Below are positions 1 to 64,000 of a DNA stretch of 64,000 nt, piece by piece. The DNA lies in contig JBEWZL010000179.1 of assembly GCA_045837725.1 (NCBI GenBank), positions 620,001-684,000 on the forward strand, given 5' to 3'. This DNA comes from Vermamoeba vermiformis. Its lineage: Eukaryota. Every line of letters begins with the position of its first letter. Positions within the stretch are counted from its first letter, which is position 1. The notes beneath the pieces were generated by a model that was not told the origin of the DNA, made no database searches, and saw only the letters and a program-made list of their open reading frames with translations. A program made the position numbers and the translations under genes.

Positions 1-211
1 TAATCCCTTTATTCTGATTAAAGGATAACTTCCAATTGTTTGTTGTGTCCGTAATGTTTAACCAGCTGCCTGCAGTGGCCCAGATCGGAAAATAGAAATC
101 TTCGTTGTAAGTCGATATCACTTCCGATTCGGATTGTTCGATAACTGCTGCCAGTATGATACCGACTAGCGCCAAATAGGCAGCCAATGCTCTGGGAGAT
201 GATCTTTTCAT
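1..211 (-). CDS. 5' part of a secreted or membrane protein that runs off the window start
   Basis: ATG at 211 gives MKRSSPRALAAYLALVGIILAAVIEQSES..., a signal-peptide-like start. The frame stays open to position 1. Confidence 0.55.
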   Translation of the reverse strand, partial: MKRSSPRALAAYLALVGIILAAVIEQSESEVISTYNEDFYFPIWATAGSWLNITDTTNNWKLSFNQNKGI

Positions 212-575
212 TGTTACTATGAAAGCAATAATTACGATAAAAACCGAAACTTTTATGTCTTGCATTGATTGACAAATCAGGATTTGAGCCGATTTCAAGA
301 CAAGACAGGTAGATTTTGTAGTAATTTGACATAAGAATTACGAGTAATTCGAAGATAGAACTAGCTATCGTAAATTTCAGCCACTTACTTCGGACTCACT
401 CTATAATATATTAAATTTGCCGGCATTCTTTATCAAAATTGCGTTTGATATTATGTGCTAAAGAAATACACTTGAATTTTTTGCAATTTCCAACGGTATT
501 GCTCCAGCGGTTGGAACGGGTTAGGGTATAAAAATTCGGATCAGACTTACAAATTAACCGAATCATAAGACTACA

Positions 576-1430
576 ATGAAGTGCCTAAATTTCTTGCTTA
601 TAATTGCGCTGGTCCACTTGTGTCGCGCGAACGGATCTGATCCGTGTATAAACGCGGCAAATCCAGACCAGATCATAGAGTTTCGATACACGGAAGACGT
701 CAGTGACTATCTTGGGCTAGATGGCGTGCGCAATGTGACCGATTCAACTGGCTGCCAAATCTTAGAGATTGACAGTATGTTTTTTACGCAGAATAATAGG
801 CCACGCTGTAAGTGTTAATAATACTCTCGCATTTTGAGTCGTAATTAATTTACCGAGATTAGTTTTTGAAACGTTCTTTGCTGTTACTTTGAACGGAAGA
901 CTCTTCGATATTTGTGGATCACAATCCAGTCCGCTCTCAGTTTCCGTGCGCCCAGCACGACTTAACGCCACAAAATTAGAAGTCAATGCCATCGACCAAA
1001 CCGCTATCCTTGGCCCTTTTGTGGTTCCAGGTCAGTTAAATTCATCGATCCGCATTTTTGAAAAAAAATTCGTGGAATTCTAATCTTAATAATTTTAGGG
1101 GGCCTAGAACTAGCAAACAATACGATCGTTAAACAATTCAATTTGGTGACCAAAAATACCTACATATTCTCGCCAATTTCCGAGCCAACCAACGCGTTCC
1201 AAAGCGACACAATAGCACCGTATTATTTCCAGGAACCGACTTGCACATCACGCCGCAGACTAACTGGGATGCTAAGAAGTGTTTCGTCACCGTTATTCGA
1301 GTTCTCTATCGAAATTTCCGGTGGACCGACGTATTTCTTTAGTTTGCCGGCAGGCACTAAATTTCAATCGTCATTCCAGCAGACCAAGTTTTTCTACGAG
1401 CACTGTACTTGCAGGACCTCAAGCGGATAA
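576..1430 (+). CDS. Secreted hypothetical protein, 3 exons (about 576-807, 863-1030, 1099-1430)
   Basis: Signal peptide MKCLNFLLIIALVHLCRA. GT-AG introns join three ORF-track fragments in frame. TATAAAA lies at about 527. Confidence 0.65.
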
Positions 1431-1592
1431 ACTAGCCAGAAAATCTCGTCAAAATTTCAATTATCGCCATATAATAAATAGCTATTTTTCTTCGTGATCG
1501 AATTAAAACTTCATTATATTAAACAGCTTTAATTTCAACAATGTAGTTTAATGTACTTAATGTACGTACTTAATTGCGCCATTTATCAACGC

Positions 1593-3666
1593 TTATTTCT
1601 TCTTGTAATGAAAGTTAGGCTTCTCAGCTTTCCACCACTCGCGCATGAACTCTTCGCATTCTTTACGAGTGCCGGTTGGGTGCCTGAATTGCCAATCTAA
1701 TAGCGTTGAATTTAAGTAGCCCGCAACTGGACCGGAGGTCTCTCCGAGAATGTACAACAGTTCGTGGGTCTGAAAAAGTAATTATTAATGTTGGATCCGG
1801 TTCATTCGGCCAAAAGTATCCTTACTCTAATTAATGGCTCTACTTCAAATGCGCTCATGAGGGTCTTGTTTTCCAGGTAATTCGTCAGCAAGTCAAATCT
1901 CGCCTTAATCTCCGGATCTATCGTCAAATCAAATTCGACTTCATTTTCATCTTCAAACCGTGCCTTTAACTTTGATAATGTCTGTACTATTTGCGCTATC
2001 ATATACGATTGTTGCCATTTAGCACCAAGTGACCGAATAATCCTTGCTGGAATTGCGGGATCCAGCTCGTCACCCAAAGTGTCAAAATCGCTTAGTATTG
2101 TTATCCACTCAAGTGCGTTAATCATCATATCAAACGCTGTATTGGCGCACTTATTATTGACTCGCCATTTTTGACTCATTCCGTACTTCGTGAACGGAAA
2201 TTGTTCCGGATCTGTCACTAAGAACGGCAACAAGGCAAAACTGTAGAATATGACTGATACATTGAATTGATCTTCACCTTCGGTTAAACTATAGTGATCA
2301 TATTAATGAGTATTAAAGAAGCTAATTGATATTAGTCGTACTTGTTGAAGGCGTATTTGACGCTGCTCCAAGCCATTCTGTGGTGCACTTCGCGCCACAC
2401 AGATTCGTTATCTTTAGTAAAAACAGCCTCGTGCATATGATACTTGAAGAATAGTTGGAGGCCAATAAGCGGTTTTGAAGCTAAAAATGGTATTAGATTG
2501 TATTCACCAACGTGCTCTGGTCGCAAACTTACCCTTGAGAATTTTCTCGAGCTCAATAATTTTTCGTTCAGGTGACACTTCGAGCAATAATTTCTGTATT
2601 GAATATTAGTATTGTAAGCATACATGCATATAAACGTACTATAGTCTCGGGCTTATTAAGGCGCGCAATGAGTGACTCGTGTATGGTAAAATTGGACTTG
2701 CCGGCAAATCGTGCTAAAGTGAGGTGTCAACGAGTGTCAAGTACAAAAAATCATTCAAACGTACCGGTACGAATAATTCTTAACGGGTCTTGTCCCCAAA
2801 TTATTTCTGGTGCCAGAGGCGTCCTTAATATTTTATTTTTTACGTCGTCCAAACCGCTCTTCAAAAATGTTGTTAGACCACCGTCTTTCGAACAAATTTT
2901 AAACTTACGCCGGTATAATCTTCGACTAACTTTGTCCGTATATTGTAAAATAAGGCATTGATAGTTAAATCGCGGTTAACTGCATCTGTTTCAGGTGTAC
3001 CTATCTATATAAAAGTTGGTCAAACATGGTATTTTACAGCGGATCTGGATCGAACTTACTTCGGTAGAATTTACATCCGCTCGTAGATTAACAAAGTCTA
3101 TATGAGTGTTGCATATTATCATCATCGTATTATCAAGACTTTTATGCCTGACGGGGTTTGCTGGCAGATACGAAATGCCTTGAACTTTTGTCGGATGATT
3201 TTCTTTGATTAATTGGCATAATAATGATACGGGCATAGTATCAATAACTACATCTATATCTGCACTTTCTAAACCGAGTAACTAAAGACAAAATTATCAG
3301 CTGTACATTCCCAAAAATAGAAAAACTCTTAAAATTAAAACCAATCGAGTACACCACTAAATAAAATAATAGTGCACGATAATATTATCAATTAATGAAA
3401 TAATTATTGTATTACCTTGTCTCTAACCCATCCGCCAGCAACTCTGTAAAATAATTTTGAGAAAATTTCAATAATTAAAATAATGGTCTTACAAAACATA
3501 TCCACCATTAATTAACTTATTTAAAATTTACTTACCTCGCTTGAATTTTTTTATCTGGCGACACCAGATCTAACAGCTGAACAATTGTAGAAAATATCTC
3601 CTCTTCTACGGGCAGTAGCTTGACAGTAGTGCTGTCACTATCTTTAATATTATTTGGCCTCTCCAT
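1593..3666 (-). CDS. Class II tRNA nucleotidyltransferase (CCA-adding family), probably CC-adding type, multi-exon
   Basis: Motifs RVAGGWVRDK...ESADIDVV (A), IDFVNLR, GTPETDAVNRDLTINALFYN (B), VEDYTG (C) and QDPLRIIR (D). Confidence 0.9.
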
Positions 3667-3767
3667 ATTTCTATTTGGAATAAAATTTCGATCTGTTTCT
3701 TCTTGTGTGCGCCTTTTGTGGGTGTGAAATCAAAATCAATTCATAAATCTTGTCTAACGTCGTCACC

Positions 3768-5685
3768 ATGCAAGGAAATGAATCTAATATAACTAACGTA
3801 TGTAATTATATAATCATTTGACGCGGTAATTTAATGCTTGGTTCGATCGCAGGCGCACATGTGCTTGATCCAAGCTGACAAGTTTCTGCAGCAGCATCAA
3901 TGGAGTGAAGCAAACAAAAAATATGTAGAGTATGTATTGGACATTTAATAGTCTAGTCTTGCAGCAAGAGAATGACAAATCCAACGCCTTTATTTAATAT
4001 AATTAGTTCCTTGCGGTAGTAAATATTTTTACACTAATATTTTCGTACAATAGAGCATCTAAAATATTTCAAGCGGCTGTATTAGCCACAGACGACCCTC
4101 AGGTAATTAATCTCCTTTATTATTCTTATTTTTTCATTTTCACGAATTTTCAACGTCTTATTGATTTGCAATACCACTTCTATTTAAATGAACTTATAAT
4201 ATTAAATATATAAATATCTTTCTTAAATCCAAATTCTGCTTTACCGAATCTTATCAATTCCGCGCCGAAATTGCAGTCTGAATTTAATCTCCAAACAGCC
4301 TCTAACATCAATATAATTATTCCTTAATAGGCCAAACGTAGTTTTGAAGCGATGGTCGTTCATTGCAACGAGAAAGCACAGCTCATTCAAAGCTATTTAA
4401 TGTCAAACTCGATCGATCTGTCAGACACTGCCAATTTTAGCGACGAAGAACCAAATTCGCGGGACGAAGATTCGCAAATATATTTAGACGACTACTATAA
4501 TAACCAATCAAACGTATTCCAACAAAGAATAGTTTTCGGTGGATCGACAATTGAAGAGGAAGTTATTGATCTTTATTTGAGGCCACTAGAGGATGCTGAT
4601 AGGGCTAAAAATAGTAAAACTGCAAAATCAGAAGAGAAAAATAGCGATTGGTGGGGTGTAGGCAAAATTTTCAGAAATTTACTCGGATCGCCCACGAACG
4701 ATACAAAAGAGCCTAAAAATAATGAGGACCTGTTATCAAGTACGACAATACCATTCGCAAATATACACTTAACTAACATATTTTTAGATCATTCGACGCT
4801 CGATACGTCATTTTATGTCATGGCTGATGAAGCTCGAAAACGGATGCTCAACAAGCACGGCAAAAATACTCCGCCGTCAACAACACCAACTGAAAATACG
4901 CAGAAAACTAATAATAGTAACACCCCTATGAGAAAGAGTAATGATAGTATTGTCATTCCTGATGAAAAGAAAACGAAACAAGATCTGCTCGAAGAATTGA
5001 AAAAGCTTCGCAAAACGGTGCAAATTTTATCACAGCAGAATGCTATTTTACTATCGGTAAGTATCACAATATAATATTAGACTCATATATCATTACTGAC
5101 ATGCTCTTATAGTCCACGACAACTCCAGTAATGCACGGGCTCATTCACGAAAATACGCAGCTCAGACGCTCAATCATAATGATGCACCACCGCTCGAAAA
5201 AGACTGTAAGCCGTAATATAACGTCCTCGCAATATACCTGGTGCCTAATTACGATTGCATAGAAAGCTGAAGGCGACGCTCAAAATCTATCTATGATTCA
5301 GGAGTCCAAAGGTGCACCTCAAACAGCCCCTGTGACACCTGTCAAAATTCAAATCAGCGCGCCTACAGAGAGCACTAAGAGACCTCACTTATCAGCCCAT
5401 AATGCACCCCATAGTATTCAACCTCAGTTTAATGACACCAAACTTAAAGAATTGGAGGAAAAAGTTGCGAAGTTGACATCCGAAATGCAGGCAAAGGTAC
5501 ACTTACTCAATCTAAACCGCTACGTATACTAATATTATTCTTAGGATGAAGAGTTGTCTAAATATAAAAAGAGGTGGAAAGTGTTAAAAACATCTGCAAA
5601 ACAACGGCAGAAATCGGCCGAACATAACGGATCGAACTTCAGTTTGACGAATGAAAGCTTCAAACGAGCTTCTAATGAACTATAA
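3768..5685 (+). CDS. MIT-domain plus C-terminal coiled-coil protein, NRBF2/Atg38-like
   Basis: Spliced N-terminus MQGNESNITNAHMCLIQADKFLQQHQWSEANKKYVEASKIFQAAVLATDDPQAKRSFEAM resembles the NRBF2 MIT domain. Coiled coils follow, then a C-terminal KKRWKVLKTSAKQRQ. Confidence 0.55.
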
Positions 5686-5855
5686 TGTATTATTTTGTTA
5701 ATATGTATATTGTTGATTGTAATATTGTTCTTATGCCTGTTTATTGTACTGTAAATAAAAACTGTTGTAGAGTGCTATGTTGTTAATCAATTTATTTACA
5801 AATAATGCACAAAAATTAAATACCGTTACTCACTTCACCAAAAAGGCAACGCCTA

Positions 5856-6449
5856 TTAATCATCCTTATAGTTTGTTGTAACGATCTTTGGCTTTTCAAA
5901 CACATCCGAGTCACGCAAAGGTAGATGTCGATCCATGAAGTGTTGTCGCCTAAATTGCCAAATTAATCAATTCTAATTCGTGCAATATGATATAACACCA
6001 AAAATGACGATATTATTCGTCCATTACCTTAGTAAACGAATGTGCCTGTCGTAATCAGCAGGATCTAGCCTCTTGTCTGTATAATAGTGTGCCTCCTTTT
6101 GACTATTGCCAGGAACTAACTCCCCGTCCTTCATAACAAATTTTCCTGTTGTTCCTACGGAAAACAAAATGTCAATAAAGCAGATCCGCGATTAATTATT
6201 AATTTCTTTTTTAAAATTACCGAAAACTTTGCCTTTGCGAGGAGCTATCATTTTCAAAAATCCTAACTTCGATTCTCCATGTTTAATTAACTCTTGAATT
6301 TTTTCAGCATCGTTCTCGCTCTTGTGATCCCTGAACTCAGATCTGAGTTGTGGCAGGGCCTCGGCTTGCTTCTTCGGGCTGAGTAATCGAACAAGCCTAT
6401 GTAAATCACGATATAAACGCAAAACTTGGCTCTTAGGTGTTGTTGCCAT
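5856..6449 (-). CDS. LYR-motif (Complex1_LYR family) protein, 3 exons
   Basis: SQVLRLYRDLHRL...LRSEFR. Downstream exons end in YKDD*. Confidence 0.8.
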
Positions 6450-6696
6450 GGAGAAGCATTAATTAAAATGACACGATCCACCCAGGTTTGAAAAATAAGC
6501 TGACACGACAAAGCAAGCCCGTGGGCCAATAATCACAATGTGCGCACGTCGTAACATGCAGACGTAAGTCAACACTACTGAACAAAAGTACCTTCACTTC
6601 ACGAAGGGCAAATCCAAACGGATGTGGCTTGAAAATTATTTATTCGTAATTTTCAATTTACAAATATTGGTGTTTTTTGATTTTTAATTATAAGTC

Positions 6697-7459
6697 TTAT
6701 TTTTGGGACTTGAACCAGTTCAACAACCAGTCCAACTCGGCGGAGGGCTCACCTAATTGTCGAATAAAATTAATACCTCGTTCCAATATTTAGCCAAATG
6801 AATATTATTAATCTATTGAATTGTAGTCGATAATTTTTCGCCAGTGGCTCCATCATTATTAGTCGTTAAAAAAAATTATCGGATGGTGATCAGATTTCTG
6901 CTTACCGTAGTCTCTGATGACGACGCAAGAAGCACCAACAACCTTGCGGGCATTGCCGGTCTTATCGCGCTTGCACAAACCAGCCCATTCTCCCAACTTC
7001 ATGGAGTCATCAACCTTCAAAAGTTGGATGTTGTGGGCCTTGCACAAAGCTTCGATGAGCTTGACGTATTCACCCTACGTAATAACGCCATTTAGATTGT
7101 TGTCCATAATTAATAAAACGAATGAATATCAACAAATAAAAAATTATAATAATCCAGATTTGATCGATTGTTCTCGTCTGTTGCTGCCAAATAATATCTT
7201 ACCTCCTCGCAATTCTTAGCCAAGAGGCAAAGGTGAGCTTCCTTTCGGTCGAGGGCTTTAACGCACTCACGGAGACCACGAGCGAGACCATCGTGGATCA
7301 AAGACTTCTTAAGGACGGCTTGAAGGGCGGTGTTAACGTCCATTTCAGCACCAATAGGTTGGGCAACCACATCTCTTTATATGGGTAATTATTATTTAAT
7401 TCTGGAATTATTTGTATGCTGAATCTGCGAATATTTACCCTGCTCCTTGATCGGCCATT
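6697..7459 (-). CDS. RPS12: 40S ribosomal protein S12 (eS12), multi-exon, with a 5' UTR intron
   Basis: [32 protein letters not shown] and [27 protein letters not shown]. Confidence 0.97.
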
Positions 7460-7791
7460 TTAACTTGTTTACCTCAAGTGAGTTTCCTTACTAAATACAA
7501 ATATTATCAGCATTTATTCGAGCATCGTCAAAATCGCGTCAATAAGAAACCTACATGGGTTATTGTTCGTATCAGAGAGGACAAAGGAAAGAAGATAATC
7601 TCGTCGCCAATTTTGGTTTTATGGAAATAAATTTGATAAAAATTCGTTCCCGTGACTTAATCGGTCGCAGTTAAGCCATGAAATCAGATCGAGCATTTCC
7701 TGGAAATAGGAATAACACAAGAGAATAAAATCGACATTTTACCACAATATGTCCTCGTTTCTTTCAGCCAGCGCAATAGATCCAGTAAATT

Positions 7792-10195
7792 ATGGATCCC
7801 ACGAGCAGTTCTTCGGACCTGTCGCGATCTCAAGCCCCGGTATTAAGCGCTAATAATAATTCCACAAATAACCCAAACGAGCAATTTATTTCACCGTCCT
7901 TGTCTATTCCAAACTTCGTTGAGCAATGTAAGTACTTACAACGGTAATAATAATAATTTCGAAAATAACGTGTAATTATTTAAAATATCGTCCTAAAATT
8001 ATTTTAGACTACAAAAATTCTACTTTTCATCACCTATCAACATGGCGAATGAAGATGCAACAAATGGCGCGACAAGCTGTTCATCTCGACGAGCAACCCT
8101 TACCCGCAAAGCCAAAGGGAGCAGGAAGCGAGAATTCATCGCAAAGCAGTGGCAGCAGTGGAAGGTCGAGCGATTTGTTTTCTTCGAGTACTAGCAGTCC
8201 TGAACAACGCAAATCCGCACCTCAAGTCAATAAGGCCGCCTTAGCAGCACAGAAGTTGCCTGTGTCTCCCGCGAAGCTTTTGCAAGAAGAAGAGCGAATC
8301 ATCTTGCACATTGACATGGTACGTATGCTTCTCACTGTTTACAAGCATTTTGGAGCATTGATCTGAAGTTCAACCGAGACGGCGACGAACGATCTGCGTC
8401 TGTGTCCTTGCTAATTGTTTTTTTTTTTCTCTCAGGATTGCTTTTACGTGAGTGTTGCTCGACGAGATAATCCTGGTCTCAATGGCTTGCCCGTCGTTAT
8501 TTGTCCATCGAAGAACATCCTGGGCACTTCAGAGATCTCCTCGTGCAGTTACGAGGCACGACAGTACGGCATCAAAGCACGCATGTACGTCAACGAGGCA
8601 CGCAAGTTGTGCCCGGATATTGTTGCGCTGCCTTGTCAATTTGAGAAGTACGAGAAAGCCAGCGAGGCATTGTACGCGGAGCTGTTCAAGTGGTGCGGTG
8701 CGAGCCGAAGAGACACGGAAGGTGTTCAGTCTGATGTGATGGAAGCTGTGAGCTGCGACGAGGCCTTCTTGGATATCACGGATTGGGGCTGGGACCGCGC
8801 TGATACCATGGCGGTAGAGCTCAGGCAAGTTTTTCAAAATCAACAACACGAAATTTTTCAGTTTCTTACCTTTTGTACAGACAAGCGGTTTTTAACGCCA
8901 CTGGCTGCCCGTGTTCTGTTGGTATAGCGAAGAATCCTGCTCTGGCGTACATGGCCAACAAACACTTCGCCAAGCCTTCGAAAGGAGCTTCGGGCGTGTA
9001 CATCTTGTATCCGGACGAGCACGACCCCGCACGCGCGGCAGAGTTCAAGTATTATCAAGCGGCTGAAGAACGAAGTATTCCTGATCAGAACACAACGGCG
9101 TTCTTGAGCAAGTTGAATTCCGTGTCAGATCTGCCTGGTGTTGGTGCTGCTCTTACTAAGAAGTTAGCGGAGCAGAGTATCGTGAAAATCATTCCCGACC
9201 TTCAAATCCAATCCCTCACAAAGCTGCAGAAGGTGCTTGGAAACAGCACGGGCATTCGACTATTCCAACTCTCGCGAGGTGTGGATCCGAGACCTTTGTG
9301 CGCAAGCAAAGAGCGCAAGAGCATCTCAACGCAGATTTCATGGGGCGTGCGTTATCAGACCGACGAACAGATCAAGGCATTTTTGGAGGATCTCTCGCGT
9401 GAGTTGAAGAAACGTCTCGAAGAGATCTCCATGCTCGCCAAGCGCGTTGCTTTACGGTTGAGGAAGCATTCACAAGGAGACAAAGAGTCCGACAAATTTA
9501 TGAATCCTGGCCAAGGGCAGAACATTTCACGCTCCGTGACCTTGCCCGAGGCGACGAGTGATGACGCGGTCATTGCCGATGCTGCATTCAAGTTGTACAA
9601 GGCGATGAAGCTGACACCAACCGAGGTTCGTGGAGCAGCCCTGGCTTGTGAACAGTTGACGAAGAAGTCGTCCAGCAAACGCCGCAACAAATCCACTAGT
9701 AACGCACCGAAGGTGAATACTTTGCTGCAATTTTTGAAGCCCAGCGCGAAGACTGAAAGCGCTGCCATCACGAGCAGTTCAAACACACTGCCAGCCCCTC
9801 CAGAAGTCAATGATTTATCGTCGTCAGAGCCGGATCTGTCGCTGTTTTTTGACGATGAAAAGTCGAGCAGTCCCGAACCCGAAGAAATTTTGCTCTTCAG
9901 CGACGACGACGAGTCTGGTCATTCAATGTCAGCCAGTAACACGACAATACCTGCACCTCCTCCCGTCGAGTTTATCTCTGCCAAGAAGCTCTTGGAGACA
10001 ACGCCAGTCCCGCCCAAACCGAAGGCTGTGCCTCCTGTTGCGAGCGCTAAAAAGAAGCCCAGTCCCGCAGCTAAAAAGCAACAGCAAAAGAAAAGAAAAG
10101 CAGACACCGAGGCAACTCAACACGACACTAATGAGCCGCCAAAAAAGAAAATGAAACAAACCACGTTGTTTCAAATGATGCCTGCCAAGAAGTGA
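7792..10195 (+). CDS. REV1: Y-family DNA polymerase, REV1-like, with an atypical N-digit and no BRCT, 4 exons
   Basis: IILHIDM|DCFYVSV, EISSCSYEARQYGI, AVSCDEAFLD, LPGVG and RKSISTQISWGVR. N-digit-like segment YYKNSTFHHLSTW. Confidence 0.85.
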
Positions 10196-10566
10196 CGATC
10201 CGCCGTACTTTGATTTGTAAATAATCCTGTTTCATAAAAAAATTGATTTTCCTTTGCTGGCTCGTGTCTTATAATATAATATTCGTATTTCAATATTATC
10301 CTCCGTCATGGTATTTTTGAATTTTGTTGAGTTTATTGAATCTGAACCGAGTTGCTGTTCTGATTATCAAAGAGCTTGTGGTTTTAGCAGTTGCTATATT
10401 GTTATATTATATACACGTTGTATGCTGAATGGCCATTTTGTAATATTAATCTGATCTGTTAAGAAAAAAAGAGGTCAGATTTCCGGATTGATCGACAGTC
10501 AAATTGACCCAAAGTATCTCCAATAGCAACCGTAGTTAAAAATTACCTTTCATGCGAGTATATAAT

Positions 10567-11126
10567 TTAGTGCTTGTGGCCGTAAGCTTGAGCAAAGGCT
10601 TCGGACTTGGATTTGCCTTCGCTGCGGGCTTGGTAGAACTTCCACCATCCTTTAATTCAAATAATTAATATATTGTGCGTATTTTCAATATTGATAATGA
10701 ACTTACTGGATTCTGCCTTAACACGGTCTATTGAAAGAAGAAAAAAAATTGTTAGTAAATGCAACGGTAGATACGCGAGCATAATAATGGAAAATTTAAT
10801 ACAATATTATAATAATTAATAATTGTCGATATTCTAATTAATATAATGTTTGAAACAGCTAATAAAGCCAATAAAACAATTATAACGATTTTTGATGCAG
10901 AAAATTATTTTTCTATAAAATGCGCCTAATCGCCAAATAAATAAATTAATTCGTGTTAAATATGCTTACTGGAGACGGCAGAGTAATCTTGAGGCTTCAA
11001 AATACCACGGAACAAGTATCCAGTAGTGAACATGGCAAGAATGAAGGGACCAGTACCCCTCATGTGACCAGCAGACATGAAGCGGGCGAAGCCAGAGTGA
11101 GTGGGAACGATTTTAGCGGGTTCCAT
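10567..11126 (-). CDS. Small single-pass membrane protein (about 85 aa, 3 exons), possibly a mitochondrial inner-membrane subunit
   Basis: MEPAKIVPTHSGFARFMSAGHMRGTGPFILAMFTTGYLFRGILKPQDYSAVS|NRVKAES|RWWKFYQARSEGKSKSEAFAQAYGHKH*, joined by GTAAG-AG introns. Confidence 0.7.
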
Positions 11127-11520
11127 GATATGTGTATGATCGTTGGTCAAAAACAAAGATATCAGCAACTTTGATCTAAACACTTTTTGCAACCAACGAA
11201 CACAGATGCAGTAACTCACGCGCAACTCACCAAAATTGCTAAATATATAATAATTCTAATTAATGAATATTTCTTCGATACGTCGTATAGTTTTTTTTAT
11301 CACCCCGAAGGAAGCAAAACTTTAGATTTGAATCTCAGCGTTTCTAAAATAAGGTATAATATTAATTCTATGAAATCAATCGTATTTGAACATTTTGTAA
11401 TAACTAGACGTCCAAAATTAAGCTGGGATGAGACGTCTGGTCACTACGGTGATTCTGCGGTTCCGCCCCTACCATTTATTGAAATTTAAATTTAAATTTA
11501 ATTGATAGCACCATATTACG

Positions 11521-12102
11521 ATGAACAATATTTTGATAAACTGTATTTTGTTGGCGATTCTTATCGCTCCATCCGCAGTGCACTCACAGCCCAAATCAAC
11601 AGGTAATACATAATCAAGCCAAATTTCTTACAATCTACACGATAAATCTGATTAGCATTGGAATTAAAACGAAGAAATTTAGCAGGAGATCGCGAATCTA
11701 TAAAAATGGATCTTCTTTTTTGAGTATTACTTGCTTAGCCAGAAATTTTAACCTAACCACCTAATTGATTTTTTAGATTGCACCCAGCACGATCCGTCGT
11801 ACTGCAACCACGGCACTTGCAATGTTACTACTGGAACTTGCACCTGCGACACGCATTACTTTGGTGAAACGTGTGGTGTCAAGTGCACGCGCGAAGACAC
11901 GTGCAATTACATCGGAGTATGCTCCGATGATGGCTCTTGCATTTGCCCACCTGGCTATTTTGGATCGTCATGTCATGGCAACAAAGCAGTCATGACAGCT
12001 TTCATTGTGAGCCTTGTACTCGCTGCATTGGTCGTTGTTATTATCATTGTTTTTGCTATCAGAGAGCGCTGCAGAAAGCATGGTTATGAACTTGTTAAGT
12101 AG
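11521..12102 (+). CDS. Small type I membrane protein with two EGF-like domains, 2 exons (absent from the ORF track)
   Basis: Signal peptide; CNHGTCNVTTGTCTCDTHYFGETC and CNYIGVCSDDGSCICPPGYFGSSC; hydrophobic helix; tail RERCRKHGYELVK*. Confidence 0.85.
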
Positions 12103-12360
12103 TTATTGTCTTTAACGGTACTTTCAAGCCATTTGAAAGCTATGTCCTCCACACCCGCGGATCACATGCAAATAAAAATTCGCCATCCGACCAGATCTGC
12201 AAATGAACGAACAGGAAGTACAAGGATTTCGGGCTTCTCCTTGATAACCTCCTATAAACGCTTGTTAAAGGTGGTCGTTGAATGCACTAATTATTTGGAT
12301 TGCCACAATTAACAATTACAAGGAAAATAAACGGGAGCTAATTTGGCAGATCCTGCTTTA

Positions 12361-15300
12361 CTACAGTCGATTGGTATTATTCACAAAGTTGTTATTGTTC
12401 GAACTCCAATAATTATTATTATTATTATTATTGTTATTATTCGGAGCATGCTCTTGCAAATACGCTTCGATATTTCTCCGCATCACGTCATCTTCGAGCA
12501 CCGCTGGTTGTGAGTTATTGTTGCTATTCACAGAATTATTATTAACATTATTTTCATCTTCTTGATTATTGCTCTCTTCATCTTCTGCTGCGCCATGTGC
12601 TCGCATCTGGTAAAAAAATAATTGTGAGTAAAACTCATGTCTCAAAAGTAGCGGATCCACTTTTCATGAAACTTACCCGAATAGGCTTCAAATCGCTCAA
12701 CGAATAACAACTATCTTTAGTGCTAAATAAATGTATTCGCCCACTTTCATCTCCACATACAACTACGTCGTCAGATCTCGACAGATCCAATGAACTGTAA
12801 CTCAAATTAGTAAACGATACTAGGGAGTTATAATAATATTACCTTATATGGGAATTTCCTCCAGGTAAGGCGTTGACCAATGGCGAGCCAGCAGCAATGT
12901 CCCAGATTCGCACCTATGATGAGCTCGTTCAGTGAAAATTGTCAAAATAAAATTGATAAAATAAATGACTCGGTGCGGGTCGTACCATGCTGTCTTCACC
13001 ACCGGTCACTAAAAATGTTCCAAAGTGCGTCCATTTTGTTGAATTGACGCCGACGACTTCGGCATTTTCTTCAATTCCTGGTGGCGCTGCAAACATTAAC
13101 CATTAGAACCAACTTTAATAAGCAACATAGAGACACAATAGTCATAATAAAATATATTTGCTATTATAATAATAAACTTACGTTCGTGGTGGAAAATGTG
13201 CACTGGATGCGACGGAAATCTGACGTCAAACACGAGACAACGATTGTCCGTGGCTGATGATTGGACATATCGCTCACAAGGACTGAACGAGACGATGTTC
13301 ACGTCCTTTTGGAGAGTTTTCAATGTGCTCACTTGTCCTCGTTTGCGGAGGTCATAGATCCGCAGTAGATCTTGTGTCGCATAGACGATCAATGATTGCG
13401 ATTCTTCGCAGGCAGATGTTCCTAAAAAGGAAATAAGTATGGTGCTAATCGGAATAACTGAGGAAATGTGCATAACAAGTTTCGTTAATAAATGAATTTT
13501 TTCCAAATTAGGAAGTTGGTGATATGATTTACCTATTGAGGAAACCATGCCACGTGACTCATTGATCACTTGCACAGGTTTGTCCACGCGTTCCAAGTCC
13601 CATATTTGCAGCTCTCCTCGGCGGTTTTGTGTCTCCGTGCCAACGAACAAATTCTCTTTGTACCGGCCTCTTCCGAACGCAATATCAATAACCCTAAAAA
13701 GAATTAGTTTCCACGAAGGTGTTTCCTAATTAGGCAATGGCAAGTACTTACATAGCATTTAGCCTCGGCAGTTTGGCTTTACTGCGACCAATGTCAATGT
13801 CCCAAACAAACACCCTAAAAAAATGTTCAGTGAAATCATTTTCCAAATAAGGAAAGTACTGAGTCATCTTACGTGTGTTTAGAAAACGAAGCAATCATAT
13901 TTGGATCTTCGTAGTGCGGAATAACGTTCAAAATTTTGTTCTCGTGTCCTTCAAAAATTTCTCCTTCAACTTTTCCGAGGTACTTTTCAACAACGCCCGT
14001 AGTCGCAGATCGCACCTAATATCAATTGTTATTATATAGTCAATAGTAGGTGCCTGGTAGATACTTACTATAATATCTTTATCATATGAGGCTGTAATGA
14101 TTTGAGATCCGTCCAGCGAAAACATTGACGCGGACACAGTTTGTTTGTGATCGTTAAATATTCTCACAGAGCCTAATAATGCAAATTAATAATCAATATA
14201 ATACTATATATAGACTACATGTTATATTAAACATAATATATATATTATACTCACCTTGTGTCAAATCATACAGCAGCGATAAATGCATGATGGAATTTGT
14301 ATTCGTATGCGCTGTGCCAACCAACACTTTCGTACTGCAAATATAATATTAGTATATATATATATGACATATATATTAATATAGACGTACCCATTTGGAT
14401 CTAATTTACAATCGACGATCGCATCCGAAGGCATGTTCGATGAGCCAATCAGTTCGAATTGTTTCAGCACTGATTTCAGTGTGATTCGTTTGTGCTATAA
14501 TAGTAATAATGTTTAATACTCTAGTATTACTATTATTGAAGTATTTAGACGTACATTGGCTGGTGAAATGACGGATCCGTATTCTCGCCTTCGAGCAAGT
14601 TTTCCCGTACTTTCAAGTTCAAATCGTTTTCGCAAATATTTTGTTTTATCTTCGTATATTATTGGCTTAGATCCACTGCAAATAAAAAAAATTATCATTA
14701 ATTTATGCACGTGTCTGTATTATTATTATTGGACTTACAGTTCGCCGTTTCCTTTTTGATCTAAATATCGTAAAATATCTTTGCCTGTTCGTCCCGGCAA
14801 TTTCCTAATTAGGAAAGTTAGATTAGCGGAATAATTAGTAAACTGAAGTACGTACAAGCAAACTTGGTCAATTGTCGTTTTGTTGACTGGACTTAATTGC
14901 AGCACTTCAGACTCGAGCTTTGAAAAAGGCACGTGCAATATATCTCCGTTGACGAGCCCTTGGATGTATTTACCATGTAATTGCTGCAATTTTTTGATCA
15001 TATCGTCCGTCAAAAATGGTCGTGGAATGGGAACTCCTTCACGAACAAAAAACATCGAAAATTCCGCTTCGCTGGTAGTGAACGAAACGTTAGCAAAGAT
15101 TCTTTTACCAAATATGGTAACTTACAATTCTGCAAAGATAGCTTTTTTCAGCTCTTCAGGCGCATTTGACAATAAGTTTTTGAAGTCAGGATTACTTTTG
15201 AGCTACGAAGGTCACGTCAGTAATGGATTTCCAAATAAGGAAATATAAAACAACGACTTACCGTTCTTAGAAATTCTTTTTTGTTCGTGTTCCACAAAGC

Positions 15301-16061
15301 TCTTGCCGTTGCAATATTTTTGATCAAAACATTGAGCTCGCCAATAACTTGATCAATTTGCGTGTATTGACGCGCCATTTCTTCCTAAAAAGCCGGTTAA
15401 TATCTTATAAATAAATTAATATGAATATACTTACTTTTTCAGTGTCATAACTTAGCGACGGATAAACTTGTCGCAGAGCAGATGACGAAAAATCGAAAAA
15501 GAAACAGTCCTCTGGCCCAGCCTTACGATCGAATCTGAAATAATTAAAAGGATTAATAAATTATGATTGCTATACATTGATCAGGGACGGTGAAGCAAAG
15601 CGATTTTAAGTTTGTTTGCCAAATAAGGAAAATTCTGTTTTTAAAAGATGGACTTACTCCCAATTCAACTGCTCTGCTTGTTGGTTGCCGTTATTAGATT
15701 GATTGCCGTTCGTATTAGAAGTTGCATTTCGTTGACCACGACTAACTTCGCTACGTTCATCCGCATTGTTATTGTTGTTTGTATTGTTTGTAGCATTCGT
15801 AGCGGTACTTCGTTCATCTTCTGAATCATTTATGATCTCTTCGCGAGATTTTTCGGATCTAGCGCGTTTATTAACATGAAGAGACTGATCTGCTGTTTCG
15901 GATAATTTTCGTTCTGGACCTCGGTTAAAAATCCAGATCTAGCTTTCAATTTTGGAAAGACTTACTCTTAAGTACATTTTCTCGTTGTTCGTAATAATTT
16001 TTGAGGATTTGAAATGATGTTCTAAGAAACTCAAGTCTATTTTCAGATCGTTAAGGAACAT
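12361..16061 (-). CDS. WD40-repeat protein with a Myb/SANT-like segment and an Asn-rich tail, many exons; start uncertain
   Basis: WD repeats HKQTVSASMFSLDGSQIITASYDK, LQIWDL, LRIYDLR and SSATDNRCLVFDVR. Also KLPGRTGKDILRY. Confidence 0.8.
12408..12441. repeat. (ATT)n simple repeat encoding poly-Asn on the minus strand
   Basis: aataattattattattattattattgttattatt. Confidence 0.85.
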
Positions 16062-16414
16062 CAATTTTAAAAATTCAGAAAAATTATTCTATGATTGAAT
16101 TTAATATTGGGATACTGGTCGACATCTCGCAAATTGATTTCTGTCATTTTTGCGCTGATCTAAATTTGTTTGTTAGTTCGTTTCAGATCCCTCTAGAGTT
16201 AACTTACTTACCCGTCGCTAAATAATTAACATAATAAATATTTACAAAATAATACGTTATTATAAGTACATTGGTGCTCTTTTATTTGAGCAAGCGAAGA
16301 TAAAAAAAAGCAAAATTACTTGGTTTATTTTCATACCCAGCAATTTTGTAAATAACACATATAGTGGAGTTAGTATAGTAACTATGATAAGGTAGTATAT
16401 TTGTGGAGTCAATC

Positions 16415-17947
16415 ATGTATCAGCAGCCAAACTATCAGTTCCTACATCCGCCGCCTTTTCCTCCTCCATTCGTTGACCCTGTTGTGGAGGGAAAACGTAA
16501 GAAAAATACAGCAAATCTATTTTTAATATGAAATTATTGCCCACACCGTCGCTTTTCACGAATAGCAGGCGGATTAAGTTAACTTATTCAAATATTCGAA
16601 AATTAATACGATACAGCCTTATAAATATTTTCTAATATTAGTATTAATTTTATTTACCAAAGGCGAGGCTGCACGATGGGCCAAAGAGTTCGAACAGCGA
16701 CACCAACAGGAGATCGAAGAAGCAAAGAAGCTCGTACCTAGTTTAATCAAACATAATCTCAACAAAGCAAATATTTTAATATCAGAGATTGAGAAAGGTG
16801 AAGGAGATAATTTGGAGGAGAAAAAGGTAGGTCAAATAAGATCAGATCTGCTCGTAGGCTTTTGTGGACCAATTATGAACGATTCTAGAGTAGCTAATGC
16901 TAAATTTATTATAGAATGAAGTCGAAGAATTATTAAAACCATTTAGAAACGAGACTGTTCGAGATCTGATCAAAATCAAGATCGCTCGCCAACAAAGGAA
17001 GATGGTAAGAAGTTTCGATATAGCGATCAAATCGCAATATATTAATATTGTTCGTACCTTTAGAAATGGAAGAAAAAGAAGAGGAAAGAAGCACAAGAAT
17101 ATCATCGACAACAGAAATCGTTAGGCCCCATCCTCGAAAAAATCATCGATGAGTGGCAACAAAGCGAATTTGCGAAAGAAAAAGAGACTAGGAAGGTATG
17201 TATTATCAATATGTATAATACTCATGAGTGTCATGCTGATCTGGATCCGCTCATAGCGAGTGCAAGAAGAAAAAGAGACGGCAGCACGAAAACACCAACA
17301 AGCCAAAGAAAACAAGCAAAAGCGAGAACTAGCGTCGTTAATTTGCAGACTGGAGCAGTTAAGAAGATTAAGATACAAAAAGAAACTTGCTGAAGGTAAG
17401 TACATCCGATCTGCTTCGCTGTTTTAAACTTGCCTTGATATCCAATCAAATAATGACATGCTTTCATTGTATAGGACGACCAGTATTGAATATTGATCGC
17501 TTTGACTCGTTTTTAATGCCCGGAGATGACGCCGAGATGCACGACAGTAAAGATAAGGAAAACTCGACCGAGAATAACACCAACACGATAAATAACCATA
17601 ATAATAATACAGATAATAATCGTAATAATAATAACAAGAATGAGGGTAATATGAATGACCAAGGAAATAATAATAATGAAAAGCCAGCAACTGAAACAAA
17701 CGCGGAATTAATATACGGTCGGTTTAAAGAAGATCCAGAAGGGTTCTATTATCAAGCTTATGCTAGTATAGACAATTTAATAGCGGTTAGAAAGGAATGG
17801 GATCGATATTTAGTTGCGATCCCGGGTACCGGCAGCAGAATCCCGCCGTACTTTATTCCGCCACCGCCGACACCGAATCCGACCTGGGCTCGATTTATTG
17901 TTAATAATGTTAATGCCACAAATAGCAACAATGTAAATATAAAATGA
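16415..17947 (+). CDS. PDCD7: PDCD7 / U11-59K minor-spliceosome protein, multi-exon
   Basis: Pro-rich N-terminus and a charged coiled coil (LEQLRRLR). The C-terminal FYYQAYASIDNLIAVRKEWDRYLV...GSRIPPYFIPPPPTPNPTWARFI matches the family signature. Confidence 0.8.
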
Positions 17948-18165
17948 AATCATCTTTAACTTTGCCTGGATCTCTTCAGGGAACAATTTATTAACCTTAT
18001 TGCTGTGATTCGTTTGTAATTTTGGGTTAGATAAATGTTCAGTTTTAAAAAGTATTGTTTTATATAGCCAAAACTGGTGTAATAAGAGCGCAATATTTGC
18101 TTGATTGTTATACTCGATTGGTGAAGTTTGCAAACAGTTGAACGTAACGGATTCGATCTAAAGCA

Positions 18166-19557
18166 ATGGAAGCGCCCAATATTCATATTATATCAGCTGA
18201 TGGACAACCTGTTAATATGGCTAACATGGGCGCTAATTCAATGGCTCAACTAGACCGTAATCCGGGATCGGCCAGCTTATTCGCACCACCATTATACCCT
18301 GCTAGTTATAACGTAAGGAAGTCATTTATATGTTCAATATATATTATACGCAACCTTAATTTTAAATATCATAAGATCTTTATATAATTAATTAATTTTT
18401 AATAATCGGATCTTATTTAAAGTTTGGTAACGCGCCGACTGCCAAAGAAGAAGTCCCGCCGAAATTACTTAACAACAATATTTTAAGGTAAGATAAAACC
18501 GTCCATTGTTATTTATTGTTCAAACGACTAAGCAATGAGCGCCATCAGAGTTCAACAACGCGGCATCTTGGCCCACACCCACAGCATGGACGAGCTGTTC
18601 TCGATCAAAGATATCTTGAACGGCGAGAACATCGATGCCAATGAACTGCCCATTACTGACTTTGGTAACCCTCCTGTCATCGCCAAGGACGGTGAGACTC
18701 CCGCGGATCAAGAATCCGCTCAGTCGTTCCAAGGAGCAGCAGCTAAGAGTAACGCAACAGCATCGGTTGATAATGTCGGCGGTACTATGGTGTCAATCGG
18801 AAAACAAGAAACAGCTGGCGAGGATCAGCGAAATGGATTTAACGCTCAATCAAAGATGACAGGCAATCAAACATCAGCCGAGCAGCAAGTAAGCATTTTT
18901 ATTACTTAACGATGCTTAAATACCACCTTTAATTATCTTATAAAATCTCCGCATTTTTAAGATTAAATTATGACAACAGCTTAATTTGCCGAAAGCTAAG
19001 TTTAGCCTCTTCCAACGAAAGAATCGATCTTTATTAAGTATGACAAACACTTATATTTACTAATAGGCGTCTTACGGATTGGAAACCGATGACCAAGAAG
19101 GATCAACTTACGACGATCAGTACAACAAAGTCGTACCGAAACTCAGATTTAAAAGTCCGAAGCGAAAAAGTCCGAGCAGCAGCGAAGAGAAGCTCATTGA
19201 AGTTAATGAAGGAGAACAGAACGAAAACGACAAGCCGATCGTGCACGTCAATAAGAAACGCAGATTCAACTCTTACCAATATTTATTCTCGCCAGATTTC
19301 GACGATAACCCTAATCAATATATAGGTACGTTATTTATCATATTAAGGCCAGTACGAGCCGATTTCTAATTTTTTTGCTGGCAGATGTGTTACGAACAAA
19401 GTATACTTTGCCCAACAAGTCAAATACTTACTTCGAAGATGGCGGCAGATTCACTGAAATTTCGCTAGCCATCAGAAAGCAACGGATCGCAAAGGAACTA
19501 GCGCAAAAAGATCAGATGAAACAAGTCAGAGTGAAAAAAACTCTCAAAGCAAAATAG
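18166..19557 (+). CDS. Hypothetical low-complexity protein with NLS-like motifs, multi-exon
   Basis: Same-strand ORFs linked by GT-AG introns; contains SPKRKSP and KKRRF. Confidence 0.6.
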
Positions 19558-19912
19558 CTGCGAGGCAATTTCAACGCGCACTCGAATGAACGTCGTTTCA
19601 GCACTGATTTTTTTAGCGAAAACAAAGAAACTTAACCTTACACGCTCGTGTACACTTGTAATATAGCCGAAAAAGAAACAAAGAAGCACCTTTTTTTTTT
19701 TGAAAGCTGTATTAATACCTTACAATTAACCCTTATGCTGTTTTTTATTTTCCTTGTAAACCGTGACAAGGATTTTTGTTCTCGGAGTGAGCGGGTTCAA
19801 ATTTTCCGAAGAGGGGAGGCTTTTTTTGACTTCAAAATGCTTTGAAGCACGAACGTGCCTTTTCGTTTATTGGCCGATATTTAATTGGACTTAATCCATT
19901 AGGTTTGCTGGG

Positions 19913-21533
19913 ATGGTAGGTTCGCGATCTGAACTCCGCAGTCAAGAGGATATTTTAATAACAATAATGCAATTCATTATTTATTATACAATGAGTCTTT
20001 GATTATAAATTGAATTTTGTAATTATTGGCTAATTTAGTAATAAAATTAATTATTTTTTCAGGATCTGCCCACAGAAATTTGGATTCATATCCTTTCGGA
20101 CTTCTTTGCATCATATTCCATGCGAGAAAAAATATGGCTTCAAAATGTGGCCGCTTTCTTGCAAGGTACTGAAGAGGACGAATTAACCGATCTGGATTTA
20201 CAACCAGCAAGCATTTATGAACGTCAAAAAGAAGTATATTACATGGCATTCCATTTTACTGTCTACAACAAGCAGTTGTAAGAAAAAAAATATCTGTTGC
20301 GTGACCTGATCGAGCTGACAGATTCGATTTTAGCGCAGCCGTAATGCAATCAAGACAAATATGGAAATCTATTTTCGAATGCACAGTAGGCACATATGAT
20401 TGGCGAAGAAGAGTGCCGCAAGAATTTGAAGTACGACTACAATCTGATTATTTAGCCGCTTGTACCTTCCTCCGCACATTTCAATTTCATTCGCATTTAA
20501 AATACGCACTCAGCGACAACGCGTTGCAACATTATATGCCCGATTTTACGAAAGAAACAAATCCTTCATGTACTAGATGCCAAGAACGAGTTCCTCACGA
20601 ACATTGGGTCAAGTTCAATGCACGGACACAGAAGCTCGTAGAATTCGAAAATTGGCCGCAATTTAACGACCAAATTCAAGTGATCAACGCAGAAAAAAAG
20701 TTTTTAGTCATTTCAAGATTAGAAGAGATCGTTTTATTCGATATCGAAAATGATTGCGTAGTTTGCAGGTTCTCCACGCAAATGCTTCCGAGAAAATATC
20801 ATCTCTTTTTTATCAATCGTAAGTAGTATTCCTTATATAGTAAAATAATAGATATTAATGCTATTTAAAGTGTACAAGAAAAAACTCGTATTCGCAGTTC
20901 AAGGTTTAGGCTATTACTTAAGAACACTTATACTAGACTTAGACAAAGGTCTATGTATCACAGACGATGATATTTCGACGTACAAACATTGGCCGCAAAC
21001 ACCGTACTACGTGTCATCGATTCTCAGTGGAGATCTCATCAAGTTCAAAATTCTGAACGACGATAATTCATTCACCACAATTCAGTTCGAAGCTGACTCG
21101 GCTGATCAAACAATTCTAAGAACAGATAATCCATGCACTACATACTTCATCGATAATAGGTAAGTGGTTCAGCTGAACTTCGTACCCGGATCTTTTTGAC
21201 ACGTGTCATTTTTTTGACAGGATGATTGTTAATGTCAAAGACGAAAGAGTCTACGAAGTCAACCCTCTAACTAGACGGATCATATATACTTTTCCTATTC
21301 CAAGTTTGGCAGATAACAGTATATTTTTGAGCACATTCACTCTGTCAGTTAGAATGGATCCGTCGCAAGACTACACGACTGCGACTCTACGGGATGTTTA
21401 TGACAATAAGATACTAGGATCTTTTCGCTTTAGAAACTCACTTACGGATTGGAACGCATTGTTAAATGGGGAGCCACTAGCAGAGCCTTCGCTACAATTT
21501 GTACAGACGGAAGAAAATAAAGTAATACTTTAA
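19913..21533 (+). CDS. F-box-like protein, paralog A
   Basis: M|DLPTEIWIHIL...YNKQ...SRQIWKSIF and CTRCQERVPHEHW. Exon layout is collinear with 23551-25212. The start codon is tentative. Confidence 0.7.
21197..21208. repeat. Intronic palindrome TGACACGTGTCA, copy 1
   Basis: Exact 12-mer in the last intron of F-box paralog A. Confidence 0.9.
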
Positions 21534-23113
21534 TAAATTCTACTTGCTGTTACAGTGTTGAATTTAGTCGCAACGGACGACCAATCTGAAAACCACCAAC
21601 GAAGGTCGAGCGTTGAATTTGTCACGTGTAGCATCCAGGCCTGTTCTGCACCAAGCAGCAGAGCGTAACGATGTGCAGCGTGCTTACGCTTTGCGAGGGC
21701 CTCTTTAGATGCACTGGTACAAATCTCCAGATAAACACCGGGTTGATTTGAATGAAGGCCTATCAACAGGCCACTACGAGGGTTTTCAGAATCGTTAATT
21801 TCTGGCACTAAGGTGTATACGTCCTTTGGCAACAATGCACGAAGAACTGTGAAGAACTCTGCAACGAAGACAGCTTCCTCTCTGGGACCTGATAAATGAT
21901 CCGTATGGAGAGACTTGGTAGATGCAATTGGGTAGGCCAATAGATCGAATTGTTTCACAACTTGCTTCACAAGCCGTCTAATTTCAGTCTCGTCACACAA
22001 ATCAGGCATGATTTGATAGCTCAAGTTCCGACGATCAACAGCGGTCACGTTACTGATCAAATTGTAGATCAGAGGACAGGGAATTTTGAACGTATTGTGT
22101 GAAAGCGCCACTAGAACTCCGTTAGCGGCGAGATGTAGTGCCAATTGCACTTGGTCTGTTGCTGTTACGGAGAATGGTTGGAGGCCACTATAAATCGCTG
22201 TGCGAAGGAACTGACGGCATTGCATCGCAAGATCAATTTCCTGCTGTGTTGCATGGCCCAACTTCAAGTCGGCTTCTGTTAGCGACAACTTATGCGTCAT
22301 CGAGTGCATCCAACTTGGAAGGTTTTTCATCAAGGAAGTTGTCGCGTACTGAAGCCACTTGCGAAGATCTTTTGCAATTGACGGGTTCGTAGCGATTGCA
22401 TGACAACACACACCCACGAGTGCTGCAAGGCCATTCGTTCGCTCGTGGATATCGTGCGAAATTTCATCGGGAATTTCAGTTGAGTACTGGCGAAGTAATT
22501 GCTTGACCTCGTCTTTTGACCAGTTACGCACTTCAATCTTCTCTGAGATATTGATCGCTTCAGCACCCAAAACTGGTACGCTGAATGTACCAGCCATAAC
22601 TACCGACAACAAGGATGGAGCGTGTGTTCGGAGTGAATAGAGGAGATGCAAAAAGTCATCTTTAACTTCTTTTGGCAAATGGTCAATGTTGTCGATGAAT
22701 AGCACCAACTTCCAGAAAATAGAATAACTTTCAAAATAGTTGAAAATATCTTCTTTAGACTCCAGCCGAAAATGTATTGAATCTGCCAGACAAAATCCAA
22801 CTGCTTTCCAAAATTCAAATGGAGGAAGTGCCTTCATATCAATGTACATATATGAGAAACCTTCACGACCTGCTATATCTACCATTGCGTTGAGCAATCG
22901 CGTCGTTATGCCAGATCCACGAGCGCCATAAAGCGTGATATAATCCCCTCTCAAAATCGCTGGTATTAAGTCTTTTTTGTTTTCTTCTGATGGATCCAAG
23001 ACGTAACAGTCCCTATTGCTGGTGGCACTGATGGCCCGATCGATTATAAACCTTGGTGAATTTGCATCTGCGCTGGTAGTAAATTCTGCAATTTGCAGCT
23101 TCTTTGTCTGCAA
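21530..23113 (-). CDS. Degenerate P-loop NTPase plus PD-(D/E)XK-like C-terminal domain (Crinkler CR-NTPase/REase-like); upstream exons (about 23185-23425) unresolved
   Basis: 527-aa uninterrupted ORF with TLYGARGSGITTRL (Walker A-like), LFIDNID (Walker B-like), TNGLAALVGVC and PREEAVFVAEF...PE...RSGLLI...YLEI...RY...AEQAWMLHVT. Confidence 0.7.
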   Translation of the reverse strand: MQTKKLQIAEFTTSADANSPRFIIDRAISATSNRDCYVLDPSEENKKDLIPAILRGDYITLYGARGSGITTRLLNAMVDIAGREGFSYMYIDMKALPPFEFWKAVGFCLADSIHFRLESKEDIFNYFESYSIFWKLVLFIDNIDHLPKEVKDDFLHLLYSLRTHAPSLLSVVMAGTFSVPVLGAEAINISEKIEVRNWSKDEVKQLLRQYSTEIPDEISHDIHERTNGLAALVGVCCHAIATNPSIAKDLRKWLQYATTSLMKNLPSWMHSMTHKLSLTEADLKLGHATQQEIDLAMQCRQFLRTAIYSGLQPFSVTATDQVQLALHLAANGVLVALSHNTFKIPCPLIYNLISNVTAVDRRNLSYQIMPDLCDETEIRRLVKQVVKQFDLLAYPIASTKSLHTDHLSGPREEAVFVAEFFTVLRALLPKDVYTLVPEINDSENPRSGLLIGLHSNQPGVYLEICTSASKEALAKRKHAAHRYALLLGAEQAWMLHVTNSTLDLRWWFSDWSSVATKFNTVTASRIY

Positions 23114-23550
23114 GCCTGATATGAAACGTTAATAATTATAGGTTATGTTAAATAAAATTTCGCATAATTAGGCTTTTTCACTTACCGTTCAAAAAGACCG
23201 AGATCTTACTAACGATAGATCTTCCTTGGTATAATATTGTAGCTTTGCCAATTGCAATGGGAGCTGTATAATATTAAACGAATTATTATTGGCGGTATAT
23301 AATATTTAAGAACAACTCACCTTGACCAGAATCCGATCTGCGAATCTGCAAGCCAGTTTTTAAAGCGCCGCCAGTTCTAGCCAAGGCAACACTACAAATG
23401 CGAGCAATCTTACTAACAAACATCGTGTAAATTTGTGGTGCTGTGTTGTTGCTGTTTATATTTTTGACATGACTTCACAAACTTAGAAAATTTCTGAATT
23501 TGTTTCATCATTAGTTGAACAATGAACTAGCAGTGCATGGCATCGAAAAT

Positions 23551-25212
23551 ATGAAGGTAATGCACGCATCTTGGCCGGATACAATCGCATTGAAAGGCTA
23601 ATTAGCGTCACAGCAGGATCTCCCAACCGAAATCTGGAACAAAATTCTTGAATACGCCTTCAAATCGTTCATAATAGAAGAAGAAAAATGGCTAGCAAAT
23701 ATTCATAATTTTCTGAAGTCACCAGATCAAGATCCAGTAGCTGCTGATCTCGATCTGCATGTTGAAAGCATTTTCGAGCGACAAAAAAATGCTCTAAAAT
23801 TGGCATATCAAGTTTTACTCGTATCCAAGCAATTGTAAGTCCAAAAGTTCAGATACAGCTGCGATCCAATTTTTATAATTTTAATTATTGTTCAGCAAAC
23901 TCATTCTAGACGATTCAAACGATATATGGCGTGATATATTTGCAGCATTAGTAGGAGCGAAGGTTTGGGAGGTAGAAATCCCTCATGTATTCAAAAACAG
24001 ATTTAATTGCCTTTACAAACCTGCCTGTCAACACATTATACGACTCGATCGATTCAAACAAGAAGCGATCGAGGATAGAAATTTCATACCTCACGGTGCG
24101 GCCCAAAGCATGAAACTTTTCCCGCCAAAAGACGGATGCGAACTTTGTCAGCGAAATCAGCATCACGAACATTATTTCAAATACGATGGATTTTCAAGAG
24201 AAATAGTCGAGTTAGATTTTCCACAAATTGAATTCAATCAAATTATTCTAGCAGGACCATATTACGTGATAACAACGCCAAATAGAAATTGTATCGTGTT
24301 CAGCATCCAACAAAACAAAATCACGTGCGAATTTTCGACGGAAAAATTGCCTCATTTTCGCTTGTTTTTTAAGAACAGTAAGTATTTTATCGATCAGCCA
24401 TTACAAGCAATAAATTAACAATTTTTTTAGTCGTTCAAAATAAGATTATTTTTTCATATCAAAGTCTCGAGTCATCGCAGCTCCAAACAATGGTGATTGA
24501 CTTAGACAGCGGAATATTCATTATTAACGAAGATATTTCAAACTACGAGCCCTGGCCAGACAAACCGTATTACTTCTCGCGACAAAATTTCAATGACAGC
24601 GACAAAACTGGCAACGAAAGTCATGCATTTTCATCGAAGTACTCGCAATTCAAAATTTTGACGGAAGACAACTGCATGTCAACCAAAGTAATCGATTGTT
24701 CCGCGTTCACTGAAAATTATTTAATTATATCACCAGAAGATGGTGCTAACTTCATCTTCCTAGATAACAGGTAACGAAAAAAATTCCTAATTCATGAACG
24801 ATGACACGTGTCAACACTTTTTACTCTTGCACACGTATATCAGTCATTATTATAATTCATTACTTAGCTATTCTAACGGACTATTTGCTCGTTCTATTGA
24901 TAATTGAAGCCTATTACGCAGTCGTTTGCTTACATTAGTTCATTGTCTAGGCTAATCGTTGTAGTGCCGAACAAAGGCCTCTTCGAATGCAACCCAATCA
25001 CTCGACAGATTCTGCGGAGATTCAGCAAAGTTAACAGCCTTGGTGTAAATAAAATGCGAGGCAAGTTCATGATAGAAGCGAAAATGGATCCGGATCCAAC
25101 GAGTATGGATGTGATAGCGCAAGTTAGAGATATGGAGACTGGTCTTATTGCCAATGAAATCAGAGCGACTTATCCAACAATTGCATTTGCTTCAGTTTAC
25201 TTCAGTAAATGA
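23551..25212 (+). CDS. F-box-like protein, paralog B
   Basis: MK|DLPTEIWNKILEY...LLVSKQ...SNDIWRDIF and CELCQRNQHHEHY. Intron positions match paralog A. Confidence 0.7.
24802..24813. repeat. Intronic palindrome TGACACGTGTCA, copy 2
   Basis: Exact 12-mer in the last intron of F-box paralog B. Confidence 0.9.
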
Positions 25213-25416
25213 ACATAGTGTTGCAAAATTCATCGTGTACGAACAACTTGCGAAATTTCTTTAGGAATAAGCTGCTAGCTAAAACGTTTTGTACATGTTA
25301 ATAGTACTATTTGCATGCATGTGGAAATCCCTTTCAACCATGCTACCAAAATGATTGCGCTTTCGGATCTTAATTTAAGCGTCTGAATCTGCCCAAATCT
25401 TGCTGTTGAAACAATT

Positions 25417-26551
25417 TTAATTATCAAAATCAGTGCTAATAGTAACATCTTTCCAATCCTCGAGATTGCTGCGAGATTGATCGATCATGTCGCCAATCAC
25501 TTTGTACGCGTCAGTGCCGAGTGCAACTCTGACTGGAATTTCACGACCACTAGCAGTCCCCGTTTGAGTGACTATATCCACGATCCTTTCGCAAGCTTTC
25601 TTCGGATCTCCCGGCTGTTTGCCGTCATAGTCGTCGTGAAACTTTTTGACACGTTCCATGACAGGTGCGTAGTCGCTGATTGGCTGTGCGTGTTTGAGAT
25701 TTGACCCACTCAAAACGCTTGTCCGGAAATATCCCGGCTCTATAATCGTTACTTTAATGCCTAGTGGCTCTAATTCTGCTCGTAATGATTCCGTAATGCC
25801 TAAGAAGAGCAATTATTATTGTCAGTACGGTATGACACGTGTCATTCGCAACTTTTCTATCAAAATTTTTCACAGTATGCGGTGATAACATAAAATATTA
25901 TTATTAAGAATAGTTGCTCAATATAGGGAAGAATATTAGGTTCGTTGTTGTTACGGATCCGTTCTTACCTTCGAGTGCGAACTTGGTCGCGGCATAAAGT
26001 CCCACGCCAGGTGCTCCTCGCCAACCAGCCACACTTCCAATATTTACAATGATGCCTGAACGACGAGCTCGCATGTGAGGCAAGAAAGCACGAGTCACAT
26101 TTAGCAAGCCAAATAGATTTGTGTTGAATTGTTGGTACGTCTCTTCCGGCCTATAATTACAACTTCTATTAGCTTACATTATAAGACCTAATATATATTA
26201 TTCTCATAGGTGCCGGATATGATTAATATATAGTATTTTTAGTCCTTACGAACACTCTTCAATGGCGCCACGTTGCACGTAACCAGCGTTGTTGACGAGT
26301 ACGTCCACTCGGCCAAAAATTGATACTGCAGCTTCAGCTATTGATTTTAATTCTTCTAATGACTGCGCGACATCTAGTTTAAGCACTGATACGTTTGGTT
26401 TGGTGTTTAGATCCTTTGAGAGTTGGTCAATGTTCCGTGAAGTGGCTATCACTTTGTCTCCTCGTGATAATATTGAATGAACTAGTTCAAGGCCAAATCC
26501 TGACGAACATCCTGTGACGAGCCACACGCGGTGTTGAGTAATTTCAGACAT
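25417..26551 (-). CDS. Short-chain dehydrogenase/reductase, 3 exons
   Basis: [15 protein letters not shown], catalytic [13 protein letters not shown] and QPGDP. Confidence 0.95.
25833..25844. repeat. Intronic palindrome TGACACGTGTCA, copy 3
   Basis: Exact 12-mer in SDR intron 2. Confidence 0.9.
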
Positions 26552-27013
26552 TCTGATCCAAAATAAATAATTAATTTCTTGATCTGAATCTTCGAAAAAC
26601 TAGATAATCTTGCCATAATTATCGTTATGAATGCGAGCTTATTTAATTAAATATTTTTGAAATTATAATTGGAAAAAACTTTAATCTTTTCCGTTTACGA
26701 ACAAATACGCAGGCATTTGTTATCCCTTACCTATATTATCGGTTCAAATAGTAAAAAGGGCGCAATGATCTTGATACGTGGTGACGAGAGTGAGTTTGGC
26801 GTGAAGATTATTATTTTCATTTTCTTGCCCACAACCACAACCACAACTTATTTTGAGCTCGTCTTGCGAGAGAGTAAGTCATAGTTTATACATGCTTTTA
26901 GCCATTTGAGAAGGAATGCCGCATATTGCGCAAGGAACCATTTTCATCATTGATTCGATCTCGTGCCAAAACTGCCAATTAATTTTTAATAATTATAGGA
27001 ATATTTCTACACG

Positions 27014-28300
27014 ATGTCTCATGAGTCAAATAATACCGAACAGCTTCCCAGCCTCCCATTGGAATTAATTGAAAGAATAATTATTCCCAATTCAGCGGTC
27101 TCGTGGCTCCGAGTCTCCAAGAAATACAATTCACTTGCGATAAACTACGCAAAAAACGATCCAATATTCTTGAAAGATCCAAAATCTGCCGTTCAAGGGG
27201 CCATTGTCAACAAAAACTACGCACTTTTAGATGCGCTATTTACAGACGCGAGATATCGTGCCAATTATATCCTTAGTCAAGTGTTTAATATGGGCAAGGC
27301 GGATAAATCAACAAATATGATATTTCTCAAGCATTTTTCCAACGTGCATTGGATAACGGTTCGGATCTTGGATCAAGCAGCGAAATCTGATTGGATTGAC
27401 GTCATTGACTATATAGGAAATAATGATAATGTAAAGAGTATTCAGTTTGATTGTTTCGATACTATGTCAGAGAGAATATTCACAGCCGTGATCCACCATC
27501 CGAAACTCCAATATACGGACAACTTAATTTACCAGATTGCAACGAATCTTAGAATACCGAACAAGATTAAATTAAAGATCTTAGATATTCCAAACATCTA
27601 TATGTCACTAGTAATAGAAAAATTTGCATGCCATGAAGAATTCGTGGATGCGCTGTTAGAAGATCAGCGCGTAAAAGAATCGATTAATCTGCAGCAACAA
27701 TTATGGACAAGAATTATTGCTACTCAAGACTCAATTTCGACTATAAATCATTTTTATGACAAGTGCGAGAAAGTAAGAATGATTTTAGCAAAGAAGTTAT
27801 TGGATCCGTCGATCGATTTCAATTTTCCGTTACGAATTGTATTTAAAGAGAGAAAATTCGAAGAAAAAAGTCAAAAGATTGCAGCGATGTTATTGGATGA
27901 CGAAAGAGTAATATTGACACTTGAACCGTTCGAGAAGAACTTGATCTACACCGCGATCGTGCAATACGCAGAAGTTTTGACTGCAAAAGTGAAGTTCATA
28001 TTAAGTCATCATAAATACAAAAAAGAATGGTTCGAGAGTGTTATGACATATTTATTAGACCAGCAATGTGAGCTGAAGACAATTAACAACACCGAAAAAC
28101 TATTCATTGAGCACCAATTCGACGAGTATTTGAGCGAGGAAATTCGCGCAAGAGCTCCAAAGGCAATCAAACAATTGCACAGAATGCACTCTTATTATTA
28201 TAACTACTTTGATGAGACTGGTTTCTACTCGGATGAGGATGAAGACGAAGAAAAATTCAATGACGATGAAATTGACGAATCTGTTGCACCGTTGGAATAA
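27014..28300 (+). CDS. Intronless F-box-like protein with degenerate ankyrin-like helical repeats and an acidic tail
   Basis: LPSLPLELIERII...WLRVSKKY; repeated LL.D.RV; LDPSIDFNFPLR. Confidence 0.7.
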   Translation: MSHESNNTEQLPSLPLELIERIIIPNSAVSWLRVSKKYNSLAINYAKNDPIFLKDPKSAVQGAIVNKNYALLDALFTDARYRANYILSQVFNMGKADKSTNMIFLKHFSNVHWITVRILDQAAKSDWIDVIDYIGNNDNVKSIQFDCFDTMSERIFTAVIHHPKLQYTDNLIYQIATNLRIPNKIKLKILDIPNIYMSLVIEKFACHEEFVDALLEDQRVKESINLQQQLWTRIIATQDSISTINHFYDKCEKVRMILAKKLLDPSIDFNFPLRIVFKERKFEEKSQKIAAMLLDDERVILTLEPFEKNLIYTAIVQYAEVLTAKVKFILSHHKYKKEWFESVMTYLLDQQCELKTINNTEKLFIEHQFDEYLSEEIRARAPKAIKQLHRMHSYYYNYFDETGFYSDEDEDEEKFNDDEIDESVAPLE

Positions 28301-28733
28301 AGAAATGTTTTTTCCTTTTCACCTGTTGATGCACGGTTCATGGTGCGTGACACATGTCAACAGGGGTATCACCAAGCAAGCCCGGATCAAACCATAGATA
28401 ACAAAACAAATTGGTGCCCAGCTAATCGGAGATAAAGTTCTTTTATAGCCCAGAATATATGCTCGTAACAAACATTTCAACGTTAATTTGTGAGCTACCA
28501 AAATTCTGCACTGAATAAGTTGGAAATCAAAAAAAGTGTTCAGTCTTATAGTCTTCTCCAACCTCAATACACCACAATAGCCCTGTATGTATAATTGACA
28601 TGTAAGGATAATGCTTCGTTTGTTGCTGTTAAACATGAACCACAAAAAAAAATTGAAGCCCAATAACAGCATACCACTATCTAATAAGAAGAAAACAGAA
28701 AAAAGAAGAAAAAGCAAAATAAGTATTTTACTT

Positions 28734-30993
28734 TTAATCAATCTTTTCCATTACATCCTCAGACAATGCAGTCCACTCTAAAAAATAGCATCTAACTAAA
28801 GTTAGTATTTACTTCAATTTATGTTGTCACTCCTTACCTAGTGCCTTTATCTTTGTTTAATTCAATTCTGCTAACATATTTGTGGAGTCCCAATATTATT
28901 ATTATCATGTCAGCCAAAATATCTTCATTAACCAATTTCCCACAAACATATGAATTCAACTTTTCAATATTACATTTAGATACATTAATCTTCAGCTGGT
29001 CTATCACCTCTGATGTTCCCCAATATTTGTCTAATACTTCACTTTCTTCAGTTTTGGTGATGGCAATGTCCTTGTAACACTACTGTTATTACTTGTTTTG
29101 TAAGAATGTGAGAATACTACCGTCTCTCTGATACTAATCTCCCAAGTACACTTTATCAAATCTTTTTCTGTTGTGGTTGCAAATGCTAGTTGCATGAACA
29201 TTGGATTTTGGGATTCTTCGGTTCTTAAAGTCAACATTATAAATCTGGCAAAAGCAACTCCAAACCTTTTTATAAAAGGAAGGCCTATGGACTCTTCCCA
29301 AACTTTAAATTCAATTAGCATTCAACTTAGATATTTTCAATAACATAAATACCTGAAAATGATATTCTATCAATTAAGGTAAACATTTCTCGTTTTAAAT
29401 TCAGTTTGACTCCTTCCTCAACTGTCAATAATGGAGAATTGGTATTGGTGAGAATCTGTGGTATATTTAGTGTCATCAATTTATAGAAATACTGTAGTTG
29501 TACCTTGTCAATTTCAGCATAAAGTTCCAATCGCTTCAGCTCAAACAATATAGATGGGCCGCAAGAGGCTAATGCTTCCTTCTCTGATATCTTGTCCCAG
29601 GATAATCGTTGTTGTAGTACTCCTGTGTTGATTTCAGTTAATAACAAGGAAATATAGTTGAAGTGTTTTGACTACCATGGAAATCAATGGGAGAAAAATT
29701 TGCCGGTGGATAGATCGTATCTGGGTTCGCTGATATTGCCCGCAAAAACATATACAGCTGCTGCATATTAATCTGTTCGTTATATCCTAACCACTGTATC
29801 ATGATGTTAAAGGATTCTTCATTTGGTGCAACGTAAAATCTCATGCTATTCGAGTCTCTGTGTTGGTTTAGGTTACTAAATGAATAACTATCTTCTGGTT
29901 GATCATCCTCGTCCCAACAGCAGAATGTTGCCAACTGGAGACTGCGTGGTGCTGTATATGTAGCCAGTGAGTCTAAATTGGCAGAGAAACCATATCTCTC
30001 CATATCTCCAACAAGAGAATCATATTTTAGCATTGCTGAGAAGCTGTAAATAACTTTAGCGAGATTTCCATTTTTTCCTATAATTATCATTTCTACAGAT
30101 TCTTCTTGAAAAGTTCTTCCAACCTGATATGACCCCCAATAATATTTTGCTCCTATTTATGAATCTGAATGTCAACAAACAACTGGACACAAAACATACA
30201 TAAAACATTAAAGAGAGCACAATATTTTGTAAAATAATACCATACATATTCAAAACTAAAGATGAAAAGTATTTAAACAGGTTACAATGTATTATTTGTT
30301 GGCATACCTATGAAACCAATGTGTTGTGTCATATTTGAGAAGTATGAAATGAATTCTTCGGGATTTTCACCAAAATTTTCAGCGATGAGGTCTGTATTTG
30401 CAGCAACAGTATCAGTCCAATACTTTTGCATGAACGCACGTTGCCACTCGAGTTTGGACGCTGCATATAGATTCGATAGTGCCTCCAACTAATACAAGAC
30501 ATTACAAAAAATGAATATGCAATCAGCAAACTAACCTTTAAGTGGAGGTTATTTTCATTATCGAGACGTATGCTTTGATATTCTTCATAGAATCTTGTAA
30601 TGGCTAGCCACAGCAGGAGATTATTTACCAAATCTTAGAATTACTGTGCAACAATACCTATTTCCCTAAAGCAAAATGTATTGAACAACGTGCGTATTGA
30701 GTCAATATTTGTGATTTTAATATTCGCTTCATTAATATCTGTTCCCAAATAAGATTTGTTAAAAAAAATAATTAATATTAATTAAAATAATTACCAAAAT
30801 AATAGCAAACAGCGCTGGTAAGCACTCGGTCATTATAACTTGCTTTATGCCATATTTTGCAAACTCGTTTGGTGTAAAATAAATTTCCCGGATGCAGAAA
30901 CGTGAATACAGTTGCTAAAATATCTTCCGTAAGAAGTGGACAATGCCCAAGTGATTGCTCCGATCTTGGTCGTTTTCTCAGACGCTCGTCCAT
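28734..30993 (-). CDS. F-box protein, multi-exon
   Basis: MDERLRKRPR...LLTEDILATVFTFLHPGNLFYTKRVCKIWHKA, followed by consecutive minus-strand exons. Confidence 0.7.
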
Positions 30994-31081
30994 ATAAAAT
31001 GTTGGTTTTGTGCTCGTGCTGGTTTTGGTAAAACAAAATTTTTATTATCCGCAATTTTATTTTTTTTCTACGAAGAGAACA

Positions 31082-32574
31082 ATGCTGCAACTCCGAGGGC
31101 GAGTCGATTTAGATCGTGCCATATCCACATTCAGGCTAAATCCTAGTGCAAAGGATAAATTAGCAGCGAGTGGATTGCGAACGTTGCGTGATCTTGAAGG
31201 GATGAAACCGATCGAGCTTTCAAAAGGTCAGAAAAATATTTAAATATTTTTGTAGTGCTACATGCCGATATAAGCACGTCTACATTACATTATATCCATT
31301 TTTATTGGTTAATTAATTTTTCTAATTATTTTCATGACAGAGATCGGCTGTTCTCATCAAGAAGCGCTTCAAATTCTAAGAACTATTCAAAACGACCTTT
31401 CCCAATTAAACGATAACCCACATATAGCGAATAACAACCCCGACTCGATTGCCAACTCGGAAACGAATTTCAATAATTTTGGATTTCAAGCCAATAGTAA
31501 GTCAATAATTCTATTAAGCGATGTTTATGCTAAAAAAAATCTAGAAACGAGGGACATAATTGAAGGACAAACAGCGTTTTCACTCCTCGAGAAAGAAGTC
31601 GATAGCACACCAATTATTACGTTTAATCAAGCCATTGATGATATGCTTGGTGGTGGTGTTGCGTGTGGTAAATTAACAGAATTTTGTGGCGTTCCTGGCA
31701 TTGGCAAGACTCAAATGGGGTAAGTAATGTAATTTCTCTAGCGACCGAGATCTGACTTGCGTCATAGCATTCAATTAGCCGTAAATGTGCATATTCCAAA
31801 AGCGTTCGGTGGATCAGAAGGCGAGTGTATTTATATTGGTAAGTGAATGGAACGTAAAACGCGGGGAACAAATATCGTTCGAAATTTCCTCTATTTTAAT
31901 TTTTTGGTTGCATTGCTATTTAAAGAAATATTTCTAACTCGCGTGGTAATTCGACAGACACTGAGGGCAGTTTCATGGTTGAACGCGTGGTCGAAATGGC
32001 GACGGCGCTGGTGAAGCACTTGGAGGCTGTTAGTCAAGCTAACGAGGGCATGCAAATGACCTTGACAGTGGAGCACATTCTCGATCATATTTATTACTTT
32101 AGAGTGCACGATCATATCGAGCAAATCGCATTAATCAATACTTTGCCGTTGTTTATGGAAACACATCCGAACGTCAAGTTGTTAGTGATTGATTCAATCA
32201 CTTTCCACTTCCGCCACGACTTTGAAGATATGCGAGTTAGAACTCGTTTGCTTAATCAAATGGCGGGACAGCTGACTTCAATGGCTGCAAAGAATAATAT
32301 GGCTGTGGTGGTCATCAACCAAGTCACGACAAAAATGGAGGGCAACAACGTTTCTTTGGTCCCGGCACTCGGAGAGACATGGGCGCACGCGTGTACCGAG
32401 CGCATTACTTTGCAGTGGGCCCCGACTGGTACTGCAAACAGCAACGGCACCGAATGTCGTATCGCTAGACTGGTCAAATCATCGTCGCAAAGAGCCCAAG
32501 CAGTGCCGTACCAGATCACGCCTGAGGGTATTAGAAACTTTGATGCGCCGTCATCTAATGTAAATAATGAGTAA
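31082..32574 (+). CDS. RAD51C: DNA repair protein RAD51C, 5 exons
   Basis: TEFCGVPGIGKTQ, IDTEGSF, VKLLVIDSITFHFRHDFED, RTRLLN and LVPALGETWAH. Confidence 0.92.
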
Positions 32575-32906
32575 TAAATGATAGCTAGATGTTTGTAAAT
32601 ACTAACCGTCGCCTCGAGATCCAGGATTCAAAACAAATTTGTACCGCAAATTGATTCTACGTTTCAGTGCACATTTACGCGTATCTTATTCGCTCGAAAC
32701 GGCCGTTAATTTTAAATATCTCGCGAGTTCTCAGTTCTTCAAAAAAATCGGTTCAATTTTCAGGTTAATTTCCGTTACATTTCAAATTTTTTCAAGATCT
32801 CGTCCACGCGACGGTGGGTATAAATATGTTCAAAACTGCGATTTCATCACTCTTCAAACTCATAACTGTAGAGCAAGGTCGATTTTCCTTAAACCAATAA
32901 TAAACA

Positions 32907-33272
32907 ATGTCTTCAAGCCCAACCAAAGAGATCCATCCTTCCGTGATCGCTATTGCCAAGAGACTCCACGATTACAACGAACCCGCCTTACATCACGTTC
33001 AAAACACTCAATCTAATCAGTTCGGCCATTCTAAACATAACGAACCAGGTGTTCGAACGTCAGCCGGATTCATTTTCGTTGGTCCTTCAGGAGAAACGGA
33101 TAAAGCACGTTTTCAATAATATTTCTGAAAGTCAAGAATAGTTGTATTAACTTTTTCCTATAATAGTTTGTTGTCGTCCCTCCCACAGTACACAGTCAAG
33201 CGACTGAAGCACAACGAGAAGACTTTATCGCCGAGATGCCTGGCATGGCTGCACCAGATGCGCTCGTTCTAA
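32907..33272 (+). CDS. Small protein (about 85 aa) with two WH2/thymosin-like repeats, 2 exons, tentative splice
   Basis: TATAAA at about 32819. Repeats PSVIAIAKRLHDYNEPALHHVQ and PGVRTLLSSLPQYTVKRLKHNE. Confidence 0.5.
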
Positions 33273-33882
33273 GCGGTGAAATGAACAAGGTTGAGAGTGG
33301 ATAAGGCTCATGATTGCACGAAACTATTATAATTATCTCTATCAACTCGGTTGTAAATAATGTACATTTTGAACCAAAAAATTTTGAATAATGAATAAAA
33401 TATTTCTGCGATAAATACTATTAATTATTGAATTATTACCATTGCGCAAGAAAGCAATTTCATTTCTTGAGCCCGATCTGAATCCAAAAAATTTAAAAAA
33501 ATTGGAATTCCATTCAAAATTCGTCTGGTTCGAATCAATTTATAGCCCTCGCACACTTACCTTGTAGTCTTTTTCTTAATTGTAATACGTCGGATCCTGC
33601 TTCCGGCTTCAATGCCAAGGTCTGACGTTATCGGATTAACTATTGCTTGCCGGATCTGGATTGACTGTGTTCATCCAACATTCCACCTTGGGACCTGTGG
33701 GTGACGCGTGGTCGGAATTGTAGCTTTTGTTTGTTTGAAACTCGTTAAAAAGAAATGTTTGACCAAAAATAGTAAGCTATGCAACGGTCACTTTTGAATC
33801 AATTTTATTCATTTCTGCATGTCTACTATTGTTACGCAATTACAGTATTAACAATTTTGTATTTAAGAATATTTAGTATTGT

Positions 33883-35983
33883 TTAGAGCTTTTGGAAGCT
33901 TCGGTCAAGAACTTCAATCATGAAGTCAACATCCTGTTCAGTGAGGCACATAGGAGGCTTAATTCTCAAAGTGTTGCCATAAAAGCCACCTTTGCCGACC
34001 AACAAGCCCAGATCTCTGGCATTCTCCAAGATTTGAGCAGCCTCTTCCTTAGCAGGGGCCTTAGTCTTGCGATCCTTGACGAGCTCAACGCCCAACATCA
34101 AACCCTTGCCGCGGACATCTCCGATAACGGCGTGCTTCTCCTTGAGCTTGTTCAAGCCGTCCTTCAATCTCTTGCCGACCTTCAAAGCGTGAGCTTGAAT
34201 GTTCTCCTTGTCAATGACTTCCAAAACAGCCTTGCCGACAGCGCTAGCAACGGGGTTACCACCGTAAGTGTTGAAGTGAATACGTTGAGTGAGTGACTTA
34301 GCGATTTCGGGAGTAGTCACGACAGCGGCTAAAGGCCAGCCGTTACCAATACCCTTGGCCATAGTGACTAGAAAAAAATTACAGGATCAGATCACGTGTC
34401 ACACGCACAACAAAACGCCCAGCGTTATTAATTAAGCGTAATTAAATACGTACCGATATCAGGGATAACGCCTTGAGTCTCAAAGCTCCAGTAGTGAGTA
34501 CCAGTACGACCGAAACCTCCTTGAACTTCGTCGGCGATAGTAACACCACCAGCTTCACGAACGGTCTTGTAGACTTGTTGCAAATAGCCATCAGGCAATT
34601 CAACAGTACCACCAACACCCTAGCAACGTAGGAAAATTAATCTAATTATCCTTGGATACGAATCACAAGTGGCGGCGAAACAATTTGCAACAGATCTATT
34701 CGTCAATTGGTAGCGTATTTAAAGTGTCAAGAGCATTACTGAGAATAAACATAGATGTCTCCAATAAATTATCGTAAAAATAATTACCTGAATAGTCTCG
34801 GCGATGAAACCAGCAACCTTTCCGGATGTGCCGTGCTCGATCATGTTCTTGACATCCCAAGCGTACTTAGAAGCAGCATTGGCATCATCGTAACCGAAAG
34901 GACCACGATATCTGTCGGGGTTCAAAACGTGGTGAATGCCAAAGCCTGGTCAATTAATCCAGTGTGAGCAGATTGTTAGCCGTTACTAAAATTAGGAGTG
35001 TTTCTGAAACGATAGATGCGGACATCGGAAAAGCGAAATAAGGTATTAACAAAGACAAATCTATTATGGAGACACGTGCCAAGTGCGTAAAATATATAAC
35101 TGAATTTTTCTGAATTTTTTTGTGGTTCCGCCGCACATCCAAAGATTTTTCCTTACCTTGAGGAACGGGGTACTTCCAGGTTGAGTGAGCAGTCAAACCC
35201 ATAGTGCTAGGGCTCATACCTAACGTAACGGAATCATATTAGTTTAAGTTGAGCGACTTTCGGGCAACAATCTGCGGAAACTTTGCCGTTGAAAAAATCA
35301 ATTGAATATCTTGAATAGAAAAATTAAATTTGATCAATGGAATATTTGAATATTATACATATGCTTTAAGGGTATCGCGTGCTAATTATAATTTTCCTGA
35401 CGAGTTGAAATTTTTTTACTTTAGATTTTCCAAACTTACCGTGGTAGCAGTTTCTAAGAGCCAAAACGTCGTAGTTTCCGGTGTGGAGACGTGCCATGAG
35501 CAAGGCCAAGTCGTTGGCTTCAGAGCCAGAGTTGACAAAGTAGCAAACCTTGAGATTGCCGGGCATCTTGTCAGCCAAAGCTTTAGAATATTCAGCGACT
35601 TGATTGTTCAAGTAGATGGTGGTGCTGTGTTGCAATAAATCGAGTTGTTCCTTGGCCTTTTGAGTGACATAGGGGTGGCAGTGACCAACGCTAACAGTGA
35701 CAATACCAGCAAATCCATCCAAGTATCTTCGACCGTTCTCGTCAAACAAATATTGTTGCTTGCCTTCGACGAGCATCAAGGGCTTCTTGTAGTACTTGAA
35801 CATAGCAGGGTTCATGTAGGTATCACGCAACTTGATAACTTGCTCGGCAGATGGGCCTTTGTAGGGCTTGGGGGTGTAACTGAACTCGGGCAATTTGGGC
35901 TCGCTAGCATAAGATCGAACCGCGACAGAGGCGGACGACTTCTTAAGATAAGCAGAGCAAGTCTTAGTAACAGCCTTGAACAT
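33883..35983 (-). CDS. AGXT2: Alanine-glyoxylate aminotransferase 2-like class III PLP aminotransferase with a mitochondrial presequence
   Basis: [50 protein letters not shown] and HFNTYGGNP. Confidence 0.93.
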
Positions 35984-36213
35984 GATTGCTTTGTGGTTGC
36001 GTGTTGGAAAAGTAATGAAATAAAAAATAATTCAAAAAATTGAATTTTCTCCTTGTTTTGTGAACGGACGCACCAGTGATTATGGTCATACCATGCATTG
36101 CTACCACAATATCGCAAAGAAATTCTTCCTACGTTTCGCTCATCCAGATTTCAACACAAATCCGCTACAAAGGTCTACCCTTTTATTTGGCCTTGCCTTT
36201 GTCACAATCGCTT

Positions 36214-37563
36214 TTAATACAAAGTAACCGAGTTGTCAGAGCGCGGTCTAATGATCTTTTCAAAGTTCTTCATGATGACGTCGTACAAAATCGCGTAGTT
36301 GTTGCGCAGATCTTTCCACGAGACGCGCAGGTCAATGTATTCTTTCTCGTCCAACTCTACGACTGATTGGTGGTAGTCTTGGATTTGAGGGTATTTGATG
36401 CACTTAGCGACCAACTTGGCACGAGTGACGAAGTATTTGGTCATTTGATCCAACGAGGTGAACGCGGAGTCTTCAGCACGGGTCAATTCGTTCAGAGCCT
36501 CTTCTTGAATAGAGACACCAAAGTTATTGCCGTCTTCAATACGGGGGATGTTTAACTAGACGAATGAGATGTGTTAGTTGCAATAGCCAATGTCGAAGAT
36601 TGGTCGAGTAACGTACCTGAATCCACAACTTGACAACGTTGATCTGTTCGACAAAGAAAAGAATTTCTTTCTTCAAAGTTTCAATAATGTCGGATACAAA
36701 CTATAAATATAAAAGTTGGTTAGGAATATTATTTACGACATATAAAAATTCATTGCAAAATCGCGTGTACCGACAAGATCCGATGAACAAGTATTCGAGT
36801 TAATACGTACCTTATTAATTGGGATGTTATTTTCAGGCTTCTTGGTGCCGTCAACTTCCATAGAAGTGGTCTCATCGAGCTTTCGCTTCTTGCGTGAGGC
36901 GTCCAACGAAGGCTCAACAGTGAATCCAGCGCTAATTTGTTTCAAATCGTGCTTGAACAAAGGACCAGTCTGTAACATTTAAAATGCGTCAATAAAATAT
37001 GTGGATTCATTGTTAAGTAATAAGAAAGTCGAAGAGTAAAGAGCAAATTAGATGCAAAGAGCGATCTGGTGGATCGCATTTTTTCAACGTTAATATCCAA
37101 GTCGAGTTTCTTCGGTCCTACAACTCGCAAAAAAGGTATACATTTGAGCTAATACGATCGTTGAATAATTTAAGAAAAGTTGAAAGCATCCGATCAGATC
37201 ACATTAAGAAAATTGCCTAATTTTTATGGTAGCTGGTAAGATTTTCTGTAAAAATATTGAAATGTTATTAGTAGCCATAGATGCTTACAAACAGCGTTTT
37301 TTGTTGGAATCCAGAAAAATAATTTCAGAATAAATTCAAATTAAATAACGCTTGTGCACTGACCTCCAATCCAGCGGTTAATTCTTTAACCTTCTTAGGT
37401 AACACTTCTTTAACAATGGATAAGGCTTTATCTTTGTGGCCTTGTTTCAAATCCGAGATCTCATCTTGAGCCAACTCCTTCTTAGCGTCCCTTTAATACG
37501 ATCGTCAATAATGTATTCAACTCTAGTAAATTTACTGGAAATAATTACGCACTTTTTGCTCAT
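36214..37563 (-). CDS. PSME3: Proteasome activator PA28 (REG/11S), gamma-like with an NLS, multi-exon
   Basis: WIQ|LNIPRIEDGNNFGVSIQEE, KYPQIQDY, KNFEKIIRPR and RKKRK. Confidence 0.9.
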
Positions 37564-37700
37564 GTTGTTTCTTCGTTAACAATAATACAAAAATAATTCG
37601 ATCTGAAACTAGTTTAAAATTTGACTCTCGCAAGCACAGAAGAACATCACTTTTGTAACACATCACACGTGTATATTGTTGGTATTTAAAGAGTGACAAA

Positions 37701-41164
<3,464 letters not shown>

Positions 41165-41244
41165 ATAGGACTCGTCGTTTGTAACTTTGTGAATAAAAAA
41201 TCAACGTCATTTTTGACCGGATCTGTTCGGATCTACAACTACAA

Positions 41245-44200
41245 CTACTTCTTCTTATTAGTCTTTTTGATCATTGTTCCAGTAATTTTATGATTGTCTT
41301 GAATGAGCTTCGTCAAGTACGGCCAATACTCGTTGTAATATTCCATCAACTGCGGAAGAATGTCGAGTGCTGTTTTGCCTTCATTGTTTTTCACGTCTGT
41401 TTTTGCTCCAACTTTATAGCTTAAATTTAATACGTAGGTCTTGTTTGGATAAATTTTGAAGATAGAACGAGGTACCTGATACAAGCTTGAACGCTATGTA
41501 ACAATAGCGCACAGATCTGTTGAAAGTCCGTGACCGACCATGAATTGTGTCCAGCACGCCAAGATGGAAATAATAACACGCGTGATGCAGCGCTGTATTT
41601 CCTTCGTCATCTTGCGCATTAATATCAACGCCTATTGTTCTACACGTTATCATTCGGTCTGAAAATTGATTTCGAAATAGACGTTTACCTGTCAAGTTCA
41701 ATAAGCATTCAATCATTGCTCGCCAATGCGCCACTGAAAAATTTGATTTTCTCTTGTCTGAGTATTGCACGCCCCTCAACATCTGCAATAATAAAATTAA
41801 CGTTGTTGGGTTTGATACGACTCTTATCATTGACGTACTTTCTCTAACAGATAATATGTAAGCGGAGTTAGTCCCAGGACCTTCGTATTAACTTCATCCG
41901 GATTAGCACGTGCAATGTTCTCAATGACCTTCGGATCCAAAAAGTTGTTTTTGATAACTTCGTGAATGAGCGAAGTCTCCGTTGGATTGATCTTGGCGTT
42001 AGCCCAGTTGATGCCTGCCGTATGATATTTCCATATTAGGAAATTTCTAATAATCCGGTTGTCAAGTACCTTCAATGCTGCATAATTGTGACGAATAAGC
42101 GTACAACAGAGGACTTTGAATGAGCCGTTGAAGACCGGTCACGCCGAATTCATCTGCTGCGTTCATTGCTTGAGCGATTGATGGACTGCATTCTTTGATT
42201 AATGTCGTAATGTCGCTGTTTAGATATAATAAAGTTAGACTCCTTCGCAGGCACACGATAAAACCTTACTTTTCCTTGGGCTCAAGAGTAGCGAGGGAAT
42301 TAAACAGCCTAAGAGTTATCGTTAGATAAAAGGCAAGTGAAAGTGTTCGCCAACGTGAAAAATATGAATCTGTAACAGAATAGAGTTGACACGTGTCAAA
42401 GTGTCAAAGTGTCAGAGTGAAATCCGTCCTATTACAAACAACAAATCTCAAGTAATACTTACAAATGAAGCGGCATTGTGCCTCTTTTGTTTGGCGTGGC
42501 CCAGAGTTCTGCAAGTTTGGGAAATTTCTGAGGCCAATCAAACACGCCTTTTTGTCTGTGCACGACCTACGACCCAAAAAATAAAAATTTCATCGACAAA
42601 GATTATTTACTTACGTAATGCAAGAGGTTGTTGCCAAGATGATCGGTGAGTGTCAAATCGCACTTTTCCAACAACATTCTCAGAATATTATCGACAACCG
42701 CTGCTGGCAGCTCCTTGGGCTGGCTAAAATAGGGTTTTTAGTATTCCAATAAAAACAATTATTCCGCCGTACATGTCATTAATTTCCTCGTTTTTGGGCC
42801 ACCACGACGGTCGTCTTAACTTTGCAAAAACGTCCCTTGAAAAAAATACGTGAGTAATTAATCATATATTATGATCGTTCATACTTATTCAAGTTGTCAA
42901 ATGTTATTAGTTGCCACGCGTCTGAACGATCTTGCAAACTTTGATAATAATAGTTGAATCTGTGCGAGGGGGCATTGGGTGACACGTGCGACAGCAAGCA
43001 CATCGCCGCTGAAATTTTATCAATTTTATCATTACGATGATGTGTAATAATCTTATCTTGCTTACGCGTCAATTTTAAAGTATTTGTTGCCGCATTGACA
43101 TCAGCACCGAGTTCAAGGAGCAGTTTCACCGTGGTTCCATTGCGCACAGCGTAATGCAATGGCGTGTATCCAGCCAAGTCCCTTTATAAAATATTAATAG
43201 GTGTCATATAAAAGTTATTTATAAAATCATACCTGCAATTGATTGCTGCGTTTTTGTCTTTCACGTTGGGGTGATTTAAAATTTCAGTGATCGCCTCATC
43301 GGGTTCATCAAGATCCACGAGAAAATGAAGCAATGATCGTTTGAAAGGCTAAATGAAGGTATATAAATAAGACATAGTTAGTGTTTAGGTTGAATAGTGT
43401 TACCTTGTCTGTCAGAGAGAAATCGATGTTGCTGCCCTGAATGATTTTTTTCCAATTGTCTGTGGCACTGACCATCAGTGGCGTCATGCCGAGCATATCT
43501 TGCGCATTGATATTTGCGCCGTGACTTAACAGTGCATTTACTACGCCTGGCTTGGAACCATCTGCAAGCGCAGCATGTAAGGGTGTCCATCCGGAGGGAT
43601 TCTAAGTGGTCAGTGTTAGTCTTATTGTTGGACGCGGGTTGTATGAATTTGAATGCGCCCAACAATACTTAAATTTACGATTGAAATTTTAATCAATAAA
43701 GGCGCAATATTAAACAAAATCGCTTAACGAAAGATTTTACCGTTAAAATAATTTTGCTCAAAAATTGCTATTTTTGGATATTTTGATTATTAATTTGTTA
43801 ATTTTGATTCGACATTCCAACAATGGAACAGAAAATTGATCCGATGTTGTCACTTACGCTATGATTGACCTCAGCACCGAGTTGCAATAACATTTTGACC
43901 TTCAACAATCCGTTTTCTAGTGCCATGCACACCAGCAGTAGCGGAGAGTCTCCGTCTTGAGTAAGCTCGTTGACGTTCAAATTGAGGTCTTTGATCATTT
44001 GTTTTAATGTTTCCGTGACTGCAGGCACCTCACTCGGCTCCGGCGGAGGTGTTCCTAATCTCAATTTGTGGCTCGATTTGGCACCTTTGGCATCGATAAG
44101 CACCAAATAATGAATCAATTTGAATCCTCGGTCATCGTACTCTTGCGGATAATTTCGGAAATATTCCGATCTGATGTGGAGTTAAACGTCAACTATAGCA

Positions 44201-46077
44201 AAGTATGATTATTGATAATAAAAACTTACATTAATGGGTAGTGACCATTTTTAACGGCTTCGAGCGCATTTGCAAGCGTCAATTTTTTCACGTCGAATGC
44301 TTGGTTTGTTATGACTTCTTTCCACTATAATGTATTGAATATAGTTAACCGTATTTAAAATATGTAGTGAGATTACCAATATCGGGTCCCGGCGAAATAG
44401 ATTTTGCATTGAAGCAGGTGTCCATAACGCACCGTGTTCGGCCAATAATTTCGTCGTACTTTGTAACTTTTTTTTCACGGCTTTCTAAACGAACGATTGT
44501 AAATCATATATAAATTTGCTAGTATACTAGCAAATTAGTTACTTCTAGTAGGGTGTGCTTTCCATCGGAACAATTCACGTCAATTCCTTTCTTCAATAGC
44601 CTACTCATAATTGCGCTACAATCTAAGATGCAGATATTGCTTAGAATACGTCGAATAAGCAATAAAAATGAACTGAAAGAATAAAATTGATAAAAAATTG
44701 TACGTACTGGCATCGTTTTGTTTAAGGACCGGCAAAAAAGCGGGTTTGCCGTCAACAAGTTTCATCGGATCTGCTCCGTATTGAAGTAATAATATATAAG
44801 TGTCTTTCGTCAAATCTTTAGATGATAATGGTGATGCATTGGGATATGGATAGTTCGGATCTGCTCCGTATTCCAGCAGCAACTTCGTTTCTTTATAGCT
44901 TTCGAGTTTGAATCTCAATAAGCAACCCTATCATTTTTAATCAATATAAGGGTCGTTTTTGTCAATATTTTACCTCTCTACATAGACTCAGAGGAGAGTT
45001 CCGAAACAATCTTGCCAAAAAAGGAAATCGGTTCTCTTTGTCTTCCTTGAGAAAGTAGCCATTGATATCGAGCTTCAATTCTCGGAATAAATATTCGCAA
45101 ATATCTTTCGTTAACGTAAATGATCCTCGGAATATGTCCAACAAGCCGTGTATGTAATTTGAAGATTGCAATACTGGTCCAATTTTTTTCAGATCTTCAA
45201 AATTTCGAATCTCGCTAAGAAATTTTTGCTGTATGACTGCAGTATTTCCTATCATTTCGTAATTATTTTGACCTTTGACGTTTGAAAGAACAACGAACTG
45301 GAGCTGGGGTGCTTGATCTACCAGGGCTTGTATTGTTCCTAGTAAGTTGCTTATCGAACTATCATGCACGCTAATTTTGCGTAATTTTTTCGTTTGCGAA
45401 AAAATGGTGGCTGATTTTGTGCTTGGTTTTGTGACGGTGATCTGTTTTAGCATGCATAATTCTTCGATATTCGGCGCTCCCTATATAATTAAAATATATT
45501 CATCAATGGGGTTGATACGCGTTAACTTACTTGCATAATCAATTCGAATGTCTTTGCTTCCATAACACACGGAGATCCGGATGCGATACTCAAAAACGTT
45601 AAATTGCTCCAGTTTGGCATACTGTCAAGAGAAATTAATCCCTTGGTAATGTCATTTACATCTATTGCTAATCTTCGCAATTTGATCCGTGCTAGAGCCT
45701 GGAATATTTCGTTGACTGCCGTGGTCATGAGCTCAATACAGACATCTTGAGTTGATTGACAATATCGTTCTAAAAATAATATAAATGATTCTGAGTTATA
45801 TACAACGCAATTCAATAGCCTCCAACAATTTGGATGTGTTAAAATGACGCGCCAACGTTTTGACACCTAAAAAAATTATTACAATTAAATTACAAATAAT
45901 ACAAACGATAATACTAATAATTCTCGTGATTCGAAAGCAGTGCTAAAGATTTTAATTTCTTCGAAATTGCCGTACGGTAATCAGATGCGCTCGATCCACA
46001 CAAGTAAAGCTTAAAAATATTCTTTGCCATATGTCATCGACCAAATCTATTTGGTTATCAAGATTTGAGTCTTCCAT
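41245..46077 (-). CDS. F-box plus LRR-like plus ankyrin-repeat protein, many exons; could be more than one gene
   Basis: DLVDDIWQRIF...VSKRWR; LRR-like segments; ankyrin motifs GDSPLLL, GMTPLM, GYTPLHYA, GNTALHHA and GKTALD. Confidence 0.8.
42387..42398. repeat. Intronic palindrome TGACACGTGTCA, copy 4, followed by AAGTGTCA half-sites
   Basis: ttgacacgtgtcaaagtgtcaaagtgtcagagtg in an intron of the F-box/ankyrin gene. Confidence 0.9.
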
Positions 46078-46286
46078 TCTCGCCGGTTCGGAATTCAATG
46101 TGTTCGATCTCTCGTCTTCGAAAATTTTATTCTTTCTGGTGTATTATTTACATTTGAATGCAAAACCGAGCGCGGCATGAAAGAGAAAATTTATCGCTCA
46201 AAAATTCAGCCACGTGGTTCGTGTTCTACGGCTGAAGATTTTCCTTGCTTCATCCATCTGTTGTGTTTTGATCCTTTTGAAGGCAG

Positions 46287-49188
46287 TTACGACAAAGCGA
46301 ATTTATTGTTCAAAAAGATGACTAGGTCATTCATAGTCTAATAACAAATGGTTAGCGCGCAAGTCGGAACTGACTCTCAGCATCATCTTACCGGCCTATC
46401 GTCGGGATTGACTTTCCAACACATTTGCATCAGTTCTGCAAGCACTGGATCACAGTCATCGAGAATGGAAGGTGTACAGCCCTGATCGCGAATTTTCATA
46501 GCAACGTCAAGTTGATTCTCACCTTCATAAGGCTCGTGACCGTTGACTATCTCACTAACTGATATGAATAAGCTATTAGTGTAATCCGAGCGGCAGCAAC
46601 AGCTAAACGTACCAACGATCCCAAATGTCCACACATCTGACTTGTAACTGTACGACATGTCGTTGACACTTTCGGGAGCCTAAACTTTAACGTCAGTTTA
46701 GCCGTCCTCAAATCAATTGATTTTCATTCGTACCATCCATCGAATAGGACCTATTGGTGAGTACGTCTTGCCCTGCAATGCTTCTTCTTTGAGAGTTCGG
46801 GACATGCCAAAGTCCTGTCAAACAACGTGTTACAACTTAACGCTCGAGAATCGGCTTCAATTAACTTACACATATTTTGGGAATGCCTTCTTTGAGCTGA
46901 ATTGAGATTAGAAAGGATTAGTTAAGAGTTCATATACATACCAAGATGTTTCTTGCCGCCAAGTCACGATGAATAATTTTGTGCTCGTGAAGGTGCAGCA
47001 GTCCGTATGCAATGCCCAGTACTAACGCGCGTTGTTCTTTCTGATCAAGTGTTTGATTGAACACAATCTTGTCGAGACTGCCGCCCTCGCAGTATTCGAG
47101 CACTATTAGCGGATACTCTGCGTCAGTGCAAACACCGTACGTTTGAACAAGATTTGGGTGAGGAGGCATTGACCTGCACAATTATTAGGTCAAGCGTGCA
47201 GCGTATTTAATGCTTACAGCGTCAATTTTGCTTCAGCCGAGAAGTTTTCAGGGCTTGAAAACTGGTTGCTCATTTTAACGGCCACTGTCGCACCACGCCA
47301 TTTGCTGCAGAACAGTCAGTACGAGTGATGGATTGGCGTCAAAATGCGTACCCTAAGAACACTTTGCCAAAGCTACCAGCGCCTATACTCTTTCCAATAT
47401 TCAGCTGCTTGTACGGAATGAGCATTTTCTTTTCAAACAACGGATCGTCTTTTGAGGGCAATTTGATTGCACTGTAGATCGATTCTGGGTCTTCTGACTT
47501 TTTCTTCTGTTTGCGTAGCTTCTTGCGCATGAGTATTAGGACTATAGCCCCTGCCATCAAAGGAACTCCAACTCCGACAAGCACTCCTACCAAGACTTTG
47601 TTCTGTGTTGTCAGTTCACCTGATGATGAGTTAGGCTGATTGACACCACTCGAAGGAGGGTCAACAACTGGAGTAGTTAGGGTTGGCGCATTTGCAGGCT
47701 CAGTAGTTGGCGCACTGCCAGTCGGTGTGTTAATTGGAGCTACTGCAAAGGGAAGACCACTCTGATTGAGCTAGGTTAACACTGTCTGAAAAGTTAACTG
47801 CAACTTACCCCGTCATCCCAAGCCCAATAATCGATTCCATTCTTCGTAGACACTAAAATAACTTGATCTTTGCAAGCCATAGACATGACAGTAAGATTGC
47901 CGGTCACTAATGACTTGTCGGTGATATTGAATCCATTTGCCGTGTCAAGTGAATACAAAGAGTAGACTTGAGAAACTGTGCTAGATACGGCTAGGATCAT
48001 CGTAGTGCTGCCGATCATACAGCTGTACATTGGAGCGTTCCGTGTCATGTTGAGAGGGTAGTCCAAGTCAATGCCATGCAGCGAATATTCATTGTAATTT
48101 AGTTGCCCAGCCATTGTGCACAAATGGCGTCCTTTGAGAATGACATGGTCTACTGCGTTGTCGATCAGTCCTATGTAACACGAGAACCAATGTGTCGCGT
48201 TGGCTGTGATCGTGGCAAATGCACCTCCGCCTATTGGACCTTCTCTCACGCAGTCATACGCGCACTTTTGCACCACAGTGTTCCATATCAAGGAATTGTC
48301 GTTGCGACTCTCCGAGTAGACGATGTAAAACATTTGACCTTTCAAGTTAAGTTAGCGCACGGAAATTCCTTTAAGCACTTACTTGTAGGATCTTGATACA
48401 GCTGCCAACTGAAAATCATATCCATATTCTCGATGCCTACTGGCGTAAAAGTATGCGGTCCGTCAGTAGTAGCATTTACGCGGCTGATGACCAGATCCTA
48501 AAACCTCAAATGTTACACTCTAATCATTATGTTACAATCTAAACTTACATCCGAATATAAGAAAGTTTGCACTAAACTGTTGTTAAGCCATACAGCGTAG
48601 AACGGGGACCTCCAAGCACGTGTTGGAAGATCTGACCAAAGTGAATCCCCCAAAACTTGGTTTACCAGACTAGAGTTCTGCCATAGATATAAGTAATTAT
48701 GATTACTGTCGTCTTTTAATGATACTTACTATAAGCCCCGCGTAAGCACACTCGTCGAGTCCTTGGATCACAGTCAGATCGTCATTATTTATTCCATCGT
48801 TTGGCGCTGTTCCTTCAACTACCGTGCTATTCTCGGAGAAAATATGTAAAGTATAAACTTTTCCTGTTGACACGGAGTCAGCAATGCAAGCTCGGTAGGA
48901 CCATGAAGTTGAATTCCCCGCTACAAGCTGGATGTCGCGACGAGCCGAAGAATTGCCCAATGTTAGGCTTATTGGCTTAATGAATGTAAAGCCTATTAAA
49001 TTAACATTATCAATCATTTTAAATAGCTAACGATTTTTGCAAAATTAAAATCAATTAATTTGCTTGATTGTTGAAAATTTTAGATCATTAATACTCGGTG
49101 GTAATTGATATTTAAACTTACTTGAGTTAGCTATTGAAAGTGTCGCCAGAAAAATAATGAATGGCACGACCAGGGATGGAGTTCGCAT
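46287..49188 (-). CDS. Single-pass receptor kinase with tyrosine-kinase-type signatures
   Basis: Signal peptide, Pro/Thr stalk and TM LVGVLVGVGVPLMAGAIVLIL. Kinase motifs IGAGSFGKV, HRDLAARN, DFGMSR, GPIRWMAPE and KSDVWTFG. Confidence 0.92.
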
Positions 49189-49766
49189 GGATAGAAACGC
49201 CTGATTTAAACTTCCCTTGTGGTCTACTTACAAATTAAAGTATAACTAAATTAAATAACTTCTATTCGCGTCACTTCTAAAAACAGCAAGTAAATCACAA
49301 TAATCTCAACTTAATCTGCGTAATACGCGTGTATTTGGCATTAATATTGACAATGCACAGAACAAGGAAGAAATAGTCTAATTCGTTGAAGAAAAGGTTA
49401 GATCCAAAGTGAAACAATTCATTATTTTTAAAAATTCAATAATAATTCAATAATAAATTCGTCGTCTTTGGAAGAATTGATACAACATGCAAAAATATAG
49501 TTGTATAATTATTGGAGTGAAAATAAAATGTTTCTGCTTACGCGCACGAAGTTAATCCGCACTCCGAAAATAGACTAGACTTTTCTTGCCTCATGTAGGC
49601 CAGAAATCGTCTAGCTACATTTATCTTTCAGGCATGATCATATTTGCGATTAAGAGTTGCTACTTTGTGCATCCAAAATTAATCAATTTAAAACTGAAAG
49701 TGCGCCAAAAAATCACGCGTTTATGTACATAAAAGTCAAGTTGGGAGGCGTGTAACTTTGGTCAAG

Positions 49767-52602
<2,836 letters not shown>

Positions 52603-52964
52603 CTCTCTTGTGTTGTTCAGGCTTTTTGCTTGTTGAAATTTTGTTTGGTGCTGCGCTGATCCAATTTTAAAACAAATCGTTCATGAATGGACCAGATCGT
52701 AAAAATTTTGTTTCCAACAAGTTTTCGTACAAAAAAAGCACAAAGAATTTCATGGACAATCCAGGAGGGAACGCTCAAAGTAGTTCAACGGGAGAATTCG
52801 ATGTAAAAGCAGGATGCTGCAGTGAAAGAAGTGCAACTCTTTCCTTTACAGATGAACTCGAGACGTACAGTAAATAGCATCTTAATTTATTCGGTCACAA
52901 ATGACAGGTGACGAGCAAAGTTGCAAAGTATTTTTGTTTCAATTGTTAGCTTTCCCTTTTAGTG

Positions 52965-55900
52965 ATGGCCTCCACTAAAATCGTATCAGGTACGTTTAAA
53001 TCAATGTTATAATCTCCTTCCTTATTTGAGTTAGCACTAACTATTTTTTTTTAGCCGTAATTATCCTTATTTTGGGTTCGGTTGCACTTTCCAATGGTAA
53101 GTTTATTAGTGCCACAAAATAAACTGCACGCTATTAATTATTGCCGATATTCTGTTGCAATTTTTAAATTTTATTCTTTTGATCAGGCTGTTTTACCTTC
53201 ACCTTTCCGCTTCCCACAGATCGGTTTTCTACGTCAATCGCCTCTGTAGAGAACTTTGTAATATTTATTGGAGGAAGAATGACCACGGCAAGGGAGATTA
53301 TTTTGGACAGTGTTGACATCTTGGATACGCAAGCTCCTCGATCAGCTCAAAGGTGGACTTCCTCGGTTATGCATTCAAGACGTGTTAGAGCGCTAACAGC
53401 TACAATTGGAAAGAAATTGTTTATATTTGGAGGAGTCAATGGGGCTAATGAAGCAGTCCGGGATGTGGAACTGCTTTCTTTCGAATCTTCGCCACCAGTT
53501 ATGTCTATCGTTGGCACGATCGATTATGACCGTTCAATAACGTCCGGTAACAATTTTTTGACGGTCGTAGGCAACGAGCTTGTAATTTCAATTGAAAATG
53601 GACTGCTATTTTACGACTACACTACGAACATTACAAGAACAGCTACCTTTGCGGCTTCAACTACAGTGCATGTGACTGGAGGATTATTTGCTGTTGATGA
53701 TCAGGCCTTTGTAGTCTTCAACGAAGGCGTCACGGTGTATCGATCAGGAAACTACACTTTAGAATTCCAACCCTTCCGTTACGGCATGGACATTAACGGC
53801 AGACTCATTGGTGCATATTACTTAAATACACTTGGCTACATAATTTCGGAAGCAGGCATAACACTTTTCAACCCACAAACTATCGAACTCCTACCGTGGC
53901 AACAAACATCAAATTTGGTTAATTCAGCAGTCCAGCATGAAAACAACTTGTTCATGTTCACTGGCCCCAGTCGCGGTGTTGTCAATACTATCACGACATA
54001 TCAAGCACTTTCACAAGTCAAGTTCTCGTTGCCCTATACACGATACAACTTTGCCTCAGAGGACTTTGCAGTGGTTGGCAGCGGTGATAACTTGTACGTA
54101 GTTGGCTGGACGTTCAATTCGCCCGTGCCATCGACGCAGGTGCTGGTCTACGACATTGCGAACAGCCGTCAGCAGTTCACACCATTCGATTTCGATAAAG
54201 ACTTTGATTTGGAAGCACTACACGAGCAGAACGACATAATTTACACAATTGTGAGGATCCCTTCAGATGGACAACGAGAGCTGATTGTGTACAACTTGAG
54301 ATCAAGAACAGGCACTGCCCGTCTCTTGAACGCCCCTTACGAGTTCAAAAGTGCCCACACAATCAATGGAAGCAACTTGATTTACTTTCACGGCACTGAT
54401 TCTACACAACCTGTCACGGACATTATATTGGTCTACAATCCGAATCCTGTTGGGCTGCAAGTTATATCTGTTCCAAACGGGTACGAGGTAACCAACCTGT
54501 ACACAGTCGGAACAAAGATATTTGTCGACAGACGGTCACTTTCACTTCCGATCTCAACGCTCGACATCTTTGACACGGCGACAAGTCAATGGAGCACGTA
54601 CAATCTTTCATCGGCGCAGCTAGAATTCTTCGTGCTCAGCAAAGGCAACAAGCTTGTGTTGTTCCCTGATCACTTTGCGATGCTCTATCAATTCGACGTT
54701 TACGACTATGGCCGAGATCGTTGGTCTGTCATTCAAATCGAGACACCGAGAAGATTTGTTACTTCAGAGATTGTAGATGACATTCTCTACATCGCTGGTG
54801 GAGTTTCAGAAGAAGGAAATTTCTTGGACTCAGTCGAAGTGTACGACTTGGTCACGTTAAACAAGATCAATAGTCTGAAACTTCAAGAGCCAAGACGATT
54901 AATACTCGTCGAGTCGTTGCAGCCCTATCTTGTCTTCGCTGGTGGCGAGCTCACGGATGGATCTTTGTCAGCGCACATTGAAATCTACAACACGCACAAT
55001 CAAAGCTGGCACGGCCGTGCATTATTTCCGCTACCAGAACTGATTGGACTGAACTTCGGGATCTCTGCAGTTGACTCAAGACTGTTTTTCCGATACAACA
55101 ATTACGTCTATATTCTCGATCTGACGAACATGCGTATTGATCCGCTGATGATCCCGTTCATGTCCGGATATGGCAGCCACGTGATAGGCACGAACATCAT
55201 CTTCTACGGTCAGTACGGAAGACTCTCCGTGTACTTCTTTTACGAGGTGACGACTGGCTCGGTCTTTCAAATCAACACCCCTCACGTGTACGACAGAAAA
55301 CACACGTTGCTGTGGCAAAACCAATTTGTGTTTTTCATGCGTGGGATTGCTGTAGTGCCCGTGCCCTTCATGTCGAACACATTGACAAGCCAACACGTGT
55401 TCATGGACCAATCAGTCCAGTTCTTCGTCAACGCGACTGGCAACTCTCTTCGCTACAGCTGGCGCTTAAATGACAGGCCTTTGAATGTCACATCACCAAC
55501 ACTGACAATTCCTCGAGAAAGCCTTCAGAACGGAGTGTACTCCGTCCACATCACTGACCACTGTCAAGCGACTACATCGCAGTCAGCTTCACTGATTGTT
55601 GAACCACCGCCATCCTTTACCCGACCGTTCTCTCAAGTGATCGCATTATGCAACGCTGTGGCACGCCTCCAAGTCGAGACTACAGGCGAGGAAGTTCAAG
55701 TGCACTGGACTCTGAACGATAGACGGTTACCCGATTCTGGCCGGTCAATTGAAATTCCTATGGCGGACTTGGATTGTGACGCAACGCATCGCTTGTGTGC
55801 TATTGCATCAAATCCATCAGGATCGACTCCGAACTGTGGTCCTTTGCAGCTGTTAGATATAACTCGTGTGTTTAATGGCCCAAGACCCGATTCCAACAAC

Positions 55901-57648
55901 CCGTTCTTGACAACTGGCTCGCACATCACGCTTCAGATTGACGTTATCTACGAGAGCTGCACCAATCACACGTGGTATCTAAACAACGTTGAAGTTCTCC
56001 CATCCAATGATCGCTCAAGCACGTATGATTTTGTAATTGGACCCGAAGGCGCTCAGTCTGGCTCGAAGTTCTACGTCGTGGCAATCTGTGGAGAGTCACG
56101 ATTAACCTCGGACCCGTACATAGTCCCAGATACTACTATTCCCGTATGGGCCTTTATTATTATCCTAATTGGTGGTGCTGGCGTTGTCAGTGCAGTTGTA
56201 GTCATCACTTACATCAATTACAAACGGCTGCAACGAAGCAAAGAACAAGAAGTCGAACTCAAAACCATGTTAAGCAAAGCGCACGAAGAAACAATTGCTC
56301 ACCGCAATAACAAAGGTGCACAGCTCATCAGCTGCATTACTTGGGAGTGGGAGCCAGACAGCAGCTTCTCGTTCGCTCCCATCGATAATTTCCCTGTTCG
56401 CATTGACACTTCACACCTCAGTCTCGGAAAGAAGAGTGATCTGCTTGAAGTCGATGTCTGGACACAAGGTGTTTTAGAAATTTCATCAAAGAAGATCAAG
56501 AAGAGAGCGAGAATATCATCGTTCTTGAATCAACGATTGATCGAAGAATCGCCTCACGTTACGATCTATGCGCCGCAGTCTCCAAAGTTCGAAGTTAAAG
56601 TCTCACCAGAAACTTTCAGTCTTGAAGACGGCACTGACGTCACCGTGACAGTCTCGGTCCGATTGCGAATTACCACCAAAGTGAAGATCAAGCTGTTGAT
56701 AGTCCTCGAGAACCAACGCGTCTATTCGTCAATTGACTTCACATTGGCCAGTTTGCCCTCGCCGTGGATTGACCTCGAAGACATTCAAATGAGCAACGAT
56801 TTCCTTGGCCGCGGAGGGTAAGTGTCAAAGTTATCAGACTGGCCTTTATTAATGTTGTTCATAGTTTCGGATCCGTTGTTCGTGGCACGTACAAAGGACA
56901 AGATGTTGCTGTGAAGACGTTGAAAGAAGACATTATGGAAGAACAAGAAAAGAAAGAGTTTGACCGAGAAGTGATGATCATGCGCAGCTTGCGCCATCCG
57001 AACATTGTGCAATTCATTGGTGCTTCGAACATTATGAAGCGCGTTGCTATTGTCACTGAACTGGCACCATTAGGAAGCCTTGCGTCGCTCCTAGCCAAGG
57101 ACTATCTTATCGCTTATCCACTCAAGCTCGAGATCCTATTGGAGATTGCCAGAGCCATTCAGTTCCTGCACGCAAACGATGTCATTCATCGTGACATTAA
57201 GCCTGGCAATGTCTTAGTCTTCTCATTAGAACCGAAAGCAACGACACACGTCAAAGTGTCAGACTTTGGCACGTCAAAATTTGTTGCAGAACAGGCAGCA
57301 CCAATGACGAAGAACACAGGCACTGTGAATTATAATGCACCTGAAACATTCGGAAAGAATCCATTGTACACTTTCAGCGCCGACATCTTCAGCTTTGCAA
57401 TTATGATGTGGGAAGTTATTACGAATGTACCAGCCTTCTCAAAGGAAATTCATCCTGATTTCTCATTTGACTACAAGATTGAAGAGCACATCATTGCTGG
57501 CAGAAGATTGGAAATCCCACGTGAGGTTGACCCTCGTCTTGCCGCTCTGATCACTGATTGCTGGGCGCACGATCCAAAGAGCCGTCCTACAAGTGACAAC
57601 CTTGTACAGCGATTGAGTGTTCTCGCGCAAGAAACACGCAACAATTAG
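52965..57648 (+). CDS. Receptor kinase: signal peptide, Kelch-like propellers, Ig-like domains, TM, juxtamembrane beta domain and TKL Ser/Thr kinase, 4 exons
   Basis: Kelch motifs LFIFGG, LYIAGG and LVFAGG; Ig-like LRYSWRLN...GVYSVHI; TM WAFIIILIGGAGVVSAVVVITYI; LGRGG|FG, HRDIKPGN, DFG and APE. Confidence 0.92.
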
Positions 57649-57910
57649 ATTGTGCTTGTTCATTGGTAGTGCTCGGTGCAACTCAAGTTCAAATACGCCC
57701 GCTCCTCACGGAGTTGTTGCAAGTATCTAGCGTCACGTTATAATTTCTCGCTTGAATCGCGACCTGTAATAATTTGTAGCATCAAATAAATTAATAGAAT
57801 TGTGTTTAACGAAAATTAATCATGGTTTTATTCTCACTGCTCCCAGCACAGCACAACACGATGACTAACAAAAAGACCAGGAAATGCATTTATAACACAA
57901 AATAAAACCG

Positions 57911-58163
57911 ATGCAACAAGCAACTCTTCGTCCTGCAGATCCAGAAGGTTAGAAGTGATCTACAACGCTGGAAAAAAATGCGCTTACTCCCTATTATATA
58001 GGCCGCAATATTCAAAGTAAGTTGCTACAATATATTGACGGATCCGACTTCAATCGTAATTTTAATATTTACTTATTTTTCAAAAATATTCGTTTTTTAT
58101 ATTCTACGCTATTTAACGTAACTTACGACTGCAACAGGAAAGTGTGCACCATCTGAACCATAG
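57911..58163 (+). CDS. Possible 25-aa micropeptide gene with 3 exons
   Basis: Exons 57911-57947, 58002-58016 and 58138-58163, joined by GT-AG introns, give MQQATLRPADPEGRNIQRKCAPSEP*. Confidence 0.4.
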
Positions 58164-58310
58164 AAAATACCAAAATAATGGAGGCGGCGCTACGACCAAT
58201 AGTTTCTCCAAATTAGGTAAGGAAACGGAGGCGGATGTTCTCGAAGAATCGAAATTTGGTTGTCATAAATAACCAATTTAACTTTATCTCATTAAAGTCA
58301 CAACACCATA

Positions 58311-60319
58311 ATGAAGCACAACAAGTTACACGAGGGCGAGATCGCGCTGCAAAGGATTACTAAAGTAGACGGCGAGATCTATGATGTAAGCTTAACAGTG
58401 AATCAGACGTTATATACTTATTTGTGTACTCATATATAAATATTATAGATGGTCGGTAGGGTCTTTAGGAGCTACATGCCAGATCAGCACCGAATATTTT
58501 TCGGAAATCAACCTTACTTAGCGCTCGGTAAGTGATATAGCCATAAACAGATAAAATATGTATATACTCATATTTAATAGGCTCTATTGATGCTGACGGC
58601 AGACCTTGGGCTAGTATCGTAGTTGGAAAACCTGGATTCGCTTCGTCGCCGCTCCCCACTTTACTCCAAATCAAAACTAATATTATACCTGGTACGCAAA
58701 AATTATAACTACTCTATACAAGCAATGAGATTGCTGACGAATTACAATACAGGTGATCCACTAAAGAAGGCAATTAAAAATGGATCTTATATCGGAATGG
58801 TTGGAGTTGAACTGCCAACAAGAAGACGCAACAGAATGAATGGCAGAATTATTGAAGTAAAATCTGGTCAGCACGATACATCCGACAACTTTTTCATCAA
58901 AGTAGATCAGAGTTTTGGAAATTGTCCGAAATACATCCAAACACGCTCAATCGAGATTGATGGACAAAAATTATCAGCATTAAGTCAAATTAAACCTCCA
59001 ACAGTATCAACGTCATTGAATGAAGAACAGATCTCGTTGATCCGGAAGAGCGACACTTTCTTCGTGGCCAGCAGCTACGTGCCCAATGACACAGACCCCT
59101 CGTCAGGTGCAGATGTTTCACATAGGGGAGGCAAGCCTGGATTTGTTGTGGTGCTCAATGAAACGACGCTCAAGTGGCCTGATTACACCGGCAAGTACGT
59201 GTCACGCAAACATAGTTTTGTCATGCAAAAATGTTCCTAACGATTTCGACTTCAGTTTCATCTTCAATACACTAGGCAATATATACAAGAATCCTAAATG
59301 CGGCCTTGTTTTTCCGAACTTTGAGACTGGTGACGTGCTTCAAATGACAGGCGAAGCATACATTTTGTTCGACGAAAAATCCTTGCCCGGTGCACAGCGT
59401 ATGGTGCAGTTTAATATCAAAGAAGTACGACACACGAAGGCCGCACTGCCATTCAAATCACAGTTCTTGGAGTACTCACCTTACTCACCTGAAATTGAGT
59501 GTAAGTGTCACCTTTGGAGAGTCATACACGAAGACTAATATCCGTCTTACAGTCGGACCTGGCATCAACCCAGAGACAGGCGTCAAGGGCTATACGTTGC
59601 AATGTTGTGACATTCGACAGGAGACACCTGACACGAAGACTTATCAGCTGTGCGGTGAGATTGCATTGACTAACAATCAAGTCCCTGGTCAATACGCGAC
59701 ATTCGACATAGAAATCAATGGTCAGAATTACGTCAGAACATGGACTATATCATCTGCTGGCGCCAAGTCAGACTACTCGATTGAAATCACAGTCAAGCGG
59801 AAAAAAGGCGGAATTGTGTCGAACTATCTGTTCGATAACTTTACGCTCGGCAGTGAGATTAAACTGACGGGCATGGGTGGAGAATTCACGTTGAAGAATG
59901 CGCTGGGAAACAAACAAAAGTTGCTTATGATCGCTGCTGGCACGGGCATTACGCCATTTATGTCAATGTTACAAGGACTCTTTGGACAACAACCAACACA
60001 CGACTTCACAAAGCTTGACATTGTCTTATTATACTCGAATAGGACATTAGCAGATTCGATCTTCTTGACGGAGTTAATGACGCTGACATCGGTGTCTGAA
60101 GGGCACTTTAAACTACTCGGAGTTACCACGCAGGAAGAAGTTGATTGGCTTTTGCACGGCAGAATTGATAAAAAAATGATTATTGATCACGTGCCTGACT
60201 TGCACGAACGGCGAGTAGCCCTGTGTGGTCCTGAAGAGTTCATGAAGCACGTGCAAGATCAACTCAGTGAATTGTCGTTTCCTTTAGCTGATTGTTTGTT
60301 AGAGAACTATAATTTCTAA
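58311..60319 (+). CDS. Pyridoxamine-5'-phosphate-oxidase-like split-barrel domains fused to an FNR-type FAD/NAD(P)-binding oxidoreductase, about 5 introns
   Basis: LHEGEIALQ, MPDQHRIFF, GRPWAS, TRRRNRMNG, SFGNCPKYIQ, DVSHRGGKPGFV, RTWTISS, IAAGTGITPF and CGPEEFM. Confidence 0.9.
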
Positions 60320-60548
60320 TAAACGAAGCAACCGTCAATCACGCGAGATATTTTTGGGTTTTTCTTATCGTATCTTCTAGAACCTGAAGAAAAAACCATC
60401 TTCACTTAATTCGTACTCCAATAAAGCAACTCCATTGAATGCAGATGCAGTTGTAAGAAGTAGGTGCTTACAGGCTTTTGTTCGTCAGTTGCTGCGAAAT
60501 AAGTTATTTTTGTAAATATTTAAAAAGAAGAACAGTGCACTCCTTCAA

Positions 60549-63500
60549 ATGTCCTTATGGCTAAAGGCATGTACAATACTGCTGTTCATTGCGTGCATTG
60601 ATAGCATGCAATGGAGAGAGCCAACGTCTTGGACATTTATGGGCGTTTTGGATGGGCACGATTACTCTCGCGGAAGTCGCGCGTATTTTTGGAAACCTAA
60701 TTGCCCGCATGGTAAATAATCCATATAATATACGAACGATCGAAATTCAAATAAACAAATTAGTGCAAATTATTTTTAATTTTTCGTTCGAAAGTGTCAG
60801 ATGCCGTGTCATTAAATATCCTTTAATTTAATTTTCTACTTCATAATATATTAGTATTGTTAGAAAATAGTATTGAATAATTTTCGGCTTCAGTGAAATG
60901 AAGCGCTTTCCAGTCACATTTCTGATCTCTCGATTAGGCTTTTTACGCATTGGTGACGCGGTAACATCCGAAAATATCATACCCACACGAGTAATTGCCT
61001 GTGTATTTGGTCAAGATTACGAAATTACGCCTATATCTCACGATATGATGACGCTCATTTACGATCCCGCAAATAGCGAACTATTATTTTATCGAGGATT
61101 CGCACCAGGTACTAATTCAATAATGCTATAATATTATTTACTACTATTTACATGACTAACAATAATCAACCGTTCTCGTATTATCGGACTAGCAAACTCG
61201 ATCTGACATTTCTCAACGATTATAGGACCCGTAGCAATGTTAGGCACGATGATTACAACAACAGCATCATTTACGCCTGATGTTGGACGCGGAAAAAGAT
61301 CAACAGAAGCTGTTCAAGCGGTCGATCCGAACCTTCAATTTTATGCGGCTTTTATTGGGCCTTGTCTGGGCACCCATCAAGTAAGAAATTCTACCGCTCG
61401 CTATATTTAGCAATATAATTAACTATTTAAACACCCAGTGGTGCGATCTGACTTCGCGTTTCGAATCCGTGGGTCAGTTTATCATTGGATTTAATCCATT
61501 CGAAGCGCTTCACTTCTCAATGCCTGGAAATTTATTTTTACCGGCGTCCAATCCAAATCCATCGATATTGGGCTGCTTAGCGAAGAAATGTACGGAAAGA
61601 ACGATTTTGAAATTTGTTTCTCGTTCACTGAAACTATCATTAGGTGCCTGTGGCGGCTGCGTGCATGGAAATTGTACCGAAGATGGGCGCTGCGATTGTC
61701 ACCCTCAATGGATGGGTCTTAGTTGTGACAGTAAGAAACCACATCAGATCCGAATGTTGTTTCGTTTACTAATTTGGCGAAATATTGCAGAGGATATTAA
61801 TGAATGTGCGCAAGGCACCGCTCAATGTGACCCACTCGTAGAATGTATTAATGACATGGGCGGATATAGCTGTGGTAAGTACTAGAAACTTCTAGAACAA
61901 CATTGTCATTCGAAAATCTTTTGACACGAGCATCCGTTTGACTTTTTTTGACTGAAAGTTCAATTATACACTATGGTACATGATAATATCAATATATGGG
62001 CTCTATAATTAATTTTTGAAAGTTTTACGCCGTTCACATTTTGACACTTTTGACAGGTCCGTGTCCTCCAGGCTTCAATGACATCTACAGCAACGGCACA
62101 CTATGCGAAGGTAAATACTATAATGTATCATCTTTTGGTCCTAGTAATAATACTGTAGTACATTAGATATCGACGAATGTGCAGATCCAACGCTCAATAA
62201 TTGTGCGTCGTTGGGATTAAATTGCACAAATTTGCCGGGGAGATTTCAATGCACGGACTGCGAGGTTGGCAGCTACAGACCCACCCCGGGCTTGCAATGC
62301 AGATTTCAGTCGTGTGGCAATGGCAAGTGGGACGACAAAGAGGAGTGTGACGGTGGACTCGGCTGCTTTGCGAATAATTGCACTTGTTCGCCGCTGTGGG
62401 AACCTACTGTCCCGCGCTCACCTGACTGTCAACGACGTAAGAAAATTCTTGCAACACTTCATACAAACCTTTACGACTTTCCAAATTTGGAATTAATTGC
62501 TCTATTGCTTTGAAGAGAGGCGTTTCCTAATTTGGTCATATCCTTTAGGTTGCGGAAATCTGAGACTGGATCTGCCCGAAGAACAATGCGACGGCGGTGA
62601 AGGCTGTCGAGCAGAGCTGTGCATTTGCAACACTGGTCGCGGCTATCAGCCCATCAATTCAACTTCGTGTGGCTTCAGTAAGTGATGCACACCATTGTTT
62701 TCCTATTGTCATTGCTACTTGCAAATGATTTTTTGCATATGACACGTGTCACATATCGAATGACTCAATCATCTATGTTATGATGAATTACTTATTGTGA
62801 ATTGTGTTGTAGGACTGACAGACCCCGAAGATATTTTGTGTGCTCGGCTTTCAGGCAATGGCTGCGAAGAATGCACGCAATTCAACTGCATTTGGTGTCC
62901 GAACGAAGAAATCTCTTGCGTGCCCAGATCGAGACCCACTGGTGGTTGCACAAGTACGTACAATGAAAATAAATTTATTCTATCCATTGATTTTTTAGAT
63001 AAAATGAGGTGCATTAATAGTGAAATTTTACTATAAATTCCAATAATCGTGCTAAATGATATTAATTTTTTGTAATTATCAGCCACGTGCAATGGTGCCA
63101 TCGTAAATCCACCAGCTGATGACGTGGCAACTGAAAGTCTGAACAAAATCATTTTGATTATTTCACTAGTCGGTGCAGCGGTGATTGTCGTTGCAGGCAT
63201 TGGCATTGGTGTGCTGATCATTTATCGACGAAGAAAACGATTGAAACGATTGGAGGAAGAGCGATTACTCGATTTGGAACGGAAACGTATGGCTGCTGTT
63301 TCCAAATATGGAATTGCTCGGTCAGAAGTTGGTCAAACTACCGCTGGTGAATGGAACCCGCCAAATGATTCTACGTACGAAATTTCATTTTTTATTAATT
63401 AAACGCTAATTTTTTGCGACAGGCTAATCTTGGTCGAACAATTGCCGTTCACGGTAAGTAAAATGACTTTCCTAATTTGGTAGCACGAAGTTGATGAATG

Positions 63501-64000
63501 TTTTTCAGATGTCCAAAGCGGTGTTTGATTTTAACAACGGAGAAAATCAGTTCAAAGTCAATTCACTTTACGTTGACCGCGTCACAATCTCGCTCAAAGA
63601 TAAAGTCCCAAAACCACCGAAAAAACACAAGAAAATGGACGAAGACAAAATTCCGCTGGTCACGCAGACTGAACACAAGAAACGGTCCGGCGAGGCTGAT
63701 GAAGTTCATTTTGTCTTTCACAACGTCGACTCGCACAAATATCGCTTGGAATTTATGCCGAATTCGGGCTACTTAAAGAAGGTACAGTACAGCATGATTA
63801 AGCGCATATATTGTTGACACGTGTCAAAATACGAGCACGTGGATATCATTTACAATGGCCTAACGGCACACTTGCGATATTTTAACGTGTCAAAGTGTCA
63901 TAATGTCAAACTCATACTAATGTTTTTTTGTTCATTAGGGCAAAGACCTTGATATCACAGTGACTATGGAAGTTAAAATGACCACTGAAGTCGAGATAGT
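60549..64000 (+). CDS. Type I receptor with EGF/EGF-Ca and other Cys-rich repeats, TM and juxtamembrane domain; truncated at the window end, kinase possibly beyond
   Basis: Signal peptide MSLWLKACTILLFIAC; DINEC and DIDEC EGF-Ca starts; CGNG...EECDGG repeats; TM IILIISLVGAAVIVVAGIGIGVLII followed by YRRRKR. Confidence 0.85.
62740..62751. repeat. Intronic palindrome TGACACGTGTCA, copy 5
   Basis: Exact 12-mer in an intron of the EGF receptor gene. Confidence 0.9.
63815..63826. repeat. Intronic palindrome TGACACGTGTCA, copy 6
   Basis: Exact 12-mer, extending to TTGACACGTGTCAA, in an intron of the EGF receptor gene. Confidence 0.9.

Follow-up and report, generated by a model that had tools for sequence, protein, structure and literature searches.

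Gene structure and neighbourhood

The window, i.e., the whole stretch of DNA analysed, comprises 64,000 nucleotides of Vermamoeba vermiformis (contig JBEWZL010000179.1, positions 620,001 to 684,000). A gene for a class II eukaryotic-type tRNA nucleotidyltransferase is located at 1593..3666 on the minus strand. It consists of ten exons (3666-3536, 3443-3416, 3281-3060, 3004-2909, 2858-2765, 2713-2640, 2593-2533, 2480-2342, 2288-1826 and 1769-1593) and nine GT-AG introns spanning 46-134 nt; the spliced frame of 494 codons is free of internal stops and encodes 494 amino acids. In a profile search, exon 4 matched PF01743 with an E-value of 1.5e-7. Intron 3 (3005..3059, minus strand; 55 nt, phase 0, GT-AG) splits the flexible loop. 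C102 and C292, the two paralogues in the genome, each carry a phase-0 intron placed one codon earlier when counted from the Gly that closes the loop.

A spliced neighbour gene (3768-5900, plus strand; start 3768..3935) is arranged head-to-head with this gene, and its GT-AG joint at 3797-3853 was found in RNA reads. The start codons of the two genes are ~100 bases apart, and this arrangement is kept in the orthologous locus L013, with conserved upstream gene order. Since the neighbour starts this close, an upstream targeting exon has no room; the orthologues also begin at the same Met, and such an exon was ruled out. No presequence was found on the window protein. Farther along the window, a frame at 8415-10195 (plus strand) presumably resembles a Y-family DNA polymerase and one at 49767-52680 (minus strand) a phosphoenolpyruvate synthase.

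Splicing of the loop intron

The initial annotation had proposed splicing from a GTAAGT donor at 3059 to an acceptor at 3005. Both sites are present, and their use gives the phase-0 intron and the open 494-codon frame described above. Read-through of the intron leads to a stop, as had been claimed, by way of a frame shift which places the stop at 2993-2991 within the next exon. The junction, for which a check by RNAseq had also been proposed, is shown by orthologues and not by reads of this strain: in four RNA or probable-RNA runs, no 3059-3005 joint was among the joints listed, the reads being mostly from a relative less than 95% alike and the depth at the loop intron being ~2-fold. The remaining eight introns are backed by joints or loose ends in the same runs. 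Because reads of this strain give no loop joint, the junction rests on the orthologues.

The homologues P0001, P0006 and P0007 are uninterrupted frames of 476-494 amino acids on ~3 kb contigs and have a 7-residue loop; P0006 equals the window protein in length and is 76% identical to it. P0003, a member of the same cluster, departs from the shared frame at the donor, like an unspliced copy. At L013 (74% identical), all nine introns are matched, with a 56-nt intron at the loop site and an 8-residue loop. By sequence comparison, the short loop of the window gene was confirmed as real. The gene is expressed in near relatives, in which spliced transcripts occur.

Loop length among homologues

The loop of the window protein, from Arg120 to Gly129, has 8 residues. 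A length of about 15 had been put forward as the consensus for comparison, and the alignment of homologues agrees: the mode is 15 residues (133 of 239) and 203 of the 239 have 14-19. For this alignment, 239 of 255 homologues of at least 280 residues were kept, and 16 were dropped because the motif-A anchor was missing. Loops of 11 residues or fewer were found in 34 of the 239, five of which belong to the window clade and 29 do not; since the set consists of the best matches to a short-loop query, short loops may be over-represented in it. Orthologues of the window protein in three lineages have loops of 7-8 residues, and what is left of the loop varies in sequence. Short loops are typical of CC-adding enzymes but prove nothing by themselves, as the 29 homologues outside the window clade have them too.

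Among the short-loop homologues, P0035, P0056, P0058, P0093, P0217 and relatives form a separate eukaryotic-type clade (SH-aLRT 100) with loops of 6-7 residues, most members having intact motifs B and D. This clade is a candidate for a second CC-adding family, judging by its loops. The genes mostly lie on ~2 kb one-gene contigs, which we guess could possibly be gene-sized ciliate chromosomes. P0099 from Amoeba proteus combines a QRD motif B with a 13-residue non-consensus loop and groups with C102 and P0306 (SH-aLRT 91); it is probably an independent CC-type candidate within Tubulinea.

Motifs of the window protein

All features of a class II eukaryotic-type enzyme were found, i.e., motifs A-E, the DxD with the third carboxylate, and the head-neck-body-tail fold. 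The AlphaFold model of P0006 has a mean pLDDT of 88.5, and its best structural match is the Arabidopsis CCA enzyme (9kma, E-value 1.2e-22, TM 0.75). All positions in this section refer to the minus strand. Exon 2 (3416..3443) carries an intact motif A signature. The catalytic DxD (3252..3260; Asp61 and Asp63) is likewise intact, with Asp at both columns in 239 of 239 homologues, as is the third catalytic carboxylate Asp115 (3096..3098), which would be equivalent to Asp185 of the Arabidopsis enzyme, a residue with a catalytic role (PMC12166844). The turn preceding the third-carboxylate strand (3138..3146) is altered, with His99 in place of Ser/Gly and Ser101 in place of His, a form seen in five of 239 homologues, all from the window clade.

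The segment at 3002..3083 encodes the basic/acidic motif, in which Arg120 and Asp122 are kept, and the 8-residue loop, with intron 3 inside. In motif B (2969..2977), Asn137 replaces the first Arg of RRD; RRD is present in 226 of 239 homologues, and the replacement by Asn is confined to the five window-clade sequences. In the motif D template (2778..2792), Gln182 stands for the first acidic residue, whereas Asp183 and Arg186 are kept; this first residue is acidic in 230 of 239 homologues and Gln in eight. An ERxxxE signature of the CC-/CCA-adding type is encoded at 2552..2569.

Published CC-adding enzymes have QRD for RRD in motif B in some cases, and xDxxR in motif D (PMC7947759). The window protein agrees in its shortened loop, its changed motif B, and the loss of the motif D acid next to a kept Asp183 and Arg186. 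The changes in motifs B and D, which the initial annotation did not contain, appear as two further hallmarks in support of CC addition. Loss of the basic/acidic motif, frequent though not universal in CC-adding enzymes, was not observed, as Arg120 and Asp122 are retained; this motif is missing in the CC enzyme of S. pombe and kept in that of S. rosetta (PMC7014341). Where CC-/CCA-adding enzymes have ERxxxE, the first position is taken by a small residue in A-adding enzymes and poly(A) polymerases (PMC2910056), and the window protein differs from the latter two by its short loop and by the Glu ahead of RxxxE.

Paralogues and search for an A-adding partner

Three tRNA nucleotidyltransferase loci were detected by a PF01743 profile search of the contigs of the Vermamoeba genome (G000). 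C102 encodes 524 amino acids with every motif intact and a 15-residue loop and is, judged by these features, a canonical CCA-adding enzyme; P0305 is a near-identical full-length relative (89%). C292 (L006:5501-2593, minus strand) encodes 779 amino acids with a full loop, an ERxxxE of the CC/CCA type, a presequence-like start (by eye) and a long Asn/Gln-rich stretch, and is probably the mitochondrial paralogue. Its third catalytic carboxylate is Asn, as in no other of the 239 homologues; if C292 is the mitochondrial CCA enzyme, this Asn has no explanation.

The initial annotation had expected either a separate A-adding or a full CCA enzyme elsewhere in the genome. The latter exists with C102, and the former was not found; the search for paralogues yielded C102 and C292 and left the picture of a split CC+A system unsupported. 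In exon-by-exon searches of the assembly, which may be incomplete, no fourth locus was found with PF12627, NF009814, TIGR02692, NF041569 or PF01368, of which NF041569 missed even the three known loci and PF01368 (DHH) had no match at all. Three DHHA1 matches were dropped as A-adding candidates, since by eye they resemble alanyl-tRNA synthetases. On this basis, an A-adding gene is likely absent from the Vermamoeba genome. Split systems of the fission yeast and choanoflagellate type have no full CCA enzyme, whereas here C102 is present. As a separate observation, one of three genes labelled by eye as alanyl-tRNA synthetase-like (L106:1-1671) is divergent, whereas the other two look ordinary.

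The contig C309 (L099-L104; 90,991 bases) is mitochondrion-like and contains an inverted copy of the small rRNA gene and 12 tRNA genes, either a real repeat or an assembly artefact. By eye, none of 24 tRNA genes inspected has a full encoded CCA, one tRNA-Ser gene has CC, and several genes abut or overlap. The 18S gene (L016:1501-3810) measures 2310 bases, whereas the model has 1831 positions; near L016:2170-2630 it carries an insertion of ~460-480 bases that may be a group I intron. Both diagnostic primers of V. vermiformis match this gene exactly and lie 502 bases apart, in agreement with the amplicon size in the literature (PMC5057267).

Phylogeny and selection

In a tree of 44 rows, built without Ntr3 of Acanthamoeba, the window clade branches separately from the Ntr1-like group and its branch is long (1.3); C102 clusters with Acanthamoeba Ntr1, Balamuthia, dictyostelids and Amoeba proteus (SH-aLRT 85, not starred). 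Forcing the window clade together with C102 and P0305 gave a p-AU of 0.042, and a recent duplication of the window gene from C102 appears disfavoured. When forced into a wider Tubulinea-like group with P0306 and Amoeba proteus, p-AU was 0.062, i.e., a duplication at the level of Tubulinea was not rejected. Among the best 120 and best 150 matches, no deeper orthologues were found between ~66% and 49% identity. A metagenome scan yielded three loci from one close lineage, and the ESM Atlas only generic PF01743 clusters.

Viral origin or transfer from a giant virus was examined and rejected, as none of the 78 viral homologues that were scored (80 loci were retained out of 330) carried any of five patterns of the clade. 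The viral contigs L019-L050 reach ~500 kb and carry eukaryotic-type enzymes, which have a full-length loop wherever the loop is readable.

Between the window gene and L013, dN is 0.155 and dS 1.43, the latter near saturation, which gives a dN/dS of 0.11 (491 codons, Nei-Gojobori); for head and neck, dN/dS is 0.087. The gene is under purifying selection and is not decaying in the Vermamoeba lineage.

Comparison with Acanthamoeba Ntr3

Acanthamoeba castellanii has two CCA-adding enzymes, Ntr1 and Ntr2, and an A-adding enzyme of bacterial origin, Ntr4; in vitro, its Ntr3 adds C74 readily, C75 poorly and never A, and it was proposed to be accumulating detrimental mutations (PMC7947759). Like Ntr3, the window protein is of eukaryotic type, has a loop deletion and coexists with cytosolic and mitochondrial-type paralogues. 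The first residue of motif D is non-acidic in both, and the Gly-Gln start of the window protein recurs in Acanthamoeba (Gln in four species, by eye), whereas A. castellanii Ntr3 has Gly-Pro. His at position 99 and Pro70 with its context are also shared, by eye. Two blocks of the body domain noticed by eye, residues 313-323 (2165..2197, minus strand) and 363-373 (2015..2047, minus strand), are common to Ntr3 and occur in none of 396 other homologues; the former is also absent from the 78 viral ones. Of six patterns shared with Ntr3, five were found in 0 of the 396 and the sixth in three, with the reservation that the patterns were picked by eye after both sequences had been seen, that the 396 contain near-duplicates, and that the Ntr3 sequences compared are cut at about 400 residues. 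The spacing from DxD to the turn is 34 residues in both proteins and 37 in C102 (by eye); a similar gap occurs in four of 19 alignment rows, hence this is weak evidence.

Ntr3, in the sequence available, differs from the window protein exactly at the diagnostic site, by a larger deletion, by the loss of the basic/acidic motif and by a kept RRD. Furthermore, Acanthamoeba has the A-adding Ntr4, whereas none was found in Vermamoeba, a member of Tubulinea. By the shared patterns, Ntr3 is absent among the best 120 and best 150 matches to P0006. On balance, the window gene is likely the Vermamoeba orthologue of Ntr3; instead of being inherited from an ancient ancestor, an Ntr3-type enzyme may have been transferred between amoebae.

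Acanthamoeba belongs to Discosea. Vermamoeba is placed in Tubulinea, and Amoebozoa divide at their deepest node into Discosea and Tevosa (PMC5850466). Ntr3-type enzymes could form an ancient third amoebozoan branch dating from this split, with a selected, partner-free C-adding job of its own, for example adding a single C to a special class of RNA, or 3'-end repair during stress or encystment, although we consider this possible rather than probable.

Predicted activity and alternative explanations

Switching of the pocket from CTP to ATP depends on the flexible loop; where the loop is missing, the pocket would remain in the CTP state. The loop is required for addition of A76, not of C74 and C75 (PMC3925840, PMC2910056, PMC12166844, bioRxiv 10.64898/2026.03.02.709036), and two eukaryotic CC enzymes regained A addition when a loop was grafted onto them (PMC7014341). 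The window enzyme should hence bind CTP, add one or two C and stop. Overall, it is best explained as an active tRNA nucleotidyltransferase that adds C or CC and is probably the Ntr3 orthologue of Vermamoeba (probability roughly 0.6); C-only activity, taken by itself, is quite probable. The enzyme would bind tRNA without a 3' end in the cytosol or nucleus, where it is placed because it has no presequence, add C74 and perhaps C75, and release the tRNA, the end of which would be completed by C102, not by a dedicated A-adder. Its likeliest value would be the re-priming of tRNAs with trimmed-back ends. Such repair priming is our best guess for the reason of its retention, with a special substrate as the main rival.

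Two explanations would remove the enzyme or its short loop. With a donor at 3037 and an acceptor at 3001, the loop would come to 14 residues; the required GT and a further AG are present, the frame is kept, and the RNA runs contain no read joint of the loop intron to settle the matter. However, at 37 nt this intron would fall below the 45-188 nt of the 24 introns modelled in the three paralogues, its extra residues are unlike the loop consensus, are not the same in L013 and displace the conserved Gly, and the short form is seen in P0001, P0006 and P0007, so that we give mis-splicing hardly any credence. A functionless duplicate, as proposed for Ntr3 (PMC7947759), would suit the long branch and the several changed motifs. 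Decay is nevertheless very improbable for a gene which is intact in three lineages at 73-76% identity, has a dN/dS of 0.11 (0.087 in head and neck) and yields spliced transcripts.

The others concern the activity. One reading takes the window enzyme as one half of a CC+A pair in which A is added by C292 or by an Ntr4-like gene that escaped detection; it draws on Ntr4 in Acanthamoeba, the odd Asn of C292 (1/239) and the exon-wise searches of a possibly incomplete assembly with NF041569 silent even on known loci. It is improbable given only three loci, no DHH match, a C292 with the CC/CCA-type ERxxxE and, unlike the window gene, a presequence-like start, and a C102 that makes a partner superfluous; the best reading of the sequences is that the window enzyme is not such a half. 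Full CCA addition despite the short loop appears equally improbable: the basic/acidic motif is kept, and many of the 29 other eukaryotic-type homologues with loops of at most 11 residues have intact motifs B and D, yet the characterised loop-deleted enzymes do not add A (PMC7947759, PMC7014341, PMC3925840, PMC2910056) and motifs B and D of the window protein also deviate. A C-specific terminal transferase outside bulk CCA synthesis, adding a single C or acting on a subset of tRNAs or a non-tRNA RNA, deserves more weight. The enzyme is redundant with C102 in bulk synthesis, yet dN/dS is 0.11; the strongest changes shared with Ntr3 fall within the body domain, which binds RNA, the turn on the primer side is altered, and Ntr3 adds mostly one C (PMC7947759). 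Even so, the protein has the fold of a tRNA enzyme with each of its four domains, the proposed substrate is purely a candidate, and this explanation is still unlikely.

Significance and comparison with known systems

No publication on a Vermamoeba tRNA nucleotidyltransferase or CC-adding enzyme was found among the papers listed by targeted literature searches outside the subscription journals, and Vermamoeba is not mentioned in the accessible part of bioRxiv 10.64898/2026.05.29.728689. Partial-activity tRNA nucleotidyltransferases are viewed as neutral splits (PMC7014341). A loop-deleted copy at a dN/dS of 0.11 beside a full CCA enzyme, in a genome in which no A-adder was found, fits neither this view nor that of degeneration, and suggests that C-only addition may have a function of its own.

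In Schizosaccharomyces (Cca1) and Salpingoeca rosetta, loop function was likewise lost in a eukaryotic CC enzyme (PMC7014341). However, the loops of these enzymes are mutated and not deleted (16 residues in P0051, with which the window protein did not group in the 44-row tree), and the enzymes are obligate halves of CC+A pairs. Bacterial CC-adding enzymes of the Aquifex aeolicus AaS type share the loop deletion and deviations in motifs B and D, but they are bacterial-type in sequence, have A-adding partners and originated independently. Dictyostelium also has several eukaryotic-type paralogues in an amoebozoan, CCA1 and CCA2, although both add full CCA and have all motifs (PMC7432833). Eukaryotic CC-adding enzymes are already known; what the window gene adds is an example from Tubulinea, with probable kinship to Ntr3, under purifying selection and with no visible A-adding partner. 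Next to Ntr3, it provides another natural example, less eroded and from an amoeba that can be cultured.

What the first reader, a model, noticed from the sequence alone, without database searches (positions are those of the whole stretch)
7900..8060. REV1-like polymerase that has lost its protein-template residues (SRLHH to STFHH)
Seen: the spliced N-digit reads PNFVEQYYKNSTFHHLSTW, with codons ACT and TTT at 8022-8027. Flanking residues and the catalytic motifs (DMDCFY, SCDE) are intact. Known: in REV1 the Arg of SRLH (yeast R324, human R357) pairs with incoming dCTP, and the next Leu evicts the template G; this makes REV1 a dCMP transferase. Inference: with Thr-Phe instead, the enzyme cannot template dCTP in the usual way. 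It may be DNA-templated, template-independent or have a new specificity, and could be an undescribed Y-family subtype.
Basis: partly seen in the sequence, partly recalled or inferred. Interest (0 to 1): 0.85.

Follow-up and report, generated by a model that had tools for sequence, protein, structure and literature searches.

The report
REV1-derived polymerase with rebuilt template pocket
This gene encodes a DNA-damage-bypass polymerase descended from REV1 in which the two residues that make REV1 insert only C, and the pocket that holds the flipped-out template base, have been consistently replaced across a group of amoeba-related organisms, so its nucleotide choice is probably different and is worth testing.

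Summary
A four-exon gene (7792-10195, +) encodes a 716-aa Y-family polymerase. Its N-digit reads STFHH, with Thr at 8022-8024 and Phe at 8025-8027, where 143 of 146 canonical REV1 representatives have Arg and 142 have Leu. The splice is supported by cDNA-like contigs of an 87%-identical orthologue and by a spliced contig that matches the window exactly.

This is a clade trait, not an error. Thr-Phe occurs in 6 of 6 divergent lineages (about 35-52% identity) whose N-digit is available. These form a 100/100-supported clade inside REV1 that includes Echinamoeba and Mastigamoeba sequences.

The change is part of a wider signature. In yeast numbering it also includes F367Y (steric gate), H393P, G415R, Y436C, G684N and M685P. 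G415, G684 and M685 line the pocket for the evicted template G. Of the 146 canonical representatives, 144 carry none of these eight states.

The clade lacks the BRCT, UBM and REV1 C-terminal domains and ends in a PIP-like box. The catalytic carboxylates are intact.

My reading is an active, probably PCNA-tethered, base-flipping inserter with altered selectivity. A relocated templating arginine (G415R) is the main rival. I could not test whether a canonical REV1 coexists, because no genome is held. No biochemistry exists.

The parts
7792..7927 (+). Exon 1: start ATG at 7792 and 45 codons plus 1 base. It ends with the first half of the N-digit (IPNFVEQ). No BRCT is encoded.
   Evidence: The orthologue cDNA-like ORFs P0004 and P0013 start at the equivalent Met. 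The upstream neighbour is an S12e-family gene on the minus strand.
7928..8007 (+). Intron 1 (GT..AG, 80 nt, phase 1), which splits the N-digit.
   Evidence: The joint 7927->8008 is seen in an X7 contig, and 2 X18 RNA reads cross it. The same intron position is retained in frame in P0138 and L003.
8008..8318 (+). Exon 2: second half of the N-digit (YYKNSTFHHLSTW...), a low-complexity linker, and the first catalytic Asp (HIDM).
8022..8027 (+). Codons ACT TTT = Thr51-Phe52, at the positions of yeast R324-L325 and human R357-L358 (protein template and wedge).
   Evidence: Among 146 canonical representatives these columns hold R in 143 and L in 142.
8319..8435 (+). Intron 2 (GT..AG, phase 0), between HIDM and DCFY.
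   Evidence: The same position is interrupted in L007 and P0021.
8436..8824 (+). Exon 3: palm and fingers (Pfam IMS).
   Evidence: (IMS, E 4e-28).
8445..8447 (+). Tyr153 at the steric-gate position (yeast F367).
   Evidence: F in 146 of 146 canonical representatives and Y in 6 of 6 short-clade rows. F367 is named as the steric gate in PMC9130138.
8505..8507 (+). Pro173 at the position of yeast H393.
   Evidence: H in 137 of 146 canonical representatives and P in 6 of 6 short-clade rows.
8580..8582 (+). Arg198 at the position of yeast G415 (fingers loop; in yeast it contacts the extrahelical template G).
   Evidence: G 138, S 7, N 1 among 146 canonical representatives; R in 6 of 6 aligned short-clade rows and in L001, L003, L006 and L007. 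The role of G415 is from PMC5645340.
8634..8636 (+). Cys216 at the position of yeast Y436.
   Evidence: Y in 146 of 146 canonical representatives; C in 5 and A in 1 of 6 short-clade rows.
8757..8762 (+). Catalytic Asp-Glu of SCDE (yeast D467/E468).
   Evidence: The residues are named in PMC5645340.
8825..8880 (+). Intron 3, with GC..AG ends (56 nt).
   Evidence: This is the only splice that keeps the frame. The junction ...VELRQAV... matches P0004 and gives an ORF with a single terminal stop.
8881..10195 (+). Exon 4: the rest of the palm, thumb (IMS_HHH_1), PAD/little finger (IMS_C), a disordered tail and the stop codon TGA at 10193-10195.
9494..9511 (+). G-loop KFMNPG (residues 484-489). Asn487 corresponds to yeast G684, Pro488 to yeast M685 / human H774, and Gly489 to G686 / G775.
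   Evidence: Alignment. At the G684 position: G in 145 of 146 canonical rows, N in 6 of 6 short-clade rows. At the M685 position: P in 1 of 146 canonical rows and 6 of 6 short-clade rows.
10157..10180 (+). C-terminal PIP-like box QTTLFQMM, preceded by a Lys-rich patch.
   Evidence: A similar motif lies at or within a few residues of the C-terminus of P0004, P0020, P0138, L003, P0006 and P0007.

Best explanation
The gene encodes an expressed, catalytically competent Y-family DNA polymerase. It descends from REV1 but belongs to a distinct, conserved 'short REV1-like' clade, whose named members are the amoebozoans Echinamoeba, Mastigamoeba and Amoeba proteus, plus unnamed environmental relatives. 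The clade keeps the REV1 architecture: an N-digit helix docked over the active site, a G-loop insert in the little finger, and the palm carboxylates. Both halves of the protein-template device have been rebuilt. In the N-digit, Arg-Leu has become Thr-Phe. In the pocket that receives the flipped-out template base, G415 has become Arg, G684 has become Asn, and M685/H774 has become Pro. That Pro removes the backbone N-H which in yeast REV1 bonds N7 of the evicted G. The steric gate is Tyr instead of Phe. The scaffold modules of REV1 (BRCT, UBM, C-terminal domain) are absent, and the protein ends in a PIP-like box. Inferred mechanism: the enzyme is brought to PCNA by its C-terminus. It still pushes the template base out of the helix, with Phe acting as the wedge. 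It no longer reads the incoming nucleotide with the N-digit arginine. Its template-base preference and its dNTP preference therefore both differ from the G-template, dCTP-only rule of REV1. Shown here: the sequence, splice, clade, signature and domain loss. Inferred: activity, base flipping, PCNA binding and changed selectivity. Which nucleotide it prefers is unknown.
For: Descent from REV1:
- The best PDB sequence match is human REV1 at E 1.3e-61, against 7e-30 or weaker for other Y-family groups.
- The AF2 model has core pLDDT above 90 and N-digit helices at 39-46 and 48-69 with pLDDT 80-90.
- Its 13 best Foldseek hits are all REV1 structures, with target-normalised TM-score (TMt) 0.77-0.85.
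- REV1 sequences separate from the DinB outgroup with 100/100 support.

The clade:
- 8 rows form a clade with 100/100 support in the careful tree.

The signature:
- Of 76 columns that are at least 85% conserved in 146 canonical representatives, 11 differ in the short clade.
- 144 of 146 canonical representatives carry none of the eight signature states. Four short-clade rows carry 8 of 8.
- Thr-Phe is present in every lineage whose N-digit is available: the window group, P0020, P0138/L003, L001/L002, L006 and L007.
- The N-digit anchor residues around Thr-Phe (NF, YY, S, HH, LS, W) match canonical REV1, so the helix probably docks in the same way.

Published roles of the changed residues:
- R324 pairs with dCTP, and L325 fills the void left by the evicted G. 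The amides of M685 and G686 bind N7 and O6 of the evicted G.
- G415, W417, D399 and K681 contact the extrahelical G.
- F367 is the steric gate.
- Changes in the SRLH motif markedly reduce dCMP transferase activity. This is PMC7079036 citing Piao 2010, and the same paper reports its own H489N mutant.

Domains and expression:
- No BRCT, UBM or REV1_C domain is found in 7 of 7 members scanned, whereas four canonical controls scored them.
- The catalytic D..D and DE residues are conserved in all members.
- Spliced transcripts exist.
Against: - There is no biochemical or structural data for any member.
- The new Arg198 (G415R) may supply a guanidinium to the site vacated by R324. In that case dCTP selection could be kept.
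- The AF2 model has no DNA, and no coordinates were available to me, so I could not measure distances between Thr51, Phe52, Arg198 and a nucleotide.
- The tree had only bacterial DinB as outgroup, with no Pol eta, iota or kappa rows.
- The position of the clade among eukaryotic REV1 groups is an unresolved polytomy. Orthologue versus old paralogue is therefore open.
- Echinamoeba and Mastigamoeba sequences lack the N-digit in the available gene models. The motif is unknown in these, which are the only named members with the polymerase core (the Amoeba proteus P0007 fragment starts downstream of the N-digit).
- The PIP-like box departs from the canonical aromatic pair in several members, for example MM in the window.
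Confidence: 0.55

Rival explanations
1. Relocated protein template. The enzyme is still a deoxycytidyl transferase. The templating guanidinium now comes from the fingers loop (Arg198, at the yeast G415 position) instead of the N-digit, and Thr51 makes room for it. The other changes are compensatory.
For: Loss of Arg in the N-digit and gain of Arg at the G415 position are perfectly coupled. R is present in 6 of 6 aligned short-clade rows plus L001, L003, L006 and L007, and in 0 of 146 canonical representatives. The fingers loop borders the nascent-pair site in Y-family polymerases (my recall, not tested). The eight-state signature looks like a co-adapted set.
Against: In yeast REV1, G415 is described as contacting the extrahelical template G through waters, not the incoming dCTP. 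An Arg there more naturally points into the evicted-base pocket. The G-loop changes (G684N, M685P) suggest that template-base recognition changed as well, which a purely compensatory swap does not need. No geometry could be measured.
Confidence: 0.2
2. Ordinary DNA-templated bypass polymerase. The N-digit no longer occupies the template position, the template base stays in the helix, and the enzyme works like Pol eta or Pol kappa, recruited by its PIP box.
For: Domain layout is like Pol eta or kappa: a core plus a C-terminal PIP-like box, with no BRCT or CTD. The steric gate is Tyr rather than the Phe that is invariant in REV1. The G-loop has lost a backbone donor for G.
Against: The N-digit and its docking residues are strongly conserved across 35-52% identity. 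It is modelled as REV1-like helices with pLDDT 80-90. The wedge residue became larger (Leu to Phe), not smaller. The G-loop insert and K681 are kept, although DinB lacks the insert entirely.
Confidence: 0.15
3. Catalytically decayed REV1 remnant, kept for a non-catalytic role or on its way to becoming a pseudogene.
For: In canonical REV1 the scaffold role is often more important than catalysis (background stated). RNA depth is low.
Against: The scaffold domains are exactly what is missing. The catalytic carboxylates, steric gate, polar-filter Ser and the signature residues are conserved across six or more lineages. The ORF is intact and spliced transcripts exist.
Confidence: 0.07
4. Assembly, sequencing or splicing artefact at 8022-8027.
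For: None found.
Against: A DNA contig is identical. An independent spliced contig is identical (X7). Four orthologue ORFs and five further lineages carry Thr-Phe.
Confidence: 0.01

Closest known systems
Canonical eukaryotic REV1 (deoxycytidyl transferase; structures 3GQC human, 2AQ4 and 6X6Z yeast)
   Same: Y-family core. N-digit helix with the same anchor residues. G-loop insert with the conserved Lys (K681). D399-like acidic residue and S402-like polar filter. Catalytic D..D and DE residues. Best sequence match (E 1.3e-61) and best structural match (TMt 0.77-0.85). Nested with REV1 against DinB.
   Different: Arg-Leu of SRLH is replaced by Thr-Phe. F367Y, H393P, G415R, Y436C, N628S, G684N and M685P. 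No BRCT, UBM or REV1_C domain. A C-terminal PIP-like box. Length 604-716 aa, against roughly 900-1250 aa for most canonical hits.
Balamuthia mandrillaris REV1 (P0140), the nearest named canonical amoebozoan REV1
   Same: Its source name places it in an amoebozoan, Amoebozoa being the supergroup of the clade's named members. About 34% identity over the core.
   Different: It has a BRCT domain, SRLHH, a CFF steric gate, KNGM in the fingers, PY, and the G-loop KYLGHG. It does not group specifically with the short clade in the tree, where the node is a polytomy.
DNA polymerase eta / kappa (Rad30 / DinB-type eukaryotic TLS polymerases)
   Same: Overall layout of a catalytic core followed by a disordered tail ending in a PIP-type motif (the eta and kappa layout is my recall). 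An Arg in the fingers loop near the nascent pair recalls Pol eta R61 (recall only, not aligned here).
   Different: Far weaker similarity: Pol eta E 1e-20, Pol iota 2e-18, bacterial DinB 7e-30. These polymerases have no N-digit, and DinB has no G-loop insert.

Membership tests
Y-family DNA polymerase | IMS palm/fingers, HhH thumb and IMS_C little finger, with the catalytic Asp, Asp and Glu | tested here: met
   Pfam IMS 4e-28, IMS_HHH_1 4e-13 and IMS_C 7.5e-18 on the window's exons. DMD and SCDE are present.
REV1 | N-digit helix N-terminal to the palm | tested here: met
   Aligns to the human and yeast N-digit. Modelled as helices 39-46 and 48-69 with pLDDT 80-90. REV1 structures align over 530-556 columns, against about 405 for DinB.
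REV1 | SRLH motif: an Arg that pairs with dCTP (yeast R324, human R357) | tested here: not met
   Thr51 (ACT, 8022-8024). Among 146 canonical representatives the column holds R in 143, a gap in 2 and N in 1.
REV1 | Leu wedge that evicts the template G (yeast L325, human L358) | tested here: not met
   Phe52 (TTT, 8025-8027). L in 142 of 146 canonical representatives and F in 1. Phe might still act as a wedge; this is inference.
REV1 | G-loop whose backbone amides (M685/G686; H774/G775) bind the evicted G | tested here: inconclusive
   The insert and K681 are present, but the sequence is KFMNPG. The residue at the M685/H774 position is Pro, which has no N-H, and G684 is Asn. The function cannot be read from sequence.
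REV1 | N-terminal BRCT domain | tested here: not met
   No BRCT hit in the window's exons or in 7 of 7 clade members. Four canonical controls all score BRCT. Only about 330 bp separate the start codon from the neighbouring gene, and the one frame of that interval I submitted has 6 stops.
REV1 | UBM motifs and the C-terminal domain that binds REV7 and RIR motifs | tested here: not met
   No UBM or REV1_C hit. The controls P0282 and P0326 score REV1_C, and P0326 scores UBM. The tail is modelled as disordered.
REV1 | Phylogenetic position within the REV1 branch of the Y family | tested here: met
   100/100 split from the bacterial DinB outgroup, with the short clade among the REV1 lineages. Caveat: the tree has no Pol eta, iota or kappa rows. 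Their exclusion rests on the E-values and the fold ranks.
REV1 | dCMP transferase activity opposite G and abasic sites | not testable with these tools
   Needs primer-extension assays.
PIP-box PCNA clients | Q-x-x-[LIM]-x-x-[FY]-[FY] motif that binds PCNA | tested here: inconclusive
   QTTLFQMM ends 4 residues before the C-terminus. Relatives have QVTLAQMF, QPTITSMF, QPAISEF and QLTLFQIL. The aromatic pair is degenerate. Binding was not tested.

The most novel reading that the evidence does not exclude
A second natural protein-template code. This REV1-derived clade flips out the template base with a Phe wedge and holds it with Arg and Asn side chains in place of the two backbone N-H contacts (at least the M685 one is lost). 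Using Thr-Phe and/or a fingers arginine, it inserts a nucleotide other than C, possibly a purine. In its hosts it may be the only REV1-type enzyme, which would mean translesion synthesis there runs without the REV1 scaffold.
Probability: 0.3. Interest if true: 0.88.

Novelty: new variant of a known kind. Interest (0 to 1): 0.72.

Why it matters
REV1 is the textbook case of a polymerase that uses a protein side chain as its template. In every canonical REV1 I could align with the N-digit column present, 143 of 144 had the templating Arg; the one exception looks like a mis-spliced model. A natural, conserved lineage that has replaced that Arg, its partner Leu and the G-binding pocket, while keeping the catalytic centre, is an evolutionary experiment on how protein templating can be re-coded.

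It offers a defined set of eight substitutions to transplant into yeast or human REV1. It also separates REV1's catalytic role from its scaffold role in the opposite direction to the usual view, because here the scaffold domains are the ones lost.

If the enzyme inserts a different nucleotide, it would be a new tool for site-specific, template-independent insertion. It would also be a new entry in the Y-family classification.

Tried and rejected
- **Whole-genome check for a canonical REV1.** No genome is held for this window, so coexistence is untested. The window itself holds no second Y-family gene among its 10 longest ORFs scanned.
- **Earlier-findings look-ups.** Both were blank.
- **Sequencing-run search.** No RNA holder was listed.
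- **First tree.** My exon 2 end was one base too long (8319 instead of 8318), so the window row was out of frame and meaningless. I corrected this. The other rows already showed the short clade with support 99.
- **AU test** of 'short clade + Balamuthia clade as one clade'. It did not finish in two runs and I abandoned it. No result.
- **First regexes for the N-digit**. They were too strict and missed plant SRLHF forms and intron-split copies. I replaced them with alignment columns and a looser pattern.
- **Third homologue search, seeded with Balamuthia REV1.** Among its 120 listed hits it returned no further named amoebozoan canonical REV1. It therefore did not settle orthologue versus paralogue.
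- **Literature.**
  - Swan 2009 (PMC2739620) is not held.
  - Piao 2010 was seen only as cited by PMC7079036.
  - A search for Rev1 + R324A found 0 papers.
  - Searches on REV1 with N-digit/dCTP/arginine, R357/L358, human REV1 substrate discrimination, nucleotide discrimination + R324, Entamoeba, Dictyostelium, Amoebozoa and SRLH found no description of a REV1 lacking the templating Arg or of this clade.
  - Supplements were closed and might hold wider alignments.
- **PCNA complex prediction.** Not run: no PCNA of this organism was in hand, and a stand-in would say little.
- **Rejected idea.** I considered that the L..F motif after the little finger might be a clade-specific REV1-interacting motif. 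The canonical consensus shows the same L..F, so I dropped it.
Full report
**Gene model and the observation**

Reading 6500-11500 and translating the exons gives a four-exon gene on the + strand:

| Feature | Coordinates | Notes |
|---|---|---|
| Exon 1 | 7792-7927 | start ATG at 7792 |
| Intron 1 | 7928-8007 | GT..AG |
| Exon 2 | 8008-8318 | |
| Intron 2 | 8319-8435 | |
| Exon 3 | 8436-8824 | |
| Intron 3 | 8825-8880 | GC..AG |
| Exon 4 | 8881-10195 | stop TGA at 10193-10195 |

- Joined in a script, the exons give 716 codons with one terminal stop. My first attempt had exon 2 one base too long and was discarded.
- The N-digit reads IPNFVEQ|YYKNSTFHHLSTW.
- DMDCFY spans the exon 2/3 junction. 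SCDE lies at 8751-8762.

**Is it real?**

- A 1205-nt DNA contig of run X1 covers 7650-8104 without a difference. X1 may be the source of the window, so this is weak support.
- A 173-nt contig of run X7 joins 7927 to 8008 (GT..AG skipped) with no other letters. X7 has another organism label and study, and its being RNA is a guess.
- In RNA-Seq run X18, all 56 laid reads are 90-95% alike, so they come from a diverged relative filed under the same species label. They lie on the exons, and 2 of them cross the same joint.
- Four 708-aa ORFs on 2.5-2.8 kb contigs (P0004 from Logan; P0013, P0014 and P0016 from JGI, where the source names them 'DNA repair protein REV1') show exactly the three splice junctions of my model and carry STFHH. 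P0004 is 86.6% identical to the window's protein.
- An artefact is excluded.

**What family?**

- Pfam finds only IMS, IMS_HHH_1 and IMS_C.
- phmmer against PDB chains puts human REV1 first (3gqc, E 1.3e-61) and yeast REV1 next (about 1e-36). Then come DinB/Pol IV (7e-30 and weaker), Pol eta (1e-20) and Pol iota (2e-18).
- Thr-Phe aligns to human R357-L358 and yeast R324-L325.
- An AlphaFold2 model of P0004, built from a 70-row alignment (A2), has mean pLDDT 72. The core is above 90, the tails are disordered, and the N-digit is modelled as helices 39-46 and 48-69 at pLDDT 80-90.
- Its 13 best Foldseek hits in the PDB are all REV1 structures. TMt is 0.82-0.85 for human and 0.77-0.80 for yeast, aligned over 530-556 columns. 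DinB and Pol eta chains follow, at about 405-485 columns.

**A clade, not a one-off**

Searches of the 5.8-billion and 1.84-billion protein sets and one metagenome scan found relatives that share the unusual residues:

- P0020 (604 aa, 40% identical): STFHH.
- P0138 (698 aa, 39%): STFHH behind an in-frame retained intron at the same place as the window's intron 1.
- L003: same arrangement as P0138.
- L001/L002: STFSH, with a stop codon in frame upstream of the start Met.
- L006 and L007: STFHH.

That is 6 of 6 lineages whose N-digit is available.

Named relatives are Echinamoeba exundans (P0006), Mastigamoeba balamuthi (P0139) and Amoeba proteus (P0007, a C-terminal fragment). Their available models lack the N-digit:

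- P0006 starts just after it.
- P0139 is a chimeric gene model with GN3L_Grn1 and ankyrin hits.

The motif is therefore unknown in these models.

In a careful IQ-TREE analysis, 8 short-clade rows form a clade with 100/100 support, and all 36 REV1-type rows separate from two bacterial DinB rows with 100/100 support.

- The alignment had 38 rows and 583 columns, and the model was LG+C20+F+G4.
- Amorphochlora, P0137, P0160 and most representatives were left out, for long branches and for time.
- The clade's position among animals, fungi, plants, Diphylleia and the Balamuthia clade is an unresolved polytomy.
- No Pol eta, iota or kappa rows were available to me.

**The change is part of a signature**

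I aligned 6 short-clade rows with 146 canonical representatives. I dropped rows whose catalytic motif my pattern missed or whose core was shorter than 450 aa. Of 76 columns that are at least 85% conserved in canonical REV1, 11 differ in the short clade.

I mapped yeast numbers from the alignment (chain index + 304). The mapping is checked by D362, F367, D399, S402, G415, W417, K681, M685 and G686, which are named in the papers read.

| Yeast position | Canonical (146 rows) | Short clade (6 aligned rows unless stated) |
|---|---|---|
| R324 | R 143 | T in all rows with an N-digit |
| L325 | L 142 | F in all rows with an N-digit |
| F367 | F 146 | Y 6/6 |
| H393 | H 137 | P 6/6 |
| G415 | G 138, S 7, N 1 | R 6/6, plus L001, L003, L006, L007 |
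| Y436 | Y 146 | C 5/6, A 1/6 |
| N628 | N 125 | S 6/6 |
| K667 | K 92% | R 4/6 |
| G684 | G 145 | N 6/6 |
| M685 (human H774) | H 89, C 44, M 5, P 1 | P 6/6 |
| C688 | C 127 | V, G or C |

Counts are; the K667 row is.

- 144 of 146 canonical representatives carry none of eight signature states, and 2 carry one. The four short-clade rows that have an N-digit carry all eight.
- The DinB outgroup has F at the steric gate, Ala at the G415 position, no N-digit and no G-loop insert. The short-clade states are therefore derived within a REV1-type ancestor.

**What the changed residues do in REV1 (from papers; passages read)**

- R324 hydrogen-bonds O2 and N3 of the incoming dCTP. R324 and L325 fill the space of the evicted template G. 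[quoted passage not shown]
- In human REV1 the equivalents are Arg357, Leu358, His774 and Gly775 (PMC11012841).
- G415, W417, D399 and K681 contact the extrahelical G, mostly through waters (PMC5645340).
- F367 is the steric gate and S402 the polar filter. R324 forms sub-optimal bonds with dTTP, dGTP and dATP (PMC9130138).
- The SRLH motif is described as well conserved. Replacements in it are reported to reduce dCMP transferase activity markedly (PMC7079036, citing Piao 2010, which I did not see), and that paper's own H489N mutant lost activity.

At least seven of the changed positions therefore lie in the documented nucleotide-selecting or G-holding elements. A Pro at the M685/H774 position cannot donate the backbone N-H.

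**Domain architecture**

- None of 7 clade members scanned has a BRCT, UBM or REV1_C domain.
- Four canonical controls score them: Balamuthia BRCT; P0282 BRCT and REV1_C; a bird REV1 BRCT, UBM and REV1_C; Capsella BRCT.
- In the window the start codon lies about 330 bp from a divergently transcribed S12e-family gene. The one frame of that interval I submitted holds 6 stops.
- The stop codon is followed by another gene on the opposite strand.
- All proteins with a credible C-terminus have a PIP-like motif at or within a few residues of their C-terminus, after a basic patch: QTTLFQMM (window and P0004), QVTLAQMF (P0020), QPTITSMF (P0138, L003), QPAISEF (Echinamoeba) and QLTLFQIL (Amoeba proteus).
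- P0021 and the chimeric P0139 lack the motif. Both are gene calls on genomic DNA.

**Interpretation**

- The conserved N-digit anchors, the enlarged wedge (Leu to Phe), and the retained G-loop insert with its Lys and the acidic D399-like residue argue that the template base is still expelled.
- Replacement of the templating Arg by Thr argues that dCTP is no longer read as in REV1. The re-lining of the pocket (Arg and Asn side chains, loss of one backbone donor) argues that G is no longer held as in REV1.
- Loss of every scaffold module, with strict conservation of the catalytic centre, argues that catalysis is the selected function. The C-terminal motif suggests direct PCNA tethering.
- All of this is inference. 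The main rival is that Arg198 (G415R) takes over as the template for dCTP.
- I could not measure geometry, because no coordinates are returned and the model has no DNA.

**Orthologue or paralogue?**

- Canonical REV1 exists in the amoebozoan Balamuthia (P0140: BRCT plus SRLHH).
- The short form occurs in Echinamoeba, Amoeba and Mastigamoeba.
- No genome was available to test whether the two forms coexist. The tree does not resolve the question, and an AU test did not finish.

**Novelty**

Ten literature searches (and the passages read) found no report of a REV1 homologue lacking the templating Arg or of this clade. One review-type passage only notes that REV1 genes occur in Amoebozoa (PMC10320842). 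Supplements were closed.

I class it as a new variant of a known kind: REV1-derived, but failing several defining features of REV1 itself.

Noticed in passing
window 8825-8880: Intron 3 of the polymerase gene has GC..AG ends (donor context AG|GCAAGT). It is the only splice that keeps the frame, and it matches the orthologue cDNA-like ORFs.
   Followed up: partly
window 7928-8007 and 8319-8435; L003 about 2860-3050; L007 about 2760-2830: Intron positions are shared across the clade at 35-52% protein identity. The phase-1 intron inside the N-digit is also in P0138 and L003. The phase-0 intron between HIDM and DCFY is also in L007 and P0021.
   Followed up: partly
window 6862-7376 (-): A two-exon ribosomal S12e/L7Ae-family gene is transcribed divergently from the polymerase gene, with only about 330-400 bp between the two starts. 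This may be a bidirectional promoter.
   Followed up: partly
window 31924-32574 (+): An ORF with a Rad51-family hit (PF08423, E 4.8e-18). This is another DNA-repair gene in the window, probably a Rad51 paralogue exon.
   Followed up: no
window 50225-51647 (-): ORFs with PEP-utilising enzyme domains (pyruvate phosphate dikinase-like).
   Followed up: no
window 53183-57648 (+): A long ORF with Kelch repeats and a weak I-set hit, followed by a protein kinase domain. It looks like a receptor-kinase-like gene.
   Followed up: no
window 8846, 8870, 9959, 10236: The DNA run X1 holds minority contigs with small indels: 2 nt and +T inside intron 3, 6 nt in the low-complexity tail, and 1 nt after the stop. 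These may be a second haplotype or strain.
   Followed up: no
protein P0157 (ENA, 691 aa): One otherwise canonical REV1 representative reads SRFHY, with Leu changed to Phe alone and Arg kept. The wedge position therefore tolerates Phe in a canonical background.
   Followed up: no
protein P0139 (Mastigamoeba balamuthi model): The public gene model looks chimeric. It has a GN3L_Grn1 domain at the N-terminus and ankyrin repeats at the C-terminus around the polymerase core. This probably hides the true N-digit and C-terminal motif.
   Followed up: partly

Follow-up and report, generated by a model that had tools for sequence, protein, structure and literature searches.

A perfect 12-base palindrome that recurs in the introns of a 64-kb protist locus, a candidate site for a dimeric DNA-binding protein

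Why would one 12-base word recur, letter for letter, in the introns of five genes within a short stretch of a protist genome, and at what level would it be read: in the DNA, in the pre-mRNA, or not at all? The word is the perfect palindrome TGACACGTGTCA. It occurs in six exact copies in the window, by which we mean the whole 64-kb stretch analysed here.

Recurrence of the palindrome and its host introns

An earlier note on this DNA had reported exact copies at 21197, 24802, 25833, 42387, 62740 and 63815, and all six coordinates were confirmed. The mean expectation from 100 dinucleotide-preserving shuffles is 0.01 copies, and none of the 100 shuffles reached six. An order-3 Markov model likewise expects 0.01 copies in the window. 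TGACACGTGTCA is the top over-represented 12-mer, and the lists of over-represented 10-mers and 8-mers are led by its sub-words. It is also the only 12-base perfect palindrome that recurs in the window; every other one occurs at most once.

Copies at exactly 0, 1 and 2 mismatches number 6, 2 and 4, while shuffled sequences average 0.01, 0.15 and 2.24 copies with up to 0, 1 and 2 mismatches. The excess is concentrated in the perfect copies, and all 12 positions therefore look constrained. At the centre of the word is a palindromic CACGTG core (with ACGT inside it), as in a G-box or E-box. CACGTG itself is in twofold excess in the window (35 occurrences vs 14.8 expected), and TGACAC is 1.5-fold over expectation. 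TGACAG is without enrichment (38 vs 34.5 expected). Decay through DNA methylation was ruled out, since the CpG observed/expected ratio of 1.16 in the window indicates no CpG depletion.

The six copies and the introns that hold them are as follows, with distances from each copy to the two splice sites.

Copy 1, 21197..21208: 61-nt last intron 21160-21220, + strand, of paralog A; 37 nt to the 5′ splice site, 12 nt to the 3′ splice site.
Copy 2, 24802..24813: 180-nt last intron 24771-24950, + strand, of paralog B, homologous to the intron of copy 1; 31 nt (5′) and 137 nt (3′).
Copy 3, 25833..25844: 169-nt last intron 25800-25968, − strand, of a short-chain dehydrogenase gene; 124 nt (5′) and 33 nt (3′); intron seen as an RNA joint.
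Copy 4, 42387..42398: 154-nt intron 42309-42462, − strand, of an ankyrin-repeat gene; 64 nt (5′) and 78 nt (3′); fused to a direct half-site array.
Copy 5, 62740..62751: 135-nt intron 62678-62812, + strand, of a gene with calcium-binding EGF domains; 62 nt (5′) and 61 nt (3′).
Copy 6, 63815..63826: 157-nt intron 63782-63938, + strand, of the same EGF-domain gene as copy 5; 33 nt (5′) and 112 nt (3′).

All six host introns are of the GT-AG type, and the reading frame is open across each junction. RNA reads directly support the intron of copy 3, whose joint (25798 to 25968) is present in five reads of run X12 and in none of run X10; the other five introns are deduced from open frames in the sequence. 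Three RNA runs with the same species label were aligned to the window. For two of them, most aligned reads match it at 90-95% or below, and read depth over the host genes is near zero. It is almost nil over 24802 and 42387, and joints were seen for one of the three covered motif introns. The location of all six copies in GT-AG introns thus agrees with the earlier note, as does the count of five genes on both strands, copies 5 and 6 sharing a gene. The product of this gene also has a predicted membrane-spanning stretch, and the intron of copy 6 contains a further CACGTG at 63836 and a half-site array at 63885.

Beyond the exact copies, the window holds several partial versions of the word.

One-mismatch variant TGACACATGTCA, 28348..28359: spacer or 3′ region between convergent genes, 51 nt past the stop of a 433-codon + strand ORF, outside any demonstrated intron.
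Two-mismatch variant AGACACGTGCCA, 35070..35081: in an RNA-supported − strand intron (joint 34944 to 35156) of an alanine-glyoxylate aminotransferase-2-like gene.
Lone 8-nt half ACGTGTCA, 34394..34401, + strand: within an RNA-supported 86-nt − strand intron (joint 34367 to 34454).
One-mismatch variant TGACACCTGTCA, 5333..5344: within an open frame that looks exonic.
24-nt array of three 8-nt units, ACGTGTCA AAGTGTCA AAGTGTCA, 42391..42414, + strand: overlaps copy 4.
Second copy of the 24-nt array, 63885..63908, + strand: 22 of 24 bases identical, 59 nt downstream of copy 6.

The near matches previously listed for this DNA are of uneven quality. Those at 28348 and 35070 hold, with one and two mismatches, respectively. 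The site at 34390 differs from the 12-mer at three positions and retains just the 8-base half, and the sites at 40551 and 59193, with four mismatches each, were rejected. The one-mismatch copy at 5333 was missing from that list; it is probably coding and may be a chance occurrence.

The palindrome as a site for a protein dimer

Paralogs A and B share an exon structure, and their proteins are only 30-45% identical. Both have TGACACGTGTCA in the homologous last intron (at an F[IL]DN|R junction), 37 nt into the intron in A and 31 nt in B, and these two introns are unalignable beyond the motif. Such retention in diverged paralogs argues for selection. From a frequency of about one copy per 3.6 kb of intron, the chance that both paralog introns would hold a copy is roughly 8e-4. 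The paralogs had been described earlier as F-box genes sharing the motif in an equivalent last intron. The shared position stands, but the F-box label is weak, as it depends on a lone sub-threshold Pfam match to an F-box-like domain in one paralog (E=0.074, 13.3 bits vs a cut-off of 24.3).

The two 24-nt arrays, whose units end in GTGTCA, have opposite orientations relative to the sense strands of their host genes (42391 vs 63885), and lone half-sites in introns are split 10 vs 9 between the strands, with no bias. These observations fit a reading of the DNA and not of the RNA. Together with the perfect dyad symmetry and the retention in the introns of old paralogs, the two-way arrays suggest constraint on double-stranded DNA. 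The absence of a fixed distance to splice sites and of a common RNA fold, set out below, also favours a dimer site at the DNA level.

We therefore consider it about evenly balanced that TGACACGTGTCA is the double-stranded-DNA site of a symmetric dimer, kept by purifying selection as an intragenic cis-regulatory element. A docking site for a paired DNA-binding regulator is the most likely identity of the word, rather than an intron-specific signal or the scar of a mobile element. A sequence-specific protein would bind TGACACGTGTCA as a symmetric dimer with high affinity. This protein could be a bZIP or bHLH dimer of the kind that recognises G-boxes and E-boxes, or it could be a factor with TGACAC half-sites as its target. 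Its binding would alter the transcription of the host genes or of their neighbours, with the site acting as an enhancer or silencer within genes, in a compact, intron-rich genome most of whose non-coding DNA is intronic. Purifying selection would then keep the 12-mer.

Several observations do not sit easily with a dimer site of this kind. The ~8.3 kb of intergenic-like DNA, in which promoters are to be expected, holds no copy, and three of the six are in last, not first, introns, an odd placement for a promoter-proximal regulator. The sites of real factors tend to include many degenerate copies, whereas perfect copies dominate here; this dominance could instead reflect recent copying. The lone half-site lacks a regulatory signature. 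Its density (as TGACAC) is 0.89 per kb in exon-like and 0.87 per kb in intron-like DNA, and half-site enrichment was therefore rejected as a regulatory signal. Introns make up ~72% of the non-coding DNA in the window, so an intronic location of all six copies has p≈0.15. Thus, the earlier statement that the word is always within introns is true of the six copies, but this is nothing special given the share of intronic DNA. The genome-wide intronic protein-binding element proposed in the earlier note is partly supported: a protein-binding element is the best reading given the symmetry, the paralog retention and the arrays, whereas its intron-specific and genome-wide character is conjectural.

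A second motif of the transcription-factor kind follows the same pattern, which speaks for the cis-regulatory reading and also means that a mostly intronic location is not peculiar to the palindrome. CArG-box-like sequences, CC(A/T)6GG, occur 21 times in the window, 16 of them in intron-like DNA, and CCAAATAAGG occurs four times vs 0.20 expected. Several CArG-like copies are in the EGF-domain gene and the ankyrin gene, which host three of the palindromes. CArG-like boxes and palindromes in common genes are what intronic regulatory modules would look like.

Resemblance to known binding sites

The closest likeness is to plant G-box/ABRE-type ACGT elements, which are palindromic and read by bZIP or bHLH dimers. 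In a peach study, GACACGTGTC is the motif of a co-expression module assigned to a bZIP, with tGaCACGTGtc listed alongside (PMC8133646), and another report gives agaCACGTGtcg as its “canonical G-box” gel-shift probe (bioRxiv 10.1101/2020.03.10.985002). GACACGTGTC is identical to the inner 10 bases of our 12-mer. However, plant G-box elements are promoter sites and degenerate beyond ACGT, whereas here 12 bases are invariant in six intronic copies and no copy is upstream. The host is also not a plant: the best named relatives of a kinase encoded in the window are amoebozoan, at 35-37% identity. Protein searches with three of its sequences brought up no close named relative.

Animal bHLH-Orange proteins (Hairy/E(spl)/Hey) use class B/C sites of the form TGGCACGTGCCA or GRCACGTGYC, and other CACGTG E-box binders exist. 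These sites are likewise a 12-base CACGTG palindrome with purine/pyrimidine-symmetric flanks, and GACACGTGTC fits GRCACGTGYC. We know of no report of bHLH-Orange sites as a dense intragenic repeat.

The TALE-homeodomain dimer site (MEIS/PKNOX/TGIF) is TGACAGCTGTCA. Both it and our 12-mer are 12-base palindromes with two inverted TGACA half-sites, but the TALE site has GC at its centre where ours has CG, which changes base six of either half. Rather than inverted TGACAG pairs, the palindrome therefore has TGACAC halves. The earlier note was right about CACGTG and the inverted TGACA half-sites; its TALE assignment does not fit, given these halves and the unenriched TGACAG.

TGACAC appears in a Ciona study as a functional Brachyury core, and Brachyury is described there as able to bind palindromes as a dimer (PMC3812116). 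The T-box half-site core TNNCAC includes TGACAC, and the arrays of AAGTGTCA, with their 8-nt period, resemble tandem half-sites. The spacing differs, since the two halves of the classical T palindrome stand four bases further apart than those of TGACACGTGTCA. To our knowledge, T-box factors occur only in animals and the unicellular organisms related to them, and in some fungi.

In a literature search covering main texts, the 12-mer and its 10-mers occurred as primers, probes and plant G-box motifs, with no report of an intronic repeat. A search on TGACAC half-sites and intron-enriched palindromes in protists gave only the T-box lead above and the Amoebophrya lead below. The 12-mer is absent from all 20 other loci examined. 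A metagenome scan with a RAD51C-like protein yielded a related contig, L001, of about 72-78% nucleotide identity, which skips 19.6-31.0 kb of the window and spans none of the six motif sites. A scan with a 532-codon ORF found no relative. The sequencing runs behind X5 and X6 match the window at 88-99%. A 16-base word from the array had eight single matches in viral contigs, where the 12-mer is lacking, and these were judged to be chance.

Alternative explanations

A tightly bound dimer might instead serve an architectural purpose towards the 3′ ends of genes and where convergent genes meet, as a roadblock for termination, in cohesin positioning, or as a replication or chromatin boundary. Copies 1-3 are in last introns, 325-624 nt from the stop of the convergent neighbour (stops at 21533, 25420 and 25209), and the one-mismatch copy at 28348 is in a convergent spacer, 51 nt past a stop. 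Promoter-side spacers hold no copy, and invariance at all 12 positions is compatible with a very stable complex. Against this, a symmetric roadblock in an intron would stop the polymerase of the host gene as well. Moreover, copy 4 is more than 1 kb from a convergent end, copies 5 and 6 give no such distance, as their gene continues beyond the window, and the 3′ pattern was noticed post hoc in six sites only and is not significant. We regard an architectural element as rather unlikely. A related idea is that of a lineage-specific, genome-wide intragenic mark: an extremely specific, symmetric protein would bind the 12-mer in gene bodies, by preference in 3′-proximal introns near convergent ends, and would either form a boundary or roadblock or jointly switch a set of silent, stage-specific genes. 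This idea is doubtful to a similar degree, and we know of no such intragenic-mark system in amoeboid protists. The genes that would share the switch are paralogs A and B together with the ankyrin gene, the EGF-domain receptor and the dehydrogenase.

All six copies would be transcribed as intron, and the motif could thus be read in the pre-mRNA, as a splicing enhancer or silencer, as branch-site context or as the site of an RNA-binding protein. In the 61-nt intron of gene A, the sole well-placed branch-point-like sequence, a TTGAC lying 21 nt from the 3′ splice site, overlaps the motif, and three copies are 31-37 nt from the 5′ splice site. However, the motif stands anywhere from 31 to 124 nt from the 5′ splice site and from 12 to 137 nt from the 3′ splice site. 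Of the other five introns, four contain a branch-like site of their own outside the motif, 13-50 nt from the 3′ splice site, and the last 60 nt of the intron at 62740 lack one. The predicted structures have no fold in common (z-scores range from -2.4 to +0.7, and the motif pairs differently in each intron), nor did the window yield Rfam matches at the gathering score or hits in a tRNA scan. The introns therefore display neither a known RNA family nor a stable conserved fold. Dyad symmetry is not needed for an RNA signal, and the arrays flank the motif in both orientations relative to the sense strand, so sense-strand specificity is lacking as well. An RNA-level element is therefore unlikely, and the splicing role raised in the earlier note, which had named position relative to splice sites as a check, is disfavoured by these variable distances and the lack of a shared structure.

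The copies could also be what is left of a small element, mobile or intron-generating (introner or MITE-like), or its minimal core, or they could have spread by copying, in which case their identity would reflect youth. Introners show similarity along the whole intron, terminal repeats and target duplications. The introners and MITE-derived introns of aquatic protists resemble our case in having a short repeat within introns, but the six introns here share only the 12-mer; one such case is the “invasive intronic elements” of Amoebophrya (PMC7789003). There are six perfect copies to two with one mismatch, the palindrome could represent two abutting inverted ends, and the 24-nt array common to two introns (22 of 24 bases) recalls the subterminal repeats of some transposons. 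In addition, the 19.6-31.0 kb segment absent from L001 contains three copies. On the other hand, the best local alignments among the 15 intron pairs, in both orientations, are 12-33 nt long with scores at or near shuffled maxima. Similarity ends within 12-15 nt around the motif, the one 24-nt array excepted. The flanks of the six copies share only a preference for A/T at the adjoining base (11 of 12) and have no apparent inverted ends or direct repeats, and no larger repeat family covers the sites. Paralogs A and B stem from an old duplication and carry the motif in homologous introns, which makes at least this copy old. A mobile-element relic, which the earlier note had also entertained, is therefore unsupported by the flanks and distinctly unlikely.

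Recurrence by chance or through a compositional artefact, which could draw only on the general excesses of CACGTG and TGACAC in the window, is in effect refuted by the shuffles and the Markov expectation given above and is vanishingly improbable.

The cis-regulatory codes of free-living protists beyond model species are almost unknown. A letter-perfect 12-base word in the introns of old paralogs offers a handle on them, both for pulling down its binder and for finding a co-regulated gene set. It also lets one ask whether introns are the main regulatory space of a compact genome. Should the pattern of 3′ ends and convergent genes extend to the whole genome, it would indicate a role in architecture or termination, something further out of the ordinary.

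Recurrence and intron placement of the palindrome

The 12-base perfect palindrome TGACACGTGTCA, which has a CACGTG core and inverted TGACAC half-sites, occurs in six exact copies in the 64-kb window (21197, 24802, 25833, 42387, 62740 and 63815), exactly as an earlier note had reported from the sequence. An order-3 Markov model predicts 0.01 copies in the window, and 100 dinucleotide-preserving shuffles gave a mean of 0.01, with 0 of 100 reaching six. TGACACGTGTCA leads the window's 12-mers in over-representation, its sub-words top the 10-mer and 8-mer lists, and no second 12-base perfect palindrome recurs in the window, all others being single. There are two one-mismatch variants in the window, at 5333 (TGACACCTGTCA) and 28348 (TGACACATGTCA), and four further sites have two mismatches. 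Nearly all of the excess over shuffles is in the perfect copies (6, 2 and 4 sites at zero, one and two mismatches; cumulative shuffle means 0.01, 0.15 and 2.24). TGACACGTGTCA is a real, strongly non-random palindrome, and is probably selected.

The claim that the copies lie in GT-AG introns also held: all six are found between a GT donor and an AG acceptor, with the frame open.

Exact copies of TGACACGTGTCA and their host introns
21197, + strand: intron 21160-21220 of paralog A; GT-AG, open frame over junction
24802, + strand: intron 24771-24950 of paralog B; GT-AG, open frame over junction
25833, - strand: intron 25800-25968 of a short-chain dehydrogenase; GT-AG, open frame over junction
42387, - strand: intron 42309-42462 of an ankyrin-repeat gene; GT-AG, open frame over junction
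62740, + strand: intron 62678-62812 of an EGF-domain gene; GT-AG, open frame over junction
63815, + strand: intron 63782-63938 of the same EGF-domain gene; GT-AG, open frame

Among these six introns, only that of the dehydrogenase has direct RNA support (joint 25798->25968, 5 reads, one run). RNA joints confirm two introns of the aminotransferase gene, one containing a lone half-site (34394) and the other a two-mismatch variant (35070). The RNA runs bear the source's species label, but most of their mapped reads match the window at 90-95% or lower. The mapping covered three motif copies (24802, 25833 and 42387), and depth is near nil over the introns of 24802 and 42387. The host genes of 24802, 25833 and 42387 have almost no RNA depth, while neighbouring genes have 10-20x; given the strain mismatch, this is a lead only. 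Within 24400-44399, where these values were obtained, similarity reaches 95-99% in a run that bears the label of another organism. Probably, the species labels of the runs hide a species complex.

The window and a related contig

The window is eukaryotic, has about 40% G+C and is rich in short GT-AG introns. Pfam matches identify genes for a Y-family polymerase, a RAD51C-like protein, an alanine-glyoxylate aminotransferase-2-like protein, a helicase C-terminal domain, a pyruvate-phosphate-dikinase-like protein, an FAD/NAD oxidoreductase and calcium-binding EGF domains, as well as ankyrin-repeat exons and a Kelch receptor kinase. The Kelch-kinase gene (53183-57645) is long and nearly intron-free; its protein joins Kelch repeats to a TKL-type kinase at the C terminus, and an Ig-like match scored 20.3 bits, below the cut-off of 23.7. 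Unnamed metagenome proteins in which Kelch repeats accompany a kinase domain are among its closest relatives (48-58% identical), and the best named relatives of the kinase are from Physarum, Entamoeba and Pelomyxa (35-37% identity). The catalytic loop reads HRDIKPGN, and we therefore rejected a tyrosine kinase identity.

Part of the window's DNA is also present in water metagenomes. For the RAD51C-like protein, no named relative above about 50% identity was found. We take the source to be an aquatic protist of a poorly sampled lineage, probably an amoeboid one. The only related contig recovered, the metagenome contig L001, is about 72-78% identical. It is collinear with 14253-19600 and 31065-33304, and lacks the intervening 11.5 kb (19600-31065) at its positions 5586-5880. 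Located in that segment are paralogs A and B, the dehydrogenase, and two ORFs of 532 codons (AAA-like) and 433 codons; the difference is either an insertion in the window or a deletion in L001. L001 contains no copy of TGACACGTGTCA, and the segment it lacks carries three of the window's copies.

Intron location and paralogs A and B

The earlier note stressed that the palindrome is always within introns. All six copies are, but this is not meaningful by itself, because introns make up about 72% of the window's non-coding DNA in a rough partition that used strand blocks and a codon-usage scan and assigned 33.8 kb to exon-like, 21.9 kb to intron-like and 8.3 kb to intergenic-like sequence. For all six to fall in non-coding DNA, p≈0.011; given that they do, p≈0.15 for all six to fall in introns. 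Of 21 unrelated CArG-box-like sites, CC(A/T)6GG, 16 are intron-like, and CCAAATAAGG and CCAAATTAGG have four sites each in the window (0.20 and 0.18 expected). In this genome, introns seem simply to be the place where non-coding signals sit.

Palindromes resembling CArG or Mcm1 P-boxes (TTTCCWAATWAGGAAA; CC(A/T)6GG) occur at 13421-15619, 38786, 42031, 58208 and 62481-63471, four of them within or next to introns of the EGF-domain gene, the host of two TGACACGTGTCA copies. The CArG-like site at 15231 is perfectly kept in L001 with differing flanks; three other sites are not kept.

Genes A and B share a four-exon layout and 30-45% protein identity, consistent with the paralogy previously proposed. 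Their designation as F-box genes rests only on a sub-threshold Pfam match in A (E=0.074). Both have TGACACGTGTCA 37 nt (A) and 31 nt (B) from the donor of their homologous last intron, which follows F[IL]DN|R, and no other alignable sequence was found between these introns. By our own arithmetic, the chance of both short introns holding a copy is about 8e-4, at about 1 copy per 3.6 kb of intron. On the simplest reading, the two copies would descend from one in the ancestral intron, all 12 bases being under selection.

Candidate function of the palindrome

Judged from sequence, the best reading of TGACACGTGTCA is a dimeric, G-box-type protein-binding site. Its inner ten bases are the same as those of a plant G-box assigned to bZIP factors (PMC8133646), and a canonical G-box has served as a gel-shift probe (bioRxiv 10.1101/2020.03.10.985002). 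CACGTG is twofold enriched overall in the window (35 sites; 14.8 expected), and two further flank types, AGACACGTGC and CACGTGCAAT, recur at four sites each. CACGTG sites include those at 11898, 14708, 14930, 35073, 41907, 51231 and 63084. In Ciona, TGACAC serves as a functional core for T-box binding (PMC3812116), and the 8-nt arrays described below look like tandem half-sites. The density of lone TGACAC is the same in exon-like as in intron-like sequence, and the TALE-type half-site TGACAG is not enriched in the window. The unit is the palindrome, not the half-site. Separately, a heat-shock-element-like 8-base palindrome, GAAATTTC, has 13 mostly exon-like sites (3.6 expected), for example at 19456, 24078, 40447 and 42040.

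The main rival to an enhancer reading is an architectural or termination-related role, which is suggested weakly and post hoc. None of the six copies is in an upstream spacer, three are in last introns, and for copies 1-3 (21197, 24802 and 25833) a convergent neighbour's stop is 325-624 nt away; these properties count against a simple enhancer. The one-mismatch copy at 28348 is also within a convergent spacer. Near it in this spacer, at 28686-28722, long stretches of A terminate numerous RNA reads on both sides, which suggests an A-rich tract or ends like those left by polyadenylation.

An RNA-level signal is less favored than a double-stranded DNA site read by a symmetric dimer, which would fit several properties besides the dyad symmetry. 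The distance to the 5′ splice site ranges from 31 to 124 nt and that to the 3′ splice site from 12 to 137 nt, so neither is fixed. The six introns are predicted to fold in different ways and without unusual stability (z -2.4 to +0.7), and no Rfam family matched at gathering score. Three 8-nt units (ACGTGTCA AAGTGTCA (A/T)A(A/G)TGTCA) form a 24-nt array at 42391-42414, abutting copy 42387. This array recurs at 63885 (22/24 bases) within the intron of copy 63815, and the orientations of the two arrays relative to their host genes are opposite. Lone half-sites in introns have no strand bias (10 vs 9).

A water-metagenome contig, which probably spans copy 42387, follows the window as far as 42406 and rejoins it at 42457; in place of the 50 bases 42407-42456 it has 7 other letters, an indel polymorphism beside this copy, at the array.

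The relic of a mobile element, also raised in the earlier note, is not supported: oriented half-site flanks share only A/T at the adjoining base (11/12), best local alignments of the 15 intron pairs in both orientations (12-33 nt) score at or near shuffled maxima, similarity around the motif exceeds 12-15 nt only in the single 24-nt array, and no larger repeat family in the window covers the motif sites.

The candidate binding site for a dimeric protein would, on our best reading, be housed in introns because that is where non-coding DNA sits.
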